Virus record (IMG/VR): IMGVR_UViG_3300027743_000026
Location: 1-64,000 of that record
Length of the DNA stretch: 64,000 nucleotides
Strand: one strand, 5' to 3'
DNA from: a virus
In this document: piece after piece, positions 1 to 64,000 of the stretch
Layout: every line of letters starts with the position of its first letter
Position numbering within the stretch: position 1 is the stretch's first letter
Made by a program: the position numbers and the translations under genes
The notes under the pieces: generated by a model
What the model was told of the DNA's origin: nothing
Databases searched by the model: none
Seen by the model: only the letters and a program-made list of their open reading frames with translations

Positions 1-114
1 GATCTAACCGGGGCTGCGGTCGAGAGCTTCCGCAACGTCTTCGCCGAGGCTGGAAACAACATGCTGTCGCTGATGAACGGCGGCGGTGGCGGCTCGCCGC
101 GACAGATCAAGTGA
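1..114 (+). CDS. 3' end of an upstream gene (partial)
   Basis: Open frame from base 1 to TGA at 112-114 (DLTGAAVESFRN...SPRQIK*), followed by GAGG and ATG at 122. Confidence 0.5.
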   Translation, partial: DLTGAAVESFRNVFAEAGNNMLSLMNGGGGGSPRQIK

Positions 115-121
115 GGCGATA

Positions 122-1060
122 ATGGTCGCGATTGATTTTCCCGCCGCTCCAGTCCTTGGTCAGGAGTTCATTGCGGCCGGCATCCGGTATGCGTGGAATG
201 GCTACGGCTGGGTGGTTGTCCCTGCCTCCGCCGATTCAGCCGAAGCCTTCGTGCTGACCACCGGCGACACCATGACCGGTGACCTGATTATCCACAAAGG
301 CAACCCGGCATTTACACTGAACAAGAATGCCGCGGGCGAGCGCAACTCACTGCGCGGACAGACCAATGGTGTCGATCGCTGGCGCGTTCAACTGGGCGAT
401 ATCACGGCGGAAGCGGGCGGGCATTCCGGCTCGGATTTTGTTGTCGAGGCTTATAACGACAGCGGTGTGTTGAGCAGCACGCCTATTCGAATTGACCGGT
501 TGACAGGGCTGGCCAAAGTCGTCGCCGATCCGCTGGTGCCGCTGGGCGTCGCTACCAAACAGTACGTTGATGCCAAGCCGTCCACGCCGATCTCGACGCT
601 GGCAGAGGCTCGCGCCGGCATCATCGATACCAAGGCCGTTTCGCCTTACGGGCATCGCTACTCGCATTCGCCAGCGTTTCAGGCCGTCAGCGGGCCGATG
701 GGTATATCGCCGAACACGTACACGGCGGTCACCACCTTCGGAGAATCGCTCGATACCGACAACTGCTTCAACGGCGTCAGCTTCCGCCCCAACGTCGCCG
801 GCTGGTACGACATCGGCGGCACGATCAACATGCCGACGCTCGGCGTCAACTATTGCTCGGTGATTCTGTGGGTCAATGCCGGCGGCACCTACTACGGCAC
901 GCAGACTTCGCAAGGCTCGGTTCAGACCATCATGATGCAGGCGCGCGGTGTGCTGCATTTTAACGGCACCTCCGACTACGTCGAACTCGTTGGACTATCG
1001 GACCATCCGGTTGGCCGCTTCAATGCTGCGCACTTCTGGGGATACAGGTTGTTTGCATGA
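122..1060 (+). CDS. Tail fibre / virion structural protein
   Basis: N-terminal IDFPAAP..GQ.F..G..Y.W.G..W and G(D)TMTGDL / ATKQYVD motifs typical of phage fibres; C-terminal beta-rich domain; ATG 122 after GAGG. Confidence 0.7.
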   Translation: MVAIDFPAAPVLGQEFIAAGIRYAWNGYGWVVVPASADSAEAFVLTTGDTMTGDLIIHKGNPAFTLNKNAAGERNSLRGQTNGVDRWRVQLGDITAEAGGHSGSDFVVEAYNDSGVLSSTPIRIDRLTGLAKVVADPLVPLGVATKQYVDAKPSTPISTLAEARAGIIDTKAVSPYGHRYSHSPAFQAVSGPMGISPNTYTAVTTFGESLDTDNCFNGVSFRPNVAGWYDIGGTINMPTLGVNYCSVILWVNAGGTYYGTQTSQGSVQTIMMQARGVLHFNGTSDYVELVGLSDHPVGRFNAAHFWGYRLFA

Positions 1061-1434
1061 CATATTTCTGCATCGGCGCTTGGCACAAGAACGATGGGAC
1101 GATCGCGACGCACCAGGCCGCCACCATGGTGTGGCCGAAAACGCTCGAGCCGGCACTCCGTGACGCACCGTCCGCGCAGGTCCAGCCCGTCAATTCGATG
1201 CTGCTGTGTCTCGCCTGCCAACGCATGCTGACCGATCCAAAGCCAGATCCAAAAGCAACCGAACTGCAACGGCAGATGAACCCGATGCTGCCGACAGGAG
1301 ACGATCGCGCGATGGACTACGAGCATGCGCGCTGGTGCTTCCTGTCGATACAGGATGATTTTACGGCGAGTACGACCGGACCGCCGCCGCCAGCGGATGA
1401 AACGAATAGCGATGAAGCGAGGGAAGTCCGATGA
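1057..1434 (+). CDS. Hypothetical protein
   Basis: ATGA-coupled to both neighbours in the fibre operon. Confidence 0.55.
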   Translation: MTYFCIGAWHKNDGTIATHQAATMVWPKTLEPALRDAPSAQVQPVNSMLLCLACQRMLTDPKPDPKATELQRQMNPMLPTGDDRAMDYEHARWCFLSIQDDFTASTTGPPPPADETNSDEAREVR

Positions 1435-2609
1435 CTGCAATGCATCCGGATTCTGGCGTGCCGTGGACTGACGCCAAGAACAGCATTCCCAGCGACGTCG
1501 AGCAGTCACTACAGAACTGTAACGAGTTATGGTACTCGACCTCGCGCTGTCAGCCGCGGTTTGATCCAGCCGCGGCGAATGCTGTGCTCGCCGAGTTGGT
1601 CAACACGATCAACAAGGCGGAGATGGTCTATGACTGCAGCAAGCTCGACCAGATTGAGCATGCGGTTCGCTATTTGATCCAGCGCGGCATCCCGCGCGGC
1701 GGTGCCCTGGCGGGCGGGAGTCAATCGTATACGCTGGCGCTCGATCCGCCGGCGACTCGTTACAACAATTGGATGACGCTGACGGTCATACCGAACGTCG
1801 ATAACGGCGGCTATGTCCGGCTGGACGTCAACGGTCTTGGTCTTCGCCCAGTTCTCCGCAATGACGCGCAAGAGTTGAGGGCCGGTGATTGGCTGGCCAA
1901 TGTCCCAGTCATAATCGCACACTGGAACAACGCTTGGTACGTCATCGGCCCGGTCGCTTCGCAGTTCGGATTCCCGCAGCAGGCACGTTTCGAGACGCCT
2001 GGAAACTACACCTGGGTCGTGCCACCCGGCGTGCATTCGATCATGGCTGAAGTCTATGGCGGAGGCGGCGCTGGTGGCACCGCGATGGTCACCTACAACG
2101 GTGGTGCGGGCGGCGGCGGTTCTGGCTACGCACGCGAATATATCGCGACCACTCCAGGGTCAGCACTGGTTGTCACCGTCGCCGCGGGCGGGCTCTCTGG
2201 TCCTGCTGGTTCGGTGACCAACGGCGGCAGCGGCGGCACAAGCTATTTTGCCAGCACCATCATGGCGACCGGCGGCGGTGGAGGCATGGCTGGCTCTGTT
2301 GAGTACCCAGGCACGCCTGAACTGTCGATCCCAGGCATGGGCTACGGCGGCGACATCAATCTGCAAGGCGCCTACGGCTCGTCCGGCGCATCGGGCACCA
2401 ATCTCACCGGCGGCTACACCGGTTACGGCGGCCTCGGCGGCATGTCGCCCGGGCCCGAGGGCGGAGCAGGCGGCGGCATGTCGACTGGTTCGTCGATGCC
2501 AGGTGTCGGGTTCGGCGCTGGTGGCTCGGGCGGTGGTTCAGCTGCCGGCATCAACTCTCCGGGCGGCAACGGCCACGACGGCGCTGTCATCATCAGCTAC
2601 TTCGGATAG
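1431..2609 (+). CDS. Tail fibre/spike protein with Cys-containing N-terminus and glycine-rich C-terminal domain
   Basis: F.TPG.YTW.VP.GV..I..EV.GGGG.GG glycine-rich domain ending G.DGAVII; three N-terminal Cys. Confidence 0.75.
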   Translation: MTAMHPDSGVPWTDAKNSIPSDVEQSLQNCNELWYSTSRCQPRFDPAAANAVLAELVNTINKAEMVYDCSKLDQIEHAVRYLIQRGIPRGGALAGGSQSYTLALDPPATRYNNWMTLTVIPNVDNGGYVRLDVNGLGLRPVLRNDAQELRAGDWLANVPVIIAHWNNAWYVIGPVASQFGFPQQARFETPGNYTWVVPPGVHSIMAEVYGGGGAGGTAMVTYNGGAGGGGSGYAREYIATTPGSALVVTVAAGGLSGPAGSVTNGGSGGTSYFASTIMATGGGGGMAGSVEYPGTPELSIPGMGYGGDINLQGAYGSSGASGTNLTGGYTGYGGLGGMSPGPEGGAGGGMSTGSSMPGVGFGAGGSGGGSAAGINSPGGNGHDGAVIISYFG

Positions 2610-2618
2610 GTGCGAATT

Positions 2619-3020
2619 ATGCGAGTCATCATCGAACGTGGCATCGTCAAGGACATCGTCGACGGCGCGGCGCTGCCAGACCCGTTGCCGGCTGGACTTG
2701 TCGTCGTCGACGCTCCGCCCAACGTGAGACCGGGCTGGGGCTATAACGGCAGTCTGTTCAAGATGCCGACATCAACGGGAGAGATTGATCCGCCGCACCC
2801 AAACCATCGCAACGCGCAAAAAGCGAAGCGCCAACTGACGGAGTCGGAACGGGCGATCACCCATTTCTACGAGCTGGCGACGCCGGTCTCGCAGGATTGG
2901 ATCACGTATCGATCGACGCTGCGCAGCATCATCCAGCTTGAGAACGATCAGTCGACGCCACCGATAACGGTCCCGTCGCGGCCGCCGCTGCCTCCTGGGA
3001 TGATCGAACCCGGACTCTGA
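2619..3020 (+). CDS. Tail fibre assembly/chaperone-like protein
   Basis: PGW.Y.G..F and W..YR..LR motifs; directly follows a fibre gene. Confidence 0.55.
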   Translation: MRVIIERGIVKDIVDGAALPDPLPAGLVVVDAPPNVRPGWGYNGSLFKMPTSTGEIDPPHPNHRNAQKAKRQLTESERAITHFYELATPVSQDWITYRSTLRSIIQLENDQSTPPITVPSRPPLPPGMIEPGL

Positions 3021-3023
3021 TTT

Positions 3024-5210
3024 GTGGCCGAAGACTTCAATATATCGGGCGAGCCTGGAAACGACGTCCACCTCAACCCGGGCGTCGGCGGCTCGATCGT
3101 TCTCGACCCGGGCACTGGCACACAGACCAGGACGATCGTCGGCCGGGACAACGGCTACCTGAATCTGCCGCATAAGGGCCCTCCGCCGGCACCGATCAAC
3201 GGCGACGTCTGGACGACACCGGCGGGCATGTACACCCGCATCAGCGGTCGGACCGTCGGCCCTCTGGGCACCGGCGGCAGCGGCGGAGGCGGCGAGCAAG
3301 GCCCACCGGGGCCTCCCGGTCCGACAGGGCCGCAAGGCCCTCCTGGCGCAACCGGTCCGGCTGGTCCTCCCGGAGCACCCTCAAGCGTTCCCGGCCCGGT
3401 GGGTCCGATGGGCCCGCAAGGGCCAAAAGGCGACACCGGCGCTGCAAGCACCGTTCCCGGGCCAGCGGGGCCTCCTGGTGCGACCGGCGCGCAGGGGCCG
3501 AAAGGTGATACCGGCGCGGCTTCGACCGTCCCAGGCCCCACGGGACCGGCTGGTCCGCAGGGTGATCCCGGCGATCAGGGCCCGCAGGGACCGCAGGGCA
3601 TCGAGGGACCGCAGGGTGTCGCCGGCACCGGCATCACGATGCAGGGTTCGGTCGCCACCGAGGGCGATCTGCCGGCGAGCGGCAATACCCAAGGCGACGC
3701 CTACATCGTGCAGGCGGACGATAGCCTGTGGATCTGGGACGGCACCGCGTGGGTGTCGGGTGGCTCGATCCAGGGACCGCCGGGTTCGCAGGGTCCGCAA
3801 GGCCCGCAAGGTGTGGCAGGTCCGCAGGGACCACAGGGCGATACCGGGGCCACGGGTCCGCAGGGCGACACCGGTCCGCAGGGACCGATTGGTCCGGAAG
3901 GGCCGACAGGTACCGGCGCCGGAGCCGCGACTGGATTCTCCGCCCACAAATCCATCGACCAGACCATCACCAGCGCGACCTGGACTAAGCTCGCGTTCGC
4001 GACGACCGGCTACAACAACGGCAACTTTTTCAACACCAGCTCGAGTCGCTGGACACCGCCAGCCGGCGAGACGACGTTTGTAGCGTCGGCGTTCGCCACC
4101 GGGCTGGCGCTCGGCAGCAATCTTTTTCTCGCGATCTACAAGAACGGCACGCTGTTCAAGTTCGCGACCAGCAACACCACCGACGGCTTCGCGCATATCG
4201 TCTGCAACGATAACGCCGGCGGCACCGACTTCTACGAGGTGTGGATCAACGGGCAGGCATCGGGCAGCACGTTTATCGTGCCGACCGGGAGCAACGACGG
4301 CATCTATTTCCAAGGCTTCCAGGCGAAGGGCCCGCCAGGTCCAGCCGGTCCACCCGGTGCCGATGGCGTCAACGACGGCGACAAGGGTGACATCACTGCC
4401 AGTGGTGGCGGCACCGTCTGGACGATCGACAACAACGCCGTCACCTACGCCAAGCTGCAGGACATCAGCGCGAGCGGGCGCATCCTGGCGCGCAAGAGCG
4501 CCGGCGCGGGCGATGCGGAAGAGGCAACGCTTAGCGAGATCCTCGACTTCATCGGCTCGGCGGCACGCGGCGATATTCTGTTTCGCGGCAACACCGGCTG
4601 GCAACGGCTTCCGGCTGGCACAGCCGGCAACTTTCTAACGACGCAAGGCACAGGCGCTGACCCAACCTGGTCGGCACCGACAGCTGGCGGCGCTGGTAAG
4701 CAGACGATCTGGGTGCCGGCTGGGGCAATCGTGTCGCGTGCGACCGCTGGTGCGGCTCCTGGCACGATGGAGACGACGACCAATAAGAACATGATCCGTA
4801 CGCTCGACTACGATGGCGCGACGCAGGAGTTCGGGCAGTTCGAAATCGCAATGCCGAAGTCGTGGGACGAGGGCCCGATCACGTTCGTTCCGATCTGGTC
4901 CCACGGCGCAACAACAACGAACTTCGGTGTGGTATGGGCGCTGCAAGCACTTGCTCGCAGCGACGGTGACGCGATCGACGCGGCGTTCGGTACCGAACAG
5001 ACTTCGACCGACACCGGCGGAACGACCAACGTGCAGTACACCGCGCCGGAGTCAGCGGCGATCACGATCGGCGGCTCGCCTGTCGAAAACGATGTCGTAT
5101 TGTTTCAGATCAAGCGCAATCCAACGGCTGGCGCTGACACCCTCGCGATCGACGCCCGCCTGCATGGCGTCAAGCTGTTCTACACGACCAACGCCGGGTC
5201 CGACGCCTGA
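3024..5210 (+). CDS. Collagen-like (Gly-X-Y) fibre protein
   Basis: Long GPQ/GPA/GDT triplet runs separated by globular domains. Confidence 0.85.
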
Positions 5211-6496
5211 TGCTGCGGGTCAACCCTCTTATCCTGCCGTCCGGCGGAAGCCTGGATGATTTCCCGGCTGGTGCAGTTTGCTTCATGGGGAGCACGTATC
5301 TAAATCGCGGTGCGGAACTGACTGGAAATGCCAACAGCCGAGTCGGCACGCTGTCATTCTGGTTCAAATACGGTTCGTGGGGTGCCAGAGTATATATCCA
5401 CGATTTCCCCGGCAGCTGGAGTCCGTGTTACGTCGAGAGTGACGACTGTGTGTACTTCTATCCTAATGACCCAAGCGGAAGCATAGCCTGCATTGGGCTG
5501 GGCACCAGTGCGATCCCGCGCGATCAACTTTGGCACCACATCATCTTTGCATTCGATCTGAGGACGGCCGGTGCGTACATGGCTTTCCTCGATGGAGTAA
5601 ATGTCACTAGGCTGGTGACAGCTGTCACCAATACAGATATCGGCTGGACGGGCAGAGGGTCATTTCTCGTTGGTCGTCGCTACGACACTAATGATGGTTG
5701 GCTGTATGGCAGCTTGGCTGAGTACTACTTCAACAACAAAGAATTTGTTGACGTTCGCGTTCCCGCCAACATGGCGAAGTTTCGCAATGCGGCGGGCAAA
5801 CCGGTTCCGCTTGGGCCGGATGGCTCATGGGTAACGGGCAAGCCGCCGATCGTTTATTTTAGCCGGAGCACGTCAGAGCCACACAGTACATTTCAAAAGA
5901 ACCGCGGCACTGGTGGTAATTGGAATGCCTCTGGTTTTTCTATGGCAGGAATCTTCTATCCAGAGCCGACAAGCCCCAGTTCGTTTTGGCGCAATGTTGC
6001 TGGCACAGTCTGGTCGGGCACTAACACCGGATGGGCTGGCTACACTCTCAGACTCTACATTCCTGCCGCCAACATCAAGAACGTGCCGCCGGGACAGACT
6101 CAAGTTCGTGTCACTGTTGGCTCCGACTACAACGGAAACGCAGCCATCTTTGACAAGATGTGCATCGGCAATTGTCCCTATCCGTCTGGTGAATCTTGGG
6201 ATGCAACTGACCTAGCGCAGTTATTCTTTGGCGGTGCCCGAGGCGCAACTGTGCCCGCGGTCGGCGGCAGTCAGGGAGGCTTCTTAACGTCTGACGCCGC
6301 AAACTGGAAGTACCTTGGTGGGGCCATTTTGCAAACCGTTCACTTCACATCTGCTGGCGCATCGATGTACGGCCTCAATTACCAGTGTCAGAATTATTTT
6401 GCCTCTGGTGATTATGCCGACGTCTTGGACGTTTCGGGCTTCAGTGCTTCGAGTGCCCAGTACATGATTTTCTTCAGAGACATCGAGATGCTATGA
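5210..6496 (+). CDS. LamG/concanavalin-like domain virion protein (candidate receptor-binding protein)
   Basis: TLSFWFK...WHHIIF...FLDG...G.LAE pattern; lower GC than neighbours; TGATG coupling. Confidence 0.65.
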   Translation: MLRVNPLILPSGGSLDDFPAGAVCFMGSTYLNRGAELTGNANSRVGTLSFWFKYGSWGARVYIHDFPGSWSPCYVESDDCVYFYPNDPSGSIACIGLGTSAIPRDQLWHHIIFAFDLRTAGAYMAFLDGVNVTRLVTAVTNTDIGWTGRGSFLVGRRYDTNDGWLYGSLAEYYFNNKEFVDVRVPANMAKFRNAAGKPVPLGPDGSWVTGKPPIVYFSRSTSEPHSTFQKNRGTGGNWNASGFSMAGIFYPEPTSPSSFWRNVAGTVWSGTNTGWAGYTLRLYIPAANIKNVPPGQTQVRVTVGSDYNGNAAIFDKMCIGNCPYPSGESWDATDLAQLFFGGARGATVPAVGGSQGGFLTSDAANWKYLGGAILQTVHFTSAGASMYGLNYQCQNYFASGDYADVLDVSGFSASSAQYMIFFRDIEML

Positions 6497-7161
6497 CCAA
6501 ATTCTCGACCGAGAAGTTGGCTCCGCTCGATGCTCCGGTGTTCACTGGCGATGCGCGCGCGGTAACTCCTGCACCTGGGGACGCAGACACAAGCGTCGCA
6601 ACGACTGCATTCGTCGCAGCATCCGGCGGCGGCTTCACGACCGGCGACGCCAAGCTCACGCTCAAGACCGTGGCCGATGCCGGTTGGGTCTTGATGAATG
6701 ACGGCACCATCGGCGATGCAACGTCCGGTGCCACCACGCGCGCCCACGCCGACACGCAGGCGCTGTTTGTCCTGATGTGGACGAACATGAGTAACGCTTG
6801 GTGTCCGGTTTCTGGCGGGCGCGGCGCTACTGCGTTGGATGATTTCAACGCGCATAAGACGTTGTTGATGCCGTATCAGCTTGGGCGATCCATTGCGATT
6901 GCTGGTGCTGGCTCCGGCTTAACGTCTCGCGTTCTCGGATCACTGGCTGGCGCTGAAACAGAGTCACCGACCATTGGCAAGACCGCTTCACACAACCACA
7001 GCATGGGACACGGTGCGATTCTGGTAGATGGAGGCGCGACTTATACCGGCCTTGCGCTACTGTCACCAAGCTACACGCTTTACACCAATAATCAGGGCGG
7101 TGACGCGCCGCTCAACATCCTCGATCCCACAAGCTACTGGAACGTAATGATCAAGCTATGA
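6493..7161 (+). CDS. Tail collar-like fibre protein
   Basis: APLDAPVFTG...ATTAFV repeat plus TGD.K...GWV.MN, H.H and N.MIKL collar-like motifs. Confidence 0.7.
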   Translation: MTKFSTEKLAPLDAPVFTGDARAVTPAPGDADTSVATTAFVAASGGGFTTGDAKLTLKTVADAGWVLMNDGTIGDATSGATTRAHADTQALFVLMWTNMSNAWCPVSGGRGATALDDFNAHKTLLMPYQLGRSIAIAGAGSGLTSRVLGSLAGAETESPTIGKTASHNHSMGHGAILVDGGATYTGLALLSPSYTLYTNNQGGDAPLNILDPTSYWNVMIKL

Positions 7162-7589
7162 AGCAAGTGCATCAGCATCCGGATGGAATGGTTTTAGTTC
7201 GTGTTGATGGCGCGACCTATCGCGATACGCCGGACAATTTCGCGATCGACTTTGGCTTTCTGTTGCCAGAGCTGCCCGAGGGCATGAACGAGCGCATCTA
7301 CGATCAGAACCGTCGTCATGTGTTCGCGGGCGAGAACGACACCGGCGCGATCACCAGCGGCGGCGAGATGCCGTGGCCGCTGGGCGACAGGGCCATCCTC
7401 AACATCGAGGCCGGTTTGAATGCGCAGAGCACGCGCATGGCGGCCGAACAGGCGGCCATGTCGCCGCCTCCAAAACCCGGGCCAACACAACGCGATCTCA
7501 TCGCGTTCGACCACGAGAACCGGCTCCGCGTCTTGGAAGGCAAGCAGCCAATATCCGCCAGCGACTTCTTCGTCGGGAAGAAAATATGA
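7158..7589 (+). CDS. Hypothetical protein (fibre-associated)
   Basis: ATGA-coupled ORF. Confidence 0.55.
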   Translation: MKQVHQHPDGMVLVRVDGATYRDTPDNFAIDFGFLLPELPEGMNERIYDQNRRHVFAGENDTGAITSGGEMPWPLGDRAILNIEAGLNAQSTRMAAEQAAMSPPPKPGPTQRDLIAFDHENRLRVLEGKQPISASDFFVGKKI

Positions 7590-7930
7590 AACGCGAATGG
7601 TGGTGGGCGATCCTGGCAGCTGCAACGGCGGTGGTGATCGCCTATAGCCTCATCAGCTTGGCGAGCGATGCTGAGTCCAAGGTGGCCTACGATTGTGTCG
7701 ATCCCACCGAAAGGGAGCGAGTGCGGCAGCTTGTGTTCGATGGCGTCGATAAAGGGTTGGTGGGAGCAATGGCCCATCTGTTTGATGTTTGGCAGAGGGA
7801 TCCAGGAACTGCTCAGCCGCAGCGAGCGCAGGTCGGGACCACGAATGCAGTGAACGCACATAACCGCGCGCGGAAGCTGGCGCTCGCTTGGGATCCACCA
7901 CCGTGCCCAAAGGATGAAGGGAAACCGTGA
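7586..7930 (+). CDS. Membrane-anchored or secreted protein
   Basis: ATGA overlap; MKREWWWAILAAATAVVIAYSLISLA hydrophobic N-terminus. Confidence 0.6.
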   Translation: MKREWWWAILAAATAVVIAYSLISLASDAESKVAYDCVDPTERERVRQLVFDGVDKGLVGAMAHLFDVWQRDPGTAQPQRAQVGTTNAVNAHNRARKLALAWDPPPCPKDEGKP

Positions 7931-7931
7931 C

Positions 7932-8066
7932 ATGATCGTTCTCGTAAACTGTTCGCAAGGTTGCACGGCAGCGATTCCGATGCCGGGATATCCGCCAGGC
8001 TTCGTGCCGGCCGCGACGGCCGCGACATCATCGACTGCAAGAAAGGATGATAATCGGCCGCGTTGA
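7932..8066 (+). CDS. 44-aa Cys-containing micro-protein (not in ORF track)
   Basis: Own translation MIVLVNCSQGCTAAIPMPGYPPGFVPAATAATSSTARKDDNRPR*; starts 1 nt after the upstream stop. Confidence 0.45.
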   Translation: MIVLVNCSQGCTAAIPMPGYPPGFVPAATAATSSTARKDDNRPR

Positions 8067-8103
8067 CGCTGCGAGGTGATCTTAACCAAGAAGGAGAAGT
8101 GAT

Positions 8104-8340
8104 ATGGCTGACGAAAATACCAATCAGGACAACACCGAGCGCGATCAGAAGATCAAAGAGGAATACGATGAGCTGATCCGCCGCGGCACCCACGACACCG
8201 CAAGCGCCACCAACGCGCTTTCGATCCAGTACAGACTCAGCTCGGAAAGGATCCACGCCATAGTGGGGCCGCAGCCGAAACCAGAAGAGGACAGAGACGC
8301 CCATGCCTCTCAAGAAAGGCAAGTCCGCCGAGACGATTAG
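8104..8340 (+). CDS. Hypothetical protein
   Basis: AAGGAG RBS before ATG. Confidence 0.55.
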   Translation: MADENTNQDNTERDQKIKEEYDELIRRGTHDTASATNALSIQYRLSSERIHAIVGPQPKPEEDRDAHASQERQVRRDD

Positions 8341-8443
8341 CTCAAACATTAGAAAGTTGCGCCACGAAGGCCGCCCGCAGAAGCAGGCGGTCGCGATTTC
8401 CATGCGGACCGCCGGCAAGGCAAAGCCGCGGGGCAAGAAATAG
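8303..8443 (+). CDS. Small basic phage protein of the MPLKKG.S...IS.NI type (not in ORF track)
   Basis: Own translation MPLKKGKSAETISSNIRKLRHEGRPQKQAVAISMRTAGKAKPRGKK*, a recurrent phage micro-protein pattern. Confidence 0.75.
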   Translation: MPLKKGKSAETISSNIRKLRHEGRPQKQAVAISMRTAGKAKPRGKK

Positions 8444-8517
8444 GTCTCGCGAGACCCTGCGCCGGGCAGGTTAGCGCAAAGTGAGGCGCCCCGGCACACT
8501 CCTAAGAGGAGGCGATC

Positions 8518-8700
8518 ATGGGTGCGAATATCTGGTTCTGGATTCTCTTCGTCATCACGCTGATCTTCGGGATCTTCGTGCAAAGCCCGTGGCGACAGGG
8601 CGGTACCGTTTATCCGTGGGCCCCGTTCGGCTCCTGGTTGATCTTGTTCATCTTGATCGGCATTCTCGGGATTGGAGTGTTCGGCTCCCCGATCCGATAG
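8518..8700 (+). CDS. Small two-TM membrane protein (holin candidate)
   Basis: GAGGAGG RBS; two hydrophobic segments. Confidence 0.6.
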   Translation: MGANIWFWILFVITLIFGIFVQSPWRQGGTVYPWAPFGSWLILFILIGILGIGVFGSPIR

Positions 8701-8778
8701 GGCAGGCGGCCGCTATCGGTCGCCGCCGATCTCGGTGCCCGAGCTGCCGCCCACCCCACACATCATGGTTCCGGAACG

Positions 8779-9033
8779 ATGAGCCACGTCCTGGCAATCC
8801 TGGGCGTGGCTTTCTTTTTGACCAGCGCGCAGGCCGGCGAGAGCCACAGCCTCTACGATGTCAACGGAAATTACGCTGGCAGCCTGGTGACTGCAGGCGG
8901 CAAGACGTCGTACTTCACGCGCGAAGGCTGGTTAATCCGGAAAAATGACGTGAAGAGCGAGCGTCACGCGGGGGCACGGGGCTTACGCTCTTCACGATCG
9001 AGCCGCTCTTATCGACGGCCTCGAACTCGTTAA
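8779..9033 (+). CDS. Small secreted protein
   Basis: Signal peptide ending AQA; YD.NG.Y.G motif. Confidence 0.5.
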   Translation: MSHVLAILGVAFFLTSAQAGESHSLYDVNGNYAGSLVTAGGKTSYFTREGWLIRKNDVKSERHAGARGLRSSRSSRSYRRPRTR

Positions 9034-9185
9034 CGGTTTTCGTTGGGGTTCGGCCGCGGCGGCTGCGGGTTACCCGGCTGATGATCCCGGTTCGGATCGT
9101 TTTCCTTATCCGGATTCGGCTCCGGCATCGGCTGCGGTTGGCGCGGCGGCGTCGGATTCGGGTTGTTCTGCGGCTGCGTTGGCAT
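9030..9185 (-). CDS. Pro/Asn/Gln-rich low-complexity peptide
   Basis: GGAG before ATG 9185; MPTQPQNNPNPTPPRQPQP... Confidence 0.45.
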   Translation of the reverse strand: MPTQPQNNPNPTPPRQPQPMPEPNPDKENDPNRDHQPGNPQPPRPNPNENR

Positions 9186-9273
9186 GTTGTGCATCTCCGT
9201 GGATGACTGACAACCACGAGGCCGATCGTAAAGTTCCATCAGGTCTAGGAGGCTTGAGATGGCCATCGATTTT

Positions 9274-9663
9274 CTAGCGATTTGCTTTCAAGTCGCGATG
9301 TTCGCGCTGACCTTCGGGCTCGCGCTCACCGGCTACGCCTGGCTGGTCACACCCTAGCTCGGGCCGCAGGATGGGCTCAGTGACCGCGTTGATGTCGGAG
9401 TTGTAGTTCGCCATGTTGTCGTTGATGCCATCGATGCGCCAGATCGCCGCCATCAGCCGCTCGTTCTCAGCCTCAAACCGCTCTACATCTTGCCAACGCA
9501 ATTCAAGTACAGTCGACAGCGCATCGAGCTTGCTAAGCAGATGCTTTTTATCAGCCGTCAGCCGCTCAATTTCGGCGGCGACCTCCGCATAGCGGCGGCG
9601 TAGCTCGGGATCGTTGCTCCTGACAACTGCGCTGCATTTTAACCACTCAACGATGTCGCTCAT
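9274..9663 (-). CDS. Coiled-coil hypothetical protein (MSDIVE.../EIERL family)
   Basis: Shares N-terminus with 9690-9920 and C-terminal segment with 9917-10303. Confidence 0.6.
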   Translation of the reverse strand: MSDIVEWLKCSAVVRSNDPELRRRYAEVAAEIERLTADKKHLLSKLDALSTVLELRWQDVERFEAENERLMAAIWRIDGINDNMANYNSDINAVTEPILRPELGCDQPGVAGEREPEGQREHRDLKANR

Positions 9664-9689
9664 GGCTTGGGCTCCAGGGCGCGGCGGGC

Positions 9690-9920
9690 TCACGCGCCCT
9701 CATCCTGCTCGCAGTCATTCTCCATGCCCGAGTGCACTGAGGATGGTTTGTTCTCCAGGGCGCGGCGTAGCGCTTCCTCGCTGACTGCCAGCCGACGACG
9801 TTCAATGTCCAGCGCCGCACGCAGCCGCGCGATCTCGGCGCGCGCCTCCCGCAACACGCCTTCCAGCCGCTCGATCTCGCACCGCAGGGCGACGACTAGC
9901 CGCTCGATGATGTCGCTCAT
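9690..9920 (-). CDS. Coiled-coil hypothetical protein
   Basis: MSDIIERL, EIERL/EIARL repeats. Confidence 0.6.
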   Translation of the reverse strand: MSDIIERLVVALRCEIERLEGVLREARAEIARLRAALDIERRRLAVSEEALRRALENKPSSVHSGMENDCEQDEGA

Positions 9921-10303
9921 GGCTTGGGCTCCGGCCGCAGGATGGGATCGGTGACCGCGTTGATGTCGGGATTGTAGCAGGCCATGTTGTCGTTGATGCC
10001 GTCGATGCGCCAGATGGCCTCCATCAGCTGTTCGATTTCGGCCTGCGCTTCCTTATATTTCTCATGCCATCGCTGCGCGCTCGCCCAACACTCGCTTTCG
10101 CTTCTAGCCTCGGCCATCAGTCGGTCGAGTTCGTCGGCGGCCTCGCGCGCCTTCACGATCAGGTCCGACATGCCTAGTTCAGCATGCTGATCAGCGCTTG
10201 TACGCAGCCGCTTGGCGATGTTGTTGGTCATGGCTGGTTTCACAGAACGGCGTAGGGCTCTGCCCATAGCCTTGTCTTCTTTGTCAGTTAGCTCTCGGGT
10301 CAT
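9917..10303 (-). CDS. Coiled-coil hypothetical protein
   Basis: Coupled to neighbours; duplicated AIWRIDGINDNM segment. Confidence 0.6.
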   Translation of the reverse strand: MTRELTDKEDKAMGRALRRSVKPAMTNNIAKRLRTSADQHAELGMSDLIVKAREAADELDRLMAEARSESECWASAQRWHEKYKEAQAEIEQLMEAIWRIDGINDNMACYNPDINAVTDPILRPEPKP

Positions 10304-10533
10304 GGCTTAGACCCTACGACGCGGTCATAGTCGTGCTGACACTGCTCTGTCCACGGCTCTCCCGACTTAATCACAGACGCGAAAAACGCGATCGTTCGCT
10401 GCAGTTGCGAGATCTCGTGGCGCAGCTCCGCGATCGTTTTGATGTGGCGATCGGCTTCGGCCAACAGTTCCTGAAAACCCTTACAGGGCTCGGCGCCGTC
10501 CGGCATCATGCAATCGGGGAGATGTGGCGTCAT
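10300..10533 (-). CDS. Hypothetical protein
   Basis: MTPHLPDCMMPDG...FFASVIKSGE.W; ATGA coupling. Confidence 0.55.
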   Translation of the reverse strand: MTPHLPDCMMPDGAEPCKGFQELLAEADRHIKTIAELRHEISQLQRTIAFFASVIKSGEPWTEQCQHDYDRVVGSKP

Positions 10534-10642
10534 GACTTGTCGAACTCCAGCCAGGTGAATCGAAGTCGCTTCCAACCGGCCCAATAGGCTAGGCCAACAG
10601 AGGCGGCCCACAGATAGAACAAGATAGTCCCGGTCTGAATCG

Positions 10643-10825
10643 TCATGGTTTGATCCCATCGTGCCTGTGGCCCCACCGATCCTCAACATTGCAGCACCAG
10701 CGGCACATGGCGCAGACCGGCCAATGATCGATCGCGATGCTGCGGTACACGGTCGTGTCGCACAGCCCGCACTGGAAATGATCTGGGCCGACCGTGACCT
10801 TGGGTACGAAATCAACGACGGTCAT
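10643..10825 (-). CDS. Small zinc-finger-like protein
   Basis: CxxC...CxxC. Confidence 0.5.
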   Translation of the reverse strand: MTVVDFVPKVTVGPDHFQCGLCDTTVYRSIAIDHWPVCAMCRWCCNVEDRWGHRHDGIKP

Positions 10826-11091
10826 GCGTGCCCCGTTAGGTCCGGCTGACCCTCGAATCGCTTGAGCTGCGCCTTGAGCATGGTCACGACGTCACCGCGG
10901 TCGGCGTTGGAAATGTAGTTGCAGCGGCCTCCGTGATCCTCGAACGGAAACACCATCAGCACGAAGCCGGTATGCTTCGGCCGATCTGGGCCGTTGAAGA
11001 ATCCGTCGAGCTTCTTCGCCAGCTCGTTCATCATGTCACGGTGCTTCAGCTCGATCGGTGCGTCGCCTAACGTGTGTTTCTGGGTGGTCAT
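10822..11091 (-). CDS. Conserved phage hypothetical protein
   Basis: GFVLMVFPF...NYISNA.R.D motif. Confidence 0.65.
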   Translation of the reverse strand: MTTQKHTLGDAPIELKHRDMMNELAKKLDGFFNGPDRPKHTGFVLMVFPFEDHGGRCNYISNADRGDVVTMLKAQLKRFEGQPDLTGHA

Positions 11092-11239
11092 GGTTTATTC
11101 TCCAGCAGAGAACGAAGTCGTTCGATCTCGATGCGATCATATTTACGAAGCTCTCGACAAGTATCGATTTGCTCTTTCAGATTCACAATCTCGGCTCGTA
11201 AGTCCTCAACGTGTCCGAGTACAGCCCGCAGTTCATCGG

Positions 11240-11515
11240 TCATGGCTCCAGCTCGCGCTTGGTTTCTTCGCTTTCGACCACGACCTTGCTCTCGAGTTTG
11301 ATGAAACAATCCATGCAGAGACGCTTGGGCTTGCGCGGCGCGTGCCAGCGATACTGCACGTCGATGCCGCAGTGGCTGCAGACACCCTTGAGGTTGTCGG
11401 TGAACGGCGACGGCGAGCCCCACGGCACGCAAACGAGATAGGTGCACTCCTCTGCCTTCTCGTCGGAGACGACAGGGATGGACAGGCCGGCGACGTTAAT
11501 CTTTTTGTCAACCAT
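11240..11515 (-). CDS. Zinc-finger-like hypothetical protein
   Basis: CSHC...CMDC. Confidence 0.55.
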   Translation of the reverse strand: MVDKKINVAGLSIPVVSDEKAEECTYLVCVPWGSPSPFTDNLKGVCSHCGIDVQYRWHAPRKPKRLCMDCFIKLESKVVVESEETKRELEP

Positions 11516-11579
11516 CTGTTAACCTTTTCGTGGAACAGACCATGTTTGTTCCGTTTTTAATACATTACACGATGTGTTC

Positions 11580-11882
11580 TCACCCCGGCCGCAAGCCGGG
11601 GTTTTTTGTTTCTGCCAGCCATTCGACCGAACGGCGGACCACGCGGTCGACGGCCGCGAGCACGGCCGGGCCGTTCATCACCACCTCGATGGCGCAGTCG
11701 CCAGTCTCGCAGTCAGGATGCACCGCAGTCAGGCTGGCGTGCCCGGTGGTCAGCTCCTCGCATTCGTAGCAACCGCCGGCAGCAATGAACTGCTCAGCCA
11801 GCTGCTCGATCTCCGGCGGGCGCTCGACCTCGACAGGGCGGCGCTCACCGTCTGGGCGCAAATATTGGGTGAACGGAATCAT
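11580..11882 (-). CDS. Conserved phage hypothetical protein
   Basis: MIPFTQYLRPDG.RR; TGATG coupling. Confidence 0.6.
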   Translation of the reverse strand: MIPFTQYLRPDGERRPVEVERPPEIEQLAEQFIAAGGCYECEELTTGHASLTAVHPDCETGDCAIEVVMNGPAVLAAVDRVVRRSVEWLAETKNPGLRPG

Positions 11883-12196
11883 CAGTCCATCCTGCAGACT
11901 TCGAAGCTGCGATCGGGCTGGATGATCGCCACCCAATCGTGCTCGTAGAGAATGATCAGTTCGTTCCGCAGCTGGGTCTTCGCCAGCGGCTTCAGCGGCG
12001 GATCACCAGGGTAGCTCAGTGAGTTGTTGCCGTGCAGCGTGAACCCCGGCATCGGATCCCAGCCGCCGCCATGCTGATAGCCGCTATCGAACTGCTCGCG
12101 CGCCGGCCGCTGGTCGAACGCGCTGAGCATGTGGGGCAAATACGGCCCAAGACTTCTGAGATCGTACCGCCGATCCAATGAGACCCAGGTCGTCAT
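11882..12196 (-). CDS. Conserved phage hypothetical protein
   Basis: Y.HGGGW.P..GF...L.YPGDP...FEV.RMD motif. Confidence 0.65.
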   Translation of the reverse strand: MTTWVSLDRRYDLRSLGPYLPHMLSAFDQRPAREQFDSGYQHGGGWDPMPGFTLHGNNSLSYPGDPPLKPLAKTQLRNELIILYEHDWVAIIQPDRSFEVCRMD

Positions 12197-12381
12197 GAAC
12201 AGCTCGTCTTGATCACGGAGCCAGAACGATAGCTCCGGCAGTTGGTGTTGAGCGCCCGCGGATTGCTGGTGTCGCTGCAGACCGTGCGGGTCTCGTTACC
12301 GGACTTATACGTCCGACAATCCGTACCGGCGTAGGCGAGGCTCGGGGCGAGGACGATGAGGAGTACGAGGCAAGTTTTCAT
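12193..12381 (-). CDS. Small secreted Cys-repeat protein
   Basis: Signal peptide plus two CR.Y.SG....T.C repeats. Confidence 0.6.
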   Translation of the reverse strand: MKTCLVLLIVLAPSLAYAGTDCRTYKSGNETRTVCSDTSNPRALNTNCRSYRSGSVIKTSCS

Positions 12382-12516
12382 TGGGTGTTCCTTTCTTCTC
12401 GAGTTGTGACATCCGTAGCTGGAATGTCGGGCAGATCGGCAGGAAGCAAATCTGCATGATCTCCTTCTGCGTGATTCCGCAGACGGTACAGCGCTTGGGC
12501 CAGTTCATTGTTTCTC

Positions 12517-12954
12517 CTAGTTTCTACGTTGCATCCACGGCAGTACGGCCAAGTTGAACTTCACGTTGGCCTGCTTGAGCGTGAACATTGTCATCAGGGT
12601 CGGAATATTGAGCACGCGCTCCAGCAGCTTGATATAGACGCCGACAAAATCGGCGCCGTGACCGTCGCTGCGGCCGTTCTCATCCGAGGTGAGCGTGTGA
12701 GCCAGCTCGTGCAGAATCACCCAATCGGGCGTATAGGCCGGCAGTCTGATCTCGCCACGACAACCAGCGGCCAGGATGCGCGTCGTCTGCTTTGGCATCA
12801 TGCTAACCTGCGGCGGGTACAGCCACCCGTGCGCCAGCCATACACCGTCGACGAACGCCTGGGCCTGGTCGAAGGGAACGCTCCTCTTACTCAGAGGAGC
12901 GACCACGCTGTTTTCCCAGTCGTAGACCTTCTGCTTTTGGCTATCGCGGGTCAT
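12517..12954 (-). CDS. HExxH metallohydrolase-like protein
   Basis: ILHELAH...HG..F motif; coupled to the DUF2786 gene. Confidence 0.7.
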   Translation of the reverse strand: MTRDSQKQKVYDWENSVVAPLSKRSVPFDQAQAFVDGVWLAHGWLYPPQVSMMPKQTTRILAAGCRGEIRLPAYTPDWVILHELAHTLTSDENGRSDGHGADFVGVYIKLLERVLNIPTLMTMFTLKQANVKFNLAVLPWMQRRN

Positions 12955-13703
12955 TTCAGATGGCCCTTGATCGCATCACCTTGGCTGAGCGGCCGAGACA
13001 GATTGACCTTGTTGCCGGCCTGGGCGCCCGCGTTAAACGCACCGTAATTGCCGACGCGATAACCGGTACGTGCACTGCGCAGCTTGAAACCTTCCTTCTT
13101 GAACGCCTCCTCGGTCAGCTGACCCTTGAGCACCACCAACGCCGTGCTGGTACTGTGCTCTTTCAGCGCGTTGTCCTGCTCCTTCTTCATTTGCTGCAAG
13201 CGCACGGACAAACGCGCGGCCATGCCGCGTTGGAAACTGATGCAAGCGGACGCCCGCAAGCCGCGCTCGCCGATCACAACGTATTCCTCGGCTCCCTTGA
13301 ACGCTTGGACTTCCGATTCCATCGCGGACATGATCAGCTTGAACAGGTACTCCACCATCTGCAGATCCTGCTCCTGCCCGAAGAACGCATAAGTCGAATC
13401 GGCTCCGGTGCCCCAGCGTTTGTGAAACCAGGCCTTGGTGCCGGTCAACGCGGCAATGGCCGGCACGCAATGATCGACCGGATGCCGGCGCTGACGGCCA
13501 ATGTGCATGTGAATGGTTTTGTAGCTGGCGTCACGAACGTCCAGCTCATTCATTGACAAGTTGTATTGCGTCAGCAGCCGGCCGACGACGTTCATCGCTG
13601 CAAGCGCCTCCTCTTCGGTGGCGCCGCGATCGACGGTCTTGGCGGCAAGCGCTTTGATCTTGAGCTTGACGCGGTCGAGTTCGGAATATTGAGCGGTGTT
13701 CAT
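12951..13703 (-). CDS. DUF2786-domain protein
   Basis: KIKALAAK...ATEEEA..A......L..YNL N-terminal motif; SF..G and G..AG motifs. Confidence 0.75.
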   Translation of the reverse strand: MNTAQYSELDRVKLKIKALAAKTVDRGATEEEALAAMNVVGRLLTQYNLSMNELDVRDASYKTIHMHIGRQRRHPVDHCVPAIAALTGTKAWFHKRWGTGADSTYAFFGQEQDLQMVEYLFKLIMSAMESEVQAFKGAEEYVVIGERGLRASACISFQRGMAARLSVRLQQMKKEQDNALKEHSTSTALVVLKGQLTEEAFKKEGFKLRSARTGYRVGNYGAFNAGAQAGNKVNLSRPLSQGDAIKGHLK

Positions 13704-13710
13704 TTTCAGT

Positions 13711-13740
13711 CTCCTGGTTTTGAGGCTGCTTCAACAGCCC
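13711..13740 (-). promoter_or_regulatory. Leader hairpin (GGCUG-UUGAAG-CAGCC) plus ACCAGGAG RBS, copy 1 of 9
   Basis: Read directly; precedes ATG 13703. Confidence 0.85.
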
Positions 13741-13745
13741 GGGTT

Positions 13746-14003
13746 TTAGATGCCTTCTAAGCCATCATTGAGTTCGACGGCGCCGCCGCCCATGCCGGTG
13801 AGCGTCTCGCCCTTGTAGACAAGCTTGCCCTTGGGCGGGTTGAGCAGGCGCCTGCGCTGGGCGAGGAGCTTCTCCAGCTCGCGCGCGGCACGCAGCAGCT
13901 TGCGCTGCCAGCGGTCGATCGCCTCGGCGTTGATGGCGAGCTTGGTCTGGCGCGCCTCGACCTTCATCTCGGGGTGCTTGGGAACAATACGACGACGCTT
14001 CAT
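13746..14003 (-). CDS. Small basic coiled-coil early protein
   Basis: Start MKRRRIVP after the conserved leader. Confidence 0.65.
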   Translation of the reverse strand: MKRRRIVPKHPEMKVEARQTKLAINAEAIDRWQRKLLRAARELEKLLAQRRRLLNPPKGKLVYKGETLTGMGGGAVELNDGLEGI

Positions 14004-14010
14004 TTCTAGG

Positions 14011-14086
14011 CTCCTGGTTGAGGGCCGCTTCAACGGCCCGGCATTTTGTATTCCCATTTGATATACGAGTTCAAACAGAAAGTCAA
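14011..14086 (-). promoter_or_regulatory. Sigma70-type promoter (TTGACT...TTTGAAC...TATATC) plus leader hairpin GGGCCG-UUGAAG-CGGCCC and RBS, copy 2
   Basis: Read directly on the - strand. Confidence 0.8.
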
Positions 14087-14090
14087 CAGT

Positions 14091-14345
14091 TTATTTAATC
14101 TCCGCCTTGAGGATCGCTGCCCGGCGCGTGGCGTTGTCCTGGTTGATGCTGCGGTACTCAGCCGCGCTGATCTCGATCGCCGGGACGATCTCGGCGCCCT
14201 TTGCCGCCTTGTAGGCGAGGCCTACCGCACTCGCCCATTGCGCGGCTTTCCAGCCGGGAGAATGAGCATGGCTGTACTTGCGGCCGGCGGTCGATCGCGT
14301 GAACGTCTGGCCGTTTGAGAAGGTTGCCTTGTAGTAGGTAGTCAT
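14091..14345 (-). CDS. Small early protein
   Basis: TRST..R.YSHA motif; own promoter and leader. Confidence 0.65.
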   Translation of the reverse strand: MTTYYKATFSNGQTFTRSTAGRKYSHAHSPGWKAAQWASAVGLAYKAAKGAEIVPAIEISAAEYRSINQDNATRRAAILKAEIK

Positions 14346-14353
14346 TTTTCAGT

Positions 14354-14428
14354 CTCCTGGTTGAGGCCGCTTCAACGGCCTTGCATCTCGTATGCCCATC
14401 TGATATACGCACTCAAATCGGAAGTCAA
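14354..14428 (-). promoter_or_regulatory. Sigma70-type promoter (TTGACT...TTTGAGT...TATATC) plus leader hairpin AGGCCG-UUGAAG-CGGCCU and RBS, copy 3
   Basis: Read directly; divergent from the RHH gene. Confidence 0.8.
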
Positions 14429-14448
14429 GCAGACGAGGAGCCAGGACA

Positions 14449-14667
14449 ATGCCAAGCGGCGGAGCAAGAGAGAAGTCCGGACCGGAGAAACGGTTCGAGG
14501 AACGCATCATGATCAAGCTTTCGACCAAGCTGTTGGGGGCGCTCGACGAGATCACCCGCGATGGCGAGACCCGCAGCGAGGTGATCCGCCGGGCGCTCGA
14601 ACGCGAGGTGACACGGTGCCTCAAGATCCACAGTAAGACTGGCGGCAGGGCGTCGGCGCACCTATAA
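14449..14667 (+). CDS. Ribbon-helix-helix (CopG/Arc-like) transcriptional regulator
   Basis: RIMIKLS..LL..LDE...G.TRSEVIRRAL pattern. Confidence 0.75.
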   Translation: MPSGGAREKSGPEKRFEERIMIKLSTKLLGALDEITRDGETRSEVIRRALEREVTRCLKIHSKTGGRASAHL

Positions 14668-14674
14668 TCTTCAC

Positions 14675-14790
14675 CAGCGCTGAACGTGGCGGGTTTGCGC
14701 TCCTGGTTCCATCAAAAGAACAGCGAACCCTAACCCATCAGCGACAGGCCCTCGGCACGGCTTCAAACGTGCCGGGGGCCGCTTCATATT
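14675..14790 (+). ncRNA. Candidate trans-acting antisense sRNA (two stem-loops)
   Basis: TATAAT at 14663-14668; stem-loop 14678-14743 containing CUCCUGGUUCC; 13-bp hairpin 14747-14780 with loop GCUUCAAA; both complementary to the nine leaders. Confidence 0.7.
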
Positions 14791-14801
14791 TGGAGGCCGC
14801 T

Positions 14802-15173
14802 GTGCCGACACTGAAACCGCAAATGCCGGCCCCGCTGCAGCGTCCGCACGTCGACCCGGCGCCGCACCTGACCAGCGCCGGCTCCTGCTCTGACTGCGGA
14901 CGCAAAGCCGTCACCGCCGCCGACAATATGCTGGTGTGTCCGGAGTGCTTTGCGCTCTTGCGGCATGAGGATTACACCGCCGAGCTGCGGCGCAAGCAGG
15001 AACTCATCAACCAGAGAATGAAGGAGACCCGCGAGCGCAATCGCCAACTGGACCAGGAACGCAAGGAGCGGATCAGAGACGAGCGCCGGCAAATACAGCA
15101 GATGATCATCGCCGCTGAGGAAAAGCTAAAACCACCTCAGCAGGATAAGCAGCACGAAGATAACGGCCAGTGA
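14802..15173 (+). CDS. Zinc-ribbon plus coiled-coil protein
   Basis: GGAGG RBS, GTG start; CSDC...CPEC. Confidence 0.55.
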   Translation: MPTLKPQMPAPLQRPHVDPAPHLTSAGSCSDCGRKAVTAADNMLVCPECFALLRHEDYTAELRRKQELINQRMKETRERNRQLDQERKERIRDERRQIQQMIIAAEEKLKPPQQDKQHEDNGQ

Positions 15174-15337
15174 CAGCAGACTGTAAAGCAGCGCCTGCCG
15201 GTGCGAACTCATCAGAAGATCCACACAGTTGCGGGTCGCGGTCGCCGGGGATTACGAAAGACGCCGCGACCCGCACCGCTGATGCTAGAGGACAGCGGTC
15301 TCGTCTGCTTTATTCTCTCGCCGCTGCGGGAGCAAGC

Positions 15338-15538
15338 TCATATCATCCACGCGAAGATCATGATTATCATGATGTAGCTGAGCACGTAGGTGATCGCGTG
15401 CTGCCAGTCGTAGTAGATGAGCGCCCAGATCGCGATGAATACGCCGTAAGAAACCAGCGTCACATCGAGGCGATCAATCTTGAAGCGGCGGTGGCGATAG
15501 ACAACAACGTCGCCCCAATCCCAAAGGGTATTGAGCAT
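15338..15538 (-). CDS. Small membrane protein
   Basis: Two hydrophobic segments; start uncertain. Confidence 0.5.
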   Translation of the reverse strand: MLNTLWDWGDVVVYRHRRFKIDRLDVTLVSYGVFIAIWALIYYDWQHAITYVLSYIMIIMIFAWMI

Positions 15539-15665
15539 TCGCCACCATAGTTTCACAGCAAGCTCCTCAACTGGAAGCGGGTCCGGTCGGTCAGAGGTGC
15601 TAAACGTACCGGACCCGCCCCACACAGGCCGTCAAGCTTGGGTGAAATCGACAGCCTGTATTGCC

Positions 15666-16238
15666 TTACGTCGTGCTCTTCTTCTTACGCATCTTGCTGA
15701 GCGCGCCGAGACCGAGGAGGCCAGACGCGAACAGTGCCAATGCGCCGGGGATCGGCACCGGAGTCACAGCGAGATTGCCGCCGTAGCCCGACGTGCCACC
15801 ACCGATGCCGCTCAGCTGGAGATAGTAGCTGCCGGCTTCGAGGATGCCCGCACCAGCCAAGACCTGGCAGCTGGGCTGCAGGATGCAGGCTTGCGCGATC
15901 TCGGGACCAAACCGCAGGATGTCATCGGCCCCACCAAGCGCGCCTACCTGCTGGTACACTGCGCCTTGGAAGTTCGTGATGAAATCCGTGGGCGCGGGGT
16001 AGACATTCGTCGCGCTCGTTATCGTGACGAAAGACGGCGAGCCGACCAGCTGAAACAAAACCTGGTCGGTGAACGCGCCGCCGCCGGTGCCGTTGATGCC
16101 GAGAGTACCGCTGGAGAAATCACCCGTCCGTGAGGTCGGATTGATCCCAAGGTTGTCGACAACAGCAGCGGACGCTGGTGCCATTCCAAATGAGAATAGG
16201 ACAGTGGCCGCCAGTAGTGCTCTCTTCGTTTTGTGCAT
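15666..16238 (-). CDS. Secreted protein with VPLPA-CTERM (PEP-CTERM-type) sorting signal, FxDxF-like
   Basis: Signal peptide; FTDQVLF; C-terminal VPIPGALALFASGLLGLGALSKMRKKK (motif + TM + basic tail). Confidence 0.85.
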   Translation of the reverse strand: MHKTKRALLAATVLFSFGMAPASAAVVDNLGINPTSRTGDFSSGTLGINGTGGGAFTDQVLFQLVGSPSFVTITSATNVYPAPTDFITNFQGAVYQQVGALGGADDILRFGPEIAQACILQPSCQVLAGAGILEAGSYYLQLSGIGGGTSGYGGNLAVTPVPIPGALALFASGLLGLGALSKMRKKKSTT

Positions 16239-16331
16239 ATTTTAGTCTCCATCTGCTGCAACGATGCAGCCGGTTTACGGTAGCGAAGTGTGGACCGCCT
16301 GGGTAGTTGCCGCTCCCCAGGCGGGGTCGTT

Positions 16332-17003
16332 TTAGGCGGTCGCGAGTTCGGCCGCCTTGCGTTTCTTGTCAGCACGTTTCTTCAGCATACCGATACCGAC
16401 CAGGCCAGCCACGAACAAGCCCGCCGGCAGCGGGATCGGCACCAGCTGCGGAATCGCAGCCGCTTCGATTCTGAAGTGCTCGAAGCCAGTGATGTTGCCG
16501 CCTTGATCAAGCAAGACGATGCTGGTGATGACCTCGCCGTCTCGCGTTCCGAATGTGAAGCCGGATTGCGAGTTGTTGATCGCACCGAGCAGGAAGCTCT
16601 GCACAGTTTCCGGGTTGCCATTCGCATCGACGGCAGAGACCAACGCCGTCACGCTGCCGGTGCCACTCAGGGAGAACACTTCCGTGGTGGTGCCGATCAG
16701 GTTACCTTGGGCGTCGAACACCTGAATCCGCAGATTGTTGGTGTTCGCGATCTTGATATCGTTGCCGTTGGCGGCTGCGGTGAAACCAGTTCCCGCAGTA
16801 CATCCACCTAAGCAACTGAAATTAACGAACCCAGTGTGTTGCCCATTGAACGTACCAATGGCAAGGTTGGGCGACAGAGCGTTGAAGATCACGTTGTCGC
16901 CGGTGCCGCTCAGATTGCTCTGAACGAAAACCGCAGCCGATGCCGGCAGTGATGCGAGGGCCGTGCTCGCCAGGAGCGCGGCCGCAAATACAAGTTTGCG
17001 CAT
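16332..17003 (-). CDS. Secreted protein with VPLPA-CTERM-type sorting signal
   Basis: Signal peptide MRKLVFAAALLA...PASA; C-terminal VPIPLPAGLFVAGLVGIGMLKKRADKKRK. Confidence 0.85.
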   Translation of the reverse strand: MRKLVFAAALLASTALASLPASAAVFVQSNLSGTGDNVIFNALSPNLAIGTFNGQHTGFVNFSCLGGCTAGTGFTAAANGNDIKIANTNNLRIQVFDAQGNLIGTTTEVFSLSGTGSVTALVSAVDANGNPETVQSFLLGAINNSQSGFTFGTRDGEVITSIVLLDQGGNITGFEHFRIEAAAIPQLVPIPLPAGLFVAGLVGIGMLKKRADKKRKAAELATA

Positions 17004-17221
17004 TGAGGTTTCCTTGTCGTGTTGTGGGGTAGTTGCCGCTCCCCCATGATGCTGCAAGAGCGCAGCGCACTAGCCCTAACCAGGGTTACTGCGATGCGTT
17101 CCGGCCAAGGTGACCTTCATCTTCTTGGTACGTTTGGTGAGCATAGCCTTTTTCTGCGCGCGTGGGCTAACGCCGGCCCAGGTCCGGAACTCCGGCAACC
17201 GCGGCGGGCGCTTGCGCTTGT

Positions 17222-17500
17222 TCATGACTCGGATTCGCTTAAAGCTGCCAACTGTCGCAGTGTCCGCTCAATCTCATCGGCGCTGTCTTTCCCGCCTGTT
17301 ATGTGCGCAGTCCACGCTTTTTTGACATGCTGAATCTGGGCTTCGAGTGGAATACCAAGTTGTCTGCACAGTCGAAAGAAGTCTTCGAACATCTGCAGGA
17401 CATTCTCCATGTTTCTCAACTTGTCGGGATCGCCCATCAACTCAAGATGGCGCTCACCGTACTCTCGGAGCAGCTTGAGTTGTTCAGATGTTGGTTTCAT
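17222..17500 (-). CDS. Hypothetical protein
   Basis: Coupled ORF in the - strand operon. Confidence 0.5.
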   Translation of the reverse strand: MKPTSEQLKLLREYGERHLELMGDPDKLRNMENVLQMFEDFFRLCRQLGIPLEAQIQHVKKAWTAHITGGKDSADEIERTLRQLAALSESES

Positions 17501-17775
17501 TGGACGCCAGCCCGTCGCACGCGGCGGCTGATAGCTCTACGTTTCTGCAAAGCTTCGGCACAAGCTTCAGCAAAATCTTCCGCCGACATGTCAGAGTGCA
17601 GATCGACGATCTCGGCAACAAAAGCCAAGGTGATGCTGTAAATCGTTCCTACCATCTCTTGATCGGGTATGTCGGCCGCTTCGCACATCTCGTGCAGATG
17701 CGCCGCACCGCGGCGCATCTTCTCTCGGTAATCCTTGGCCAGATCGAGCAATATTCGCTTCTGCGTTAGATCCAT
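17497..17775 (-). CDS. Hypothetical protein
   Basis: Coupled ORF. Confidence 0.55.
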   Translation of the reverse strand: MDLTQKRILLDLAKDYREKMRRGAAHLHEMCEAADIPDQEMVGTIYSITLAFVAEIVDLHSDMSAEDFAEACAEALQKRRAISRRVRRAGVQ

Positions 17776-17777
17776 TT

Positions 17778-18191
17778 TTACCGGCCCCCACTGAGCACTC
17801 CGGTCCAGGTCCTAACCTCGGTACGATCGCGCCACCATGGGGTGGCAAGATCGCTCATAATATCGCACCATTGGTAAAGAAAAGTCCCGTCGAGATCGCT
17901 ACGCTGGGAGACTGCGGATTCCCGAACGACCTCGACGGGGTTCACACTGGGCGGTTCGGTGGTCGTCATCGTCCTAGCCGCCCAATGCAACTGTGATTTC
18001 GATCTTCCTGGTCGGCCGGCATACCAGCACGCGCGGCCGTCAATGACACGCCAGGAATAGTACTGGCCACGCTGATGGCTCGGCTTCGCCGACAGACATT
18101 CATCCGCGCGCGCCACCAAGGTCCCGACCACGACGCTAACGGCGACAGCCAAAGCACCGGCAACCAGGGCCTCAAGCTCGGTCGTCCCCAT
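17778..18191 (-). CDS. Secreted/membrane protein with C...W..R.IDGR.CWY motif
   Basis: Hydrophobic N-terminus; motif I recall from Bradyrhizobium-type proteins. Confidence 0.55.
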   Translation of the reverse strand: MGTTELEALVAGALAVAVSVVVGTLVARADECLSAKPSHQRGQYYSWRVIDGRACWYAGRPGRSKSQLHWAARTMTTTEPPSVNPVEVVRESAVSQRSDLDGTFLYQWCDIMSDLATPWWRDRTEVRTWTGVLSGGR

Positions 18192-18600
18192 GGCGCGGCC
18201 CTTGCGTCAGAAATTTTGGCACCGGCTTGCTATCGAGCGCGCCTGCCACCGCGGCGAGCCCGGCGCGGTCGGCCTCCGGATTGGGCCGCGGCGGGATCAC
18301 CGTCAGGGCGTCCCGGTGCTCTTCCATGCTGGCCCGCGCGGCCTGGCACTTCTGCATGTACTCGGAAACCCGACCGGCCATCTCCTCGTGCGCCGCCGTC
18401 ATCACGGTGGCGATCTCCTCGGCATAGTTGGCGACCGCCTCGCCCTCGCTCCTGGCCTGGGCGCCCAGCTCGCGAATCTGCTGCACCAGGGTCTGGCCGC
18501 TCTCACGGATGGCATCGGCGCTCAGCATGGCGGTTGCCCGCTTTTCCATCGTCGGTCCGTTAGCTCGCTGCATTACCGTTTTCCTTTCGGGATATCTCAT
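18172..18600 (-). CDS. Coiled-coil hypothetical protein
   Basis: ORF track; start uncertain. Confidence 0.5.
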   Translation of the reverse strand: MRYPERKTVMQRANGPTMEKRATAMLSADAIRESGQTLVQQIRELGAQARSEGEAVANYAEEIATVMTAAHEEMAGRVSEYMQKCQAARASMEEHRDALTVIPPRPNPEADRAGLAAVAGALDSKPVPKFLTQGPRHGDDRA

Positions 18601-18895
18601 CGACCACGGCGCCGACGATCGTGGACGCGCTGCCGTCTGCCTCCCTGGTCATGGCGTGACGGATCGTTTCGAGCGGGACGTGATGTTGCAAGGCGAGCGA
18701 AAGCAGGATCGCACCATCGCGTGCGACAGCATCAAACGAACTACCCGACTTGGAGCCCGCGATGAACACCTCGGCGATCTCACCGTTAGGGAAACGTCCG
18801 ATCGTGATTGTAAACGCCGTGTTCTGCCCACCATGACGCAGCTCAAAGTTTTCAGCCAAGCGACGATTCTCGAGAATGCGACGAGTGTTCATCAT
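18560..18895 (-). CDS. Stand-alone class II ribonucleotide reductase C-terminal (TSCPD-like) domain protein
   Basis: G...EVFI...K.GS.......D.AI..SLALQH..P motif. Confidence 0.65.
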   Translation of the reverse strand: MMNTRRILENRRLAENFELRHGGQNTAFTITIGRFPNGEIAEVFIAGSKSGSSFDAVARDGAILLSLALQHHVPLETIRHAMTREADGSASTIVGAVVDEISRKENGNAAS

Positions 18896-19281
18896 TGCCT
18901 CGTCGTCGGCGCCGGCAGCGCCAGCAAGGAGTCCTTCATTTTCTCGTAGATGGTAGAACCATCATCGTTAACAATGTGTGCAAGGAACGCTTCCTCGAAA
19001 GTCTCGATCCGGCTCTCGACCGAAACCATCTTCGACTTCACCGTCAGCAACAGAGCCCGCCAGCGCGCCCGTTGCTGCTGCGCGATCTTCTCGCTGGTGC
19101 CTTCCGGCACTTGCAGCACAAAGCGCACGCGCCGGCCGTTCTTCATGCTGAACGTCACCAGCGCGCGGCCAGGCTCGACCGCAAAGCCAAAGCTCGACGC
19201 ACCAAAGCGTGCCAGCACAGACTCGATGTCCGCGCGCGACTGCTTGACCGACACAGACGTGGTCGCTGCATAAGGTGCCAT
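18892..19281 (-). CDS. Conserved phage hypothetical protein
   Basis: YA..T.V....S..I...L...GA...WR.L...VK......FEE.FL motif. Confidence 0.65.
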   Translation of the reverse strand: MAPYAATTSVSVKQSRADIESVLARFGASSFGFAVEPGRALVTFSMKNGRRVRFVLQVPEGTSEKIAQQQRARWRALLLTVKSKMVSVESRIETFEEAFLAHIVNDDGSTIYEKMKDSLLALPAPTTRQ

Positions 19282-19287
19282 TTCAGT

Positions 19288-19560
19288 TCATCGACGTACG
19301 AGAGCAGTCTCGATCAGGCGGGCGCCCTTGCGTTTGACGCGCTTGATTTTGTACGCCTCGCGGTTGATGTCCATCTTCTCGGCGAGCCGGTGGATTGTAG
19401 AATTGACCACAATCCTCGCGTGATACGGCCGATCGTCACCACGGTAGACCTTCGGCATTAATTGTTCTGAGGTCATAGGCGACCCGGCTGTCGCCAGGAT
19501 TTGGAACACCCGTAGCTCCGCGGGCGAATATCCGTTGGATTTAAGTTGAGGTTTAGCCAT
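19288..19560 (-). CDS. Winged-helix DNA-binding protein
   Basis: S..E..VF..L.......T...L...VY......V...I.RL..K pattern; downstream of a TTGACA promoter. Confidence 0.55.
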   Translation of the reverse strand: MAKPQLKSNGYSPAELRVFQILATAGSPMTSEQLMPKVYRGDDRPYHARIVVNSTIHRLAEKMDINREAYKIKRVKRKGARLIETALVRR

Positions 19561-19584
19561 TACGCTCCCCGTAAACAAAGGGCG

Positions 19585-19613
19585 AGAATTATTTATTTGT
19601 TTGTTGATGTCAA
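19585..19613 (-). promoter_or_regulatory. Sigma70-type promoter
   Basis: TTGACA (19608-19613) with AACAAACAAATAAA spacer and AT-rich -10. Confidence 0.55.
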
Positions 19614-19714
19614 GCGCTCAGTAATAGCGCGCCCAGAACCAAATAGACATCAGCCACAGTGGAAGTATCGCTAAGACCACCATTGCGACGAACACAGTGG
19701 TCCGCCAGAACAAG

Positions 19715-20155
19715 TCAGAATTTAACCGCCCCCGTAACATCGCCCTGCACCGCTAACCTCATATCCACACCTCGACGTTCCTCGACCGGGATACCCGCCA
19801 ACTCGGCAATCTCCCGCGCCTGCTGCATGCCAGGCGAGATGCCGCGATCAACATAGAGCACCATCGCCTCGGCGACGCCGACCCAGGCTAGGCCGGCGGC
19901 GATGCCAAGCTTGCGCTCGGCCACGAGTTCGTCACGCAAGATTCCTGGCTGTGTAAACAGCAAGTGCGACGCAATCGGGGCATCCCCACGCATGACCGCA
20001 TCGCGTACACAGGCCCGCGCATAGGCGACATTGGCATCGATGTCGCCGGCATACGGGCTCTCAAGAATAACCCGCCTCACCGCAGCGGCGCCTGGCACGC
20101 GACCAGGAGAAGCGGCAGCCCGAAGATCAGAAATAATCTCATTGGTCAGCCTCAA
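19715..20155 (-). CDS. Nucleoside deoxyribosyltransferase-like (DUF4406-type) protein
   Basis: VILESPYAGD...N..YAR.C......G..P.ASHL...D.GIS.GM motif. Confidence 0.65.
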   Translation of the reverse strand: MRLTNEIISDLRAAASPGRVPGAAAVRRVILESPYAGDIDANVAYARACVRDAVMRGDAPIASHLLFTQPGILRDELVAERKLGIAAGLAWVGVAEAMVLYVDRGISPGMQQAREIAELAGIPVEERRGVDMRLAVQGDVTGAVKF

Positions 20156-20339
20156 GTGTATGCTGCAGCGTTACCCTGGCACGATCGATCAAACCAGAAT
20201 TGAGTTCGACCAGGGCGAGCTTGAGCCCAGTACGCAGGTCGCGGATCGCCAGCGCCTGGTCGACCATGGTTTCACAATAGCGCTCACCGATCCGGATCGA
20301 GCAATTGAGCTTGCGCCGCAGTTCTTCTGCACTACTCAT

Positions 20340-21824
20340 CTAAACCACCCATTGACGCCAGTTGTCCCCGTTGATCACAGCGGCCATATCGATCTTGGCA
20401 CGAAGCGCCTGCAGAATTTTTTCATCCACAGTGCCGGGCACGACAAGATCGACATTGTCGACGCCGTGTTCCTTGTCCTTGCCCATTGTCCGCATCTCGG
20501 CCTGGTCACGCAGTTCGAGATTGTCCCGGTTGCTGTAGAACACCGCGAGGTCGGCCACGTCCCAGGTTCTACCCTTCCCGCCTGCGTCCGGCGTGGCCAC
20601 CATGAACCGGCACTCCGGATCGGTACGGAACGCCAGCTCCTCGGCTTCGCGGGTGGATTCATTGCCGCCGTAGAACTTGGCAACCGAACACTCGAATTCC
20701 TTGGCTAGTGCCGCCGAGACCTTACGCACGTCGTGGCCGTAGCTGCACCAGATGATGGCTTTACCGTCGTAGTCCTGCAGCAGATCGAGCAGCGCCGCGG
20801 TTCGCTTCTCCGGCAGCACATGCTCGACGCCTTCTTCATCGATCGTATGGCCAAGCAAGACCTGATGCATACGAACAATCTGCGCGATCACCACGGTGGC
20901 GGTGACGTGGCCGCCGGAGGCCAGCAGCGTGGTGGCGAACTCCTTGATCTCGTTGTACGCCTTGATCTGCTCCGCGGTCATCTCGACTTCGCGGATGGTG
21001 AACGTGCTCGGGATCTTGGGGCGGAATTCGACCCGGAACGAATGCGGCTCCATCCGCCGCTTGACCTCGGCGATCGCCTCCGGACGAAAGCCGCGCACAC
21101 CCTTCTTGGTGTCGATGATGTCGACCCAGCGGCCGCCAAAATTCTCCCGCTTCATGAACGCGACCTTGTTGCGAAACTGCGTCCAGTTCGATGCCAAGGT
21201 GCGGCCATAAGTAATATTGATGATGGTGGGATCGAGGAACCAGAGCTGGAAAAACACGTCGAGCAGCGAGCGCGGCGTGGCCAACCCGGAGAGAATGCGC
21301 CGATAGCCGGCCAGCGGCCTGATCTTGGACAGCACGAACAGTGTGCGCTCGGCTTTGTTCTTGATGACGGTCGACTCGTCGACCACCACGTAGGTCTTGG
21401 TCGGACGCCGGCTCAGATAGTTAATCACCAGATCACGAGCGCGGCCCGGCAGGCTGAGCGCCTCGACGTTGATTAACAAAGCGCGCGGACCCTCGTGCGC
21501 GAGAAAGTCCGGTACCAGGCCGGTAAACCGAGTAGACGAGAAGCTCGACGACCACACTAGCGTCTTGATCCGGCCCTGCAGATCAAGCGATAGATCGGCC
21601 TCCATCGCCCCGACCCAGGTACGATACACACCGCCCGGCGCGATCAGCAAAAAATCCTTGGCCTTGCCGAGCAGCTCGAGTTCGCCAAAGTCATCGAGCA
21701 CGACCTTGCTCTTGCGCGTTCTCATTGCCATCAACAACGCAAAGTGCAGCCGGCCGCGCATGCGCTGCAGCGCGGCGACCTGGTTCTCGTCGGCCTGACG
21801 CCGAGGCTGGTAGCGGGCACTCAT
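20340..21824 (-). CDS. SNF2-family helicase
   Basis: VVDES (motif II), LSG.ATP, K.IIW, G..G, Q.E.R motifs; Walker A degenerate (MRTRKS). Confidence 0.85.
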   Translation of the reverse strand: MSARYQPRRQADENQVAALQRMRGRLHFALLMAMRTRKSKVVLDDFGELELLGKAKDFLLIAPGGVYRTWVGAMEADLSLDLQGRIKTLVWSSSFSSTRFTGLVPDFLAHEGPRALLINVEALSLPGRARDLVINYLSRRPTKTYVVVDESTVIKNKAERTLFVLSKIRPLAGYRRILSGLATPRSLLDVFFQLWFLDPTIINITYGRTLASNWTQFRNKVAFMKRENFGGRWVDIIDTKKGVRGFRPEAIAEVKRRMEPHSFRVEFRPKIPSTFTIREVEMTAEQIKAYNEIKEFATTLLASGGHVTATVVIAQIVRMHQVLLGHTIDEEGVEHVLPEKRTAALLDLLQDYDGKAIIWCSYGHDVRKVSAALAKEFECSVAKFYGGNESTREAEELAFRTDPECRFMVATPDAGGKGRTWDVADLAVFYSNRDNLELRDQAEMRTMGKDKEHGVDNVDLVVPGTVDEKILQALRAKIDMAAVINGDNWRQWVV

Positions 21825-22047
21825 GTCGGCTGACTGAGCGATTGACTGAGTGATTGATAGAACACGAAGTTGTCTGCGCGCTCCTTGTCCGACAGCGCCC
21901 AGCGCGTGTTGATAGCTCCGAATTCCAAGAGGGTACGATCAATCAGACTGATCCAGCTCAGGTCATGCCACTCGTCATCGGTGAGCGGCTGTTTGGCTGC
22001 GAACTTCATCATGGCGTCGTGGCAACGACGTGCCTGCTCGCGCCGAG

Positions 22048-22392
22048 TCATCGCTTTATCCTCCCTCGCAAAACCTCAAACGGAGATACAGGCGTATCAT
22101 CGCCGATCGTGAGCTTCCATTTCTTTCCGAGCTGGTTAACAATTTTCCCACGGGTTTGATTGCATTCAAAACACGCCGCCACGACGTTGCCGGGCACGGT
22201 GCGGCCGCCCTGCCATACCTGCTCTAAATGGTCCGCGGTCATCGTGCGAGGACTGCACACACCGGCTTGGCCGGCGCTTGCCGGGTCCATCGACCTCCGA
22301 CACCAAAAGCACAATCCGTCCTGACGCATGAACGCCCGGCGGGCCAGCCGCCGAGCCATGATCTGATCATAGTGAGTACGCTTCAGACTCAT
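22048..22392 (-). CDS. HNH endonuclease
   Basis: CFWC...TADHL....GG.....NVVAAC..CN. Confidence 0.8.
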   Translation of the reverse strand: MSLKRTHYDQIMARRLARRAFMRQDGLCFWCRRSMDPASAGQAGVCSPRTMTADHLEQVWQGGRTVPGNVVAACFECNQTRGKIVNQLGKKWKLTIGDDTPVSPFEVLRGRIKR

Positions 22393-22668
22393 GTGCGAGC
22401 CCGACAATGTGCGACAAAGCCGGGCTCGCGACGACCGCAGCCATGCAAGGACAAAGTCACAAGGCCACCGCGGTCGCCGGCTTATTCTGCCCCGCGGAGA
22501 CCGCGCCAAGCAATTCCCATCGCAGCCCACTCAATAACGGCAGCCGGGTCTCACGCACAATGTGCATTGTCCCATTACGCTCGCGATAGACCGAGAACGG
22601 TCGGTCGAATATTGCAGCGCGCCGACGCGCCTCGCCGAATGCCCATTCACGAGTAAGGATATCCACCA

Positions 22669-23088
22669 TCAAGCTCCCAGTATCTTGGCAATCGCATCCC
22701 AATCCCACGCCCTCGGCCCACCATCCCACCACTCCAGCGGGGTCGCTCCCGATATCCCACCCAACGCCAGCGCCCGCACGTCGGCACCCCGGTAGATGAG
22801 CAGCTCGTCGCGCGCTTGTCGCCGAAGGCCCGCCAGGCACCGCCATCGTACGATCACCAATACCCGGCCGCCGGCCCGCAGGCGCCGTTCGATCCAGCCG
22901 ATTTGCTCGGTCGAAATCCGCACCGCGTTGGTCGCCGTAGTCTTGAACTCGATCCACGTCTCGACTCCTTTCAAGCAAACATTGACATCGGGCACGCCCT
23001 GTCCAGTCGACCACGTTTCGACCGACTGAAAATGTGCCGCCTTGATGCGCTCCACAAATAGCGGCCGCAGCCCGCCATCACGCGCCAT
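22669..23088 (-). CDS. VRR-NUC / Holliday junction resolvase-like nuclease
   Basis: G.PD......WIE.K........Q..W......GG motif. Confidence 0.8.
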   Translation of the reverse strand: MARDGGLRPLFVERIKAAHFQSVETWSTGQGVPDVNVCLKGVETWIEFKTTATNAVRISTEQIGWIERRLRAGGRVLVIVRWRCLAGLRRQARDELLIYRGADVRALALGGISGATPLEWWDGGPRAWDWDAIAKILGA

Positions 23089-23294
23089 TGCGTTCTACTT
23101 TCCCCAAAATCTTAAGCAGCCCACGTCGCTCCTGATACTCATGCCATACAGTACGAACGACAGAAGCGTGCCTACGGCCATGACATTGCCAGATAACAGT
23201 CCATTGACCGTTGTGTACTTCCCACAGCTTACCGATCCATCCCTTTTGATCTGCCGGACGCTCGGCGGTGATTCTCAGCATTTTAAACTCTACC

Positions 23295-23323
23295 TTGACA
23301 TCCGATTAAAGATAGCCTTAAAA
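23295..23323 (+). promoter_or_regulatory. Sigma70-type promoter of the replication operon
   Basis: TTGACA-N17-TTAAAA in the AT-rich divergent intergenic region. Confidence 0.55.
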
Positions 23324-23361
23324 CATAATTTGTCAAATTCAAAGTTGGAGGATTATCGACA

Positions 23362-23577
23362 GTGGCAATTCGAAACCATAGTCCCGGTCTTAAGCTCGCA
23401 TTGAAGGCGCTCGAAGGCGGTCACGCCGAGCTGGCGCGGCAGCTCAAGACCACACCGCAAGCGATCTACCAATGGGCCGACATCCCACCTAACCGCGTAC
23501 TTGACGTCGAGCGCATTACCAAGATCGATCGCGAGAAGCTGCGCCCCGATCTCTATCGTCGGCGGAGACCCTCATGA
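23362..23577 (+). CDS. Cro/YdaS-like HTH regulator
   Basis: GG..ELAR.L..TPQAI.QW..IP..R...VE..T.I....LRPDLY. Confidence 0.85.
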   Translation: MAIRNHSPGLKLALKALEGGHAELARQLKTTPQAIYQWADIPPNRVLDVERITKIDREKLRPDLYRRRRPS

Positions 23578-24110
23578 CTATTCGCGGCGCCAATTACGAG
23601 CGCAAGCCGAATGATGATTATCCAACGCCGCCGGAGGCGATCGACATCCTATTCGAGCATGTGAGGTTTGGGCCGGTGCTCGACCCCGCCTGCGGAAAAC
23701 TGCAGCGGATCGTGGAGGCAGCGAAGCGCCACGGTCTACCCGGCATTGGTCGCGACATCATCCTGGGCGAAAATTTCCTCGACAGCGACAGCTGCTACAA
23801 ACATGACATCGTCACCAACCCGCCCTACGGCGGCCGCTCCGGCCGGCTGGCGCGGGAGTTCATCGAGCATGCCCTGGCGCTGACCGAGGATCACCGAGGT
23901 CGGGTGGCCATGCTGCTGCCAGTCGATTTCGATTCCGGCAAGACCCGTCTGCACCTGTTTCAGCACCCAGCCTTCGCGCTCAAGCTGATCCCGGTCGACC
24001 GCATCAAGTGGTTCGACAACAAATCCGGATCGATCAATAACGCCTGGTACGTCTGGTGCTGGAGGCACAGCGGCCCGCCGATCCTGCGCTACACCAGGAT
24101 CCCGGTGTGA
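23574..24110 (+). CDS. Phage DNA amino-methyltransferase-like protein
   Basis: D.YPTP, LDPACG and IVTNPPY motifs. Confidence 0.75.
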   Translation: MTIRGANYERKPNDDYPTPPEAIDILFEHVRFGPVLDPACGKLQRIVEAAKRHGLPGIGRDIILGENFLDSDSCYKHDIVTNPPYGGRSGRLAREFIEHALALTEDHRGRVAMLLPVDFDSGKTRLHLFQHPAFALKLIPVDRIKWFDNKSGSINNAWYVWCWRHSGPPILRYTRIPV

Positions 24111-25264
24111 TGTTTAACCCGTGGCGATGGATCAAGCGCCTCTGGTCACCAGCCACCGAGCTAGTGATCCCGGTCACCGTTCCATTGCCCAAGCAACTCG
24201 CACTGGAAGAGCCCGAACTCGCACCGGAAGAGCCTGAACTCGCACTGAAAGAGCCCGAACTCGCACCGGAAGAGCCCAAACTCGCATCGGAAGAGCCCAA
24301 GGCCAAGCGCAAATACAATAGCTCCTACATCGGGCTACGCCGCGACCTCGCAGCCATGGCGAACTACATCCTTGACCGCTTCGAAAGCCTGCAGGTTAGA
24401 CGCTCGGCGGCGGATCACGACGGCCAAAACCGAGCCCGTCTCGGCGAACTCTGGGGCTGCGATTTCCTGATGCTGCACCGCGAGCTTGGCGAACGCATGA
24501 TCGGCGGCAGCAAGTGGTCCGCCGTGGACGCGACGGCCATCGAGCTGACCGCCACGATCTGGCCGATCGACTACGCCATTGCTGAACTCATGATAGCCGG
24601 CGAAGACGGAGCGATTCTCGATGGAATATTCCTGACCCGTATTTGCTCCGTCACTGCCAAGGAGGTGCGCAGCAAGGTCAAACGAGTTGCTCCCAAGATG
24701 GTGCGCTACATCATGGGCTACTTCTATGACAATGGGCAGTGGTCAGTTTGCGAGGGCTATGCCGGTTTGTTCGGAGAGAAATGGGTCATTCTGGCAATCG
24801 AAGCCGATGAGTGGCCGCTAGAGGAAAAGCAAGTCAGAGAAGACCTGATCAATAGGATATTCACCAGCGCCTTTACCGCCCGCTACGACTGGCACGTCGC
24901 GTTCGGAACCATCCCGGGCGGACCGCGGCTGTTGTTTCCAACCAACCCGACCGGCGCCCTGCACCTGTTCAACAACCGCGATCGCACGCCTGGCAAGGCC
25001 CGGCGCGAGGCGCTCAAGCATTGGGTCGATGAGCACTACCGCGACAATAACGAGGACCTCGCCTACGTCTGCAACCACCTCCGCGGCCAGACCCAGTTCT
25101 CCTGGTCCGGCTTCGACAGCGAGCTGTTCGTTTCTCAGTACGATCTGGAAATGAATAAATTCTTCAAGCTGCAGGCCAAGGAGTGGCGTTCGCAACGCAA
25201 GCACAATCGCGTCAAAGTCCATCTGAAAAAGAAGTCACACGAGGAGGCTCACCCGCATGCTTAG
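24110..25264 (+). CDS. Hypothetical protein with ELAPEEP repeats
   Basis: Coupled ORF; five 21-nt tandem repeats at 24195-24299. Confidence 0.6.
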   Translation: MFNPWRWIKRLWSPATELVIPVTVPLPKQLALEEPELAPEEPELALKEPELAPEEPKLASEEPKAKRKYNSSYIGLRRDLAAMANYILDRFESLQVRRSAADHDGQNRARLGELWGCDFLMLHRELGERMIGGSKWSAVDATAIELTATIWPIDYAIAELMIAGEDGAILDGIFLTRICSVTAKEVRSKVKRVAPKMVRYIMGYFYDNGQWSVCEGYAGLFGEKWVILAIEADEWPLEEKQVREDLINRIFTSAFTARYDWHVAFGTIPGGPRLLFPTNPTGALHLFNNRDRTPGKARREALKHWVDEHYRDNNEDLAYVCNHLRGQTQFSWSGFDSELFVSQYDLEMNKFFKLQAKEWRSQRKHNRVKVHLKKKSHEEAHPHA

Positions 25265-27407
25265 CCCCGATCGTCCTCGACGCAAGCTCCTGTTCGACGT
25301 CGAAAGCCGCAGCACCGTCGACGTCACCGACGTCGGCCCCTACATCTACGCCACCCACCCGACCACCGAGATCCAGTTCTTCACCTACGCCGTCGACGAC
25401 GGACCGATCCTGATCTGGCGCCCCGGCGATCCAGTGCCGCAGCCATTCATCGACGCCGCCGAGAACCTCGACACCTGGACCGTCTACGCCCACAACGCCG
25501 GCTTCGACCGCCCCATGCACGAGCACATCCTGGTCAAGCGCCACGGCTTCCTGCCGCTGACGCTGGAGCAGTGGCGCTGCACCATGGCGCAAGGCCTGGC
25601 GGCGGCGCTGCCAGGGCGGCTAGAGCGGCTGGCCAAGGTGCTCAACCTGGAGCACCAAAAGGACAAAGCCGGCAGCCGGCTGATGAAGCAGATGGCGCGG
25701 CCGCGCAAACCGCGCAAAGGCGAAGACCCCACAGCCATCCTCTATTTCGACGACGCCGTACGCATGGCCGGACTCGAGAGCTATGGCGTAGCCGACACCG
25801 CCGCCATGCGCGAAGCCCATTACGGCCTGCCGGACCTGATTCCATTTGAACAAAAGGTTTGGTTGCTCGATCAGAAGATCAACGGTACCGGGTTCTACCT
25901 CGACCAGGAGTTAGCGCTGGCCGCCAACAAGATCGCCGAGGATGCCCACCCGATCATCAACGCCGAGCTGACGCAGCTCACCAATGGCCAGGTCACCGCC
26001 TTCACCCAGGTCGCCAAGCTGACCGAATGGCTGGCGCAATGGGTGCCGGTGGACTCGCTCAACAAGGCCACGATCGAGGAGCTGCTCGACCAGGAGCTTC
26101 CCGAGCACGTCCGGCGCGCCCTGGAATTACGTCACCTCGGGGCCCAGGCGGCGGTCGCCAAGGTCGACGCGCTGCTACAGCGCCGCTGCCCCGACGGTCG
26201 GGTCAGGGATTGCTTCGTTTACCACGCCGCCGGTACTGGCCGCTGGTCCAGCCGAGGCGCCCAGGTCCACAACCTTAAGCGGCCACAGACCGATTTCAGC
26301 AAAGACGAGGGCGCCGAGCTGCGGCGTGCCATCGAGATCATCGGCAGCGGCGACCTCGCCCTGGCACGAGAACATTATGACAACCCGTTATCGGTCATAG
26401 GCGACTGCATCCGAGCGATGATCGTCGCGCCGCCAGGACACACCCTGATCGGTGGCGATTTCTCCGGCATCGAGGCACGGGTCACCGCCTGGGTTGCTGG
26501 CGAGAAGTCCAAGCTCGACATCTTCCGCGACTATGACGAGGGCCGCGGGCCCGACCCGTACGTGATCTTCGCCGCCTCGGTGTTCAACCGCGACCCGGAG
26601 GAGCTGTCCAGGGCCTACAAGGCTGGCGATCCGGTGGCGCGCGAACAGCGCCAGATCGGCAAAGCAGGAGAACTCGCGTTCGGATTCCAGGGCGGAGTAA
26701 AGGCCTACCGCCGGTTCTCTCCGGGCGGAGCGCCGACCGCGACCACAGCATCGCAATCGGCCTGGATGAAAATGCACGGCGCCTTTGACCGTACCAAGAC
26801 GCCGCTGGCCGGCACCACGACTGAGTTCACCGACCTCGAAGTCAACCGCATCAAGAACACCTGGCGCCGTCTGCACCCCAACGTGGTGCGGTTCTGGGAC
26901 AATATCGACCGCGCCACCTACAAGGCCGTAACCAATCCGGGCTGCACGGTGACCTTCGGCAACCTCGCACTGCGCTGCGACGAGAGTCCGATGCTGTGGC
27001 TGACGCTGCCGAGCGGACGCTCGCTGGCCTACCCGCATATCCGCAAGACTCGAGCGTTCTTTTTCGAGGGCAAGATCGTCGAGCACGAGCGCGGCGAAAC
27101 TTGCGTGCTGTTCAAGGACGCCGCCATGGGACAGTGGCGCGACGTCAAGGTCTATGGCGGCCTGCTCACGGAAAACATCGTGCAGGCAGTGGCGCGTGAT
27201 CTGCTGGCCGAGGCCATGATTCGTGTTGACCGCGCCGGGTTCAAAATCGTCGCCCATGTGCACGACGAGATCGTGATCGAAATGCCGAAGGCGCGCGCCG
27301 CGGCGGCGGAGGTCACCTTCACCAAGCTGATGTCGCAGTGCCCGCCGTGGGCCAAAGGGTTGCCGATCAAAGTCGGCTCATGGAGCAATGACCGCTATGT
27401 TAAATAA
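25257..27407 (+). CDS. Family A DNA polymerase
   Basis: DVESRS exonuclease motif, AHNAGFD, TGRWS, DFSGIEAR (motif A), RQIGK..EL..GFQGG (B), HVHDE (C). Confidence 0.95.
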   Translation: MLSPDRPRRKLLFDVESRSTVDVTDVGPYIYATHPTTEIQFFTYAVDDGPILIWRPGDPVPQPFIDAAENLDTWTVYAHNAGFDRPMHEHILVKRHGFLPLTLEQWRCTMAQGLAAALPGRLERLAKVLNLEHQKDKAGSRLMKQMARPRKPRKGEDPTAILYFDDAVRMAGLESYGVADTAAMREAHYGLPDLIPFEQKVWLLDQKINGTGFYLDQELALAANKIAEDAHPIINAELTQLTNGQVTAFTQVAKLTEWLAQWVPVDSLNKATIEELLDQELPEHVRRALELRHLGAQAAVAKVDALLQRRCPDGRVRDCFVYHAAGTGRWSSRGAQVHNLKRPQTDFSKDEGAELRRAIEIIGSGDLALAREHYDNPLSVIGDCIRAMIVAPPGHTLIGGDFSGIEARVTAWVAGEKSKLDIFRDYDEGRGPDPYVIFAASVFNRDPEELSRAYKAGDPVAREQRQIGKAGELAFGFQGGVKAYRRFSPGGAPTATTASQSAWMKMHGAFDRTKTPLAGTTTEFTDLEVNRIKNTWRRLHPNVVRFWDNIDRATYKAVTNPGCTVTFGNLALRCDESPMLWLTLPSGRSLAYPHIRKTRAFFFEGKIVEHERGETCVLFKDAAMGQWRDVKVYGGLLTENIVQAVARDLLAEAMIRVDRAGFKIVAHVHDEIVIEMPKARAAAAEVTFTKLMSQCPPWAKGLPIKVGSWSNDRYVK

Positions 27408-27642
27408 TCCACTGCGTCACATTCTGATCGAAGATTCTGCCGAGGTTGTCGACTTCATATGCGGCCCGTTCTTGCTCGAACGTATGGGCAAGAACGACAT
27501 GGCCGTGATCAACGGCCTGATCGCGTCGATCGCCATCTTGGTTAAAGTTCACTGCGACAAAACCGGCCAGGACCTGGACGAGACCGTGCAGCTGTTTCAC
27601 GACAGCCTCGACGCGGCGGTCGACATTGTCGCAAACAAATAA
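27397..27642 (+). CDS. Hypothetical protein
   Basis: Overlaps the polymerase stop. Confidence 0.5.
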   Translation: MLNNPLRHILIEDSAEVVDFICGPFLLERMGKNDMAVINGLIASIAILVKVHCDKTGQDLDETVQLFHDSLDAAVDIVANK

Positions 27643-27686
27643 ACATTCGCTTGACAACCCGTATGCCTGTCGCCAAAGATCGCGCG

Positions 27687-28859
27687 ATGAATAGACTAAA
27701 AATATGCGCCGTGTGTGGCGGCAGCTTCTGCTTGTTATCGCGCAAGCTGACATGCTCGGACAAATGCCATCGCGAACGCAAACGCATGGCAGATCGCAAA
27801 TATCGTCGGGGGCCTTATCGTGAGCACAAACGCGCGCAAGACCGCGCCTATCGTGAAGGGCCTATGCGCGAGCAACTTCTTGCAGGCAAACGCGAATGGG
27901 GCGCGGCCAATCGTGAGCGGATTCTGCAGCAGAGACGCGAATATCGTGAAGCCAATCGCGAGCAGATCAACGCATCTAAACGTGTGCCTGCAAGATTGCT
28001 CGCCTGCGTAGTATGTGGTGGTAGTTTCCAGACTAAAGTCTCGCGAAAACTGACCTGCTCGGCCGCATGTGCTCGCAAGCGCAAACACACGATCCGCGAC
28101 GAAGCGCATCGGGACCAGATCATCGCGCAGAAACGTGCATGGAACGCAGCGCATCGTGAGCAAATCAAAATATCGAACCGCAGATACGTAGAAGCCAATC
28201 GCGAGCAGATCAACGTACGCCGACGTGACTCACGCCATCGTCATCAGGAGTGGGTCAATGCGGTGTTTCCGCCTCGTCCACCGTGCCCTCGAGTCAACGC
28301 AGCCACGCTCAGCCCTCAGCATTATCGGGAATGGGTTAATGCAGTGTTTCCACCTCGGGCAAAAGGAAGGCGCGGTGGCGAGCGACCGGGAACAGGGCGG
28401 CCCAGAAAGGGTGTTACGCTGCCATTGAAAGTCTGCGTGTGCGGCAAAAAGTTTCGGGCTAAGCGAAGCACCTGTTCGAGAGCTTGTTACCGTAGCTACG
28501 TCTACGTTGCAGGACTGCCGCAGTATCCATTGTCGCAGGAAAGGCGTGGGGGCTGGCGCCCAGGCGGCGGGCGTCCCCGAACGACCCCGTTGGACTCGCA
28601 TGTTATGGCGTGGAAGTGGCACGTTGCGGGATTGTCGCCGGTGCCGTCGGCGCAAGGGCGCGGTGGCAAACGCCCAGGTGCAGGGCGTCCCCGAATGAAC
28701 CCGGTCGGATACGAACGCAAGTTCCAAATATCCTACGCAGTCCTGAAGAATCTCGGCATCTCACTGGAACATCTGCCGACGCGCTACCAGCAAATGCGCA
28801 TCGCATATGAATCGCTGAAGCAGCTTGGAGTATTGATACCAGAAGAGAAAGGAAATTAA
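27687..28859 (+). CDS. Basic repeat protein with CxxC/CSxxC zinc modules and RGG.RPG.GRP motifs
   Basis: Repeats visible in the translation; TTGACA promoter at 27651. Confidence 0.6.
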   Translation: MNRLKICAVCGGSFCLLSRKLTCSDKCHRERKRMADRKYRRGPYREHKRAQDRAYREGPMREQLLAGKREWGAANRERILQQRREYREANREQINASKRVPARLLACVVCGGSFQTKVSRKLTCSAACARKRKHTIRDEAHRDQIIAQKRAWNAAHREQIKISNRRYVEANREQINVRRRDSRHRHQEWVNAVFPPRPPCPRVNAATLSPQHYREWVNAVFPPRAKGRRGGERPGTGRPRKGVTLPLKVCVCGKKFRAKRSTCSRACYRSYVYVAGLPQYPLSQERRGGWRPGGGRPRTTPLDSHVMAWKWHVAGLSPVPSAQGRGGKRPGAGRPRMNPVGYERKFQISYAVLKNLGISLEHLPTRYQQMRIAYESLKQLGVLIPEEKGN

Positions 28860-28861
28860 AC

Positions 28862-29386
28862 ATGACGGATATCCACCCCAACATTGGCACGCTGGGACAG
28901 ACACGCTCGACTTGGCGCGATGATAATCATCTACGCGGTTTGCTGCTTCGGTTGGTCATAGAAAATCCGCAGGCCAATCGCGAGGAGTTGGAAGCACTTT
29001 ATCTTGACAAGGCCGAGTCAAACTCAACGCTAGTCGAAGAAGCACTTCGCCGCTCCTTTGATAACGACTATTGGCAGCTACAAAGGCCAGCGAAACGACG
29101 ACGTCAGCTACAAAGGCCAGCGAACCGACGACGTCCGCCGACCGAGGCCGAAATTACCGCCGTGGCAGAGCAGCTCCGAGTCGTCGTGCTGCTGGATCTG
29201 GTCCTGCCCAATGGCAAGAAACTACGCGAGTGCTCCGGCCAAGAATGTCGACAGGCAGGTGGTTGGTTAACAGCGGTAGCTGACCGTATCGGCAATCGCG
29301 GCATTGTCGGCGAGAAACTTAGTGAGGCTGAAGTTGCCGCGCTTTATGCTAATCCGAAGAGCAGAAGGAAAAAAGGCAAAGACTGA
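28862..29386 (+). CDS. Hypothetical protein
   Basis: AAGGA RBS; followed by a terminator. Confidence 0.6.
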   Translation: MTDIHPNIGTLGQTRSTWRDDNHLRGLLLRLVIENPQANREELEALYLDKAESNSTLVEEALRRSFDNDYWQLQRPAKRRRQLQRPANRRRPPTEAEITAVAEQLRVVVLLDLVLPNGKKLRECSGQECRQAGGWLTAVADRIGNRGIVGEKLSEAEVAALYANPKSRRKKGKD

Positions 29387-29402
29387 CGCGACGAAACAAC
29401 AG

Positions 29403-29444
29403 AGTCCCACATTCTGATAAACTCAGGGCGTGGGATTTTCTTTT
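29403..29444 (+). terminator. Intrinsic terminator
   Basis: AGTCCCAC...GTGGGATT stem followed by TTTCTTTT. Confidence 0.6.
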
Positions 29445-29454
29445 AAAGCAGCAC

Positions 29455-29483
29455 TTGACACCGTCAAAGTGCGAGGATATTAA
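29455..29483 (+). promoter_or_regulatory. Sigma70-type promoter
   Basis: TTGACA-N17-TATTAA. Confidence 0.7.
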
Positions 29484-29531
29484 AGGCCAGCTTTAAACGA
29501 CCAGTCACCGTCAAACACAAAGAGAACCGTC

Positions 29532-29741
29532 ATGAAGACCTACCGATTCACCCGCCGGCTCGCCGACGGCTCGACCTATATCCTCGGCCACGCCGTACAG
29601 AACGAGGCCGGCTGGCGCTTCCTCCCCAACGTCGCCTCCCGCAAGCCCAGCCGCAAGGCCCACAAGTCCTTGGAGAAATGCCTGCCGCGCTGGGTCGGCT
29701 ATCCCGACCATTGCCAGAGCGAGGTGGTCAGCCGTGGCTGA
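29532..29741 (+). CDS. Small hypothetical protein
   Basis: First ORF after the promoter; followed by closely packed small ORFs 29734-29922, 29919-30188 and 30191-30508. Confidence 0.55.
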   Translation: MKTYRFTRRLADGSTYILGHAVQNEAGWRFLPNVASRKPSRKAHKSLEKCLPRWVGYPDHCQSEVVSRG

Positions 29742-30521
29742 TTTCATTTGCCAGTACGGCAACTGCGAAGAGATCTGTACGCCGATTCTCATCAGCAACA
29801 AGGTGACGCTGGAGCGTGCGCGGTTCTGCTGCCGCGAACATGCCGCGCTCTATCTCCTGCGCAACGCCTCCATGGCAACCTACGACCGTGTGCAGGAACA
29901 ATTCCGGAAGGATTTCCCGTGAGACACGTCGGCACTCCGACATGGCGCCATGACTGCGAGCGCTGCCGCTTTCTCGGCCAGACGATCGGCGGCGGCCGGC
30001 TGCATGATCTCTATGTTTGCGAGCGGATCGGCAGCGACGGCCGCGAGATGTCGCCAAGCGTGATCGCCCGCTACGGCGACAACGGGCCGGAGTATTATTC
30101 CATCGACGCCAACTACGCCCATGCCACCGGTCACGCCGAGCTGTTCGCCGCGGCCTGGCTGTGGCGGGTCAGCGAGGAGGAGCAATAGCCGTGTCCGCCG
30201 ACATCCCAGCCTGCGACATACGTGCTCCGCGGGCCGGCGAATTCTTTCGGATCAATCCTGATCCAGCCTTCCACACCGACGTCGCGCTGGTGCACGATCC
30301 CGAGGACAACAAGCTGTACAAAATTGCGCCGGAGCTTGTGCCCGAGGCGATGGAGCGCATTCCCGATAAGGTCAAGCATTGCACTATGTTCTTGGCACAG
30401 AACCAGGACGGCGAGATATTCCTCTGGCCGGTCGAGAAACCGGTCCCGGCCGAGCACCCAGTATACCGAGCAATGACCGAGTGGATTTCAATTCGACTGC
30501 AATCATAACAGGAGCAAACCT

Positions 30522-31625
30522 ATGTCAGTCGTCACACCAGCGTTCAAGCAATTTGGCGAGCGCAAGCGGCCAGGGTTCTCGCGTCGTTCGCGCGAAACCA
30601 GTGTGGGCGCCAGCGAGATCGGTCAATGTGAGAGGAAGATCGGCTACGAGAAGCACGACGCCGATCAGGACGAAGAGTTCATCCGGACCTGGGGCGCGGC
30701 ACAGCGCGGCATCTCGATCGAGAAAAGTTTTTTCGTCCCGGCGATGAAAAAATTCTACGGCGAGAACTTCATCGCCGCTGGGTCGAAACAAAAGCGCCTG
30801 GTCGACGGCAACCTCTCGGCCACGCCGGACGCGCTGCTGGTCAACCAGCCACGCAATTTGCTCGCCGGCCTGATGGTGCCTGACATCGGTCCCTCCGGAT
30901 GCGTGGCGGTGGAATGCAAAACCGTGGACCCGCGCGTGAACCTGTCGAAGCCCAAGCCCGAGCACATCTTCCAGGTCGTGGTGCAACTGGGATTACTGCG
31001 CAAGCTCACGGAGTATCAACCGGACTACGCGCTGTTGTCCTACATCAATGCTTCGTTTCTAGACGACGTCGTCGAGTTCGTGATCGAGTTCGACGAGGCG
31101 GTATTCGCAGAGGCGTACAAGCGCGCCGACAAGATCATCAACGCCACCGCGGCGGCGCAGCTCAAGCCCGAGGGCTGGATTGCCGGCGGCGGCAGTGAAT
31201 CCGGCGAGTGCAAATACTGTCCCTACGCTACCGCCTGTAGGGCGCTACGCGGCGACATCCCGCTAGGAATAGACAAGCTCGGCTTTAACGACCCGCAGTT
31301 CATCGCCGAGGTCACCGACCTGGCATACCAGGAACGCGAGCGTCACGCCGCCGTGAAGGAGGCCGACGCACTGCATCGTGAGGCGCAGGAAAAAATAAAG
31401 GAGCGGATGCGCGAGAGAAGCTTGCGGACTCTGAAAACTTCCGACATCAATGTGGTCTGGTCGACCGTCAAAGGCCGACCGTCTTACGACTGGCCAGGCA
31501 TTCGCGCCGCAGTCGCTGAAGCTGGACTTGACCTTAGCCCTTACGAAACCACAGGCGAGCCTTCGGATCGCCTGAGCGTCACCGTCACGAAACGCGACCG
31601 ACTTGTTACCAAGCGTGCGTCCTGA
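30522..31625 (+). CDS. PD-(D/E)XK exonuclease (Cas4/lambda-exonuclease-like)
   Basis: GASEIG.C.R, SATPD, VECKT, Q..QL, C.YCPY...C. Confidence 0.8.
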   Translation: MSVVTPAFKQFGERKRPGFSRRSRETSVGASEIGQCERKIGYEKHDADQDEEFIRTWGAAQRGISIEKSFFVPAMKKFYGENFIAAGSKQKRLVDGNLSATPDALLVNQPRNLLAGLMVPDIGPSGCVAVECKTVDPRVNLSKPKPEHIFQVVVQLGLLRKLTEYQPDYALLSYINASFLDDVVEFVIEFDEAVFAEAYKRADKIINATAAAQLKPEGWIAGGGSESGECKYCPYATACRALRGDIPLGIDKLGFNDPQFIAEVTDLAYQERERHAAVKEADALHREAQEKIKERMRERSLRTLKTSDINVVWSTVKGRPSYDWPGIRAAVAEAGLDLSPYETTGEPSDRLSVTVTKRDRLVTKRAS

Positions 31626-31681
31626 ATCTGTGCATCATTCCGAGGCGCAGATGTCACCGTCAACAGAAGGAACTTTAAATT

Positions 31682-32548
31682 ATGACTACCAACGGAAACA
31701 ACGGTAACCTTCCCGCCATCCCCGCCAGCGGCGATCCCTGGTCGGACTATGCCTCCGAGGCCAACGCTCGCGGCCCGATCCAGGGCCTGCTCCTGCGCTT
31801 CACCAAGCACGGCGATTACCGCGCCGGCCAGGATGGTGAGGATGTGCCGGAGGGCACGCGCATGCTGGTCTACATGCCCGGCCTGCAGCGCGGCTGGGTC
31901 AAATGGGAGGACCAGAAGCCGATCCGCCACATCATCGGGCTCGTGGCCGAGGGCTACAAGCCGCCGCCACGGTCATCGCTGGGCGACATGGACCAGGCAG
32001 AGTGGCCGATGCTCAACGGCCGCCCGATCGATCCCTGGCAGAACACCAACTACGTCACCATGCTGGACGAAGGCGGGCAAATCTACACGTTCGTCACCGC
32101 CTCCAAGGGCGGCCTCTCGGCACTGGGCGAGCTGGTCGACCAGTATGCCAAGCGCCGGCGGATGAAGCCGGACGAGATTCCGGTGATCGAGCTGCACGCG
32201 CGTTCCTACCAGCACAAGGAATACGGCGAGACGTTTGCGCCGCAGCTCAAGGTGACGGGCTGGGCGCAGATCCCGGAGAACTTCACCGAGCTGGCCTCGG
32301 CGATGGAGCCCGAGGGTGAGGAGGGCGAGGGCGTTCCGTTCCAGCTCTCACCGCCGCCCGCGGCCCAGACCGAGGAAGTCTCGGCTCCGGCGCCGCGACC
32401 CGCTCCGGCTCCTGGCAAGCGGCCTCCGGGTCGGCCACCGAATGCCACCGCGCCGAAGGCGGCGGCCGCAGCTGCCGCCCCGGCGCCCAAGGCTGCCGCC
32501 GCTCCGCTACAGTCGGTACAGGGAGGCAAGCGGCCAGTGAAATTCTAA
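31682..32548 (+). CDS. Single-stranded DNA-binding/annealing protein
   Basis: LL.F.K.G.Y, GWVKW, DPWQ, S.GG, Y.HK.YG motifs; lies between exonuclease and primase; Pro/Ala tail. Confidence 0.65.
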   Translation: MTTNGNNGNLPAIPASGDPWSDYASEANARGPIQGLLLRFTKHGDYRAGQDGEDVPEGTRMLVYMPGLQRGWVKWEDQKPIRHIIGLVAEGYKPPPRSSLGDMDQAEWPMLNGRPIDPWQNTNYVTMLDEGGQIYTFVTASKGGLSALGELVDQYAKRRRMKPDEIPVIELHARSYQHKEYGETFAPQLKVTGWAQIPENFTELASAMEPEGEEGEGVPFQLSPPPAAQTEEVSAPAPRPAPAPGKRPPGRPPNATAPKAAAAAAAPAPKAAAAPLQSVQGGKRPVKF

Positions 32549-32571
32549 ACAGCCCATAGGCTAAAGCAGTC

Positions 32572-32612
32572 GGAGGGCGGCAACTTTTCTGGGCGATTAG
32601 TTGCCGCCCTCC
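32572..32612. repeat. Perfect 14-bp inverted repeat (terminator or operator)
   Basis: GGAGGGCGGCAACT-N13-AGTTGCCGCCCTCC. Confidence 0.8.
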
Positions 32613-32646
32613 TTGTCCCAACTCCTGTATGCGCAGGGGCGGAACA

Positions 32647-34950
32647 ATGGGTATCCCGGCAGATTTCCTGCTCGAAGCCTTTGCCGGACGCTCACAGGCG
32701 CCGGTCTGTATTTTGTGCTTGCCCAATATTCGCGGCGCGTTTCCACCAAGCGAAATCTACACCCGCGATCTGGCCGAGGCCGAAGCCTTCGTCAAGGAAA
32801 AGGACGGTCCTGGCGCCGCCATTTATTTCGGTGCCAATACTACCTTGCCGGGACGCAAACGCAACAAGGACAATGTTGCGGAGATCGTCACGCTGCACGC
32901 CGATCTCGATTTCAAGACCATTGCTGCAACGCCAGACATCATCGAACAGGTCCTGCGCGCGCTGCCATTGCCACCGTCTACGATCGTGGATTCCGGTAAC
33001 GGATTTCACGGTTACTGGCGCTTTCGCGAGGCGCTGCCGCCGGAGCTGCGGGAGCGGATCGAGGCGGCACTGCGGCGCCTGGCCTGGGCATTGGCCGGCG
33101 ACCCGGCCGTTTGCGAGATCGCCCGCATCATGCGGCTTCCCGGCTCGCACAACACCAAGGACGGCGCCTGGAAGCCGGTCCTGGTGCGCTGGAATAGCGG
33201 GCGGGAGTATTCCTTCGAGGAGCTGGACGAGTGGCTGGGCGGGCTCGAGAGCCCGTTGCTGGCCCGTCTGGCGCCGCCACCCAAGGCCGGCAATGGCCAC
33301 GCACGCGCCGGCCTGGCGGGTGCGGATGACACATTCGGGGCCTATGCCGCCGAGATTAAACCGATCCCGATCGACGTCGAGAACGAACTCGACGCCATGG
33401 AGTTTGGCGGCACGGATGGCAACGGGGTGAACCTGACCCAGCTCCGCGTGATCGGCTCACTCCTACACGATGAGACGCCAATCGAGCAGGCGATCGACTA
33501 CGTGGTCGACGCCACCTGGGCGCGCATCCCCGAGGCCATGGGGTGGAACCGGGCAGCCGAGGTTGCCCAGCTGCGGGATATGACGGTGCGAACGATCAAG
33601 GGCCGCCCCGAGCTGCTTGACCTGCAGGAGAATGTCCCGCGGTGGCTGGCCCAGCGGTTGGGCATAAGACAGACGGTAGAACCAGGGAAAGAGCCGCCGC
33701 TTAAAGCACTATTCGACGCCGCGACCGCGGCAGGGTCCAAGGCCGAACCAGAATCGGACGGGGAGCCTAAGCCCGAACCGCCGCCCAAGCCGCCGGGGAA
33801 GGGCCCAATTATCCTCAAGCGGTTGTTTCTTGAGGAGCTGCAGATACGGGCGGTGATCGCTCGCAAATGGGTGGTGGATCAGTTCGTCCTGGCCGGCCAG
33901 CTCAACGGCCTGTTCGGCGACGGTGGCGTGGGCAAGGATTATTTGCTGCTGCAGCTGGCGATCGCCATGACCTGCGGCGGCCAGTGGCTGGGGCGCGAAG
34001 TGTTGCAGGGCCGGGTGATCTATTTCCCGATCGAGGACGACCTCGATGAGGTGCGTCGGCGCGAGAGCAAGATCACCACGTTCATGGCCTCGAACGGGAT
34101 CTACGAGCCGCGCGACCGGGAGTTGATGATCGTGCCGATGGTGGGTGAGGACGCCGTGCTCGGGGTCTATGACAGCCGCCGCGGCGTGGTGCAGCCGACT
34201 GGGGTGTTCGCCGCCATCGAGAAGCTGGTCGCCGAGTTCAAACCCACGCTGGTGATCGTGGGCAACCGGGTCAATATTTTTTCGGTCAACCAGAACGACG
34301 ACGCCCACGCGGTGCAGAGTCTGCGGCTGCTTTCGGGCCTGTGCGCCAGGCACGAGACCGCGGTGCTGATGCCGGGTCATGTCAGCGTGACGGGTATGAA
34401 CACCGGCTCGGGCACCTCGGGCTCGGTGCAGTGGTCGAACGGGGTGCGGCTGCGCGGGTACCTGCAGCGGCCCAAGGACGAGGAAACAGGAGCAGCCGAT
34501 CCTGACCGGCGCGTGTTGCAGATCATGAAAACCAACTGGGGGCCGCCCGATCAGCAAATCGAATTGAAGTGGAGCGAAGGGCTGTTCGTTGCTGATGGGT
34601 TCAACATCACACCGCCGCAGCCGGAGCCTGGCGAGAGCACGGATCAGATGCGGGCGCGGCAAAAGCTGGCGATGGAAAGCGACGTCGAAGCCGAGTGCTT
34701 GCGGATGATCAACAAGGCGATCGCGATGGGGATCAGAATGAGCCCGCAGCCTCGGAGCAACAACAATCCAGCGACGATGTTCGCGCGCGATGACCGATTT
34801 ACCGAGTGCAAATATCGCGGGGAGAAGGGTGCCAAGCAGATGAATCAGGCGATCGGCCGATTGTTCATGCGCGGGCTGATCCGAGCGCAGAGTTATGGGC
34901 CGCCCTCCGATAAAACCAAGGAGATCGTGCTGGGTGAAAAGGATGATTGA
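32647..34950 (+). CDS. Primase-helicase (RepB-like primase plus AAA_25/RepA-like helicase)
   Basis: ADLD, SGNG.H.YW, RIMRLPGS.N.K; Walker A GDGGVGK; SGS..W.N..R. Confidence 0.9.
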   Translation: MGIPADFLLEAFAGRSQAPVCILCLPNIRGAFPPSEIYTRDLAEAEAFVKEKDGPGAAIYFGANTTLPGRKRNKDNVAEIVTLHADLDFKTIAATPDIIEQVLRALPLPPSTIVDSGNGFHGYWRFREALPPELRERIEAALRRLAWALAGDPAVCEIARIMRLPGSHNTKDGAWKPVLVRWNSGREYSFEELDEWLGGLESPLLARLAPPPKAGNGHARAGLAGADDTFGAYAAEIKPIPIDVENELDAMEFGGTDGNGVNLTQLRVIGSLLHDETPIEQAIDYVVDATWARIPEAMGWNRAAEVAQLRDMTVRTIKGRPELLDLQENVPRWLAQRLGIRQTVEPGKEPPLKALFDAATAAGSKAEPESDGEPKPEPPPKPPGKGPIILKRLFLEELQIRAVIARKWVVDQFVLAGQLNGLFGDGGVGKDYLLLQLAIAMTCGGQWLGREVLQGRVIYFPIEDDLDEVRRRESKITTFMASNGIYEPRDRELMIVPMVGEDAVLGVYDSRRGVVQPTGVFAAIEKLVAEFKPTLVIVGNRVNIFSVNQNDDAHAVQSLRLLSGLCARHETAVLMPGHVSVTGMNTGSGTSGSVQWSNGVRLRGYLQRPKDEETGAADPDRRVLQIMKTNWGPPDQQIELKWSEGLFVADGFNITPPQPEPGESTDQMRARQKLAMESDVEAECLRMINKAIAMGIRMSPQPRSNNNPATMFARDDRFTECKYRGEKGAKQMNQAIGRLFMRGLIRAQSYGPPSDKTKEIVLGEKDD

Positions 34951-35004
34951 GTTGTAACAACCAGAATCCACACGAAATAACCGGTTACCTCCAGAAAACA
35001 TCGG

Positions 35005-35216
35005 ATGCGTGGAGGGTGTGCGCGGAGGCAATAATTAAAAAATGCTGTGGTCTCAAGAGTTTATTTTTCTTCCACGCATAGCCCTCCACGCATTATGCGT
35101 GGAGTTTCGCGTTAAATCCTTATGCGTGGAGGTGAGCATATATCATAAATTGAAAAGCATTGAGATGTGCTGATAAGATCGATGCCGACGAGGGCTCCAC
35201 GCATGGCTCCACGCAT
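35005..35216. repeat. Cluster of seven TCCACGCAT boxes; candidate replication origin
   Basis: Mixed-orientation 9-10-mers with AT-rich spacers, directly after the primase-helicase. Confidence 0.65.
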
Positions 35217-35376
35217 AGGGTCAGAGCCTCCGCCCTCCGGTCCTATATACTACGTATATGGGCGGGGCCCTCCTGAAGGTCGGGCCCCCGCCCTTGTGTG
35301 CGATCGCTTCGGCGCTGTGGTCTTGAGGATGACACCGGGCTGGGGCGGACCCTTGGATCAAATCGGAGTTTGAGCT

Positions 35377-35958
35377 GTGCCGGAATTGAAAGCGATCGAG
35401 ACACGATACCGGGGCTACCGCTTCCGTAGTCGGACGGAGGCGCGATGGGCAGTGTTCTTGGACGTTTTGAAAATTGAGTGGGAATATGAGGTGCAGGGAT
35501 TTGAGACTGAGGCGGGGCGGTACTTACCTGATTTTTGGTTGCCAAAGATTGCGACGTTCTTTGAGGTGAAGCCGATGTTCAGTGACGCTTACACTAGGGA
35601 TGAGGCGTTGCTTTCGGTGATATTCAATCGGGACAAAGAATATACTCAGGTCAAGAGGTTGATGAGCAGTCTCGTGGATATGTCTGGACATCGTGGGGTG
35701 ATTGCTGTTGGCGCTCCCAGTAGCTTTAAGCCACCGGTGCTGTACGAGTGTGATGGTCCTAGGGCCTTTCCAGAGTATCGATTTTCTCAGGCACGGATTG
35801 GGTGGTTTGTTGGGTCGAAGGAGATGTGGAAGGCGCATATTCAGCAGCATAGCAACGATCGATATTTGTACAGTTTGCTGGGCGGTCTGATTAGCCGGAC
35901 GGACGAGGCTATGTTGCAGGCGCAACAGGCGCGGTTCGAGTTCGGGGAGAGTGGCTAA
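35377..35958 (+). CDS. PD-(D/E)XK-type nuclease
   Basis: AIET.Y.GY.FRSR.EARWAVF...YLPDF.LP......EVK. Confidence 0.75.
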   Translation: MPELKAIETRYRGYRFRSRTEARWAVFLDVLKIEWEYEVQGFETEAGRYLPDFWLPKIATFFEVKPMFSDAYTRDEALLSVIFNRDKEYTQVKRLMSSLVDMSGHRGVIAVGAPSSFKPPVLYECDGPRAFPEYRFSQARIGWFVGSKEMWKAHIQQHSNDRYLYSLLGGLISRTDEAMLQAQQARFEFGESG

Positions 35959-36053
35959 CCCACTGTGCGATTTCGGTCCTTCGGCTCTTGCGTTGATCAC
36001 TCGACCTGGCGTAGGACTCAGGGCGGACGGACTGCGGATCATCTTCGGGACCT

Positions 36054-36560
36054 ATGGCGTTCTGGGCGACGCTCGAGACCGAGAGTCAACGCGAATCAAT
36101 CGTTCGGCTGCTGATCATGCGGACCGGCCGGGAGACGTACCTCCCGCGGATCAAACATCACGCACGAGTCACGCCGTTATTTCCTCGCTACTTGTTCGTC
36201 AAAATCGTCGACGACCGATGGTGGGAGGTTCGTTGGACCCCGCATGTGCTGCGGATCCTTACGTTCGGAGAATATCCTCAGGCTGACGTCAGGCTCGAAG
36301 CTGCGATCGCGATGATCAAAAAGCAGGAACGGGACGGTCTGGTAAAACTTCCGGCCGCGGTGGCTTTGCGCAGGGGCGCCCCGGTCCGGATCAAAAGCGG
36401 AAGTTTTGCAGGCCACATCGGTATTCACGACGGCATGAGCGGAAAGGACCGGCAACGGGTCCTGCTCAAAATGCTGGGTCAGACCGTCCCGGTCGAGCTG
36501 CCCAATACCGACTGCCAACCTCTCACCGACCCACAGCTGCTAGAGAATTTACGGGCCTGA
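36054..36560 (+). CDS. nusG: NusG/RfaH-family transcription antitermination factor
   Basis: PLFPRYLFV NGN motif and KOW G..VRI..G.F.G..G. Confidence 0.85.
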   Translation: MAFWATLETESQRESIVRLLIMRTGRETYLPRIKHHARVTPLFPRYLFVKIVDDRWWEVRWTPHVLRILTFGEYPQADVRLEAAIAMIKKQERDGLVKLPAAVALRRGAPVRIKSGSFAGHIGIHDGMSGKDRQRVLLKMLGQTVPVELPNTDCQPLTDPQLLENLRA

Positions 36561-36572
36561 GGCCCCAAGGCG

Positions 36573-36800
36573 TTGCGCCAGGCGTCGAGTTGCGCTAGAG
36601 AATCACCATCCCACAAACCCGGTAAGCTGTTATTTGCACGCGGAAATCCCTGAATTGGGGACCTCCGTGAGTCGCAGCGCGCTGTTCAAAGCCTTGAAAA
36701 GACTGCGTTCGAAGCGCCGGAGTTTGTGGGAACTCACGCCGATTGCTTCGATCATTGGGCGCCCGGCTGGTTCATCGTCCACCCAGCCTGGGCGCCCTTC
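36573..36800 (+). promoter_or_regulatory. Candidate late promoter, structured leader and terminator-like hairpin
   Basis: TTGCGC-N17-TAGAGA; 36609-36622 pairs with 36717-36731; GC hairpin 36757-36797. Confidence 0.55.
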
Positions 36801-36923
36801 CTCATCCCCGCAAACCGGGTCCTGATGCGCCTGATGCAGGCAGCCCCCAGGCAGGTAGCCTCCTGCGGCAAATCGAACCGGTGGCCTCCGTAGCTCCCTC
36901 CAGAGCTGGAGGTACTCGAGTAA

Positions 36924-37286
36924 GTTCACAGATTTCGCTTGGCATTCATGGATTTTGCATTCATGGATTTCGCAAACAAATAAATCACAGTTTTCGCAAT
37001 TCAATTGGGGAAATTGGGTGATGGATCTGGCGTTGACCGAGGGCCCTACCGGCGGGGCGATCGCGCACCGGGCCGATTGTCCGCAAGTTCGCGCGCTGGC
37101 GGCCGCGGGCCAGCCAGTCATGACGATGCTCGGTTGCGAGAAGCCGCTGCCTGACGACGTGCCGCGGCATTCCTGCCTTGGGCCCGAGCAATCTGACTTG
37201 TTCGATTCATAGTTTTCGCAAATTCACAGATTTCGCAAATTCATGGATTTCGCAAATTCATGGATTTCGCAATTCATAGATTTCGC
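36924..37286 (+). repeat. Two clusters of about 17-bp ATTCAYRGWTTTCGCAA repeats (4 + 5 copies)
   Basis: 36924-36999 degenerate; 37205-37286 tandem. Confidence 0.85.
37021..37212 (+). CDS. Small hypothetical protein between the repeat clusters
   Basis: MDLALTEG...H.A.CP...HSCL. Confidence 0.5.
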   Translation: MDLALTEGPTGGAIAHRADCPQVRALAAAGQPVMTMLGCEKPLPDDVPRHSCLGPEQSDLFDS

Positions 37287-37396
37287 TTAGCAGAACCCGG
37301 CGCGTCCGCGCCTGGACACGTCGAGGCGACGGAGCGGCGCCGGGCTGCTACGCGCAGGCCGGCGCCGACCGAGGCTGAGGCGAGCTTGCTTGCGCG

Positions 37397-37687
37397 CTAG
37401 GTCTTGTCGGGCACACGCACGAAGTCGGCTTTGGGCTTCGAGCTGGCGTTCTTCGGGCCCCAGCCTTTGCGCACCAGGCACTCGGCGCGGTAGGTGTTCC
37501 AGGCCGCGAGCCCAGGCGTGGCCTTGCGCTCGGCGCTCTCGCGCCACTCGGCGCCGCAGGTCCGCATCACGTCCGTGAACGTGATCTTGGGTGCGGCGGG
37601 CGCGGCGGTCGGCGCCGGTGCCTCCTGCCCGGCGGCGGTGCCGAGCGAGAGCGCGACCAGGGCGGCCGCGAGGATGGTTTGTCGCAT
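37397..37687 (-). CDS. Secreted PsiF-like two-Cys protein
   Basis: Signal peptide; M..CGAEW...K......W..Y..EC; own promoter at 37766-37794. Confidence 0.6.
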   Translation of the reverse strand: MRQTILAAALVALSLGTAAGQEAPAPTAAPAAPKITFTDVMRTCGAEWRESAERKATPGLAAWNTYRAECLVRKGWGPKNASSKPKADFVRVPDKT

Positions 37688-37865
37688 GGTGTCGGTTTCC
37701 TTTTCGGTTCGGTTCGGTTGTCGGGGTCCGGACCATCCGGCGCCCTCTGTCGTTTCAGTATTGATAACGTATGCCTAGGTTCAAAAAGAGTCAAGAATTA
37801 TTTTCGCAAACAAACAAATAAATTGAAAGGCGCTCAAAGCCGCTAGGGCGGTCGCTGGTGACGTG

Positions 37866-37894
37866 AAAAAGCCCGGCTAGTCACCTAGCCGGGC
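37866..37894 (-). terminator. Intrinsic terminator
   Basis: 10-bp stem GCCCGGCTAG/CTAGCCGGGC followed by U5 on the - strand. Confidence 0.75.
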
Positions 37895-37935
37895 CCTCCT
37901 GGAAACGAGCGTACGGGCTCGCTAGCGCCTTCGGT

Positions 37936-38325
37936 TTAGTCTTGTTCTGTTAGCCCGTCGCAAAAGTCGCGCGTTACCGCCTCAAGTTCACCGTCGGTCG
38001 GTTCGACCGTTGAATAAACTACGGCTAGTAGTTTTTCGATCACGACATAGGCGGGTCGCAATGCTTCGGGCAAGGTGTCGCGGGCTTCGGTATGGTCCAT
38101 TAGGTCGCCCAGATTATCTTCGCTGCAAACGTCGACCGTAAACGCTGCGCGAACCTCCGAAGGCGCCGCAACCGCGGCCGCGATAGTCGCATCAATTGCC
38201 GCGTCGGTCGCGGTACACTCCGCCGCATCGGCAATTGACCAGCAACCGGCGCCGTATGGTTCAGCTGAAAATGCGGGCGCCGCAAACGCAAACGCCGCAA
38301 CGGTAGCAAGTAGAATCCGTCTCAT
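37936..38325 (-). CDS. Secreted acidic protein
   Basis: Signal peptide MRRILLATVAAFAFAAPAFS. Confidence 0.6.
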   Translation of the reverse strand: MRRILLATVAAFAFAAPAFSAEPYGAGCWSIADAAECTATDAAIDATIAAAVAAPSEVRAAFTVDVCSEDNLGDLMDHTEARDTLPEALRPAYVVIEKLLAVVYSTVEPTDGELEAVTRDFCDGLTEQD

Positions 38326-38410
38326 AGGGTAGTCCTTTCATTTTCCGTTCTGGTGTCCGGCAGAATTGCCGATCATGGCGCCCGCGGGCGCCATGCGCTG
38401 CAATTCGGCT

Positions 38411-38590
38411 TTAGTGAAGCAACAAACCGAGCGCAATTAGCGCGCAAGCGCCTAATGCAATCGGTCCGATTTTCCACATTGCCCGAAAAATTAGAATGTT
38501 GAGATAGTTCCAAGCTGAACCGAGCAAGAAAAGCGCCGCGGCCAGCAACATTACGAGTATTTCCGGGTTGGCGTTAAAATAGTGTTGCAT
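38411..38590 (-). CDS. 59-aa two-TM membrane protein (not in ORF track)
   Basis: Own translation MQHYFNANPEILVMLLAAALFLLG...IALGLLLH*; AGGA RBS. Confidence 0.55.
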   Translation of the reverse strand: MQHYFNANPEILVMLLAAALFLLGSAWNYLNILIFRAMWKIGPIALGACALIALGLLLH

Positions 38591-38594
38591 TGTC

Positions 38595-38780
38595 CTATCT
38601 CTCGATTTTGTTTGTTTCCGGGTGCCATTCCGACTTTATGACGGGGTCACCTATCGAGTCGGTTTCGTCCGTGTCTTCGGTTTCGCAATCATAATCCCAT
38701 AGTTCGACTATGACTCCGGGCGGTATGTTCTGAATCTCTTGAACAACGCCACCCGACACGATAATTCGAATCCGGTTCAT
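38595..38780 (-). CDS. Small acidic protein (V.GGVVQ...DYD type)
   Basis: ATGA-coupled to the GP88-like gene; D/E-rich. Confidence 0.6.
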   Translation of the reverse strand: MNRIRIIVSGGVVQEIQNIPPGVIVELWDYDCETEDTDETDSIGDPVIKSEWHPETNKIER

Positions 38781-39571
38781 GCTGCATTCTCCCGCACAAC
38801 AAACCCGGACCGATCGCGCTTTGCCTTGTTTCCCTTGGGCGAAAGCCATACCACGACGTTTGCGGGGTCCAGGTGTCGCAAGTCGTGTTCGTCACCGTCG
38901 ATTGTGCGGTATCCGTTCCATTGCTTGGGGCGCGGCAATGCTGACACCACAGCAACGTTGCGGCCCTCCTGCAAAAGCTCGATGGCTTGCGCGTCGTTTT
39001 CTTCCGAGCGCGAAAACGTCAAGTAGTAGTTTGCTGGCAATGCGCGCTTGAACCGGCGCGCGCTTTTCGTGTAGTCGACAAATTGCACCGCGGGAAACGC
39101 GCTAAAGATAGTATGGGCGCCCGGCGTTACAGTGTGGCCGCTGATCGCGCTCAATTCTGCGGCGAATTCCGGCGTCACCATCACGCGCAAGCCTTCGTAT
39201 GCGATATCGGTCGACCCGTTCGGCCGCAACACAAGCTTGACGCGCTTGCGCTTTGCGGTGCGAATTGCCGCGGCGCTGTGGCGTAGCATTTCGAGCATGT
39301 AGGCTTGTCGGTCGCGCATGAAGTAGCGCGCCTTGCGTTCGCGAGAATCGCGGACCGAATTAGTCCAATCGGTCGCGGCCGATACCATCGAAGCTTGACC
39401 GGATTCGCGGCCAAGGCAAAGCGCAATGCAACCCGGACTAGCATCGGGGCACAAATTGCCGACCCCGGCGGATTCATGCGGCGCCATGTAGTTAATTCCG
39501 TTCAGGTAACGGAACTTTGCCGCTTTGATAGCCTTGGGGCTATCGAACGAATAAAAGCGCTTGAATTGCAT
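38777..39571 (-). CDS. GP88-family protein
   Basis: CP.AS.GC...CL, R.NG.TD, F.DYTK, NY.LTFS.SE.N, GD..DLR..DP, K.....D.SGFV motifs. Confidence 0.75.
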   Translation of the reverse strand: MQFKRFYSFDSPKAIKAAKFRYLNGINYMAPHESAGVGNLCPDASPGCIALCLGRESGQASMVSAATDWTNSVRDSRERKARYFMRDRQAYMLEMLRHSAAAIRTAKRKRVKLVLRPNGSTDIAYEGLRVMVTPEFAAELSAISGHTVTPGAHTIFSAFPAVQFVDYTKSARRFKRALPANYYLTFSRSEENDAQAIELLQEGRNVAVVSALPRPKQWNGYRTIDGDEHDLRHLDPANVVVWLSPKGNKAKRDRSGFVVRENAA

Positions 39572-39579
39572 TTTAGTCT

Positions 39580-39662
39580 CTCCTGGTGTTCCGAGCGGCT
39601 TCAACCGCCCTTCTGAACATTAGTCGCTAATACGTATGCCTAGGTTCAAAAGAAAATGCAAG
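39580..39662 (-). repeat. About 70-bp promoter-hairpin-RBS repeat (leader copy 4)
   Basis: Near-identical to 40243-40313, 40987-41057 and 41952-42020. Confidence 0.9.
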
Positions 39663-39685
39663 AATTATTTTGGAAATAAACCAAC

Positions 39686-39711
39686 AAAAAAAAAAGCGCC
39701 CCGCGGGGCGC
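39686..39711 (-). terminator. Intrinsic terminator
   Basis: GCGCCC/GGGCGC stem followed by U10 on the - strand. Confidence 0.75.
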
Positions 39712-39720
39712 CCTCTTGGT

Positions 39721-40233
39721 TCAGATTCTGGTGATACATTCAGGGCCGAATCCCTGGTGAACCGAAGTCGGGACCGTAAGCTTGCGACCACAGCGGCCGC
39801 ATTTTCCTTCCGTCCATATTTCGAGCTGATCGGGCAAGCGGCCGCGAACCAAGGCGCGCCATGTCCAATCGAAGGCTTTAGCGGAGGGCGCGTCGCGGGA
39901 AACGTCACCGGGGCGTGGAACCTTGCGACCGAGCCAAAAAATGTCGCGCGAAATGCGACCTAAATATTTGTAGTCGGATTCGTTGTTTTGTCCGACCAAA
40001 AGCCCGACAAAATGACAAAGCCCGTCGTCGCTAACGGAAATGCGATAGGTGAACCGGGCGCCGGTTTTCTTGCTTGCGAGCGTAAATGTTGCGTTACCAG
40101 CGCGCAAGAATTTGAGCGCGTCGGGCGCCGTCGTGAGCTGTCCGCGCATATCGGCGCCCTTGGCGGGCGCGGGGTCCGCGTCAAGGTTTATATCGTGATC
40201 CAAGCCCGCGAAAATGTCAGAGTGATTGCACAT
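39721..40233 (-). CDS. DUF6011-domain protein
   Basis: GNA.FT..S.KTG...TY; C-terminal CGRCGR.LT.P.S...G.GPEC. Confidence 0.8.
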   Translation of the reverse strand: MCNHSDIFAGLDHDINLDADPAPAKGADMRGQLTTAPDALKFLRAGNATFTLASKKTGARFTYRISVSDDGLCHFVGLLVGQNNESDYKYLGRISRDIFWLGRKVPRPGDVSRDAPSAKAFDWTWRALVRGRLPDQLEIWTEGKCGRCGRKLTVPTSVHQGFGPECITRI

Positions 40234-40242
40234 TGCTTGAGT

Positions 40243-40324
40243 CTCCTGGTGTTGCGAGCGGCTTCAACCGCCCTTCTGAACATTAGTCGTTAATATGTAT
40301 GCCTAGGTTCAAAGGAAGAGTCAA
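40243..40324 (-). repeat. Promoter-hairpin-RBS repeat (leader copy 5)
   Basis: TTGACTC -35; TTTGAACCTAGGCATAC; GGGCGG-UUGAAG-CCGCUC; ACCAGGAG. Confidence 0.9.
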
Positions 40325-40326
40325 AT

Positions 40327-40358
40327 AAAAAAGGCGCCCCGCCCGCGGGGCGCCTTTT
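40327..40358. terminator. Bidirectional intrinsic terminator
   Basis: A6-GGCGCCCCGC-CC-GCGGGGCGCC-T4. Confidence 0.8.
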
Positions 40359-40372
40359 CGGAGTGATCCGGA

Positions 40373-40978
40373 TCAGGATCGGGGCGGGCGCGCGTTGCGG
40401 CCCTTCGGGGTAACGGCGCCCGCCTTGTTCAGAAGGCCTTTACTGATCAGCGAATCCTTGGCCGCTTGCCATTGCTCGCGGGTCGGGAATTGCGGCGTTG
40501 AGTCGTCGCGGCGCCAAGGATATTCCGCTTGAGTCTTGGCCATGGTGTAACGGTCTTGACCGTTATAGCTCGACTTGAACGAACACGTTGCGCTTAACAC
40601 AATCGACTCGTGTTCGCTCAATTCCGGCGCCGGCGCCGGTAACAGGGCCGCGGCGTTGTCCGGGTGCACGTAGAACGTCAATCCCATATCCTTGCCGCAA
40701 AAGAGCGAGTGTTCGACTACGGCAAAGCCGGGCTTTAGCGTAATGTGCTGATCCTTGCGCGACGAATCCCATGGCGCCGACATATTGTCGGACGCGGCGA
40801 TAGCGTCACCAGTAGCGAGCTGAACAAACCGAAACGTGTTGCGGGTACCGCCGGACCATAGACCAGCGTCCGAAGGAATCGTGACTTGCGTCACCACGAC
40901 AGCCTTAAACTTTTTGCCCGTGTATCCGCCGCGCAATTGCGCGGGAATCATCGCGGCGTCTAGATAGATTGCGTTCAT
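40373..40978 (-). CDS. Early hypothetical protein
   Basis: W.GG.R, VE...FCGKD.G...YVHP, L..KG.L...GA.T..G motifs; own promoter and terminator. Confidence 0.7.
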   Translation of the reverse strand: MNAIYLDAAMIPAQLRGGYTGKKFKAVVVTQVTIPSDAGLWSGGTRNTFRFVQLATGDAIAASDNMSAPWDSSRKDQHITLKPGFAVVEHSLFCGKDMGLTFYVHPDNAAALLPAPAPELSEHESIVLSATCSFKSSYNGQDRYTMAKTQAEYPWRRDDSTPQFPTREQWQAAKDSLISKGLLNKAGAVTPKGRNARPPRS

Positions 40979-40986
40979 GTCGGAGT

Positions 40987-41068
40987 CTCCTGGTGTTGCG
41001 AGCGGCTTCAACCGCCCTTCTGAACATTAGTCGTCAATACGTATGCCTAGGTTCAAAGGAAGAGTCAA
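40987..41068 (-). repeat. Promoter-hairpin-RBS repeat (leader copy 6)
   Basis: As above. Confidence 0.9.
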
Positions 41069-41069
41069 C

Positions 41070-41285
41070 TTATTTTCGCATCAATCCAATCGAGACACGG
41101 TCGCGGGCGATAAACCGAGCGGCGCCCACATCGGCCAATATTTCGTCGCGCGCGTTCCACCATGCAAAGCGCTTATTTGGCGCCGCGACATAGTAGCAGC
41201 GGGATTCGCGGATCGTGGTTCCGTCGGGCTTATCCCAATGCAGAGTCACGCGCCATTGTCGGACCGTCGGAATATTGCGGGACAT
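41070..41285 (-). CDS. Small early protein
   Basis: TAATG coupling to the upstream gene. Confidence 0.55.
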   Translation of the reverse strand: MSRNIPTVRQWRVTLHWDKPDGTTIRESRCYYVAAPNKRFAWWNARDEILADVGAARFIARDRVSIGLMRK

Positions 41286-41758
41286 TAGCGAGCCCTCGCA
41301 AACGTCTTGACCTGATCGCGGGTAATTTCCCAAGGCGCGTCATATTTTGGCACCATACGAATCGCCTCGGTGCGAATTGCCTCGATAATCTTGCAAGCAA
41401 CCGACTCTTCATAGTCGTTAGTCTCGCAAGCCTGATAATCGAAACAAGAGCAACCGCTAAGGATCAGCCCGACAAGCTTGTGTTGCGGCAAAGACTCGAG
41501 CCCTGCAAACGGGCTGAACTTATAGGACGCGACCGACTCGCCCTCGCGACCGGGCGCCGTTTCCTCGGTTTCGTTTGGATAACGGTTCAGAACCGAGCGA
41601 AGATTCTCGCCTAGCAAGATTCGACCGGTTTCGGTCGCGTTGTCGCTGGTGATATCGATGCAACGGGCGGGACCGTCGACGAAATAGCGCAAGCGCTGCG
41701 ACACCGCGAAAGTCACAAGCGCGTCAATATGATCGTGCGAGACAACAAAAGCAGACAT
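41285..41758 (-). CDS. Early hypothetical protein (L..EN..S...RY / YQ.CE family)
   Basis: Recognisable motif pattern; preceded by leader copy 7 (41766-41791). Confidence 0.7.
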   Translation of the reverse strand: MSAFVVSHDHIDALVTFAVSQRLRYFVDGPARCIDITSDNATETGRILLGENLRSVLNRYPNETEETAPGREGESVASYKFSPFAGLESLPQHKLVGLILSGCSCFDYQACETNDYEESVACKIIEAIRTEAIRMVPKYDAPWEITRDQVKTFARAR

Positions 41759-41800
41759 TGGGATTCTCCTGGTGTTTGCGGCTTCAACCGCGGTTGAGAC

Positions 41801-41944
41801 TTAGGCGAGGGCGAGCGCGACCGCGCGCAAGCCCATCTGGCGGATGGCGTACCGGTCCGCGCGCATGACGCAAAACGAGACCTGAAAGCGGCCGAGTCGG
41901 ATAAACCGGATTCCGCCGACGCGCTTGTTAGAGTAGTTGAACAT
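41801..41944 (-). CDS. 47-aa basic early protein (not in ORF track)
   Basis: Own translation MFNYSNKRVGGIRFIRLGRFQVSFCV...LALA*; directly after leader copy 8. Confidence 0.65.
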   Translation of the reverse strand: MFNYSNKRVGGIRFIRLGRFQVSFCVMRADRYAIRQMGLRAVALALA

Positions 41945-41951
41945 TTTCCGT

Positions 41952-42032
41952 CTCCTGGTTCCGAGCGGCTTCAACCGCCCTTCTGAACATTAGTCGTTAA
42001 TACGTATGCCTAGGTTCAAAAGGAAATGCAAG
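41952..42032 (-). repeat. Promoter-hairpin-RBS repeat (leader copy 8)
   Basis: As above. Confidence 0.9.
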
Positions 42033-42199
42033 AAAATTCGACACCTGGAATCAAATTAAATAGACTAGGATTCAAAGTCGGAGGGCCCGGAACCGGGCTC
42101 GGTTCAGGGCAAGGGCCCGAAAAACCAGGGCTTGAACGGTACCCGACTACCAAATGACGGGCCGACTCGCCGGAACAAAACTAAATTAGCAGGCTAATA

Positions 42200-42769
42200 A
42201 TGCCGAAGGGCGGAATTCGCGCGGGCGCCGGGCGCCCCAAGGGCTCGGGAAAAGGCCATCGGGTCGTGGTCGAGAATCCCGACGGGCTCATGCCTATCGA
42301 ATGGATGCTAGCGGTTATGCGCGACCCGCTAACCGAGCCGTTACGCCGCGACCGGATGGCGGAAATAGCGGCGCCCTATCTGCATTCGAGACTCGCCGCG
42401 GTGTCCGTTACTGGTGAAGTGAAGGGCAGCACGTCAAACACCACAAACAACACGGTTAACATCTTTGCGGTGCCGCGCGGCGCCGCAGTGAATCTCAAAG
42501 ATGGAACGGTCGAAGTCGAAGGCATTGCGACCACGGACCTAGCAGCGCTTGAACCGTTCGAAGGCACACCCGCGCTCCCGGATCAGAGCGACGCGAATCG
42601 GGGCACGCAACCACCCAAGGGCCCGTTGCCCGTGCACGGTGTCGACACTAGCAACGTAACACGACTCAAGCGACCTGGTGAACCGGGCGCCATGGTGCAA
42701 CGGGTATTTGATGCGCTCGACAAGCGCGACACCAGCGACACTGGCAACACCAGCGACTCGAGCGCGTGA
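42200..42769 (+). CDS. Terminase small subunit-like protein
   Basis: GG.R.GAGRPKGS N-terminus, P...ML.VM.D.......R..MA..AAPY.H.RL; upstream of terL. Confidence 0.65.
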   Translation: MPKGGIRAGAGRPKGSGKGHRVVVENPDGLMPIEWMLAVMRDPLTEPLRRDRMAEIAAPYLHSRLAAVSVTGEVKGSTSNTTNNTVNIFAVPRGAAVNLKDGTVEVEGIATTDLAALEPFEGTPALPDQSDANRGTQPPKGPLPVHGVDTSNVTRLKRPGEPGAMVQRVFDALDKRDTSDTGNTSDSSA

Positions 42770-43112
42770 ACCAGGGCCCGCGCCGGGGCTCGCGGCCGCT
42801 CGGCAATGCACTAAGCCGCATGCCATAAGGCTAATGCGCGCCTAGCGGGCGGTACACTAAGCCGCCCGACGGGCGCCCGGCGCCGTCGGCAGTATGGTCC
42901 CCAGTATGGGCAGGATAGCGCGGGCGCCAGATAGTCCAGTAATATCAATGGGGCGACGCGGACACACTATCCGCGCCTAGCAGAAGCTATTCTGAAACCC
43001 GTTAGCTAAAAGCGTCGAAATTTGGGGGCGGCACGCCCTCTCTATGGTTTTCAAGCTTTTGATTTTTGCGGAGTTTTTGCAAAAAATTTTTTCCCGCGTA
43101 GGAATAAAATCA

Positions 43113-43394
43113 ATGCGCCTACCGATACCCGACGACTGCGGCCGCGCTGCCCGAGAGCTGATTGCGCACGGCCTGGACCCGAACGAGCACCTTGAGTTCA
43201 TGCGCGGCGACGAGGTCAGCCTCCACGGCACCGCCCGCGCCTTCGCCACCCGCACCGTGGTCGAGACCCCGAACGGTCCCCGTCACGCGCCCTACCGGCC
43301 CTTCGATCGCACGGCAATGGTGCGTCTGGGCCTGGTGGTAGACCCGCCGGTGCGGCGAAAGCGCCGGCCGGCAAGATTGATCGTCCAGGACTGA
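43113..43394 (+). CDS. Hypothetical protein
   Basis: AAR.LI..G.DP...L...R pattern. Confidence 0.5.
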   Translation: MRLPIPDDCGRAARELIAHGLDPNEHLEFMRGDEVSLHGTARAFATRTVVETPNGPRHAPYRPFDRTAMVRLGLVVDPPVRRKRRPARLIVQD

Positions 43395-43432
43395 AAACGC
43401 ACGTACGGGCTCCTCGTCGCCTCGGGAACGCA

Positions 43433-43651
43433 ATGCCTTCAAATGCGGAGAAACGGGCCCTGATTGCGACCGCCCTGAACGAGGCGCTGGCCACACGGGT
43501 GATCCGGCTGTTTGAGGCGCTGTGTTCGGCAGAGAACATAGAGCTGGGGTTGATCCGGTTTAGTGAAGGAATGACCCAGGCTATGGAAGCCTACGAGGCA
43601 GCGAATGACCCCAATGCCCCGTGGTGCGGCGGCCGCCGGCTGGACGTGTAA
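43433..43651 (+). CDS. Hypothetical protein
   Basis: TAATG-coupled to the next gene. Confidence 0.5.
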   Translation: MPSNAEKRALIATALNEALATRVIRLFEALCSAENIELGLIRFSEGMTQAMEAYEAANDPNAPWCGGRRLDV

Positions 43652-43974
43652 TGCGGTTCCGGCCGGCGGACGACCCACGCAACACCGTCGATGACATCCC
43701 CGGGGTCACCACCGACAAGACCGAGCCCGGGACGCCGGTGGAATGGGAGGATAATTTTCTCTCCAACACCTTCGCCTGGGCCAGCTACCGGCTGGTCCCG
43801 GATTGGTGCCAGACCCCGGAGCACTTCACTTCGCGGTTCACGCAATACCTCTTTACCGACTGTCCCTGCTGCCTGTTCTGGCGCGGATTGACCTTTGGCT
43901 ACGTGGTCGGCGGCGTTGTCGGGGCCATCGTCGGCATGATCGTGATGTGGTTGGGTGCGCAATGGTTGCACTAG
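43651..43974 (+). CDS. Membrane protein with CPCC motif
   Basis: TDCPCCLFWRG followed by a GxxxG-rich TM helix; overlaps the terL start. Confidence 0.65.
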   Translation: MRFRPADDPRNTVDDIPGVTTDKTEPGTPVEWEDNFLSNTFAWASYRLVPDWCQTPEHFTSRFTQYLFTDCPCCLFWRGLTFGYVVGGVVGAIVGMIVMWLGAQWLH

Positions 43975-45182
43975 TGATGGGCGAGAACTTCACCCGCACG
44001 CTGTTCGCCAAGAACGTGCGACACAAGGCCCTGTATGGCGGCCGCGGCTCCGGCAAGACCTGGTCGATCGGCTCCTACCTGGTCTACACCGCCAACACCG
44101 AAAGGAAGCGCATCATCTGCGCCCGGCAGTTTCAGAACTCGATCCGGGACAGCTCCAAGGATCTGATCGAGCGCCGCATCCGCGACTTCGAGCTGGACCG
44201 CGAATTCAGTCTGACCGACCGCGCCATCACCCATCGCAAGACCGGCTCGGAGTTCTTGTTCATCGGGCTCGAGCGCAACATCGAGAGCATCCGTAGCTTG
44301 GAAGGCGCCGACATCGTGTGGATCGACGAGGCCCGCACCATCTCCAACCGCTCGATGGAGATTCTGCTGCCCACCGTGCGGGCGCCCGGCTCGCAGCTGA
44401 TCTGGTCCTGGAATCCTGAGGATCCTCTGGACCCGGTCGACGCCTATTTCCGCGCCGGCAAGCCACCGCCCAATTCGGTGATCACGTTCGTCGACTACAA
44501 CGACAATCCGTACTTCAAGCACACCACTTTGCCGCACGAGATGGAGGTCCTAAAACGCGGAAATTTCAACAGATATCGCCATGTTTGGCTGGGAGAATAC
44601 GATTTATCGTACGATTCCAAGGTATTTTCCAACATTCGCGTCGGCCGCATCGACGTGCCCTACGAAACTCCGCCGCTCTACGGCATGGACTTCGGTTTCG
44701 GCAAGGATCCGAGCTTCGTGGTCAAGTGCTATCACCTGGAGAAGACCAAACAGATTTTCATCGCCGCTGAGGCCACCGGCAGAGTTGCCTTGGACATGCT
44801 GCCGGCGATGTTGCGCACCGTGATCGCCGACGATGGCGACCTGGTGAAGGCCGACGCCTCACAGCCTGGCACCATCGAGTTTTTGCAGGCGCGCGGCTTC
44901 AATATCCACGCCGCCAACAAGGGACCAGGCTCGGTCAAGAGTGGCATCAACTTCCTGCAGGGCTACGAGATCGTCATCGACCCGAATTGCGAGGCGATGC
45001 GCGAGGAAGCCCGCCTTTACAGCTGGATGACCGACAAGCTCACTGGCAGAGTTCTCTCCGCCCCGGTCGACGCCTACAATCACGGTTGGGACGCCGTGCG
45101 CTACGCCACTGAGTCAGCCCAGGTCGAAAGCGCCATGGAAGGCAACAGTAACGGCGGCGTGATGTCGCTGAAGATATGGTGA
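43962..45182 (+). CDS. terL: Terminase large subunit (PBSX/Terminase_3 type)
   Basis: YGGRGSGKT, R.FQNSI.DS, WIDEA, WNP, GMDFG...DP, NH..DA.RYA. Confidence 0.95.
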   Translation: MVALVMGENFTRTLFAKNVRHKALYGGRGSGKTWSIGSYLVYTANTERKRIICARQFQNSIRDSSKDLIERRIRDFELDREFSLTDRAITHRKTGSEFLFIGLERNIESIRSLEGADIVWIDEARTISNRSMEILLPTVRAPGSQLIWSWNPEDPLDPVDAYFRAGKPPPNSVITFVDYNDNPYFKHTTLPHEMEVLKRGNFNRYRHVWLGEYDLSYDSKVFSNIRVGRIDVPYETPPLYGMDFGFGKDPSFVVKCYHLEKTKQIFIAAEATGRVALDMLPAMLRTVIADDGDLVKADASQPGTIEFLQARGFNIHAANKGPGSVKSGINFLQGYEIVIDPNCEAMREEARLYSWMTDKLTGRVLSAPVDAYNHGWDAVRYATESAQVESAMEGNSNGGVMSLKIW

Positions 45183-45523
45183 GCGGCTCGGGTCAACCGC
45201 TCCTTGGTCTCTCGACTCGACGCTTTGGTGCCTGCTTTCCCTGCGTCTTGGGAGCGTCCGTGGAGCACCTTCGGACCTGAATGCGCGCGTTGACGACCTT
45301 GAACGGAAGATACCATCCTCGCGAGAGAACCGCAGGTCGCCTTTCTGAACTCCGAGCCGCGCGCTACCCGAAGGAAAATGCCCTCGCGAGGTAGTTAGTA
45401 ATGTTCGATCACCGCCTGGCAAGCCGTAACTTCTACACCAGCCGGCGCCACTGGCCGGGATTATCGGCGCGGGAGTGGCCGAGCCGCTGGCGGACACCGG
45501 ACGGCCATGCCGGTGACTTCAGC

Positions 45524-45793
45524 TCACCATCGCCGCCTTCGTCTGATGATGTAGCCACCGTAGCCGTAGCCGCCGCGCCATCCGCACAGACCCTGAATAA
45601 ACCCGATGATGCAGACGCCGAGCAGTGGCCACCGCATGCTGAGGATGACCAAGGAGAAAATGGTGGTGGCGGTGATGATCCAGGCCATTCCCTCGCCAAA
45701 GCTGGCTTGGTCACGCGGCGCGGTGAAGATGAACAGCAGAACGACTGCCATCCAGACTAAGGAAAAGATTTCAGATTTACTGAGCGGACGCAT
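45524..45793 (-). CDS. Small membrane protein, counter-oriented within the late region
   Basis: Hydrophobic helices and Arg tail; own promoter and leader copy 9. Confidence 0.65.
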   Translation of the reverse strand: MRPLSKSEIFSLVWMAVVLLFIFTAPRDQASFGEGMAWIITATTIFSLVILSMRWPLLGVCIIGFIQGLCGWRGGYGYGGYIIRRRRRW

Positions 45794-45802
45794 AATTTAG
45801 TT

Positions 45803-45868
45803 CTCCTGGTTGGGCTGCTTCATCAGCCGGTATGGTTAGTTGATATACGGGTTCAAAGAGGATTGCAA
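45803..45868 (-). promoter_or_regulatory. Promoter (TTGCAA...TTTGAAC...TATATC) plus hairpin GGCUG-AUGAAG-CAGCC and RBS, copy 9
   Basis: Read directly. Confidence 0.8.
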
Positions 45869-46288
45869 CCGTTATTTTTTCGTTTATTTGCTAGTGCTGG
45901 ATGGAGGCCGCCATGAAGGAACGGTGGACGGCAGAGGAACTGGCTTACCAGGCCAAGATTGACGAGGTGGTCGAGGACGAGCGCTTTCGCCTTGAGCGTC
46001 AGATTCGCCGGCCGTTGACCGTCGCCGACAGCTTTCGCTTCGACATGTGGGTGGCCAACTATGAGGAAAGGGCCTGGCGGCAGTTTTACGGGCCGCCCAA
46101 GTCGGTAGGAGCAAGGCCATGACCCAGGCGCAATTCGACAGCTTGCCGTATGCGGTGCAGCTGCGCTGGAAGAACGAGGTCGACGGACTGCGGCGGCCGT
46201 CGCCGGATCTGATCGAGATCACCGAGTGGTGTCTGTCGGGCGCACAACGACCAGTGCCGCCGCCCGGCTTCTCGTATTTTTACATGCA

Positions 46289-46480
46289 ATGAAAACGATG
46301 TGGTGGCAGGGCTGGGGCACGCCGCGTCAGATCCGTGAGCGACTGATGGTGACGTGCCCGTGCTGCCGCGGCAAAGGTCACATCAACCTGATTACGCACG
46401 ACGACGCAAAAAGCCGAACCGTGTTGACACATTTGCGTTGTTTGCAATGTGATGGGACCGGGGAGATCGAGGAGCTTTAG
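46289..46480 (+). CDS. DnaJ-type zinc-finger micro-protein
   Basis: CPCCRGKG...CLQCDGTG; preceded by small ORFs 45901-46122 and 46119-46292. Confidence 0.55.
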   Translation: MKTMWWQGWGTPRQIRERLMVTCPCCRGKGHINLITHDDAKSRTVLTHLRCLQCDGTGEIEEL

Positions 46481-46482
46481 CC

Positions 46483-46686
46483 ATGGCTAAGCTGTCCGCG
46501 CGCTCTCGCAACAAGCTGTCGAGCAAGTCGTTCGCTTTATCTGGGCGTCGCTATCCGATCCATGACCGATCGCACGCCGCTAACGCTCTCGCCCGCTGCA
46601 GCAAGCACTGCACGCCGAGTCAAAAAGCTACGGTTCGCGGAAAGGTATGTGCTCGGTATCCTTCTCTCCCGAGCTGTAAGAAATAG
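46483..46686 (+). CDS. Small basic phage protein (R..L....FA...R.YPI.D..HA.NAL.R)
   Basis: Motif recurrent in phage head regions; GGAG RBS. Confidence 0.7.
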   Translation: MAKLSARSRNKLSSKSFALSGRRYPIHDRSHAANALARCSKHCTPSQKATVRGKVCARYPSLPSCKK

Positions 46687-46695
46687 GAGCGCCTT

Positions 46696-46905
46696 GTGGG
46701 TTGTGGTTGTGGTGGCGGTAAATCGTTTTCGGGACGCAGCGTATCGCGCGGCGGCAGTGTTGGGCGTGCGTCGATGGGGGCGCCAGTGAACTTCAAGCCG
46801 GGGCCAGGCGTGCCGATGCCGCATGCACCGCAGACAGCGCCGCAGCACATCGTGCAATCGGCTTCGCTGGCGCAGCGCAGAGCACAAACTCGACGATCGG
46901 TATGA
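46696..46905 (+). CDS. Small basic MGCGCGG protein
   Basis: AGGAG RBS, GTG start. Confidence 0.55.
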   Translation: MGCGCGGGKSFSGRSVSRGGSVGRASMGAPVNFKPGPGVPMPHAPQTAPQHIVQSASLAQRRAQTRRSV

Positions 46906-47228
46906 CCTTCGCGCAGCTGACCGACAAGGTCGCACGCGCGGCTGGTCACCCGATCGCTGTCGCCAGCTCGATCGTTCTGGTCATCGTCTGGGCTTTGTTG
47001 GGCCCGCACTACGGCTGGTCGGAAGATCATCAGCTCTGGATCAACACCTCGACCACCATCGTGACATTCTGGTTGGTGTTCTTCATCCAAGCCACGCAGA
47101 ATCGCGACACGCTCGCGCTGCAAGCCAAGATCGATGAGCTGATCCGCGCGACTGACAAAGCGCGCAACGAGTTCATCGCCATCGACAAGCGCTCGACCGA
47201 CGAAGTCGAGCAGATGCGCGGCACCTAA
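46902..47228 (+). CDS. Low-affinity iron permease (Fet4-like) family membrane protein
   Basis: W...GP....S...QL.INT.TTI.TF..VF.IQ.TQNRD..A...K.DELIR. Confidence 0.85.
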   Translation: MTFAQLTDKVARAAGHPIAVASSIVLVIVWALLGPHYGWSEDHQLWINTSTTIVTFWLVFFIQATQNRDTLALQAKIDELIRATDKARNEFIAIDKRSTDEVEQMRGT

Positions 47229-47386
47229 TCGAGTTGCGGAACCTGCCCATCACGCGATCCCTCGATCTCGCGGCGACAGTGGGAGCGACCAGGGAAAGCA
47301 AGAGGGTACGGCCTAGGACCCCAGTCGCAGGGTAGGCACGACCCTCATCCCGTTTCATAGCTCTGACCGATGGACAAGCGGCCCCC

Positions 47387-48700
47387 ATGGCGCTGCGCGA
47401 TCTCCTATTCACCAAGAAGAAGCCTGACCGCCCGGTCTCGGATGAGCCCGAGAGTCCCATCTTTGTGATGGCGGGGCGCTCGGTTCGCTTGTTGCCGCCG
47501 ATGGCGGCGATGACCGCGGAGATCGCACAACGCAAGAGCCCGCAGCTCTACCGCATCACCAACTACGTCGCTTCGGCGGTGCAGTCGGTGCCGTGGTTCT
47601 GCGAGCCGGATCCTGACGTCATCGCCATGGAGCAGGCTGGTCCAGCCAAGGTCAAGGCGATCAACGATCTGCTGAAGTATCCCAACGACACGTTCAACGC
47701 CAAGCAGCTGCAGTATTGGATCGCGATGAACTTGATGCTCTACGCCAGAGCGCATTTTAAGGTTGGCGTGTCCTCGGCCGGCGTCCCTAACGGGATCTAT
47801 ACACTCGACGCTAAGCAAATGAGCGCCGTGCTCAATTCGCGTGGCACCGTCGATTACTACGAATATGGTAATGGGATATCCAAGCAGAAACTGCTCACGC
47901 GCCGGGGTTCGGAGCTGAAAGGCGGGCTGGACGCCTACGGTGCCGAGATCAGCTTTCCCTCTCTCACCGGTCAGGTCGACTACAAGAACAGTCCCGCGGC
48001 GATCGAATGCATCGCCCAGCCGATCGCCATTATCCACGCGCTGATGCAGCGTGCACTCGACACCGCCTCTGGTCACCCCAACGTCAAATACGTGATCTCG
48101 GCCGAGAAAACGCTCAACAAAAAGCAGCAAGAGGCGCTCGAGAAACACATGGCGGCGTCGGCGCCAGGCGAGGATGAATCGGGACAAGTGTTGTTTCTGT
48201 TCAACACCACGATCAAAGTCGACAAGCTCGACAACCAGCTCGCCGACATCCACTCCAAGATCCCGCTCGACGACATGACTCGACAGATTGCCGGTGTGTT
48301 TGGCGTACCGGTGCCGCTCCTTAGCCTGGGCTCGGCCGATGCTGCCAAGTACGCCGGCAACTATGTCGAGGCACGGCTGGCGTTCTGGCAAGATACCATC
48401 CTGCCCTGCTACCTGGCGCCGATCGCCGCCGGCATGACGCAGGCAATCTGCCCGCCAGGCGCGCGTATCACCTTCGATCTTGACGCCATTCCTGCGCTTT
48501 GGAAGGGCCGCGCCGAACTCGGCGAGACCCTGAGCAAGGTTACCTTCCTGACTGTGACCGAGAAGCGCGGAGTTCTCGACTTCAAGCCAACGACTGAAGA
48601 GCTGGATACGGCGAAACCGCCAGTACCCGCGCCGGCGCCGCCGGTGAGACCAACAAAGGACGAGGATACCAAAGTGATCGAATTTCAAGGGAGGTCGTGA
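47387..48700 (+). CDS. Portal protein (HK97 family)
   Basis: IA.VFGVP..LL, T..E.R motifs; position before the protease. Confidence 0.85.
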   Translation: MALRDLLFTKKKPDRPVSDEPESPIFVMAGRSVRLLPPMAAMTAEIAQRKSPQLYRITNYVASAVQSVPWFCEPDPDVIAMEQAGPAKVKAINDLLKYPNDTFNAKQLQYWIAMNLMLYARAHFKVGVSSAGVPNGIYTLDAKQMSAVLNSRGTVDYYEYGNGISKQKLLTRRGSELKGGLDAYGAEISFPSLTGQVDYKNSPAAIECIAQPIAIIHALMQRALDTASGHPNVKYVISAEKTLNKKQQEALEKHMAASAPGEDESGQVLFLFNTTIKVDKLDNQLADIHSKIPLDDMTRQIAGVFGVPVPLLSLGSADAAKYAGNYVEARLAFWQDTILPCYLAPIAAGMTQAICPPGARITFDLDAIPALWKGRAELGETLSKVTFLTVTEKRGVLDFKPTTEELDTAKPPVPAPAPPVRPTKDEDTKVIEFQGRS

Positions 48701-49515
48701 TGCCGCGCACGGATTGGAAAACTGGCGACATCCTCCAGCACGACATGAGCTTCGAGACCCGCGTGGTGACGGAGAAGCCCGACGGCTTCATTTCTGGCAT
48801 CGCCTCGAGTCCATCGATCGACGCCTACGGCCACGTCGTGGTGCCCGGTGCGTTCAGCGCCTCGATCAAGAAGAAGGGTTTCGGTGGACCTGGCGGCGTT
48901 CTCCTGCTCGCTCACCACGATCCGGAAAAGCCGATGGGCGTCATCCGCAAGCTGGAAACCGTGGGCAAGAACCTGGAGATTGAGGCTGAGCTGGCGCTCA
49001 AGTCCAGCCGCGTACGCGATCTTTATGAAGAGACCAAGCTCGCCGGCGGGCTCTCGTTCTCGGTCGGCTTTCGGCTTGAGGACTTCGACTTTGCCGAGCA
49101 GATGAACGATCAGGGCGAGAAAGAAGAGGTCTTCCTCATCAAGCAGGGCGACCTGCGCGAGGTATCGATCTGTACGTTTCCTGCCAACACCGACGCGCGC
49201 ATGAGCGTGGTCAAGCAGGAAGATATCAATCTCAAAGCCTGGCTCGCCGAAATGGCGCCGGCTCTCATGGCTCTCAAGAATTCAGTTACTGAGGTCGAAC
49301 TCGAACGAGCCCTTGCGGCCAAAGGGTTCGCCCGCAGTAGGAACGAGGCACACAAGTTCTTCGCCGTGATGAAGGCTTGCGCGCACTTGCTCCAAGACAA
49401 ACCCGCCCTTGCTGGTGGTGATGTCAAACCGCCGCCGCGTCCCGTGTTGGACGCTTCCATGTTGACCCCGGTGCTCGCCGAGATCGCCAAGGTGCGTGCT
49501 CTCGCGTTGCGTTAA
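48697..49515 (+). CDS. Prohead protease (HK97 gp4-like)
   Basis: G.AS....D....VV..GAF, LL.HHD...P.G, SVGF, L.EVS..TFPAN. Confidence 0.9.
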   Translation: MMPRTDWKTGDILQHDMSFETRVVTEKPDGFISGIASSPSIDAYGHVVVPGAFSASIKKKGFGGPGGVLLLAHHDPEKPMGVIRKLETVGKNLEIEAELALKSSRVRDLYEETKLAGGLSFSVGFRLEDFDFAEQMNDQGEKEEVFLIKQGDLREVSICTFPANTDARMSVVKQEDINLKAWLAEMAPALMALKNSVTEVELERALAAKGFARSRNEAHKFFAVMKACAHLLQDKPALAGGDVKPPPRPVLDASMLTPVLAEIAKVRALALR

Positions 49516-49540
49516 CCGGCACCTTCAAGGGATATTGACT

Positions 49541-50968
49541 ATGACCAAGCACATGTATCCTAAGCGTGGTGACTTCCTCACCAAGGAAGCACCGACCGAC
49601 CCACAAGTGGCTGCGGAAATCTTGAAGCCGCTGATGACGGAGATCGCTGATCTTACGGCCGCGATCGAGAAATCGAAAAAGGACGTTGCGGATCAGTACA
49701 AGGCGCTCACGAGCCATTACGATGGCGTCAAGGGCGAGAACGAAGAGCTGAAGAAGGCCGTTGCCGAGCAGACCAAGGTCTACGGTGAGTTGACTGCCAA
49801 GCTGCAGGGCCAGGAAGCTGCGCTTGATTTCTGCAAGAAGCAGCTCGACATGCCGCTGATCAAAGGCAACAAGGAGCTGGAAGAGAGCGATCGCAAGGCC
49901 GCGATCGAGTGTCAGAAGCGCGCGTTCCTGTTCAAGGGCGGTAGCGAAGACGACTTCAAGGAAGATCTCGACAATCTTGTTGATGTCAAAGCCTACCGCT
50001 CAGCGGTGCGCAAGTTGGTGCGCCACGTCGGCATCGAGCCCAAGCGCAAGGTAATTGCCAGCCTGAACGAGTACGAGCGCAAGGCGTTCGAGGCATCCTC
50101 GCTCGACAGCGCGATCTTTGTACCTGAGATGCTCGGCATTGAGTTGAACTGCCTTATCGACTGCGCCGGCATGACCGACCTCTACGGTCAGGTCAACGTG
50201 TCGAAGAGCACTTTCATGTATCCGCAAGTGCTCGATTACGGCGAGATCGGCAAGTATGATTGCGACGCTAAGTGCGACGCCGAGTACGGACCCGAGGGCA
50301 ACATCACGTTCAAGTCCGGTAACGTCTCGGACTACCGCGGCGTGTTCTGCTTCCAACGCAAGGTGCTCACCGAAGCCAACTACGACCTGTTGAACTTCAT
50401 GTACACGTCGGTCAGACGCGCGCAGACGATCGCACGCAACCGCGCGCTCATGGTTGGCTCTGGCATCAACGAGCCGCTTGGCTGGTTGACCGCGGGCTGC
50501 TTCACCAAGCTCAAGACCACAACGACCGACTTCACCCATATCGATTTTCGGTTGATGTACGGCTCAGCTCCGATCGAATACGGGCCGGTCACCGCGGTGA
50601 TGCATCAAAACATGTTCGCGAATCTTGCCGCGCGGACCGACGCCAATGGTCGCTTCATCTTTGGCGACGGTCTCATGACCTACTCACCGAACGACGTGCG
50701 CGAGAATATCCGGATCAGCAACTGTCTGCCTGATCCGACCTACGGCCTGACCAAGGGTACGGAGACTGCGCCGTTCATCACCGGTGACTTCCTCGTCGGC
50801 ATTGGTTCGTGGGCCTCGGCCTACTACGCTGTGTCGAAGCGCCCGCTGTGGATCGAGCAATGGGAGGGACAGTCGACCGCCTGGTGCGTGAAGTACGTGT
50901 TCGGTGCCGAGGACGGCGGATTCACCGCTTGTTGCCCGGCCGCGCGCATCATCACGGTTGGTCCGTAA
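49541..50968 (+). CDS. Major capsid protein (HK97 fold, coiled-coil delta domain, Cys-rich)
   Basis: Follows the protease; G.G.NEP.G and D.NGR.I motifs; 12 Cys. Confidence 0.9.
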   Translation: MTKHMYPKRGDFLTKEAPTDPQVAAEILKPLMTEIADLTAAIEKSKKDVADQYKALTSHYDGVKGENEELKKAVAEQTKVYGELTAKLQGQEAALDFCKKQLDMPLIKGNKELEESDRKAAIECQKRAFLFKGGSEDDFKEDLDNLVDVKAYRSAVRKLVRHVGIEPKRKVIASLNEYERKAFEASSLDSAIFVPEMLGIELNCLIDCAGMTDLYGQVNVSKSTFMYPQVLDYGEIGKYDCDAKCDAEYGPEGNITFKSGNVSDYRGVFCFQRKVLTEANYDLLNFMYTSVRRAQTIARNRALMVGSGINEPLGWLTAGCFTKLKTTTTDFTHIDFRLMYGSAPIEYGPVTAVMHQNMFANLAARTDANGRFIFGDGLMTYSPNDVRENIRISNCLPDPTYGLTKGTETAPFITGDFLVGIGSWASAYYAVSKRPLWIEQWEGQSTAWCVKYVFGAEDGGFTACCPAARIITVGP

Positions 50969-51007
50969 TCCTTCCATCCCATCACTCACACAGAAGGATT
51001 CACGACC

Positions 51008-51403
51008 GTGAATATCAATGTTGCAAGTCAGAACCAGGGAATGATCGCGTGGACCGGCACGGCAGCTCGTCCAATCGACATTCGCCACCACGTCCACTTC
51101 GCCTTCACGTTCGAGGTGACGGCAGACCTGGCCGCCGATGCCACCTTCAAGGTGCAGGCGGCACCGCCCAGCGATGCCGATCCGTGTCTCCCCGGCACGT
51201 TCTATGACGTGCCCGAGACGCTGACCTGTGCCGGGTGGGGGCAAGTCCCTGACCCGACCACCGGGTTCGTTATCCCGGCCGGGACCAAGAAGGGTGCGCT
51301 CTGTACCGCTGCGCTGCCGTGTCGGCCGGACGCCTTTGTCCAGCTGGTCGGCACCGGGGCGGCGGGCGTGCTTGGGGTCGCCGTTCTCGGCGGTCCGCGC
51401 TGA
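51008..51403 (+). CDS. Minor capsid/decoration protein, paralogue 1
   Basis: Follows MCP; F.FTF, DPC.PG, CT..LPC; recalls the Milano minor capsid protein. Confidence 0.75.
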   Translation: MNINVASQNQGMIAWTGTAARPIDIRHHVHFAFTFEVTADLAADATFKVQAAPPSDADPCLPGTFYDVPETLTCAGWGQVPDPTTGFVIPAGTKKGALCTAALPCRPDAFVQLVGTGAAGVLGVAVLGGPR

Positions 51404-51474
51404 AACCGCAGAGAGGTTGAGACATAGCTGCCCGAAAGTGCAGCTACGTTCTACCTCATCAGGAGTCTGAGAAC

Positions 51475-51894
51475 ATGAATCTCAACACAGCTTCCCAGAA
51501 CCGAGGTGTTCTGGCGTGGCGGGCAATCACGGCACAGAATCTCAATCCACCGATCGATGTTCGCCAGCACGTCAACTTCAGCTTCACGTTCCACGTCGTT
51601 GCCGACATTCTTGTGGACGCGGATTTTGAAGTTGTTGCAGCACCGGCGGATCCAGCTAATCCCTGTGTCCCTTTACTTCCGCAACATCCTGTTGAGGAAG
51701 TGATCACCTGTGCTGGGCCTTGGGGAGTTACCCCAAACCCAGAGTCGCATATCGTCATCCCGGCTGGAACAAAAGCGGGTGCGCTATGTACGGCGGCGTT
51801 GCCGTGCAAGCCTGATGCCTTTGTTCAGTTGGAGCCGGTTTCCGGCGATACCGGCAAGATCGAGGTCGTCGTTATTCTGAGCGGCCCCAGATAA
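51475..51894 (+). CDS. Minor capsid/decoration protein, paralogue 2
   Basis: Colinear similarity to 51008-51403 (IPAGTK.GALCTAALPC.PDAFVQL). Confidence 0.75.
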   Translation: MNLNTASQNRGVLAWRAITAQNLNPPIDVRQHVNFSFTFHVVADILVDADFEVVAAPADPANPCVPLLPQHPVEEVITCAGPWGVTPNPESHIVIPAGTKAGALCTAALPCKPDAFVQLEPVSGDTGKIEVVVILSGPR

Positions 51895-52290
51895 ATGCGG
51901 GTGCCGGTCGGAAAGACTTTGCGTGTTGGGCCTGGCGACGAAGTCCATGTCGTTGCCAGGTTACGTCCAGAGGCGACACTCGGCCGTCTCTTCGTGTTTG
52001 CTAAAGAGGGCCGGAACGAAACGTTCTCGCCCTATACACCGATGGTGGATATTCTGGTCAATGGCCAGCCGCCGATACTGACGCCGTTGATGCTGCGGCT
52101 AACCACGCTGCAGCCGATGCGCGAATTGCAGTTCAATGCTGACTTCGATGGTTACGTTAGGATTTTTCAAGAGGTCGACACCGTTAAGGATGCGTTAGCC
52201 AGGGTCAAATTGGCGCGCAAAATTTGTCCATCTCTTGGTTGGCGTGATTGGTTGGTAAGGAGTTTACCATGGCGGCCGATGAGCGTCTGA
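51895..52290 (+). CDS. Hypothetical head-region protein
   Basis: Abuts the upstream stop. Confidence 0.55.
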   Translation: MRVPVGKTLRVGPGDEVHVVARLRPEATLGRLFVFAKEGRNETFSPYTPMVDILVNGQPPILTPLMLRLTTLQPMRELQFNADFDGYVRIFQEVDTVKDALARVKLARKICPSLGWRDWLVRSLPWRPMSV

Positions 52291-52583
52291 TCGTTCGCGA
52301 AGGCACACCGCCGGCAACAGCTGATGGCGCGTCATTGGGATGCATCATGCTGGTCTCTGGCGGCCACGACGATGAAATACAGTGGTTTGAATTCAAAACC
52401 AACTATATGTCAACGGCGATATATCGGGTCGAGTGGGAGGTTGAAACCATGTTCGTTGTCATCCCAACGGAGACAGCGAACTGGTTGATCAAGAGCGGCT
52501 ACGCGCGTCCGATGACAGTTCCCGAGGCACGCGCATACAACAACAGCCTCGAGAAAGAAGAGAGACCAAAGGAGACTGCATGA
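52269..52583 (+). CDS. Hypothetical head-region protein
   Basis: AAGGAG RBS. Confidence 0.55.
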   Translation: MAADERLIVREGTPPATADGASLGCIMLVSGGHDDEIQWFEFKTNYMSTAIYRVEWEVETMFVVIPTETANWLIKSGYARPMTVPEARAYNNSLEKEERPKETA

Positions 52584-52663
52584 TCGTGACCCGATGCACA
52601 CCACCGTGTGCCCCGCAGGCGGCGCAAGCGCTCGCTTCGCCCGGCTGCTTCAAGTGTACGTAA
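52580..52663 (+). CDS. 27-aa four-Cys peptide, candidate capsid/neck linking protein (not in ORF track)
   Basis: AAGGAG RBS, ATGA coupling; MIVTRCTPPCAPQAAQALASPGCFKCT*. Confidence 0.7.
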   Translation: MIVTRCTPPCAPQAAQALASPGCFKCT

Positions 52664-52728
52664 ACCTACTGAGCTAAGGCGCGGTCGCTCCCGCGCCTCC
52701 TTCTCTCACACAGCTGAGGACCACCGTC

Positions 52729-53433
52729 ATGCTGGCTTTGACGATCGACAGCCCGATGCAGTCCGACGGCTGCGTGACTTGTTGCTGCGAAACAATCTCG
52801 CTCAAGCCGGGCGAGACGCAGCCGCTGTATCTCAACTATGCCGGCTGGGCAGCGCCGATTGCGCTGCGTGGGCTGCATTGCGAGCCGACTGTCACGGTCG
52901 AGGAGAAGAAGACCTGTGATGTTATCACGACAGGCAATCTTCCTCCGGTTGCGTCGTCCGATACCGAGTTCGACGTTACGCTCAATACGCCGCTCACTGA
53001 CGATCTCAAGACCTTCGTCGTTGATCCTGAAAGCGATGCGTTGACCTTCAAGCCGTTGCTGCTGTACGGCACGCAGCATGGCAAATTCGACCTCAAGCCA
53101 GATGGCACCTTCACCTATACGCCGATGCAGGGCTATGTCGGTCCCGACAATTGCTTCGTCTCAGTCAGCGACGGGCACAATCAGCCGGTGGTGTTCGAGG
53201 TTCTGTTCGGTGTTGGCATCCCCGCGGCTAACGTGGGTTCAACCTGGGATTTGACTGTGGGCAAGCCCATCGTCAATCAGCGCCTGTACCTGGTGACCTT
53301 GCCGCTGACGGTGTCGCCGGCGGCGAGAACCTGCCAGATCTTCCGGCTCACCGTTCGTCAAGGCGCGCTCGATTGTGATTGCAACTGCTACTACCACGTC
53401 GACTGTGTCGATGTGCGGATCGCGCAATGCTAA
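52729..53433 (+). CDS. Collar protein (Ig/cadherin-like domain, Cys-rich)
   Basis: C..CCCE.I...PGE N-terminus, G.F.YTP..G..G.D motif, 13 Cys. Confidence 0.75.
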   Translation: MLALTIDSPMQSDGCVTCCCETISLKPGETQPLYLNYAGWAAPIALRGLHCEPTVTVEEKKTCDVITTGNLPPVASSDTEFDVTLNTPLTDDLKTFVVDPESDALTFKPLLLYGTQHGKFDLKPDGTFTYTPMQGYVGPDNCFVSVSDGHNQPVVFEVLFGVGIPAANVGSTWDLTVGKPIVNQRLYLVTLPLTVSPAARTCQIFRLTVRQGALDCDCNCYYHVDCVDVRIAQC

Positions 53434-54128
53434 CCTTTGTCGTCGAGCCGCCCAAGGATCGCTTTGCTTCGCCGTTACCGGTGGGGCACAAGGAGCCGTT
53501 GGACTGGTCGACGCTGTTATCGATCGAACTCATCCGGCAGCATACCAAGACCGACGATGTCGCCGGCGTCTCTGATGAGATGCTGGATCTCTATCGTCGC
53601 GCCGCGGTCGAGGCTGCCGAACTCTATACCGGCGCGTTGCTGACCACGCAGATGACTGTCACCGAGCCGATCCAGGGACCGTCACGGCCTAAATTCGGCA
53701 AGCTGACTTACAAGCACAAGCTCAAGTATCCGGTCGCCGATGGGCTCGTGCATCTCTACGGCAGCCAGAACGTTGACGCCAATCATGCCATTCGCATCCC
53801 GGCCAATACCCGCACCATCCATGTGCCGATCTGGACCGGTTTCATCGATCTGACGAATTGCTGTGATCCATGCGCATCGCATCACCTCAACGTCGATATG
53901 ATGGCCGCCTACAAGGCCGGTTACAAATGCCCAGACGATGTGCCCAAAGGCATTACGCTCGGCATGTTGCAGTTTGTCGCTTGGATCCTCGAGCATCCTG
54001 GTGACATCTTGCTGACCGTGCGCAACAAGGAAGACAACTCGACCAAAGGATTGATGGGTAGCAACAACATCGCGCTGGCGAGTGGTGCGATCGAGACTTG
54101 GCGGCAGTACGACCCCGAGGCGTTCTGA
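53427..54128 (+). CDS. Head-tail connector (neck 1 / gp6-like)
   Basis: I..H...D......L..Y..AA....E.YTG; Y.AG; position. Confidence 0.75.
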   Translation: MLTFVVEPPKDRFASPLPVGHKEPLDWSTLLSIELIRQHTKTDDVAGVSDEMLDLYRRAAVEAAELYTGALLTTQMTVTEPIQGPSRPKFGKLTYKHKLKYPVADGLVHLYGSQNVDANHAIRIPANTRTIHVPIWTGFIDLTNCCDPCASHHLNVDMMAAYKAGYKCPDDVPKGITLGMLQFVAWILEHPGDILLTVRNKEDNSTKGLMGSNNIALASGAIETWRQYDPEAF

Positions 54129-54568
54129 TGACCATCGGAAAAACTGTTATCGCCGATCTGCGTCATCGCATCGTGTTGTGCACGATGCAGGATGTGGTCG
54201 AAGCTAATGGTACGATGGAGCTGACGCGCAAAGAGGTGATTGAGACCTGGGCGCGCATTCGGCCGTTTCTCACCTTCGGATCCAAAGGTTCGTTTATCGG
54301 CACTCAGGGTTACACCATTCTTGATCCGAAGCTGCATCAGAGCCACTGGATTAGCATTCGCTTTCAGCACGACCTCGACATCAACAGCACCGCGTGGGTG
54401 TATGAGGCTCGACGCAAAGGGCTCCCGCGCTGGTACAAAGTCCTAGGCTCCACTGAGACCGAAGATCATCGTTGGATCGAAATCGCCGTGCACTTGTACG
54501 AGCGGGCTGAGGCTGCGCAACCCGTACAAAGTGATCTCTCGCCAGTTCGGAGCAACGTCGCGCTCTGA
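54128..54568 (+). CDS. Head closure / neck 2 protein
   Basis: LRHRI.L, WA.I.P, H.I.IR motifs. Confidence 0.7.
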   Translation: MTIGKTVIADLRHRIVLCTMQDVVEANGTMELTRKEVIETWARIRPFLTFGSKGSFIGTQGYTILDPKLHQSHWISIRFQHDLDINSTAWVYEARRKGLPRWYKVLGSTETEDHRWIEIAVHLYERAEAAQPVQSDLSPVRSNVAL

Positions 54569-54636
54569 AGTCGGACGGCCCGTCAACCGGAACCTGTCCT
54601 CCCGTCGCGGCGGACGGGCCGTAAGGCATCCCAAAT

Positions 54637-55002
54637 ATGATTGAGATCAGTTTCCAGCCGTGGGGATATTTCCGCGCGGTCAAAGACAACTCGTCCATTC
54701 AAGCCTGGCTGGACGCGATCGGTGAAGCCGCCGAGGCCGCGTTCCGCGGTGGCATGGGTGGCTATCCACCGGCGTCGGCGCCAGGCGCCTGGCCGAACAC
54801 GCGCAGTGGCGGGCTCATTGGGTCAATCGCACACGAGACCACGTCCAACAGCATGACCATCGGCACGTCGATGCCGTACTCGGGCTTTCTGCGCGAAGGC
54901 ACGTCGCGGATGGCGCGCCGCAAGATGTCAGACAACGCACTGCAAGAGGGCATGAAGGCCGGCGCAGGTCGCCTTGGCCATTGGGTGCACTGGAGCAGAT
55001 AA
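54637..55002 (+). CDS. HK97 gp10-like tail completion protein
   Basis: ASAPG..P..RSG.L..SI...Y..FL..GT.RM..R. Confidence 0.7.
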   Translation: MIEISFQPWGYFRAVKDNSSIQAWLDAIGEAAEAAFRGGMGGYPPASAPGAWPNTRSGGLIGSIAHETTSNSMTIGTSMPYSGFLREGTSRMARRKMSDNALQEGMKAGAGRLGHWVHWSR

Positions 55003-56582
55003 TGACCACCTACGATTCAATCGTCATCTCGTCCGGTCATGGTTTGAAGATCCGTGGTGCCGCTGGCGATCCGTCGGGATCGCCAGATGATCCATATCTC
55101 GACGAAGTCGATGAGGCCAGGAAAGTGGTCGACGCGCTCGCCGAGGCGCTTGAGCAGCGCGATGTGCGCGTGGTCGTTTTTCACGACGATACCTCGACTA
55201 CTCAGGACACGAATCTTTCGACGATAGTCGCGGCTCACAACCGGGAAGACAGGCAGCTAGATCTCAGTGTCCACTTCAATGCGTACGATCAAGGCAGCAA
55301 GTGCATGGGCACTGAGATGCTTTATATCACGCAGGGCGCACTGGCTGATGAACTGTCGTACGTCGTTTCGGAGGCTGGTGAACTGATCGACCGCGGCCCG
55401 AAGAAAAATACCGGACTCTATTTTTTAAATAATACTGACATGCCGGCCGTGCTTCTCGAGATTTGCTTCTGCGATAGCTCGTGTGACACTAATTTATATC
55501 GTGAAAACTTTGACGCCATCATCGATGCGATCGCCGATGTGCTCGGTGGTGAGGGTGATGTCACCAGGCCGCCGGAGCCGATCCCGCCGTTCGAGCCACC
55601 GCCGCGGCCCGATCGTCCTCAGCGTCCACCGCCGGTATCAGCTGAGCGACCTACTTTGGGTGAAGGCGATTCCGGTAGTGATGTAGTCGCACTGCAAAAA
55701 TCTCTTGGCCTGCCTGCCGACGGTGATTTTGGCTCCATTACCGACACACAAGTCAGAGCGTTCCAGAAAGCGGTTGGCATTACTTCTGACGGTATCGTCG
55801 GTCCCACCACCTGGAAATATGTCGACGAACTCGATCGCCGCATGCTGCAAGGCGACAGCGGTTTGCCCAAGGGGCTCGCCGCGGAAGTGATTGCACTCGC
55901 CGAGTCCTCGTCGCTGATGGATTACGAATGGCCTGGCCGTAGCGTGGCGCCGCCCGGCTATATCCCCGGCATGGCGCTTTGCTACGCGCTCGCCGTGGTG
56001 AAAATGGACCAAGACAACTCCGCTGTCATGGTGATGGGCGAAGCCGCCGGCGACCCAGATGAAGACGCGCTCGCTTGGTATGAGGACGAACTCGGCAAAC
56101 TTGATCTCGATGTTTCTGACGCCGGTGTGGAAACCCTACGTGCGCTGTTCGTGATCCTGATCGGGCTCGGCATGCGTGAATCATCCGGTCGCTACTGTGA
56201 AGGTCGCGACATGTCGGCTGACAACGTTGCGTCTGACACCTGCGAGGCAGGCCTATTTCAGACTTCCGCAAACATGCACAGCGCCAGTCCAGAAATGAAG
56301 AAGCTGTTCGATGCCTACTGGAAAGATCCTCAGGGCTTCTTGGATGTTTTCCGCGAGGATATTTACCCGACATCGTCCAACCTTGATGTCTACGGCAGTG
56401 GCAAAGGCGCTTCCTACCAGTGGCTGTCGAAGTTCAGCCCCGCATTTGCCGTCTCCACCACCGCGATCGGCTTGCGCAAGCGCAAGGCGCATTGGGGCCC
56501 AATCCAGCGCAAAGAAGTAACGCTCTCTCCCGCCGCGCGCGATCTCCTCAGAAAGATCGAAGCGCTAGTGGCGACGGTATGA
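55002..56582 (+). CDS. Modular endolysin: Amidase_3, peptidoglycan-binding and lysozyme-like domains
   Basis: S.GHG, E, SVHFNA, PAVLLE.CF; DG.FG..T...VR.FQ...DGIVGP.TW; MRESSG...GLFQ. Confidence 0.85.
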   Translation: MTTYDSIVISSGHGLKIRGAAGDPSGSPDDPYLDEVDEARKVVDALAEALEQRDVRVVVFHDDTSTTQDTNLSTIVAAHNREDRQLDLSVHFNAYDQGSKCMGTEMLYITQGALADELSYVVSEAGELIDRGPKKNTGLYFLNNTDMPAVLLEICFCDSSCDTNLYRENFDAIIDAIADVLGGEGDVTRPPEPIPPFEPPPRPDRPQRPPPVSAERPTLGEGDSGSDVVALQKSLGLPADGDFGSITDTQVRAFQKAVGITSDGIVGPTTWKYVDELDRRMLQGDSGLPKGLAAEVIALAESSSLMDYEWPGRSVAPPGYIPGMALCYALAVVKMDQDNSAVMVMGEAAGDPDEDALAWYEDELGKLDLDVSDAGVETLRALFVILIGLGMRESSGRYCEGRDMSADNVASDTCEAGLFQTSANMHSASPEMKKLFDAYWKDPQGFLDVFREDIYPTSSNLDVYGSGKGASYQWLSKFSPAFAVSTTAIGLRKRKAHWGPIQRKEVTLSPAARDLLRKIEALVATV

Positions 56583-56585
56583 CCG

Positions 56586-57191
56586 ATGAACGTCCAGTTC
56601 GCAAACCCACCGCCGCCGAAACCAGCGGCGGAGAAGGTTCGTTTTCTGCCGGCGCTGGCAGAAGCAATCACCGAATGGTTTCCCGAACTCGGCGGACGTG
56701 CGCTTGCTGTCAGCAACGCGCATATAACCAAATTGAATGTACCGACGTTGCCGCTAGTGATGGTGGCGTTCGCGCGCGGTACTGGCGACCAGGCAGCTCA
56801 AAGTTACCATCCAAGTTTCAAGCAGGTCGATAAATTCATCATTGAGTTCTGGCTGCAGCCGGAGCGTTACAAAAAAGCTAACGGCGCCGAGACACCGTTC
56901 TGGAGTTACTACGACTACGAGGCCATTCGCACCAAGCTGCTCTCCAATCTCGGACGCTGGGAGACGCCTGATGGTGAGCACATCGCCTATCGGTATCTAA
57001 CCATCGGCGCTGATGAACTTGCTGTCACGCTGTCATTTGGTTTCGACGCCACCAAGAACTTTTGTCCGATCGATCCGGCGCGGGGCGAGCCCTTCGCCAT
57101 CAGTTTTGATTTGTGCCCACCGAAAGGCTGTTGCCCCGAGGTGGAGTGCTTCGATGTCCAGGAGAACGATAAATGCGATCCGTGTCCGTAA
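56586..57191 (+). CDS. Tail terminator protein with Cys-rich C-terminus
   Basis: Position before the sheath; seven Cys in the last ~45 aa. Confidence 0.65.
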   Translation: MNVQFANPPPPKPAAEKVRFLPALAEAITEWFPELGGRALAVSNAHITKLNVPTLPLVMVAFARGTGDQAAQSYHPSFKQVDKFIIEFWLQPERYKKANGAETPFWSYYDYEAIRTKLLSNLGRWETPDGEHIAYRYLTIGADELAVTLSFGFDATKNFCPIDPARGEPFAISFDLCPPKGCCPEVECFDVQENDKCDPCP

Positions 57192-57247
57192 ATTTTAAGC
57201 CGTCCAAGCAGAAAGAAAGCAAGGACGACAACCAGAGGAGGGCCGAT

Positions 57248-57514
57248 ATGGCCAACATCTATGTCAAGTGTAAGCCCGGCCGTCGGCACTACTACGAAGG
57301 CCGTGTGATCCCAACCGACAAGTTCGTTCCGGTCGATGGCAATGATCCGTTGATTCAACGGGCGATCCATCATTGGCACGACCTCGAGGTCGAGGGCGAG
57401 GCACCGCCGCCGCCGACCGAGGGCACGGACGCGCCAACTAGACGTTCACGCGCTCGACCTGACGACCCACCGCTGATGCCTGAACATCGGCAACCATCCA
57501 CCCCGAGGGAGTGA
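57248..57514 (+). CDS. Small protein preceding the sheath gene
   Basis: GGAGG RBS; typical myovirus position. Confidence 0.55.
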   Translation: MANIYVKCKPGRRHYYEGRVIPTDKFVPVDGNDPLIQRAIHHWHDLEVEGEAPPPPTEGTDAPTRRSRARPDDPPLMPEHRQPSTPRE

Positions 57515-57571
57515 TCGGCTCGCGCCGCTCGTTCTCAAGATCCATTCGCCACCCCGAAGGAGTGATCGACC

Positions 57572-59095
57572 ATGTCGATTGACAGTCTACGAAGCGGCGC
57601 GATCGAGATCTGCTTCGATCCCAGCCTCAACGTCTACCCCAACAAGTGTCGGATCCTCATCGAGGGTCAGATGCTCGATACCGGCACTGCGCCCGACGGC
57701 GTGCTGATCAAGATGCCGTCGCTGCGCGACGTCAACGAGCTGTTCGGCGAAGGTTCGGTGATCGCCGAAGGTCTCAAGACCGCGTTTTTGTGCTGCGGCA
57801 ACAACGCCCTCGACTTCTATGCGCTCCCTCGCAAGGACGCATCAGTCGGCGCTGTCACCGGGGCGCAATACACCATCACCTTCACCGGCGAAGCCACCAC
57901 CTACGGTCGCGTCGATATGTATATAGGTGATGGTCGCTGGCGCACGTCGGATCGAGTCGTGGTCGGTACTACGGCCGATGAGGTTGCCACCCTCGTGTCG
58001 GAGACATTGACACGAGAGCCAGGCTTACCGTTCTCCGTCCTTTCCACTGCTGGTGGGGTCATCACGCTCCAGGCCAAGAACGGGGGCACTGTTGGTAACT
58101 GCATCCAAATTATCTACAATTGGCATGAGCGCCGTGACTACGCGCCAAAGGGTATCGAGTGCGAGATCGCCCAACTTCGACCGGGTGAAAACACCAGGGT
58201 CCAACCTCTCGACTACATCGCTCTGCTAGGTGAGTGCTGCTACTGCTGCATCGGGATGCTCTACGACGACACCTACTGGCAGGACGCGATGATCGCGTAC
58301 ATTGCCAACGCCTGGGATTGTTCCAAGCCTCAGTGTTTTGGCCATGGATACACGTACAATTCAGGCACGCTCGGCGAAATCATGTCGACCGACACGAACT
58401 CGGCCGAGGTCAGTCGTATCGCACAGTGCTGCACCGACCCTGGTCTCGGCTGGCTGAAGGTCGCTGCCTATGCCGCGCAGTCGTGCTGCCTGGCGGTCGA
58501 TCATCCGGAGATGAACATCCAGGGGCCGGATTTCGGCGTCCTGCGTTGTGTTCATGTTCCGGAGAGCTGCTTCCAGTGCTTCACTTACGAAGAGCAGCAA
58601 ATTCTGCAGGCTACCGGCTTTGTCGTGACCGTGCCTTATCAAGGCGGCACCGGCCATCTGACCTCGCCGATGATCGTCAACGACAGCACCAACAACCGCT
58701 ACGACGACGACATGCGGTTGAACTCGACTTGGTGGGATGTCAGCTCCCGCCGTCTCGCCGCGGTGACTGCCGATCAGATGGCGCTCGAACTCGGCAAGGT
58801 GCTTGGACTCGGACTGTTCACCAAGAACACGACGATTCCTCCGGGCATCCGAGGCACTAACCCCAAGCTCATTCTCGGGATGATCCGCACTTGGGCGAAA
58901 GCTCACATCGGCGTCTTGTTCAGTGAGTTCGACGACCTCGACAACGACATCCAGCTGCGCACCGACTTTGAGGTCGCTCCGCGGTGTCAAGGTGTCTGCG
59001 GCAAGCTGTGGGTGAACTTCATCTATCGGCCGCCGTGCCGCATTCGCAAGATCCACGTCAACGCCCAGCCGAGACTGCTGGACAACTGCTACTAA
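57572..59095 (+). CDS. Contractile tail sheath protein (Cys-rich)
   Basis: LFG.GS, IT.TG.AT..G, G.ITL.AKN.G..GN Mu-like sheath motifs; 23 Cys. Confidence 0.9.
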   Translation: MSIDSLRSGAIEICFDPSLNVYPNKCRILIEGQMLDTGTAPDGVLIKMPSLRDVNELFGEGSVIAEGLKTAFLCCGNNALDFYALPRKDASVGAVTGAQYTITFTGEATTYGRVDMYIGDGRWRTSDRVVVGTTADEVATLVSETLTREPGLPFSVLSTAGGVITLQAKNGGTVGNCIQIIYNWHERRDYAPKGIECEIAQLRPGENTRVQPLDYIALLGECCYCCIGMLYDDTYWQDAMIAYIANAWDCSKPQCFGHGYTYNSGTLGEIMSTDTNSAEVSRIAQCCTDPGLGWLKVAAYAAQSCCLAVDHPEMNIQGPDFGVLRCVHVPESCFQCFTYEEQQILQATGFVVTVPYQGGTGHLTSPMIVNDSTNNRYDDDMRLNSTWWDVSSRRLAAVTADQMALELGKVLGLGLFTKNTTIPPGIRGTNPKLILGMIRTWAKAHIGVLFSEFDDLDNDIQLRTDFEVAPRCQGVCGKLWVNFIYRPPCRIRKIHVNAQPRLLDNCY

Positions 59096-59159
59096 CCCAA
59101 CCCGCCACTAACCCAACCCGCCGTCGAGTCATATCGATCGGCTAAAGGAGAATTTTTCA

Positions 59160-59837
59160 ATGACAAACCCGACTCTCGCGATGATCATTCCTGTCGGCGG
59201 CGGCGGCGGCCCGGTTGATCCGGGCTGGGGCGGCGGGTGGGGCGGCGGCGGCCGTCCCGACAACTCGCTTCCTGGCGTCCCGGTTGACCCTGGCTTCGGC
59301 CAAGGTCGGCCGCCGGTTGATCCTGGCTATGGCCGCCCTGGTTGGTCCACCGGCCGCCCCGACAACAGCCTCCCCGGTCAGGGTGGCCGACCCGACAACA
59401 GCCTGCCGATCGCTCCGGGCCACCCCGACATTGGCCTGCCGCCGTTGCCGGTGTACCCCAGCAACGGCTTGCCGTGGGCACCAGTGCATCCAGATATCGG
59501 GTTGCCTGGTGGCCGTCTTGAGCGTCCTGACAACAGCCTGCCGGGCAGCGGTGGCCGTCCCGATCAGGGCTTGCCGCCCAGCCCCGGTCGTCCCGACCAG
59601 GGCTTGCCGGGCAGTGGCAACCGCCCCGACAACAGCCTGCCGGGTAGTCAGCCTGGCGTCGACAATACCCTGCCGGGCGAGCGTCGGCATGGATGGGTGC
59701 TCGCCTACGTGCCGCAATACGGCTGGATGTATATTCCGGTCGCAAGCGAGCCGATCCCTGTTACTGGCAACAGGCCAGATCAGGGATTGCCGCCGACCGC
59801 CGAGCCAAAATCAGCGTCGACGTCACAGCGTCGTTGA
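59160..59837 (+). CDS. Pro/Gly-rich repeat protein (RPDNSLP / PDQGLP)
   Basis: AAGGAG RBS; about 10 repeats. Confidence 0.75.
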   Translation: MTNPTLAMIIPVGGGGGPVDPGWGGGWGGGGRPDNSLPGVPVDPGFGQGRPPVDPGYGRPGWSTGRPDNSLPGQGGRPDNSLPIAPGHPDIGLPPLPVYPSNGLPWAPVHPDIGLPGGRLERPDNSLPGSGGRPDQGLPPSPGRPDQGLPGSGNRPDNSLPGSQPGVDNTLPGERRHGWVLAYVPQYGWMYIPVASEPIPVTGNRPDQGLPPTAEPKSASTSQRR

Positions 59838-59844
59838 TCACCAC

Positions 59845-59870
59845 GGGGAGCCTTCGGGCTCCTCAATTTC
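59845..59870 (+). terminator. cUUCGg hairpin, possible terminator
   Basis: GGGGAGCC-TTCG-GGCTCCTC then AATTTC. Confidence 0.55.
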
Positions 59871-59895
59871 CATTTGGGGTTAGGAGACAACGGCG

Positions 59896-60360
59896 ATGAC
59901 CTGCACAAACCAAGTGGGCGTCAAGAATATCTTGCTCACTTTCAGAGACTGCGACACCGACGCCGTGTACGGTCCGATCTCGCATCATCTATCCAGCGAA
60001 GATCTGCCGACGTGGCGACTATGCAATTACAACAACGAGCCGCTTCCCTGGGGCTACGTTAAACGTCAGCCAACCAATCCGGAGGTCGAGATCAAGGTGA
60101 TCCGCGACCTCCGCATCCCGCTCTCGATGTACCAGGGCTGCAGCGACGTCACCCTGCAGGTCGAGTATTACAACGGCCTGGTTTACTCGGCCGCGCGCGG
60201 CACCGGTACCGGTGATGAGAAGAGCGACACCCACGAAGTGACGATGACCATCGTGTTCCGGATCATCGACGAAATGCTGCCCGAGGGTACGCTCGAGCCC
60301 AACGCGGATGAGATCGCGGCAACCTTCCCGGTGCCGTACGTTCCGCCAGGAGTAACCTAA
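59896..60360 (+). CDS. Tail tube protein
   Basis: Size and position between sheath and chaperone; four Cys. Confidence 0.75.
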   Translation: MTCTNQVGVKNILLTFRDCDTDAVYGPISHHLSSEDLPTWRLCNYNNEPLPWGYVKRQPTNPEVEIKVIRDLRIPLSMYQGCSDVTLQVEYYNGLVYSAARGTGTGDEKSDTHEVTMTIVFRIIDEMLPEGTLEPNADEIAATFPVPYVPPGVT

Positions 60361-60363
60361 GTC

Positions 60364-61014
60364 ATGGCGGAAGTTACGAAACTCGAGCCGCCGAAGCAGC
60401 CCGAAAAGATTCCGATCTCCTTCCAACTAGGAGATCGGATGATCGACGGCGCCGTGGTGAAGCCTGTGACGTTTGCTGCGTACATGAGCTTCATCACGGA
60501 GGCACAAAACCTGACCTCTCCCAAAACATGGGAAGGGAAGATTCGTCGTGTGCGGATGGCCAAGCAGGTCACTTACTTCATGGCGACCGCACCGATTCAA
60601 CTCTCTATGGCGGATGTACTGCGTATGCCGATTCAAGCTGCGCGCGAAATCGCGGCTAAGCTCGATGAGAATGAGGGCAAGCCGGGTAGGATTTCGCGTC
60701 CTGGTGACGGCATCGACAAGGCCATCATCTACGAACTCGGAACGCCGATCTCGACCGGCCAGGGCAAGTCGCCGATCAGCGAGCTTGAGTTCATGGCCAA
60801 GACCTATGGTGACGTTGAAGATGTGCTAGCCGCATCGACCTCGTTTCACCAGGGTCTGCAACTGATCGAGAGCGTTGCCAAGCCGCTCGGCAGCAGTCTG
60901 ACTTTGCTGCCATCTTGGGCGGTGAATCTGATTACGTTCGCCGACGGCTTCACTATCGTTCGTGAAGTGCTACCGCATTTTCTCGGGTCGCCAACCGAGT
61001 CGCAGAGCGAGTAG
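60364..61014 (+). CDS. Tail assembly chaperone
   Basis: Position before the tape measure; -1 frame extension open to 61160. Confidence 0.7.
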   Translation: MAEVTKLEPPKQPEKIPISFQLGDRMIDGAVVKPVTFAAYMSFITEAQNLTSPKTWEGKIRRVRMAKQVTYFMATAPIQLSMADVLRMPIQAAREIAAKLDENEGKPGRISRPGDGIDKAIIYELGTPISTGQGKSPISELEFMAKTYGDVEDVLAASTSFHQGLQLIESVAKPLGSSLTLLPSWAVNLITFADGFTIVREVLPHFLGSPTESQSE

Positions 61015-61167
61015 ACGAATTCCGCTATTACTGTGCGGCGGCTGGCGATCCGAGACCTCTATCCATCCCCGTGTTGACCGTTCGGGTCAACGGCTTCCTC
61101 AAGGTACACCGGCAGGAGATGCGCAATCGCATCGTTCTTGCTGGCGGCAAAGCAAAATAGGTCAGCC

Positions 61168-64000
61168 GTGGCAAGTTTTGTTGAGCAGGCAACTCTTGTT
61201 GTCAAAGATCAGTCGACTGCGCAGATCAACAAGATCAACGCGGCACTGAAAAAGCTGTTTGCCACGGCGAACTCACTCAAGTCGATCAAGGTTGACATCA
61301 AAGTCAACGACCGCGGAATCCAAAAGGCCATCACGGACATCAATCGGCTCAAGTCCGCTATGCGGGGCTTGAGCAGCACGACGGTCAACATCAAAGCTAA
61401 CGCAGCTGGTCTGTCGAGTGCGATGCGACAGATCCAGCAGCTACGTGCCGCGGCGGCAAAACCAATCACGGTTAATACGGCAGCAGCAGCCCGCCAAGCG
61501 GCGCGGACGCCGCCGCCTAGGCCAGCTGCAGCACCACCGGCACCACCAGCAAGGCGTCCACCTGGCGCAGCACCGGCGCCACTTGGTGGGCGTGGTGGTG
61601 GCGGTGGCTATATCCGCGGTCCGATTTCGGTCACTGGCGCCGTCGCGGTTACGAATATGGACGCGATGGCGGGTGCGATAGCACGCGCCACAGGACGCGC
61701 GGCAAAGGAAGGCTACAGTCAGGTTGACACTGCCGACACCAAGATGGCGTTGCAGCAGTACAGCAAGCCGACCCAAGACGCGATCAATCTCGCCGTTGAC
61801 CAATTGCAACAGGACGCGCGGGATCGCAGAAATCCACAAACGGGTCAAGGAGGTGTGTACTGGAATCGCGCGCAACAGAAGGAATTACTTGTTGAGTCTA
61901 TGAACACTGCCGGCGGTGATGTCGCCGGCGCTTCTTGGTTGGTGAAACAAGCGGAATCCTTGGCCAAGATTGGCCATGGCATGGGGCAGACTCCCCAACA
62001 GGCGTACGAAGGCGCGCTGAGCTTCATCAAAGCCGGCGAACAGATGGGGCGCTTCCGCGACGTCGCGGGCAAGTTCGACTACGGCAGGGCTGAAGAATAT
62101 TTCAACACGATGCGTCAGGCGGCCATACAGGTCGGTCGAGAATTTACCGGCCAGCGATGGCTCACGACTATCGGTACGGCACAACAAGCGAAATACGGCC
62201 TCGACCCCAGAGGCATGATGACGATGGCGCTCGGCATGGAGGAGTCGGGTAGCAAGTTCGCCACCGGCATTAATGAGCTGATCAAGCAGTTCACTGGCGC
62301 GCGTCTCGATAAAGGCAAGCTCGCGAATCTTGAGGCGCTCGGTCTGGTCGACAAAGGCATGTTGGATTCAAAGGGTAAGCCCTTTGCAAAAACCAAGGTT
62401 CCGACCCCGAAGACGCTCATGGACGTCATGAGCAAGGGCGCGACCGATGAGGGAGAGCTGCGCAGGAATATCCACGGTTGGGTGCAGGACCACGTCAAGC
62501 CAGCGATGCAAAAGCTGGGCTTGGATATCAATAAACAGGCTGACCTCACTCAGTTTGCCGCAAAGTTTGCCGGAAAGACTACTAGCGGCAAAGGTACTGA
62601 CGCTCTCGTTAATCTGATCCAGCGTTCGCAGGAATGGGAGCAAGATATAAACCGCGCGCTGCTGCGCAGAGGTGATATCGAGGCTGGAGAAGCGGCGACG
62701 GAGGGATCTGGCCGAATTGCCGGTCAAGCGCTCAAGAATCAAATTCAGTCCACGCTCGGTGAAACCATCAACAAGATGGAGACCACATTCGTACCGCTCG
62801 CCTCGGGCATGGCCGAGAAGCTCAGCAAAGCGTCCGAGGCCATCAGCAAAGGCGAAGCACCGGACGCGCCTACGATGTTGGCCGCGGCAACTGCGGCAGC
62901 AGCAGCTGTCCCAGCGATAAGCCTGATGGGCATGGCGCAGGGCATACGCGCGTCGATGAGTGAAGACCCGGCGGTGTCATCGTTAGGTTCGGCTGGCACT
63001 TCGCTGAATGCAGCCGGTAGCGCGCTGACTTTTGCCGCGGGTGCGTTGGCGGCGGCAGCAGGCGTGAAACTGCCTACTGATATGACGCCAGGTGGACCTG
63101 ATAGTAAGAGGCCGGGTACGAGGCCTGGCGCGCCTAAACCAACGATGCCAGAAGCGCCGAAGGTGCCACCTGGCGGACCAACTGGCGGACCCGCATCACG
63201 AATTGGAACTGCCCTGAGGTGGTTGTTGCGTCCGGCGGCGCTCGCCGTAGGTGCTGTGACCGGTGTCACGGCGGCGACAATCTTAGCGCTGTCGACGCGA
63301 CCGGTGGGTGGCAAGAGCAACCAACCTGAGTTGGAGCGGCTCAATGATTCTTTGGAGGATTACAATAAAATTGCTCGACGGTACACGGAAGCGGAGGCCG
63401 AGAAGAAGAAGCTTACTGAAGGTGTGACAAGTGGAGAAATTAAACCGGATCAATACGAGGCAACGCGGGCCAAAATCAATGCCCTCAATGCTGAGCTACT
63501 TGGTCTGGAACAGCGAGCGGCAGCGGCTCGCAAGATCATCGAGGGAGAAGGCAAAACCTTGATGGAGCGGGCTGCTGAACAGGCGAAGAAAGACGCAGCG
63601 GAAGCTGAAGCCGATAAGAAAAAGAAGGCCACCGCCGAAAAGGCTCGGATGACAGAGCTAGAGAGACAAGCCGCTGAGCGGCGCGCAGCAGCAAAAAAGC
63701 GGGGCGAAGAGCAACCTGACCCCAACAAGGTGTATCCAGAGCCGAAGCCGAGCACGCCATACGTTCCCAAACCGCCGCTACCGCCCGGTGAGGTGGTGCC
63801 GGTGAAAGTTGTCGACCAAGAGGGAGGACCAAGAGCAGATGGTAAAGTTCTTGGTCCACCGCCGGGAGGCGTAACGCCGGCGCAAGCCGCAACATCTCAG
63901 ATCGACCTCGCTGGTCAGCTCACATCGGCTGCGCCCGCCATCGGCGCGGCAATGGCCGAGCCCATACTCGCGGCGTCTTTGAGCATCGGAGAAGCGATCG
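61168..64000 (+). CDS. Tape measure protein (runs off the window; not in ORF track)
   Basis: GTG start MASFVEQATLVVKDQST..; Ala-rich helical frame, checked open at both ends. Confidence 0.85.
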   Translation, partial: MASFVEQATLVVKDQSTAQINKINAALKKLFATANSLKSIKVDIKVNDRGIQKAITDINRLKSAMRGLSSTTVNIKANAAGLSSAMRQIQQLRAAAAKPITVNTAAAARQAARTPPPRPAAAPPAPPARRPPGAAPAPLGGRGGGGGYIRGPISVTGAVAVTNMDAMAGAIARATGRAAKEGYSQVDTADTKMALQQYSKPTQDAINLAVDQLQQDARDRRNPQTGQGGVYWNRAQQKELLVESMNTAGGDVAGASWLVKQAESLAKIGHGMGQTPQQAYEGALSFIKAGEQMGRFRDVAGKFDYGRAEEYFNTMRQAAIQVGREFTGQRWLTTIGTAQQAKYGLDPRGMMTMALGMEESGSKFATGINELIKQFTGARLDKGKLANLEALGLVDKGMLDSKGKPFAKTKVPTPKTLMDVMSKGATDEGELRRNIHGWVQDHVKPAMQKLGLDINKQADLTQFAAKFAGKTTSGKGTDALVNLIQRSQEWEQDINRALLRRGDIEAGEAATEGSGRIAGQALKNQIQSTLGETINKMETTFVPLASGMAEKLSKASEAISKGEAPDAPTMLAAATAAAAAVPAISLMGMAQGIRASMSEDPAVSSLGSAGTSLNAAGSALTFAAGALAAAAGVKLPTDMTPGGPDSKRPGTRPGAPKPTMPEAPKVPPGGPTGGPASRIGTALRWLLRPAALAVGAVTGVTAATILALSTRPVGGKSNQPELERLNDSLEDYNKIARRYTEAEAEKKKLTEGVTSGEIKPDQYEATRAKINALNAELLGLEQRAAAARKIIEGEGKTLMERAAEQAKKDAAEAEADKKKKATAEKARMTELERQAAERRAAAKKRGEEQPDPNKVYPEPKPSTPYVPKPPLPPGEVVPVKVVDQEGGPRADGKVLGPPPGGVTPAQAATSQIDLAGQLTSAAPAIGAAMAEPILAASLSIGEAI

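What the first reader, a model, noticed from the sequence alone, without database searches (positions are those of the whole stretch)
13711..45828. Nine dispersed 5' leaders share a covarying hairpin with a conserved (U/A)UGAAG loop next to an ACCAGGAG RBS
Seen, all on the - strand just before start codons at 13703, 14003, 14345, 39571, 40233, 40978, 41758, 41944 and 45793. The stems differ but always pair: GGCUG/CAGCC, GGGCCG/CGGCCC, AGGCCG/CGGCCU, GGGCGG/CCGCUC and GCGG/CCGC. The loop and extended RBS are conserved. Two copies (13711, 41766) precede downstream genes with no promoter of their own, so the element follows translation starts rather than promoters. Inference: an RNA operator defining a post-transcriptional regulon, read by the sRNA above or by a protein (boxB-like).
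Basis: seen in the sequence. Interest (0 to 1): 0.85.

Follow-up and report, generated by a model that had tools for sequence, protein, structure and literature searches.

The report
Shared hairpin leader of phage early genes
Nine early genes of an uncultured soil or sediment phage begin behind the same small RNA hairpin fused to the ribosome-binding site, which probably lets one factor control their translation together; the hairpin is real and conserved, but what reads it is unproven.

Summary
The window is 64 kb of a 72,469-bp phage genome. Exactly nine minus-strand leaders carry a 4-6 bp hairpin with loop (U/A)UGAAG, 3-7 nt before CCAGGAG and an ATG. With relatives from metagenomes there are 23 distinct copies: TGAAG is invariant, and 4 of 6 stem pairs show double changes. 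Between orthologues the loop changes as rarely as the SD (1/43 and 1/42 columns) while the spacers change at about 0.3. Frequent G.U pairs point to RNA rather than DNA.

The unit follows start codons, not promoters. Two copies sit after stop codons, one is a clean 44-nt indel against relatives, and one promoter of the same kind lacks it. It matches no Rfam family and occurs only in a narrow phage clade.

My best reading is a portable translational operator read in trans. The only visible candidate reader is the RNA after the RHH regulator gene. Its terminator loop (CUUCAA) and an 11-mer complement the leader loop and SD, and the loop is kept in a 67%-identity relative. Two thermodynamic tests did not single out the leaders, so this is unproven. 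It is not a boxB. The closest analogues are the SAS/ESAS motifs of Cluster K mycobacteriophages.

The scan has noted similar hairpin-plus-SD leaders on other DNA (e1-1953594, e1-5749040).

The parts
45791..45832 (-). Leader copy 1: hairpin ggcug-AUGAAG-cagcc (45828-45813), CCAGGAG (45809-45803), ATG at 45793. Heads an 89-aa ORF.
   Evidence: 43.8 bits
41942..41983 (-). Leader copy 2 (type B): hairpin gggcgg-UUGAAG-ccgcuc (41980-41963), CCAGGAG (41958-41952), ATG at 41944. Heads a 47-aa ORF.
   Evidence: 61.6 bits
41756..41796 (-). Leader copy 3, without a promoter, 9 nt after the stop of the preceding gene: hairpin gcgg-UUGAAG-ccgc (41791-41778), CCAGGAG (41772-41766), ATG at 41758. Heads a 157-aa ORF.
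   Evidence: 50.0 bits
40976..41020 (-). Leader copy 4 (type B): hairpin 41017-41000, CCAGGAG 40993-40987, ATG at 40978. Heads a 201-aa ORF.
   Evidence: 60.9 bits
40231..40276 (-). Leader copy 5 (type B): hairpin 40273-40256, CCAGGAG 40249-40243, ATG at 40233. Heads a 170-aa DUF6011 protein.
   Evidence: 62.8 bits
39569..39613 (-). Leader copy 6 (type B): hairpin 39610-39593, CCAGGAG 39586-39580, ATG at 39571. Heads a 264-aa GP88-family protein.
   Evidence: 59.5 bits
14343..14384 (-). Leader copy 7 (type A promoter): hairpin aggccg-UUGAAG-cggccu (14381-14364), CCAGGAG 14360-14354, ATG at 14345. Heads an 84-aa ORF.
   Evidence: 59.1 bits
14001..14042 (-). Leader copy 8 (type A promoter): hairpin gggccg-UUGAAG-cggccc (14039-14022), CCAGGAG 14017-14011, ATG at 14003. 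Heads an 85-aa ORF.
   Evidence: 54.3 bits
13701..13743 (-). Leader copy 9, without a promoter, 6 nt after a stop codon: hairpin gggcug-UUGAAG-cagccu (13740-13723), CCAGGAG 13717-13711, ATG at 13703. Heads a 250-aa DUF2786/DUF7168 protein. Relatives lack the whole 44-nt module (13706-13749).
   Evidence: (55.0 bits)
41984..42031 (-). Type B promoter cassette (TTGCAT / TTTGAACCTAGGCATAC / ACTAA / CAGAA) upstream of copy 2. Near-identical cassettes lie at 41021-41068, 40277-40324 and 39614-39661. The same cassette at about 37745-37793 heads a different leader that has no UUGAAG hairpin.
   Evidence: The transcription start site is not known.
14385..14428 (-). Type A promoter (TTGACT ... TTTGAGT ... 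CGTATATCA) upstream of copy 7. Similar promoters lie at 14043-14086 (copy 8) and 45833-45868 (copy 9's counterpart, copy 1). It overlaps, back to back, a plus-strand TTGCAT-N17-TATACG that faces the RHH gene.
   Evidence: Read from the sequence; not tested.
14449..14667 (+). Ribbon-helix-helix regulator gene (72 aa), divergent from leader copy 7.
   Evidence: the 92%-identical homologue P0001 carries PF01402
14668..14800 (+). Candidate trans-acting RNA, either the 3' part of the RHH transcript or an intercistronic RNA. It holds CUCCUGGUUCC (14700-14710), the complement of the leader SD region. It holds a 13-bp hairpin (14747-14780) with loop GCUUCAAA (14760-14767), the complement of the leader loop. 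It ends in a GCUUCAU tail (14781-14787), the complement of the AUGAAG loop variant.
   Evidence: for; against

Best explanation
The element is a portable translation-initiation leader of about 40 nt that acts as RNA. It consists of a short G+C-rich hairpin whose loop (U/A)UGAAG is a specific recognition surface, a 3-7-nt A/C-rich spacer, a CAGGAG Shine-Dalgarno site and the start codon.

It heads a set of otherwise unrelated early genes of a probably virulent phage of an uncultured bacterium. I read it as a shared translational operator. A trans-acting partner recognises the loop and, because the hairpin abuts the SD, controls ribosome access to all these messages together. The likely effect is to shut off or time early proteins.

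The most concrete candidate partner is the RNA encoded just after the divergent RHH regulator gene. Its terminator-hairpin loop could kiss the leader loop (6 bp, CUUCAA with UUGAAG). Its unpaired CUCCUGG(UUCC) could then cover the SD.

Shown: the RNA structure, the selection on the loop, the linkage to start codons, the modular gain and loss, and the conserved complementarity.

Inferred: that any partner binds, the sign of the regulation, and the timing.
For: 1. Statistics. There are 9 matches against 0.12 expected. The covariance model separates nine hits at 43.8 bits or more from the next at 16.8 bits.

2. Structure. In 23 distinct copies, 94.2% of cells pair against 81.0% in shuffles (0 of 500 shuffles reach this). 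Four of 6 pairs show double changes. The second pair from the loop is GC in 16, CG in 4 and UA in 3. The closing pair is GC in 21 and AU in 2. Sliding the 3' partner by 1-3 columns drops pairing to 30-49%.

3. RNA rather than DNA. One pair is G.U in 13 of 23 copies, which would be A.C on the other strand.

4. Selection on the loop. In 7 orthologous pairs the differences per column are loop 1/43, SD 1/42, stem 7/81, spacers 12/39 and 17/56, and upstream 60/311.

5. Linked to starts, not promoters.
- 2 of 9 copies follow stop codons.
- The copy at 13703 is a 44-nt indel replaced by 'CAA' in contigs of 3 of the 4 runs laid (L098).
- The promoter at about 37790 has the cassette but another leader.
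- The orthologue of gene 38325 has the hairpin in L083 but not in the window.

6. The downstream proteins are unrelated.

7. Candidate partner.
- CUCCUGGUUCC and the GCUUCAAA loop lie 50 nt apart in the RHH intergenic region.
- Both are kept in L098/L145 and L144 while their flanks change.
- A stem change gives G.U on the plus strand only.
- In L146 (RHH 67% identical) the same position holds an intrinsic terminator with loop CUUCAA and a different inner stem. A leader hairpin with loop AUUGAAG sits on the other side of the RHH gene.
- In the consensus fold CUCCUGG is unpaired and the anti-loop is apical.
- In the genome the only non-leader hairpin loop with CTTCAA is this one.
- In 1.79 Mb of unrelated phage contigs, 1 of 89 such hairpins has CTCCTGG within 120 nt.
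Against: - No expression data exist, and the transcription start sites of the leaders and of the candidate RNA are unknown.
- Duplex energies: the candidate window (about -35 kcal/mol mean) is not among the top 20 of 3577 genome windows (mean -28.4, sd 3.2).
- Cofold net binding energies: the nine leaders rank 8, 14, 21, 24, 37, 62, 66, 71 and 76 of 90 translation-initiation regions. Mann-Whitney p = 0.34. This method cannot model loop-loop kissing.
- The candidate RNA could be a decayed leader copy, so the complementarity may reflect ancestry.
- The anti-SD 11-mer is not seen in L146, whose leader SD is off the contig.
- All copies come from one narrow clade, so the independent evolutionary events are few (about 8 distinct stems).
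- The hairpin appears in the minimum-free-energy fold of only 7 of 9 leaders in a -60..+30 context, and the SD is only moderately exposed (p unpaired 0.16-0.74).
Confidence: 0.4

Rival explanations
1. The module works in cis only. The hairpin protects the message or insulates the strong SD from upstream sequence, and it gives any newly acquired gene a ready-made, efficient start. Nothing reads the loop. The loop is kept because it forms a particular compact fold (U.G-closed UGAA) or because the copies spread recently.
For: - The module is gained and lost as a unit.
- The same leader heads different genes in close relatives: L082, L083 and L001 against the window.
- More distant relatives (G007, G008) also have G+C-rich hairpins a few nt before A-rich SD regions, but with no shared loop.
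- RNAalifold adds a U.G pair in 21 of 23 copies, leaving a UGAA tetraloop.
- No reader has been demonstrated.
Against: - The loop is as constrained as the SD (1/43 against about 0.3 in the spacers), while the stems changed with compensation. There was therefore time to diverge.
- A mere stable loop could be replaced by many others.
- The AUGAAG and AUUGAAG variants break or bulge the U.G closure yet keep UGAAG.
- Predicted SD exposure is unremarkable.
Confidence: 0.3
2. A protein reads the hairpin. One version is a phage or host translational repressor, as T4 RegA and gp43 do at their operators. The other is the phage NusG paralog (36054-36560) loading on a leader RNA hairpin to carry RNA polymerase through the terminators between cassettes. 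That version is LoaP-like or N/boxB-like in logic; LoaP is recalled, not checked in a call.
For: - The conserved asymmetric loop on a variable stem is the classic look of a protein-binding hairpin.
- The phage encodes a NusG-domain protein (PF02357, E 2.4e-7). It is 99% conserved in the relative G001, which also has the leaders.
- Strong terminator-like hairpins with U-tracts end two cassettes, at 39717-39690 and 40344-40332.
- 7 of 9 copies lie just downstream of promoters.
Against: - None of the 49 phage proteins scanned against Pfam matched a known RNA-binding family other than the NusG domain.
- An antitermination site has no reason to sit 3-7 nt from the SD in 22 of 23 copies, or directly after stop codons.
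- The NusG gene lies in the plus-strand replication block and is followed by its own structured region. That suggests a late-gene target (note e1-6207802, unchecked).
- Distant relatives with a NusG homologue of 35-43% identity show no shared leader loop.
Confidence: 0.2
3. The inverted repeat acts as DNA. It would be an operator for the RHH or another DNA-binding protein, or a recombination joint that shuffles gene cassettes, with no RNA role.
For: - The leaders mark points where gene content differs between close relatives, as PeSL cassettes do in T4-type phages (PMC4122927; passages read).
- The loop shares TTGAA with the TTTGAAC box of the promoters.
Against: - The arms differ in sequence between copies while the asymmetric loop is fixed, which is the opposite of a palindromic operator.
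- G.U pairs (13 of 23 at one position) are mismatches as DNA on the other strand.
- The distance from the TTTGAAC box varies (34-45 nt), and two copies have no promoter.
- Homology-driven shuffling can be a by-product of any repeat.
Confidence: 0.07

Closest known systems
[quoted passage not shown] 2011, PMC3203893, passages read; PMC12699233, passages read)
   Same: - A conserved SD-containing motif lies just before the start codons of a subset (11-19) of non-structural genes in one orientation.
- About half are preceded by an imperfect inverted repeat.
- Copies are conserved at orthologous genes.
- The function is still untested, although a role in translation is suspected.
   Different: - In ESAS the conserved part is the 17-bp arms and the spacer varies (4-13 bp).
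- Here the arms vary with compensation and the loop is the conserved part, which points to an RNA hairpin with a recognised loop.
- The host phylum and the motif sequences differ.
- The supplements of those papers were not seen.
PeSL (promoter-early stem-loop) cassettes of T4-type phages (Arbiol et al. 2010, PMC2839356, search listing only; Comeau et al. 2014, PMC4122927, passages read)
   Same: - Repeated composite cassettes of promoter, stem-loop, SD and start codon lie in front of small variable early genes.
- They sit at insertion, deletion and replacement points between close relatives.
   Different: - In PeSLs the stem-loop lies upstream of the promoter and acts as the terminator of the preceding unit. 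Its loop is not conserved.
- Here the hairpin lies between promoter and SD, occurs without a promoter, and has an invariant loop.
Phage antisense RNAs that block a ribosome-binding site: P22 sar in the immI region with the RHH repressors Arc and Mnt (PMC2629481, passages read), and P1/P7 c4 RNA (Citron and Schuster 1990, seen only as a reference in PMC8201110; the mechanism is recalled)
   Same: - A small phage RNA encoded beside RHH-type regulators is complementary to the translation-initiation region of phage messages.
- c4 uses two short separate complementarities. This detail is recalled.
   Different: - Those RNAs act on one operon. sar acts in cis-antisense and c4 on its own transcript.
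- Here one RNA would act in trans on nine dispersed leaders through a shared hairpin loop plus the SD.
- Binding is not shown here.
T4 translational repressors RegA and gp43 (Uzan and Miller 2010, PMC3014915, passages read)
   Same: - RegA turns down about 30 early messages at their initiation regions, so it defines a post-transcriptional early regulon.
[quoted passage not shown]
   Different: - RegA sites are A+U-rich and unstructured.
- gp43 is autogenous and acts on a single gene.
- No homologue of either repressor was detected among the 49 proteins scanned.
Lambda-type nut site (boxB hairpin bound by N). Its features are recalled, not taken from a call.
   Same: A short hairpin with a purine-rich loop lies downstream of early promoters in a phage that has terminators between early units.
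   Different: - The loop has 6-7 nt, not a pentaloop.
- No conserved boxA-like partner is shared by both promoter types.
- The position is fixed relative to the SD, not to promoters or terminators.
- Copies occur after stop codons.

Membership tests
Any Rfam 15 family | A match at or above a family's gathering score | tested here: not met
   No match in the window at gathering thresholds. With E up to 1 on 13600-14900 and 39400-42100 there are only sub-threshold hits to unrelated sRNA models, such as 18.8 bits against a threshold of 50 and 24.4 against 70.
Lambda-type boxB / nut | A five-nucleotide GNRA-like loop on a 5-bp stem (recalled definition) | tested here: not met
   The loop is 6 nt in 23 of 23 aligned copies, and 7 nt in L146, L149 and L083. 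The stem has 4-6 bp.
Lambda-type boxB / nut | An N-family antiterminator protein and a boxA partner element | not tested
   No N-like family appeared among the 49 proteins scanned against Pfam. N proteins are small and divergent, and no dedicated search was made. No sequence beside the hairpin is shared by type A and type B leaders apart from the SD region.
PeSL cassettes | A stem-loop upstream of the early promoter, doubling as the terminator of the previous unit | tested here: not met
   The hairpin lies downstream of the promoter boxes and 3-7 nt before the SD. Two copies have no promoter. The definition comes from PMC4122927.
PeSL cassettes | Location at indel or replacement points between close relatives | tested here: met
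   There is a 44-nt indel at 13706-13749. Different genes follow identical leaders in L082, L083 and L001 compared with the window.
SAS/ESAS of Cluster K mycobacteriophages | The 13-bp asymmetric motif GGGATAGGAGCCC (two mismatches or fewer) just upstream of start codons | tested here: not met
   The conserved motif here is C(C/U)CAGGAG and its context differs. The architecture is analogous, but the family is different. The definition comes from PMC3203893 and PMC12699233.
SAS/ESAS of Cluster K mycobacteriophages | A pair of conserved 17-bp imperfect inverted repeats with a variable spacer | tested here: not met
   The arms have 4-6 nt, vary in sequence and covary. The 'spacer' (the loop) is the invariant part.
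Trans-acting antisense RNA with its target (P1 c4 / P22 sar kind) | Complementarity between the regulator RNA and the ribosome-binding region of the target | tested here: met
   CUCCUGGUUCC (14700-14710) complements 8-11 nt of the nine SD regions. GCUUCAA and GCUUCAU complement the two loop variants. The motifs are conserved in L098, L144 and L145, and the loop in L146.
Trans-acting antisense RNA with its target (P1 c4 / P22 sar kind) | The regulator RNA is made and binds the targets preferentially | tested here: inconclusive
   No RNA run was listed. Duplexfold and cofold energies do not favour the nine leaders, but neither method models loop-loop kissing.

The most novel reading that the evidence does not exclude
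This phage runs an RNA-only early shut-off regulon. The 3' end of the RHH regulator's transcript would be a trans-acting RNA. Its terminator loop kisses a dedicated operator loop carried by nine dispersed early leaders, and its anti-SD then closes their ribosome-binding sites. The operator-plus-SD module is portable, so any newly captured gene would join the regulon on insertion. The reverse flow is also possible: abundant early leaders could open the terminator and tail hairpin and so turn on the downstream zinc-ribbon gene.
Probability: 0.25. Interest if true: 0.8.

Novelty: new variant of a known kind. Interest (0 to 1): 0.55.

Why it matters
Repeated start-associated motifs in phage genomes, such as SAS/ESAS, have been known since 2011 without a mechanism. 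This family is a cleaner case. The RNA structure is supported by covariation and the loop is under selection as strong as the SD. The unit is visibly gained and lost, and a specific testable partner lies next to a regulator gene.

If the partner is confirmed, it would show how a phage wires unrelated, freshly acquired early genes into one post-transcriptional circuit with a 40-nt plug-in. Such a compact, portable operator would also be useful for synthetic control of translation.

If nothing reads the loop, the element is still a well-defined new leader RNA family of a narrow clade of uncultured phages.

Tried and rejected
- **RNA evidence.** The look-up of sequencing runs listed 16 runs and no RNA holder, so there are no data on expression, 5' ends or processing.
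- **Read laying.** It gave only DNA contigs of close relatives. These were useful for the 44-nt indel but showed no new loop variants.
- **More relatives.** That call used the single metagenome scan and gave 3 loci. The RHH alignment found only one known contig in viral contigs and nothing in genome contigs. The DUF2786 protein found no relatives in viral contigs. Megablast of 39000-46000 against named phages found nothing. The best named relatives of the DNA polymerase are only about 35% identical.
- **More distant relatives.**
  - Loci with GP88 identity of 68% or less (L002-L080) carry no copy.
  - Loci with 157-aa protein identity of 54% or less carry no copy.
  - Loci with terminase identity of 66% or less carry no copy.
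  - Co-variation between leader loop and anti-loop therefore could not be tested.
- **Transcription start.** I could not fix the -10 element of either promoter type from sequence. The generic sigma-70 scan found none of them (2 found against 3.8 expected). Whether the hairpin is 5'-terminal, which would favour a stabiliser role, stays open.
- **RNase III site.** Rejected, because a 4-6-bp stem is far too short. This rests on recalled knowledge of RNase III substrates.
- **Self-pairing of the loop with the mRNA's own SD or start.** Rejected, because there is no conserved complement in cis.
- **CsrA-type site.** Rejected, because there is no GGA in the loop. The motif is recalled.
- **Decayed tenth leader.** The minus-strand reading of 14700-14790 is possible by ancestry, but there is no start codon after its CCAGGAG.
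- **Unseen material.** Supplements of the cited papers were closed and may hold ESAS alignments that bear on the comparison.
- **In print.** I found no description of this element in searches. These are word searches of open-access text only.

Full report
**Setting**

The window is the first 64,000 bases of a single 72,469-bp record classed as a virus.

- The record encodes a large terminase at 43803-45182.
- It encodes tail-fibre proteins, a DNA polymerase, a helicase, a primase and a RecE-like exonuclease.
- No integrase turned up among the large ORFs scanned.
- No named phage is close. Megablast found nothing, and the DNA polymerase is at most 35% identical to named phages.
- DNA runs that hold parts of the record are labelled as soil and freshwater-sediment metagenomes. 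I laid four of them.

**The observation**

All nine sites are as described.

- TGAAG-N(4-14)-CCAGGAG occurs 9 times, always on the minus strand. The shuffles expect 0.12, and 0 of 100 reach 9.
- A scan of the whole genome for NTGAAG loops closed by at least 4 pairs gave 11 hairpins. Nine of them have CCAGGAG and an ATG behind them.
- A covariance model (R1) scores the nine at 43.8-62.8 bits and the next window hit at 16.8 bits.
- Seven copies follow promoter-like cassettes of two kinds. Four 'type B' copies are near-identical over about 90 nt, so they count as one event.
- Two copies (13703, 41758) begin 6 and 9 nt after the stop codon of the preceding gene.
- The proteins behind the leaders are unrelated: DUF2786/DUF7168, a GP88-family protein, DUF6011, and six with no confident family match.

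**Relatives**

- Protein-guided and pattern-guided scans of IMG/VR and one JGI metagenome scan gave 174 loci.
- The model finds strong copies only in a narrow clade: L001 (5 copies), L081/L082/L083, L098/L145 (2) and L149 (1). There is a 25.8-bit variant in L083. These come from 160 sources and 1,866,679 bases searched.
- L146, a 1,114-bp contig whose RHH protein is 67% identical, starts inside a further copy.
- Loci with GP88 identity of 68% or less carry no copy. The same holds for 157-aa protein identity of 54% or less and terminase identity of 66% or less.
- Two such relatives (G007, G008) do have G+C-rich hairpins just before A-rich SD regions, but these share no loop.

**Structure and selection**

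- In the alignment of 23 distinct copies, TGAAG and CAGGA are invariant.
- For the 6-pair stem, 94.2% of cells pair against 81.0% in shuffles (0 of 500). Four pairs have double changes. The second pair from the loop is GC in 16, CG in 4 and UA in 3. The closing pair is GC in 21 and AU in 2. Slid controls pair at only 30-49%.
- Two of the AU closing pairs are in L001 leaders orthologous to window leaders that have GC. These are true compensatory changes.
- One pair is G.U in 13 of 23 copies. This fits RNA of the sense strand, not a DNA palindrome.
- Across 7 orthologous leader pairs the loop differs at 1 of 43 columns and the SD at 1 of 42. The stem differs at 7 of 81, the two spacers at 12 of 39 and 17 of 56, and the upstream region at 60 of 311. 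The loop is therefore as constrained as the SD, even though the neighbouring bases diverged freely.
- Loop variants keep UGAAG: AUGAAG in the window and L081, AUUGAAG in L149 and L146, and UUUGAAG in L083.
- The independent events are few (about 8 distinct stems from one clade). The covariation is convincing in pattern but not deep.

**The unit follows start codons and is portable**

- Two copies have no promoter.
- Contigs of three runs, and L098, lack exactly 13706-13749 (44 nt, replaced by CAA). There the DUF2786 gene is coupled to the upstream stop codon instead.
- The promoter at about 37790 has the type B cassette but a different leader.
- The orthologue of gene 38325 carries a UUUGAAG hairpin plus CCAGGAG in L083, a different loop in L001, and none in the window.
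- In L082, L083 and L001 identical leaders head genes that the window lacks, and the order of cassettes differs. The repeats also mark points of gene shuffling, as PeSL cassettes do (PMC4122927).

**What might read the loop**

A fixed loop on a variable stem directly beside the SD argues for a specific partner that affects ribosome access. The genome offers one concrete candidate.

*Anatomy of the candidate*
- The ribbon-helix-helix gene lies at 14449-14667 (PF01402 on its 92% homologue). It is divergent from leader 14345.
- It is followed by 133 non-coding bases on the plus strand.
- CUCCUGGUUCC (14700-14710) complements 8-11 nt of the nine SD regions.
- A 13-bp hairpin (14747-14780) has the apical loop GCUUCAAA, which complements the UUGAAG(C) loop.
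- The tail GCUUCAU complements the AUGAAG variant.

*Close relatives*
- L098/L145 and L144 keep these motifs while the flanks change.
- A stem substitution gives G.U on the plus strand and A.C on the minus strand.
- In the consensus fold CUCCUGG is unpaired.

*L146*
- At the same place after the RHH stop there is an intrinsic terminator with a run of U.
- Its 6-nt loop is exactly CUUCAA, on a different inner stem.

*Rarity*
- In this genome the only non-leader hairpin loop with CTTCAA is this one.
- In 1.79 Mb of unrelated phage contigs, 1 of 89 such hairpins has CTCCTGG within 120 nt. That gives an expectation of about 0.04 per genome of this size.

*Against*
- By duplexfold the candidate is not among the 20 best of 3577 windows.
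- By cofold net energies the nine leaders rank 8 to 76 of 90 initiation regions (p = 0.34). Neither method models kissing loops.
- The region may simply be a decayed leader copy. It has CCAGGAG but no start codon on the minus strand.
- No RNA data exist.

**Other readers**

- Among 49 proteins scanned against Pfam, the only nucleic-acid-machinery hit of interest is a NusG-domain protein at 36054-36560. It is 99% conserved in G001.
- A NusG paralog loading on a leader hairpin is conceivable. Two cassettes end in strong terminators.
- The fixed 3-7-nt distance to the SD in 22 of 23 copies and the copies after stop codons fit translation better than antitermination.

**Cis-only role**

- A cis-only role as stabiliser or insulator remains a serious rival.
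- The hairpin is in the minimum-free-energy fold of 7 of 9 leaders, and SD exposure is unremarkable.
- The start of transcription is unknown.

**Comparison with the known**

- No Rfam family matches.
- The closest analogue in print is the SAS/ESAS system of Cluster K mycobacteriophages. It has an SD-containing motif before a subset of non-structural genes, half of them with an upstream inverted repeat, and its function is still untested (PMC3203893 and PMC12699233; passages). There the arms are conserved and the spacer varies. Here it is the reverse.
- PeSLs differ in placing the stem-loop before the promoter.
- T4 RegA and gp43 (PMC3014915) are the precedents for a protein reader, and P22 sar and P1 c4 for an RNA reader. 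None is a family that this element belongs to.
- boxB membership fails on loop size and on position.
- Earlier notes of this scan describe hairpin-plus-SD leaders on other mobile DNA (e1-1953594, e1-5749040). I did not check them.

**Verdict**

The finding is real and more than chance: a new leader RNA family of a narrow clade of uncultured phages.

- The regulon reading is plausible and now testable, with a named candidate partner. Binding and regulation are inferred, not shown.
- I give about 0.4 to a trans-read translational operator with the RHH-linked RNA as best candidate.
- I give 0.3 to a cis-only module, 0.2 to a protein reader and under 0.1 to a DNA-level role.

Noticed in passing
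window 36930-37290 (minus strand as read): There are two clusters of tandem repeats of about 17 bp (TGAATTTGCGAAATCCA-like units: four or five copies at about 37215-37285 and three or so at about 36925-36995). They flank the ORF 36630-37121 and look like iterons or a protein-binding array, between the NusG-paralog gene and the early array.
   Followed up: no
window 14384-14448: The promoter of leader 14345 (minus strand) and a plus-strand TTGCAT-N17-TATACG facing the RHH gene overlap back to back. The layout looks like a small genetic switch. Relatives carry a 9-bp insertion (AATTCAAAA) just before the RHH SD.
   Followed up: partly
window 14086-14168 against L098/L145: Relatives carry 467 extra bases here, an additional small gene on the minus strand between leaders 14003 and 14345. 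The window has 81 other bases instead.
   Followed up: no
window 46902-47228 (+): A 108-aa phage ORF matches the low-affinity iron permease family PF04120 at E 6.5e-36. That is unusual cargo for a phage.
   Followed up: no
window 38339-38374 (-); L001 6555-6630; L083 3788-3831: The leader of the secreted-protein gene 38325 exists in three states among close relatives. L083 has a UUUGAAG hairpin plus CCAGGAG. L001 has a hairpin with loop GUGACG. The window has a cggca-AUUC-ugccg hairpin with ACACCAGAACGG. This looks like the module decaying or being replaced.
   Followed up: partly
G007 (L170-L172) and G008 (L173): More distant relatives (terminase 58-60% identical) share a different hairpin-plus-SD leader, cgccg-ACC-cggcg followed by AAAAGGAG. 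G008 also has cggagcc-ACGA-ggcuucg followed by CAACCAAGGAGAGACUGAAAUG, whose 3' half resembles the leaders here.
   Followed up: partly
window 14781-14796 (+): In the consensus fold the CUUCA of the tail pairs with the UGGAG of the SD of the next gene, whose GTG is at 14802 and which encodes a 123-aa protein with a Cys4 zinc-ribbon-like motif. Pairing of the tail with a leader loop would therefore free that SD.
   Followed up: no
window 37287-37687 (-): The one cassette promoter without the hairpin heads a signal-peptide protein with very high third-position G+C (0.92, against about 0.6-0.8 for its neighbours). That suggests a recent acquisition.
   Followed up: no

Follow-up and report, generated by a model that had tools for sequence, protein, structure and literature searches.

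Between the genes for an RHH protein and a zinc-ribbon protein of an uncultured, myovirus-like phage of soil or sediment origin (record of 72.5 kb), both on the + strand, we find a single-copy RNA element (14669-14790) which displays complements of the two parts of a tag shared by the leaders of nine early genes on the opposite strand. Judging from sequence and modelled pairing, a trans-acting anti-leader function of the + strand RNA is a tentative reading to which we give a little less than an even chance; the element RNA may switch off the nine early genes together. Features of the window, that is the whole stretch of 64,000 nucleotides analysed, are collected in Table 1. The initial annotation had proposed a bipartite antisense RNA at this locus, and every sequence feature it listed there (TATAAT, stems, anti-SD, hairpin 2 and pairing motifs) is present at the position it gave.

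Nine early leaders and the RNA element

The nine leaders, all of which lie on the minus strand, have a common layout: a hairpin of 4-6 bp with the loop UUGAAG (once AUGAAG), followed after 2-6 nt by ACCAGGAG, with an ATG 6-10 nt beyond it. They form the same set that had been recognized initially. The window contains 16 copies of ACCAGGAG where 1.5 are expected, a count of 16 being reached in 0 of 100 shuffles; nine of the copies belong to the leaders, and a tenth, likewise on the minus strand, is the candidate element. The ACC of this word presumably cannot pair with the 3' end of 16S rRNA. Stem sequence, spacer and promoter have diverged among the leaders, the constant parts being the (U/A)UGAAG loop with its closing G-C pair, and ACCAGGAG. 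The stems vary in sequence yet always pair, and some of their G-U pairs are valid only as minus-strand RNA. One soil contig carries the leader module (39 nt) within otherwise unrelated flanks, and the regions adjoining the leaders differ between G000 and G004. An extra C is present in the ribosome-binding word of leader 3 in the soil contig X5, which is 586 nt long.

Only two TATAAT exist on both strands of the 72.5-kb genome together, one of them bordering the element on its 5' side; this copy is preceded by a poor -35 region. The TTTGAAC spacer boxes of the leader promoters, as placed in the initial annotation, are absent near the element on either strand. In stem-loop 1, CGCTGA (14678-14683) pairs with TCAGCG (14738-14743), and the anti-SD is complementary not only to ACCAGGAG of the leaders but also to GGAGCCAGGA in the start region of the RHH gene. 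The GCUUCAA of the hairpin 2 loop is the complement of the leader loop UUGAAG plus its closing C. The individual matches reported earlier all check: CGGCTTCAA (14758-14766) is complementary to leaders 4-8, GGCCGCTTCA (14777-14786) to leaders 2-3, and the GCUUCAU tail to AUGAAGC of leader 9. So does the bipartite complementarity in antiparallel order, with its two main motifs exposed (2.3 and 0.0 kcal/mol to open). Of the pairing motifs proposed earlier, the anti-SD and the loop are free; GGCCGCUUCA is largely buried, its GGCC lying within the 13-bp stem (opening 11.5 kcal/mol) and the motif being only partly free.

Table 1. Coordinates of the leaders, the RNA element and the flanking genes in the window
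Feature	Position	Strand	Remarks
Leader 1	13701..13741	-	UUGAAG-loop hairpin, ACCAGGAG, ATG 13703
Leader 2	14001..14040	-	ATG 14003; promoter-like sequence upstream
Leader 3	14343..14381	-	ATG 14345; divergent from RHH gene
Leader 4	39569..39611	-	ATG 39571; GP88-like gene
Leader 5	40231..40274	-	ATG 40233
Leader 6	40976..41018	-	ATG 40978
Leader 7	41756..41792	-	ATG 41758
Leader 8	41942..41981	-	ATG 41944; GGAACCAGGAG gives an 11-nt match to the anti-SD
Leader 9	45791..45829	-	Loop AUGAAG; ATG 45793
RHH start region GGAGCCAGGA	14437..14446	+	10 bp with UCCUGGUUCC, one G-U; predicted tenth target, same operon
RHH (CopG-type) gene, 72 aa	14449..14667	+	Divergent from leader 3
TATAAT, possible -10 box	14663..14668	+	Perfect; overlaps TAA stop of RHH gene; kept in L002 and L048
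Stem-loop 1	14678..14743	+	Outer stem CGCUGA/UCAGCG, inner stem GGGUUUGC/GCGAACCC; anti-SD in open apical part
Anti-SD CUCCUGGUUCC (CTCCTGGTTCC as DNA)	14700..14710	+	8-11 nt complement to ACCAGGAG of nine leaders; opening 2.3 kcal/mol
Hairpin 2	14747..14780	+	13 bp, one U-G pair; terminator-like, weak U tail
Hairpin 2 loop GCUUCAAA (GCTTCAAA as DNA)	14760..14767	+	Opening cost 0.0 kcal/mol
Tail GCUUCAU and small hairpin 3 (GCUUC/GAGGC)	14781..14797	+	Hairpin covers GGAGG ribosome-binding site of zinc-ribbon gene
Zinc-ribbon gene, 123 aa	14802..15173	+	CxxC...CPEC protein, basic coiled-coil; GTG 14802

Strand of the structure and variation in relatives

At the DNA level no phage in GenBank matched this genome, and in a protein search the top match of its DNA polymerase was that of Rhizobium phage RHph_N65, with only 35% identity; the phage is therefore without a cultured relative. 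IMG/VR was queried with the RHH protein, the zinc-ribbon protein and its alignment, and two DNA patterns of the RNA element, and by these protein, alignment and DNA-pattern queries the locus is present in one further record only (G004). An additional match (L066) is positioned inside a coding region and was dismissed as chance. The leader pattern found 34 stretches in IMG/VR, of which L005, L014, L019 and L036 are relatives; the remaining 30 were single matches with no leader-type promoter context upstream and were set aside. G001, G002 and G003 are near relatives whose sequences stop short of the locus. Scanning metagenomes with alignment A1 gave 18 loci, including two relatives (L047 and L048), the RNA of L047 being identical to that of L002; the other 16, zinc-finger matches of 22 to 26 residues, were discarded. 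Against genome contigs A1 had zero matches, and the leader pattern 31 single matches, none of them with a 5/5 stem. Further variants were drawn from the contigs of four soil runs. Of the listed sequencing runs containing this DNA, none is recorded as RNA.

The + strand folds with -57.2 kcal/mol (z = -5.07, equalled by 0 of 200 shuffles) versus z = -2.88 for the minus strand, where three of 200 shuffles did equally well. Every G-U pair, like the single compensatory change in the relatives, is compatible with the + strand only. In hairpin 2, L002, L048 and X4 have G-U in place of an A-U pair, while X5 has a compensatory change of A-U to G-C together with C-G to U-G; all of these fit the + strand. 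The three-sequence alignment contains three one-sided changes, each yielding G-U, and no compensatory change among 39 pairs. From the z-scores, the one-sided changes that all give G-U, and the changes in X5, we conclude that the structure is selected on the + strand, which is also the strand favoured by the initial annotation. Searching 213,793 bases of the phage and its relatives with a covariance model built for the element revealed no further copy. Neither C4, for which a search had been suggested, nor any other Rfam family matched: at gathering scores there were no hits in the 64-kb window, and at E-values up to 10 the region 14300-14900 lacked C4 and gave nadA (18.9 bits, threshold 37.5), TCL6_2 and scr4677, all far below threshold.

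Full-length variants of the RNA are those of the window, L002/L047 and L048. The anti-SD is invariant across all of these, and the loop of hairpin 2 is unaltered in every variant seen, X5 included. Stem-loop 1 of L048, with 82% identity to that of the window, retains its shape despite nine substitutions and five deleted bases; one pair is broken (U-G to C-A), and 16 of the 17 positions around the anti-SD are kept. In X5 the 77 nt covering stem-loop 1 are unaligned, which places the anti-SD outside the comparison. The four variants showing the element retain the motifs that they cover, and all come from close relatives. Since the three full-length variants are so similar (about 87-97% identity across the RNA; G004, the single relative compared over the whole genome, shows about 90%), conservation of the motifs carries little weight. 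Because the indels of L048, totalling 5 nt, break all reading frames, the element is non-coding; on these indels two candidates were rejected as coding, a small ORF of 15 codons from GTG 14686 and the frame that is open ahead of 14802. The 471-nt fold also shows a base helix (14652-14659/14802-14809); it is absent from L002 and is regarded as a chance feature.

The preference for the + strand bears on two alternatives. The minus strand could specify a decayed tenth leader, or a decoy RNA which mimics the leaders; it does show ACCAGGAG after a hairpin whose loop is UUUGAAGC, and its own fold departs from shuffles as noted above. We nevertheless consider such a product most improbable. No start codon follows ACCAGGAG (none within about 25 nt, as had been remarked initially), no leader-type promoter box lies upstream at the positions assigned in the initial annotation, the wobble pairs would become A-C mismatches which increase in the relatives, and the model scores 20 bits on the minus strand versus 166 on the + strand. 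In the minus-strand orientation the distance from the end of the hairpin to ACCAGGAG is 39 nt and the stem is 13 bp long; with this spacing, this stem, the missing start codon and the + strand wobbles, the element does not belong among the leaders.

Alternatively, the TTGAA words might be sites for the RHH protein or another protein, the RNA complementarity being incidental. Words of this type occur in the promoter box (TTTGAAC), the leader loops (GTTGAAGC) and the minus-strand hairpin (GTTTGAAGC), and the RHH gene adjoins the element. A DNA site would have no need of covarying arms, however, and the differing leader stems which always pair, in some cases by G-U pairs that exist only in minus-strand RNA, as well as the G-U pairs of hairpin 2 that are valid only in + strand RNA, make this explanation quite improbable.

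Predicted pairing with the leaders and within the operon

In the proposed mechanism the RNA would be made with the RHH repressor gene and would accumulate; its source would be either the RHH mRNA, by read-through or processing, or transcription driven by the TATAAT box (14663). The open top of stem-loop 1 (CUCCUGGUUCC) would then pair with the extended ribosome-binding site ACCAGGAG, and the hairpin 2 loop GCUUCAA would form a kissing contact with the UUGAAG(C) loop, which precedes that site by a few bases in each leader. Together the contacts would keep ribosomes from entering the nine early messages, which run leftward, as well as the RHH message, such that early gene shut-off would be post-transcriptional; the promoters of the early genes are probably closed by the RHH protein as well. 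The initial annotation envisaged a transcript of 110-120 nt. We consider a segment of the RHH/zinc-ribbon mRNA more likely than a free sRNA of that size, and the weak U tail after hairpin 2 (5 T in 8 bases), together with the poor -35 region, makes a discrete sRNA doubtful. There is no space for a promoter of the zinc-ribbon gene, which consequently requires read-through.

When hybridisation was combined with accessibility, favourable sites were predicted in all nine leaders (A, -6.2 to -14.7 kcal/mol; B, -2.0 to -5.5 kcal/mol). The accessibility model was also applied to 110 SD-bearing starts of ORFs of at least 80 aa, among which are eight of the nine leaders; these eight took ranks 1-7 and 16. 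The loop-loop helix is short (7 bp, -7.3 kcal/mol). Full-length RNAduplex energies, for which 1-30 of 200 shuffles were as good, were uninformative and ignore intramolecular structure. The arrangement of CTCCTGGT, 15-100 nt and CTTCAA exists twice in the genome, at 14700 and 25099; first-order Markov genomes had 0.037 per genome, with at least one in 10 of 300. The copy at 25099 lies within a gene, has no hairpin and was rejected as a chance occurrence.

These complementarities could also have a humbler origin. They would be automatic for an element derived from a leader copied in inverted orientation, which counts against the anti-leader reading. The region would then act only in cis, as a structured spacer separating the two flanking genes, with hairpin 2 serving as a partial terminator or as a stabiliser of the 3' end of the RHH message, and with hairpin 3 masking the next ribosome-binding site; the likeness to the leaders would be left over from the inverted cassette, and a protein would read the leader loops. 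Structure on the + strand would be expected anyway with both flanking genes on that strand, hairpin 2 passes a scan for terminator-like features, and the GGAGG of the zinc-ribbon gene lies under hairpin 3. Leader cassettes appear to be mobile (the 39-nt module in unrelated flanks), as are PeSL cassettes in the part of their description available to us (PMC4122927). A decaying relic, however, would not be expected to retain exactly two leader-selected motifs when all else differs (spacing of 39 versus 2-6 nt, stems of 13 versus 4-6 bp), and both motifs occupy unpaired positions. The anti-SD is retained in L048 amid changed surroundings. Its match to the zinc-ribbon ribosome-binding site is limited to about 4 bp, and no anti-SD pairing is among the best sites there, so that the element is no cis anti-SD for this gene. 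On balance we hold the purely cis explanation to be unlikely, though by no means negligible.

The RHH protein matches Pfam RHH_1 above the curated cut-off (23.8 versus 20.5 bits, residues 19-56), and the two changes seen in its first 20 codons in relatives are both synonymous. The zinc-ribbon homologues begin at the same residue, consistent with GTG 14802; P0003-P0007 show 76-82% identity in BLASTP, with P0007, at 62% in the alignment, diverging most. The pairing of the anti-SD with the RHH start region is new here and does not figure in the initial annotation. Its energy is -12.5 kcal/mol in the window and -17.0 kcal/mol in L002, where a change at 14711 lengthens it to 12 bp.

This pairing invites the suggestion that the RNA is concerned with RHH autoregulation only, a 3' untranslated anti-SD pairing with the start of its own message, and that the leaders merely share a favoured ribosome-binding word. 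The 10-bp and 12-bp pairings are among the best found by energy, and the extension by the L002 change is in keeping with such a role. The GCUUCAA loop would however be left unexplained, as a UUGAAG hairpin is missing from the RHH start region. Nor is covariation strict, L048 combining a start region of the L002 type with a window-type 14711, and the long-range pairing is absent from the minimum free energy fold of 471 nt. We regard autoregulation alone as improbable.

Relation to known systems and significance

In phage antisense RNAs of the c4/CI type the mature form is cut from a longer precursor, in the case of P4 CI with RNase P processing. In the available part of a report on P1/P7 c4 RNA, short stretches displayed in loops pair at or beside the ribosome-binding site and block translation (PMC12197685). 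The element likewise has two accessible motifs which are predicted to be complementary to all nine leaders at or near the ribosome-binding site. The RHH start region, a complementary site in the operon that contains the element, may be a further target. It differs from c4 in having no Rfam sequence or structure match, and from both c4 and CI in that most of the predicted targets are nine separate opposite-strand messages across 32 kb, and in that the target in its own operon lies upstream rather than downstream. The initial annotation had contrasted it with these RNAs on the grounds that their targets lie in their own operon; this is correct for the nine leaders, which are elsewhere, but needs correcting for the RHH start region, a strong predicted target in the same operon.

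Coliphage T4 RegA is a protein which represses translation of many early messages at their start regions. Here too a single phage product would act on many early messages, but the proposed agent is an RNA and the messages carry a fixed two-part tag. In plasmid copy control, the pairs CopG (RHH) and RNA II of pMV158, and CopB and CopA of R1, exert transcriptional plus translational control over one target. The element resembles these in placing an RHH-type repressor beside a putative loop-kissing antisense RNA; unlike these cis-encoded countertranscripts of a single target, its RNA is on the strand of the repressor gene and would have many targets in trans.

The leaders themselves recall the SAS and extended SAS of Cluster K mycobacteriophages, in which a conserved asymmetric AGGAG word precedes many non-structural gene starts (PMC3203893). 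According to the part of that paper available to us, some flanking positions are unable to pair with 16S rRNA, an inverted repeat lies just upstream of roughly half of the sites, and the copies point almost without exception in the same direction, with a lone opposite-strand copy in several genomes; in the same part the authors left undecided whether the partner is RNA or protein and proposed no antisense RNA (PMC3203893). By analogy, for the word itself differs, the leaders have a conserved asymmetric SD word close before their starts, a single orientation and an upstream inverted repeat. They differ from SAS in having ACCAGGAG in place of a 13-bp consensus, in host phylum and phage lineage, and in that their repeat forms a short hairpin whose arms covary and whose loop is constant. 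A literature search returned no publication combining a start-associated sequence with antisense.

PeSL cassettes of T4-like phages, as far as the available text describes them, are repeats of promoter and stem-loop which head unrelated early genes and act as gene-swapping points (PMC4122927). The leader module within foreign flanks in a relative, and the differing leader neighbourhoods of G000 and G004, are reminiscent of these. PeSL are described there as terminator/promoter composites for recombination, with no RNA partner (PMC4122927), whereas the constant parts of the leaders are the loop and the extended ribosome-binding site.

More tentatively still than the anti-leader function itself, we suggest that the locus may be a control island, in which an RHH repressor and a bipartite RNA (kissing loop and anti-SD) would silence a dispersed nine-leader regulon as well as their own operon. 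It would then be the missing partner of SAS/ESAS- and PeSL-type sequences and an RNA counterpart of T4 RegA.

Many phages have a conserved extended ribosome-binding word before their early genes, often with a small hairpin, and the question of what reads such tags has stood since at least 2011, as the available part of the SAS paper indicates (PMC3203893). This genome supplies a testable candidate reader: a single-copy RNA with exact, exposed complements of both parts of the tag and a repressor gene adjacent. If the proposal is false, the case would show how sRNA genes can be imitated by mobile leader cassettes copied in inverted orientation. If it is true, the tag and its silencer would be a simple orthogonal pair for synthetic biology. 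Phage antisense control has so far mainly concerned single targets in the operon of the RNA itself. One short RNA silencing a whole class of phage genes would, if true, represent a new antisense layout.

Genome setting and the leader family

The 72,469-bp IMG/VR virus record whose first 64 kb form the window is rated 100% complete. The window has a GC content of 59.7% and encodes a tail sheath, portal, major head protein, DNA polymerase, primase and helicase. A DNA search of phages revealed no close cultured phage; the best match of the DNA polymerase, 35% identical, is from a Rhizobium phage, and the runs in which parts of the region occur derive from soil and sediment metagenomes. TATAAT is present in only two copies in 72.5 kb, both strands counted (window 14663, and 65408 on the minus strand of the whole genome, beyond the window), where base composition would predict roughly nine, a shortfall suggesting that strong -10 boxes are avoided.

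The extended ribosome-binding word ACCAGGAG was observed 16 times versus 1.5 expected. Nine copies belong to minus-strand early leaders, each consisting of a hairpin, 2-6 nt, ACCAGGAG, 6-10 nt and ATG; a tenth minus-strand copy lies inside the element, the candidate + strand RNA at 14669-14790, and has no start codon downstream. The leader hairpins are of 4-6 bp, and their stem sequence varies among copies with pairing always kept, in some by G-U pairs. All loops read UUGAAG except that of the last copy (45803), which reads AUGAAG. The gene products are mostly of unknown function and include DUF7168/DUF2786, GP88 and DUF6011 proteins.

A 39-nt leader module (14346-14384; ribosome-binding word plus hairpin) recurs in a 2-kb soil contig of run X5 with one inserted G as the sole difference. 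Since the flanks of that contig have no alignment to the window, the leader behaves as a mobile cassette. L036, a slightly more divergent relative from IMG/VR whose 6.6-kb contig is too small to span the RNA locus, carries a minus-strand leader in which loop and ribosome-binding word are unchanged (approximately position 3705 in reverse-complement numbering).

Coordinates of the leaders and of features in and around the element
Feature	Position in window	Strand	Description
Leader copies of ACCAGGAG (nine)	13711, 14011, 14354, 39580, 40243, 40987, 41766, 41952, 45803	-	
RHH protein gene		+	5' of the element; 72 aa; Pfam RHH_1, 23.8 bits vs 20.5 cut-off
Stem-loop 1	14678-14743	+	open top contains CUCCUGGUUCC
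Hairpin 2	14747-14780	+	13 bp, loop GCUUCAAA
Hairpin 3 (small)	14781-14797	+	GCUUC/GAGGC; covers GGAGG ribosome-binding site of zinc-ribbon gene
Zinc-ribbon protein gene	14802-15173	+	3' of the element; 123 aa, GTG start at 14802
Strong hairpin	~15231-15276		closes convergent end of the + strand island

Fold, transcript and conservation of the element

The RHH and zinc-ribbon genes form a small + strand island in a minus-strand block of approximately 9 to 23 kb. For segments 12959-13551 and 15337-17495, G004, a relative of 90% identity, has nothing equivalent; on this comparison, gene content beside the leaders and beside the control island is mosaic. The zinc-ribbon protein possesses a CxxC...CPEC motif followed by a basic coiled-coil and belongs to no Pfam family; it has seven matches in public data (76-99% identity, the window's own included), one of them labelled 'ribosome-binding protein aMBF1 (putative translation factor)' by one source. 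The strong hairpin beyond this gene, GC-rich with 11 bp and no T run, lies between it and the convergent minus-strand gene 15338-15625 and may be a two-way terminator.

For 14670-14795 the predicted + strand fold has an energy of -57.2 kcal/mol (z = -5.07; none of 200 shuffles as good), and the minus strand gives z = -2.88. Stem-loop 1 and hairpins 2 and 3 were all kept on folding 471 nt of context. The anti-SD, the motif at 14700-14710 complementary to the leaders' ribosome-binding word, costs 2.3 kcal/mol to open and the loop of hairpin 2 costs 0.0; opening GGCCGCUUCA costs 11.5 kcal/mol because its GGCC sits in a stem. Hairpin 3 may exert cis control of zinc-ribbon translation.

The initial annotation had proposed a free antisense RNA of 110-120 nt. 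That part is weakened, though the pairing model is unaffected. The TATAAT at the 5' edge overlaps a stop codon and has a poor -35 region; hairpin 2 qualifies in a scan for terminator-like structures although just 5 of the next 8 bases are T. A canonical terminator, a GC-rich hairpin with a long T run, exists elsewhere in the genome of a relative (G001, position 5203). The start of the zinc-ribbon gene is 22 nt past hairpin 2, which leaves no room for a separate promoter and makes read-through necessary. For these reasons we think that the element exists, at least in part, as a stretch of the RHH/zinc-ribbon message and may be freed by processing or partial termination.

The choice of the + strand fits the wobble changes seen in relatives. 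Hairpin 2 has one U-G pair in the window; an A-U pair becomes G-U in the full-length variants L002/L047 and L048 and in a soil contig of run X4; and in the X5 contig C-G becomes U-G, another A-U becomes G-C by changes on both sides, and the 8-nt loop is kept. L048 also has U-G in place of two U-A pairs of stem-loop 1. The minus-strand equivalent of each such pair is an A-C mismatch. Against this, one U-G pair in L048 becomes C-A, and the three-sequence alignment contained no compensatory pairs (0/39). Identity between the window and L002 is 96.7% in the RNA, 94.1% in the RHH gene and 74.5% at the start of the zinc-ribbon gene. With L048, identity falls to 82.1% in stem-loop 1, yet the shape of the fold is the same and 16 of the 17 positions round the anti-SD are kept; hairpin 2 plus tail is 95.5% identical. 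The L048 indels disrupt every reading frame. The wobble pairs, the conservation pattern, the frame-breaking indels and the presence of the element in single copy argue that the + strand RNA structure is under some selection, judging from a small comparison that comprises three complete sequences and three partial contigs, each at about 90% identity.

Pairing with the leaders and with the RHH start

Every coordinate of the initial annotation was confirmed in the sequence, and the complementarity that it described was found. When contiguous helices were enumerated and the opening energies of both partners added, the anti-SD site was favourable in all nine leaders (-6.2 to -14.7 kcal/mol), as was the loop or tail site (-2.0 to -5.5 kcal/mol). 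Among 110 starts of ORFs of at least 80 aa with an SD-like word, eight leaders are included and take ranks 1-7 and 16; the ninth, with a 47-aa ORF, falls outside this set. The two-part arrangement is expected 0.037 times per simulated genome, i.e. it exceeds chance expectation. These numbers establish the observation, not function, because an inverted leader copy would yield the same complementarity. The main rival is a spacer acting only in cis and carrying a relic of a leader cassette, which we consider less likely than an anti-leader riboregulator. CTCCTGGT and CTTCAA also come within 100 nt of each other at 25099-25170 (+ strand); this second case, inside a coding region and without a hairpin, is probably due to chance.

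The RHH start region GGAGCCAGGA (14437-14446) is complementary to the anti-SD 260 nt downstream on the same strand. The helix predicted with UCCUGGUUCC has 10 bp, including one G-U pair, and a total energy of -12.5 kcal/mol; the equivalent region of L002, AAGGAACCAGGA, and the L002 version of the RNA give a helix of 12 bp (-17.0). The G/A difference between the two targets is compatible with the same U of the RNA. Since L048 has a target of the L002 type but an RNA of the window type, target and RNA do not strictly covary. One predicted target is thus inside the RNA's own operon, as in c4. An alternative arises from this, in which the element would serve mainly for autoregulation of RHH, though the loop of hairpin 2 is then left unexplained. 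A possible + strand RHH promoter (14381-14409; TTGCAT, 17 nt, TATACG) overlaps the leader 3 promoter in a back-to-back layout that would suit RHH autoregulation.

Known parallels and a proposed mechanism

The nearest functional relative is c4 of P1/P7, where complementary stretches exposed in loops block a ribosome-binding site (PMC12197685). The Rfam search named in the initial annotation matched neither C4 nor any other family, which places the element outside the c4 family. A close parallel to the leaders is provided by the start-associated sequences of Cluster K mycobacteriophages. It extends to the presence of positions unable to pair with 16S rRNA, to an upstream inverted repeat, which accompanies about half of those sites, and to a single complementary-strand copy, present in several of those genomes; the authors left the partner, 'RNA or protein', undetermined (PMC3203893). 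PeSL cassettes are a second parallel (PMC4122927). Literature searches, with few subscription journals covered, found neither an antisense RNA tied to start-associated motifs nor a bacteriophage anti-Shine-Dalgarno small RNA on early genes.

The original interpretation is partly supported: the predicted two-part pairing and the + strand structure survive, and a + strand anti-leader riboregulator is, tentatively, our best explanation. Beyond the ability of the sequences to pair, we infer the following steps. Early host-type promoters would be active in both directions, and the rightward message would yield the RHH protein plus the anti-leader RNA. The loop of this RNA would kiss the leader hairpin, and its anti-SD would close the ribosome-binding site a few bases away. 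Translation of the nine early genes and of RHH would be shut off, and the RHH protein would probably act at promoters sharing a putative TTTGAAC box.

Follow-up and report, generated by a model that had tools for sequence, protein, structure and literature searches.

A conserved structured leader RNA downstream of a NusG paralogue gene in uncultured phages

Introduction

The replication operon on the + strand of the phage genome represented by IMG/VR record IMGVR_UViG_3300027743_000026 ends with the gene for a specialised NusG paralogue, followed by a candidate promoter and a stretch predicted to fold into a large RNA. What is this RNA for, and does it work together with the protein encoded beside it? 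To our knowledge, only a handful of cellular systems with a specialised NusG paralogue have been described, and a loading signal is known for just two of these paralogues: a 12-nt DNA box for RfaH and one small RNA hairpin for LoaP. An earlier note, made by reading the letters of this DNA, had taken the RNA for a loading site for late antitermination. Here, we describe the protein, the RNA and their distribution in the window (the whole stretch of DNA analysed, positions 1–64,000 of the record) and in its relatives, and weigh what the RNA may do. Coordinates are collected in Table 1.

Table 1. Features of the NusG paralogue locus, in window coordinates.
Feature	Position	Strand	Description
NusG/RfaH-type specialised paralogue	36054..36560	+	168 aa; NGN and KOW-like C-terminal part
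Candidate promoter	36573..36601	+	−35 TTGCGC 36573–36578; 17-nt spacer; −10 TAGAGA 36596–36601
Whole structured RNA	36607..36801	+	≈195 nt; covariance-model match
P1 5′ arm	36609..36623	+	UCCCACAAACCCGGU; pairs with 36716–36731
P2 hairpin	36639..36669	+	CGGA..UCCC/GGGA..UCCG; arms 36639–36651/36657–36669
Conserved box	36670..36683	+	AGU-CGCAGCGCG-CU; family consensus G-Y-GCAGCGCG-Y-U, mostly followed by a U-run
P3 hairpin	36672..36712	+	CGCAG..UUCAA/UUGAA..CUGCG; arms 36672–36689/36694–36712
P4 5′ arm	36709..36715	+	UCGAAGC; pairs with 36745–36751
P1 3′ arm	36716..36731	+	GCCGGAGUUUGUGGGA; pairs with 36609–36623
P4 3′ arm	36745..36751	+	GCUUCGA; pairs with 36709–36715
P5 GC-rich hairpin	36757..36797	+	14 pairs; arms 36757–36770/36783–36797; 12-nt loop
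Downstream unit	36925..37286	+	nine direct iterons TTCAYRGWTTTCGC flanking a small ORF
Small Cys/His ORF	37021..37212	+	63 aa; HRADCP..PRHSC; conserved in relatives L003, L084 and L085

The NusG Paralogue

The last gene of the operon encodes a protein that matched the Pfam NusG family (PF02357) over residues 4–73 with an E-value of 2.4e-7 (31.6 bits against a cut-off of 22.2), and the ORF was similar to the PHROG family “transcription antiterminator”. The named NCBIfam models for RfaH (TIGR01955, 67.3 bits against a cut-off of 144.5; NF006534, 41.1 against 124), UpxY (NF033644, 42.7 against 100), NusG (40.4) and LoaP (NF033641, 17.7 against 125) all scored below their cut-offs; the RfaH model was the highest scorer among them. 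A profile of the paralogue family aligned over the full length with chains of RfaH and NusG and covered the KOW region of Aquifex NusG and of RfaH; no Pfam KOW match was reported for the window protein itself. In an AF2 model, the NGN domain was predicted with a pLDDT of ≈90 over residues 1–70, and the C-terminal part was built of helices instead of a barrel, at low confidence (pLDDT 39–71). The top Foldseek matches of this model were PrfaH and autoinhibited RfaH, with the NGN domains as the matched part. By its NGN domain, the protein is a member of the NusG family, and its earlier assignment as a specialised NusG paralogue is upheld by the Pfam match and by the profile similarity to RfaH and NusG.

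When cultured phages were searched by tblastn with the protein, only two Staphylococcus records were found (32%). A blastn search of cultured phages with 35000–38500 gave no match, so that no cultured carrier was found, and a protein-pattern scan of genome contigs yielded no relatives. The terL product was nearest to those of Synechococcus and Agrobacterium myophages (42–54%), a weak hint at the host. Four metatranscriptome runs contained contigs of 151–322 nt that were 95–99% alike and covered only parts of the NusG ORF (36034–36534); these are assembled contigs, from which starts, ends and strand cannot be read, and none lay over the RNA element.

Structure of the RNA Element

The fold of 36600–36800 had a predicted energy of −88.6 kcal/mol, compared to −65.3 ± 4.1 kcal/mol for 200 dinucleotide shuffles, none of which was as stable (z = −5.73). 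The closing stem, the two inner hairpins and the terminal GC hairpin all came out where the earlier note had drawn them. Covariance model R2 matched the window over its full length (32.8 bits, E = 5.4e-5), as did model R3 at 36604–36801 (38.9 bits, E = 3.7e-10). No second copy was found in the 72-kb genome, and the 14-mer of the P1 5′ arm occurs once in the window.

The closing stem, P1, consists of 15 pairs with one bulged A, joins arms that lie ≈95 nt apart and closes a three-way junction. P2, which we propose as a pause hairpin, contains an internal loop and ends in an A/U-rich loop; in the family, the P2 loops are A/U-rich and vary in length from 5 to 10 nt. P3, in which the conserved box of the window is paired, arises from an insertion of ≈26 nt that is present only in the window and in its 99% relative (L003), and is missing in L084 (75% NusG identity), L085 (66%) and the core group. 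The 3′ arm of P1 is bracketed by the two arms of P4, and RNAalifold chooses P4 rather than P1. Since full formation of P1 excludes that of P4 in several members, the leader probably has two states, and the competition between the two helices may constitute a switch or a pseudoknot.

P5 had been described as terminator-like, a description that does not hold. The hairpin was not flagged by the terminator scan, the tail that follows it (UUCCUCAUCCCC) has no U-run and, given the 12-nt loop and the missing U-tract, P5 is not a canonical intrinsic terminator. P5 is also without a U-run in most relatives, a few having one (L025, L026, L022, L027 and L040). Canonical T-run terminators are present elsewhere in the same phage.

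The element corresponds to no RNA known to us from the searches made. Rfam 15 at gathering score gave no matches in the whole window, and only two unrelated, sub-threshold matches at E-values up to 10 in 36400–37100. ARAGORN found no tRNA or tmRNA, and the leader RNA was not described in the literature searched. Several other readings of the DNA were set aside. A minus-strand ORF at 36630–37121 belongs to no family and is broken by 1- and 2-nt indels relative to the 99% relative, as are the + strand ORFs across the element. In the same comparison, almost no changes fall within the element, and the flanking DNA diverges. No reverse transcriptase is encoded nearby, and a retron was set aside. 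A φ29-type packaging RNA, a DNA palindrome and an origin were likewise discarded, on account of the wide separation of the P1 arms, the G-U pairs on one strand and the fixed position after the promoter.

Conservation and Gene Linkage

Covariance-model searches of 66 sources gave 36 matches, all on the NusG (+) strand and usually 3–46 nt after the NusG stop codon. MAFFT alone misregistered P1 (66.7% paired) and model-guided alignments were required; in these, which are biased towards the structure and in which the window row scores low (32.8 bits), 91.3% of 1200 cells were paired and 38 of the 39 pairs had changes on both sides. The covariation score was 0.563, compared to 0.173 for shuffles (all 500 scored lower) and no more than 0.137 when the pairing partners were slid, and was similar on alignments A6 and A9. 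Both sides had changed in 13/13 model pairs of P1 (36 sequences, 88% paired) and in 9/9 pairs of P4 (30 sequences, 82–92% paired), and covariation was seen in nine of the ten pairs of P2 (94–96% paired) and in all 16 of P5. In an alignment-free control, the arms of P1 formed more stable duplexes with their own partners (−18.2 kcal/mol) than with foreign ones (−7.4 kcal/mol), as did those of P4 (−15.1 versus −8.2 kcal/mol). G-U combinations occurred in 89 cells and A-C in 34, which favours the NusG strand as the transcribed one. Folding and covariation downstream of phage nusG homologues had been suggested beforehand as the check on this structure, which came through it: conserved with compensatory changes in relatives, the structure exceeds chance.

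The element is also tied to one part of the NusG family. Among 64 NusG-homologue loci with at least 200 nt of downstream DNA, 34 had a model match and 41 had a match or the box. At NusG identities of at least 38%, a match or box was present at 40 of 54 loci, compared to one of ten below 38%. The remaining 23 of the 64 had neither, some of them with variant structures (e.g., L013). A DNA-pattern search for the box plus P5 picked up 34 stretches in many phyla; none matched model R1, and they are chance occurrences. On this comparative evidence, the NusG gene and the RNA are a conserved module, and the element is a structured cis-regulatory leader RNA by its covariation, its strand and its position relative to the gene.

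Conserved Box and Promoter

The GCAGCGCG box is invariant across the family, even where the pairing of the RNA differs, as it does in the two P3-bearing genomes. The box variants listed are GCAGCGCG, GCAGAGCG and GCGGGACGC. In 25 of 30 scored rows, the GCRGMGCG motif ended 12 nt past the base of P2; the distance was 11 nt in four rows and 14 nt in one. Invariance despite differing pairing fits recognition of the box during transcription, and the Y-G at the end of the box, the U's after it and the constant distance to a hairpin would fit the geometry of a pause site. No second box was found near the late genes or terS/terL in this phage.

The promoter proposed earlier is supported by conservation, with a TTGCGn-N17-TAnnnn motif, although a strict σ70 consensus scan did not flag 36573–36601. 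Allowing for a spacer of 16–18 nt, the motif is kept in 34 of 38 relatives, where it ends 1–14 nt before the RNA structure; the spacer is 17 nt in 24 of them. It is retained both where it lies inside the last codons of the NusG gene and where it lies in non-coding DNA. Initiation from this site would place the start of the RNA at ≈36607–36609. The GC-TA form of the promoter presumably resembles that of alphaproteobacterial promoters, again a weak hint at the host.

Downstream Context

In the relatives, the module is preceded by replication genes on the same strand, and HNH, terS or terL lies downstream, also on the same strand, at 11/11 loci examined. The RNA is there the 5′ leader of HNH-terS-terL, between the replication and late packaging operons. 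In L004 and L009, the ATG of HNH is found 4–6 nt after P5, which leaves no room for another promoter, so that the RNA there is the 5′ UTR of HNH; no free purine-rich stretch precedes the HNH start in L004. The next ORF is >100 nt from P5 in L005, L010 and the window.

The window differs in what follows the RNA. Four iterons at 36925–36997 and five at 37206–37286 (nine copies versus 0.18 expected) flank the small Cys/His ORF, for which no Pfam, PHROG or NCBIfam family was found and all Atlas matches were <0.9. This iteron-ORF-iteron unit is kept directly downstream of the RNA in the window lineage. It is followed by a block of opposing-strand genes (37397–41758, 4.4 kb) that carries strong T-run hairpin terminators of its own, including a two-sided one at 39690–39717. 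The late terS/terL block starts at 42200 on the + strand, 5.6 kb from the RNA, and the divergent region ahead of it is AT-rich and contains a promoter-like site at 42038–42066. The position between early and late genes that had been compared to that of λ Q and pR′ is thus found in the relatives, between the replication and packaging operons, but the window RNA does not head the late genes. In the window phage, the module would appear to drive only the iterons and the small Cys/His ORF, and not the terminase operon.

Proposed Mechanism and Alternatives

We consider it somewhat better than an even chance (≈0.55) that the leader is the site at which the phage NusG paralogue is loaded onto RNA polymerase, that is, an antitermination leader. 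The module would then consist of a specialised NusG/RfaH-like elongation factor and a housekeeping-type promoter with a structured leader of ≈170–200 nt, at which the factor is loaded on the host RNA polymerase so that downstream transcription resists pausing and termination. Transcription would start at the first bases of P1, P2 would fold, and the polymerase would pause 12–13 nt past P2, at the end of the GCAGCGCG box. At this pause, the box would lie in the transcription bubble, as ops does for RfaH, and the paralogue would read it, either as non-template DNA or as nascent RNA at the P1/P2 junction, and bind the polymerase. The remainder of the leader would then fold, forming P4, the P1 closure and P5. 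The P1/P4 states may gate P5; this hairpin lies directly against the beginning of the first late gene and probably masks it. Transcription, pausing, factor binding, antitermination and any role of P1 and P4 are steps that we infer from the sequence.

Several observations count against a loading site. Since most P5 hairpins have no U-run, the target of antitermination is ambiguous, and Rho-dependent termination or control of translation would be equally possible. The box is not ops, RF01707 gave no match, and P2 is not a UNCG hairpin. The window phage has neither a late operon behind the RNA nor a second box near terS/terL. Finally, adjacency of gene and RNA would also be expected if a late-operon leader RNA acted without the protein.

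This last point leads to the first alternative, which we regard as unlikely: the RNA acts alone in cis and the NusG gene is a mere neighbour, the RNA being a put-type antiterminator as in HK022 or a riboswitch-like attenuator in which P1/P4 responds to a ligand, to a protein or to temperature and controls, via P5, how strongly the first late gene is expressed. Two competing helices that each covary, a three-way junction closed by P1, as in many aptamers, the promoter of its own and the closeness of P5 to the HNH start codon are all in keeping with such a device. However, P4 and P5 have no overlap, which leaves no place for the usual terminator/antiterminator logic, and P5 has no U-run. The tight link to one NusG clade (40/54 versus 1/10) also argues against it, as does the fact that the element stays by the NusG gene in the window lineage despite having no late operon downstream.

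We find it more doubtful that the element is a stand-alone trans-acting RNA of ≈190 nt, in which P5 protects the 3′ end or terminates the transcript, and which targets, for example, ribosome-binding sites via a C-rich P5 loop or serves as a decoy for the polymerase or the NusG paralogue. Its 5′ end is sealed in P1 and its 3′ end in P5, many P5 hairpins have kept a CCUCCUC-type loop, and the window lineage has no late gene directly behind the RNA. Against this, the HNH ATG immediately past P5 in L004 and L009 makes the RNA a 5′ UTR, P5 lacks a U-run, and the P5 loop of the window is without the CCUCC motif.

A leader for translation or stability, whose fold shields the 5′ end and hides the point at which the first late gene starts, seems improbable, though less so than the read-through considered next. 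RfaH is said to bring the ribosome to start sites that lack an open Shine-Dalgarno sequence, and the NusG paralogue, if involved, would do the same here; the model of the protein is most like RfaH, the 5′ end is paired in P1, and HNH starts 4–6 nt past P5, in L004 without a free purine-rich stretch ahead of it. The next ORF in L005, L010 and the window is nevertheless too far from P5 (>100 nt) to sit easily with this, and the fixed spacing from hairpin to box is left without a role.

Least probable of all is the claim of the earlier note that a polymerase modified at 36.6 kb transcribes across ≈5 kb of genes on the opposing strand and arrives at terS/terL. These share the strand of the module and are headed by its homologue in relatives. 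Such read-through is neither needed nor indicated, since the opposing block has strong hairpin terminators, one of them two-sided, terS/terL has its own AT-rich divergent region with a promoter-like site, and the lineage conserves the iteron-ORF-iteron unit as the direct downstream target.

Returning to the loading site, we offer one extension of it quite tentatively: that an RfaH-like factor, possibly autoinhibited and fold-switching, and a two-state leader together time the late genes, with P2 and the ops-like box recruiting the factor, the mutually exclusive P1 and P4 recording whether loading has taken place and P5 opening or closing the first late gene. If true, a NusG-type factor would be seen for the first time to read a structured RNA of large size, and phages would possess a counterpart of Q derived from a universal elongation factor. 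The window lineage would have shifted this device to a place before the iteron array; the array may be a replication origin, and loading could license transcription across it.

Comparison with Known Systems

RfaH loads at ops, a 12-nt pause site in leaders (PMC7819879). Like RfaH/ops, the module pairs a specialised NusG paralogue with a short conserved box of ≈12 nt, located in the leader at the 5′ end of a long operon. The differences are that the box of the module reads GYGCAGCGCGYU, with no match to JUMPstart (RF01707), that its protein falls far below the RfaH cut-off (67 versus 144.5 bits), that the gene for the factor lies directly before the presumed site, in a phage, and that the box forms part of an extensive covarying RNA fold, for which ops has no need.

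The action of LoaP depends on a hairpin in the leader RNA, on a pause and on a terminator within the leader, and LoaP has been called the one NusG-like protein for which binding to an RNA element is known (PMC12691694). At the dfn/mln leader of Bacillus velezensis, as in the module proposed here, a NusG paralogue encoded beside its target relies on a leader RNA structure, a downstream pause and a hairpin before the first gene (PMC12691694). The RNA of LoaP is one small UNCG-tetraloop hairpin, whereas the module has several helices in an RNA of ≈190 nt, with loops that are A/U-rich and 5–10 nt long. Unlike in LoaP, the leader hairpin of the module has no U-run, and the LoaP model gave only 17.7 bits.

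The λ Q/pR′/tR′ arrangement is similar in layout: a regulator, a constitutive-looking promoter, a structured leader with a hairpin, and late genes. Q is the product of the last gene before the late operon, followed by the promoter, a short structured leader (6S RNA) and the late genes. Q and NusG are unrelated, and Q is loaded at a site in the promoter DNA, with a σ-dependent pause. λ tR′ is a canonical terminator, which P5 of the module is not. λ nut (boxA/boxB with N) and HK022 put are promoter-proximal RNAs that make the polymerase resistant to termination, as the leader of the module may do. P2, whose loop varies in length, may resemble boxB (CCCUGAA..GGG). A protein and a leader RNA also reportedly act together in conAn of conjugative elements (PMC8191782). 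Rfam searches gave no sequence or model match of the element to the nut, put or conAn RNAs.

The RNA family, which is absent from Rfam, could be used to annotate the starts of late operons in metagenomic phage contigs. The module sits at the early-to-late switch in a widespread group of uncultured soil and sediment phages and, with a 168-residue protein and ≈230 bp of DNA, would make a compact system for NusG-type targeting, for the choice between a DNA and an RNA signal, and for late genes controlled without Q or N. To the known loading signals, it would add a phage-borne case with a much larger, covarying RNA, two competing helices, and an invariant box kept at a set spacing from a hairpin.

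Phage Genome and NusG Paralogue

The source record (72,469 bp, CheckV completeness 100%), whose first 64 kb form the window, is from a contractile-tailed phage, according to PHROG scans of 97 candidate ORFs in the window. The NusG paralogue is the final gene of the replication operon. Its identification in the earlier note was borne out by a Pfam NGN match above threshold and the PHROG annotation "transcription antiterminator". RfaH was the best of the named NCBIfam models, all of which scored far under their cut-offs, and the family profile aligned full-length with RfaH and NusG chains. In the AlphaFold model (37 homologues), the NGN domain was confident and the C-terminal part poor; the best Foldseek matches, plasmid PrfaH and autoinhibited RfaH, give a hint, no more, of an RfaH-like state. 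There were 55 homologues in a large protein collection and none in the cultured-phage collection searched. Short metatranscriptome contigs (4 runs from 4 studies) were 95–99% identical to parts of the NusG ORF (36034-36534); these are contigs only, and hence no proof of transcription. Two HNH endonuclease-like ORFs lie within the replication region, at 22048-22530 (-) and 27651-28859 (+), and the window terminase, unlike that of the 40-kb relatives, has no adjoining HNH gene.

Features of the window and of two related loci
Feature	Position	Strand	Remarks
Tail fibre genes	0-7.6 kb		PHROG
Replication operon	about 24-36.6 kb	+	DNA polymerase, RecE/Cas4-like exonuclease, nucleotidyltransferase, primase-helicase, resolvase-like gene
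Primase-helicase	32629-34950	+	PHROG
Resolvase-like gene	35377-35958	+	PHROG
NusG paralogue	36054-36560	+	
P1	36609-36623 with 36716-36731	+	
P2	36639-36651 with 36657-36669	+	
P3	36672-36689 with 36694-36712	+	
P4	36709-36715 with 36745-36751	+	arms bracket P1 3' arm
P5, GC hairpin	36757-36770 with 36783-36797	+	
Repeat arrays	36925-36997; 37206-37286		4 copies; 5 copies
Small conserved ORF	37021-37212	+	L085:2959-3135; L084:1337-1609
Minus-strand gene block	37397-41758	-	
Late block	from 42200	+	terL, portal, protease, capsid, endolysin, sheath
terL	43803-45182	+	PHROG

An RNA Family Linked to NusG

The closing stem P1, the inner hairpins P2 and P3 and the GC hairpin P5 were all found where the earlier note had placed them. 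The 201-nt stretch folds at -88.6 kcal/mol, compared to -65.3 ± 4.1 kcal/mol for shuffled sequences (z = -5.73; 0/200 as good). The element had no Rfam match, and no tRNA or tmRNA genes were found. A minus-strand ORF (36630-37121) and short plus-strand ORFs over the element were rejected, being broken by 2-nt and 1-nt indels in L003, the sole close relative (NusG 99% identical). Between these two genomes, positions 36607-36815 are near-invariant, while the flanks on both sides diverge. Judged by its sequence, the element is non-coding and is no known RNA.

From an alignment of 37 of the 55 homologues (A2), we collected 46 viral-contig and 46 metagenome loci. A recurring layout directly 3' of the NusG gene was recognized by eye and then anchored on a common box. 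Covariance model R1 was built from 10 well-aligned members and R2 from 27 matches; R2 was searched against the window and 65 of the 92 loci, the other 27 being duplicates or lacking sequence after the gene. With E capped at 0.01, the search yielded 36 matches, every one on the NusG strand (36/36), including the single copy in the window's genome (36607-36801, 32.8 bits, E = 5.4e-5). The element starts 3–46 nt past the NusG stop in most loci. Among the 64 loci with at least 200 nt after that stop, 34 had a model match and 41 a model match or box; the latter count was 40 of 54 at NusG identities of 38% or more and 1 of 10 below 38%. Some loci without a model match have variant folds (e.g., L013). 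Locus L085 carries two tandem elements (~2000-2190 and 2196-2367): the first is degenerate, having a GC hairpin and a P1-like stem, UCCCACAGAC../..UUUUGUGGGA, while lacking the GCAGCGCG box, and the second is complete and preceded by a second promoter.

From this linkage, the anatomy described below and analogy to known systems, we consider the RNA to be probably a leader that serves the phage NusG paralogue in loading and antitermination (probability about 0.55). An antiterminator or attenuator consisting of RNA only is unlikely beside the association with NusG.

The covariation analysis that the earlier note had called for upheld the helices. In the R2-guided alignment A7 (n = 36), 91.3% of 1200 cells were paired and 38/39 pairs had changed on both sides; the covariation score was 0.563, compared to 0.173 for shuffles (0/500 as high) and at most 0.137 for slid partners. 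Corresponding values for A6 (n = 27) were 90.3% and 34/39. In A7, variation was seen at 13/13 P1 and 16/16 P5 pairs. Since both alignments were fitted to the model, an alignment-free arm-pairing control was added, using the 22 of 27 rows left after removal of three identical and two truncated ones. P1 arms paired with their own partners at a mean of -18.2 kcal/mol versus -7.4 kcal/mol with foreign ones, the own arm being best in 16/22; for P4, the values were -15.1 versus -8.2 kcal/mol and 14/22. G-U cells outnumbered A-C cells (89 vs. 34), which fits a plus-strand RNA.

Promoter

The promoter that the earlier note had proposed after NusG proved to be shared: in 34/38 members, the structure is preceded at 1–14 nt by the end of a TTGCGn-N17-TA(c)(t)A(a/g) motif, the four misses having only rough start positions supplied. 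A strict sigma-70 scan did not find this leader promoter, since few members have T as the final base of the -10 hexamer. In many members, the hexamers lie on NusG tail codons (..V-A.. and ..Y-stop). Elsewhere the motif is non-coding yet kept (window, L003, the second L085 copy, L024/25/28, L040, L095, L101), which argues that the constraint acts on DNA. In the last ~15 columns of A2, the sole conserved tail residues (..PLxVA.. and ..RY-stop) fall on the hexamers at -35 and -10; thus, the NusG tail seems to be shaped by the overlapping promoter.

Box and Helices

A conserved box, G-Y-GCAGCGCG-Y-U, lies 3' of P2 and is followed by a U-run in most rows; more distant members have the variants GCAGAGCG and GCGGGACGC. 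The distance from the end of GCRGMGCG to the base of P2 is 12 nt in 25/30 scored rows, 11 nt in four and 14 nt in one (6/36 rows were unscorable). The P3 insertion is confined to the window and L003. Because it pairs the box, it is the box sequence and spacing that are conserved, and not RNA single-strandedness.

The helix arms follow the order P1a-P4a-P1b-P4b. RNAalifold picked P4 over P1 in the seed alignment, and model R3 (P2+P4+P5) gave 30 matches, in which 9/9 P4 pairs had changes on both sides and 82–92% were paired. The arm linkers are only 0–2 nt in several members (L004, L015, L030), so that full P1 and full P4 are mutually exclusive there. With linkers adding up to about 14 nt, a pseudoknot is conceivable in the window, where the P1 state is favoured (-88.6 vs. 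-77.2 kcal/mol with P4 forced).

P5 covaries, yet it is no canonical terminator, contrary to the "terminator-like" of the earlier note: the loop is at least 12 nt and a U-run is absent in most members. Good T-run terminators occur elsewhere in the phage, in contrast to P5. A strong two-sided one, a 12-pair GC stem with a minus-strand T run, lies at 39690-39717 after the gene at 39721-40233, and another T-run terminator at 40332-40344 (minus), showing that canonical terminators are in use by this phage. A stand-alone small RNA, for which the element has its own promoter and P5 as a possible end, is slightly less likely than the RNA-only mechanism. P5 loops of the core group (L005, L006, L009, L010, L012, L014, L015, L016 and others) carry CCUCCUC, often as ..CUAGCCUCCUC.. 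or ..GUCCUCCUCRAGCC..; the window loop, UUCAUCGUCCAC, does not.

Downstream Genes

In the relatives, same-strand replication genes lie 5' of NusG, and a same-strand HNH endonuclease (8), terS (4) and/or terL (8) lies 3' of it in 11/11 loci examined. The HNH ORF starts 4–6 nt past P5 in L004 and L009, so that the first late gene has the RNA as its 5' UTR there. A leader acting on translation or stability could occupy this position as well; we regard it as improbable. Seven contigs of 26–43 kb (L004, L005, L007, L011, L012, L013, L016) end 459–1029 nt past the NusG stop, just beyond HNH, which may reflect a fixed, cos-type genome end of that group, placed between HNH and terS.

In the window lineage (window, L003, L084, L085), direct repeats come after P5, then a small conserved ORF and further repeats. 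The window has nine same-strand TTCAYRGWTTTCGC copies with a 17-nt period, found nowhere else in it (0.18 expected); the repeats at the equivalent place in L084 and L085 differ from these. Situated just past the replication operon, the array may serve as an iteron-type origin or as an operator array. The small protein always follows the RNA in this lineage; its Cys/His pattern (..HRADCPxVR..G.PVMTM..C..P.D.PRHSCL) suggests metal binding, and the window ORF matched no family, apart from weak sub-threshold DUF6233 hits. Opposing genes lie beyond this unit in the window, and upstream of the late block lies an AT-rich region of its own that contains a promoter-like site; the 5-kb read-through to terS envisaged in the earlier note is the least probable explanation.

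Comparison with Known Systems

As a loading leader, P2 might act as a pause hairpin and the box as an ops-like signal, exposed 12–13 nt after P2, while P1, P4 and P5 would fold downstream into a structure that possibly gates the first gene. Full-text searches found no account of a structured leader belonging to a phage NusG paralogue. [quoted passage not shown] The closest analogues are RfaH with ops (PMC7819879) and LoaP, which combines a leader hairpin, a pause and a leader terminator (PMC12691694). The phage system would belong with the specialised NusG paralogues already known to have a cis-acting leader signal, and its RNA family, absent from Rfam, appears to be new.
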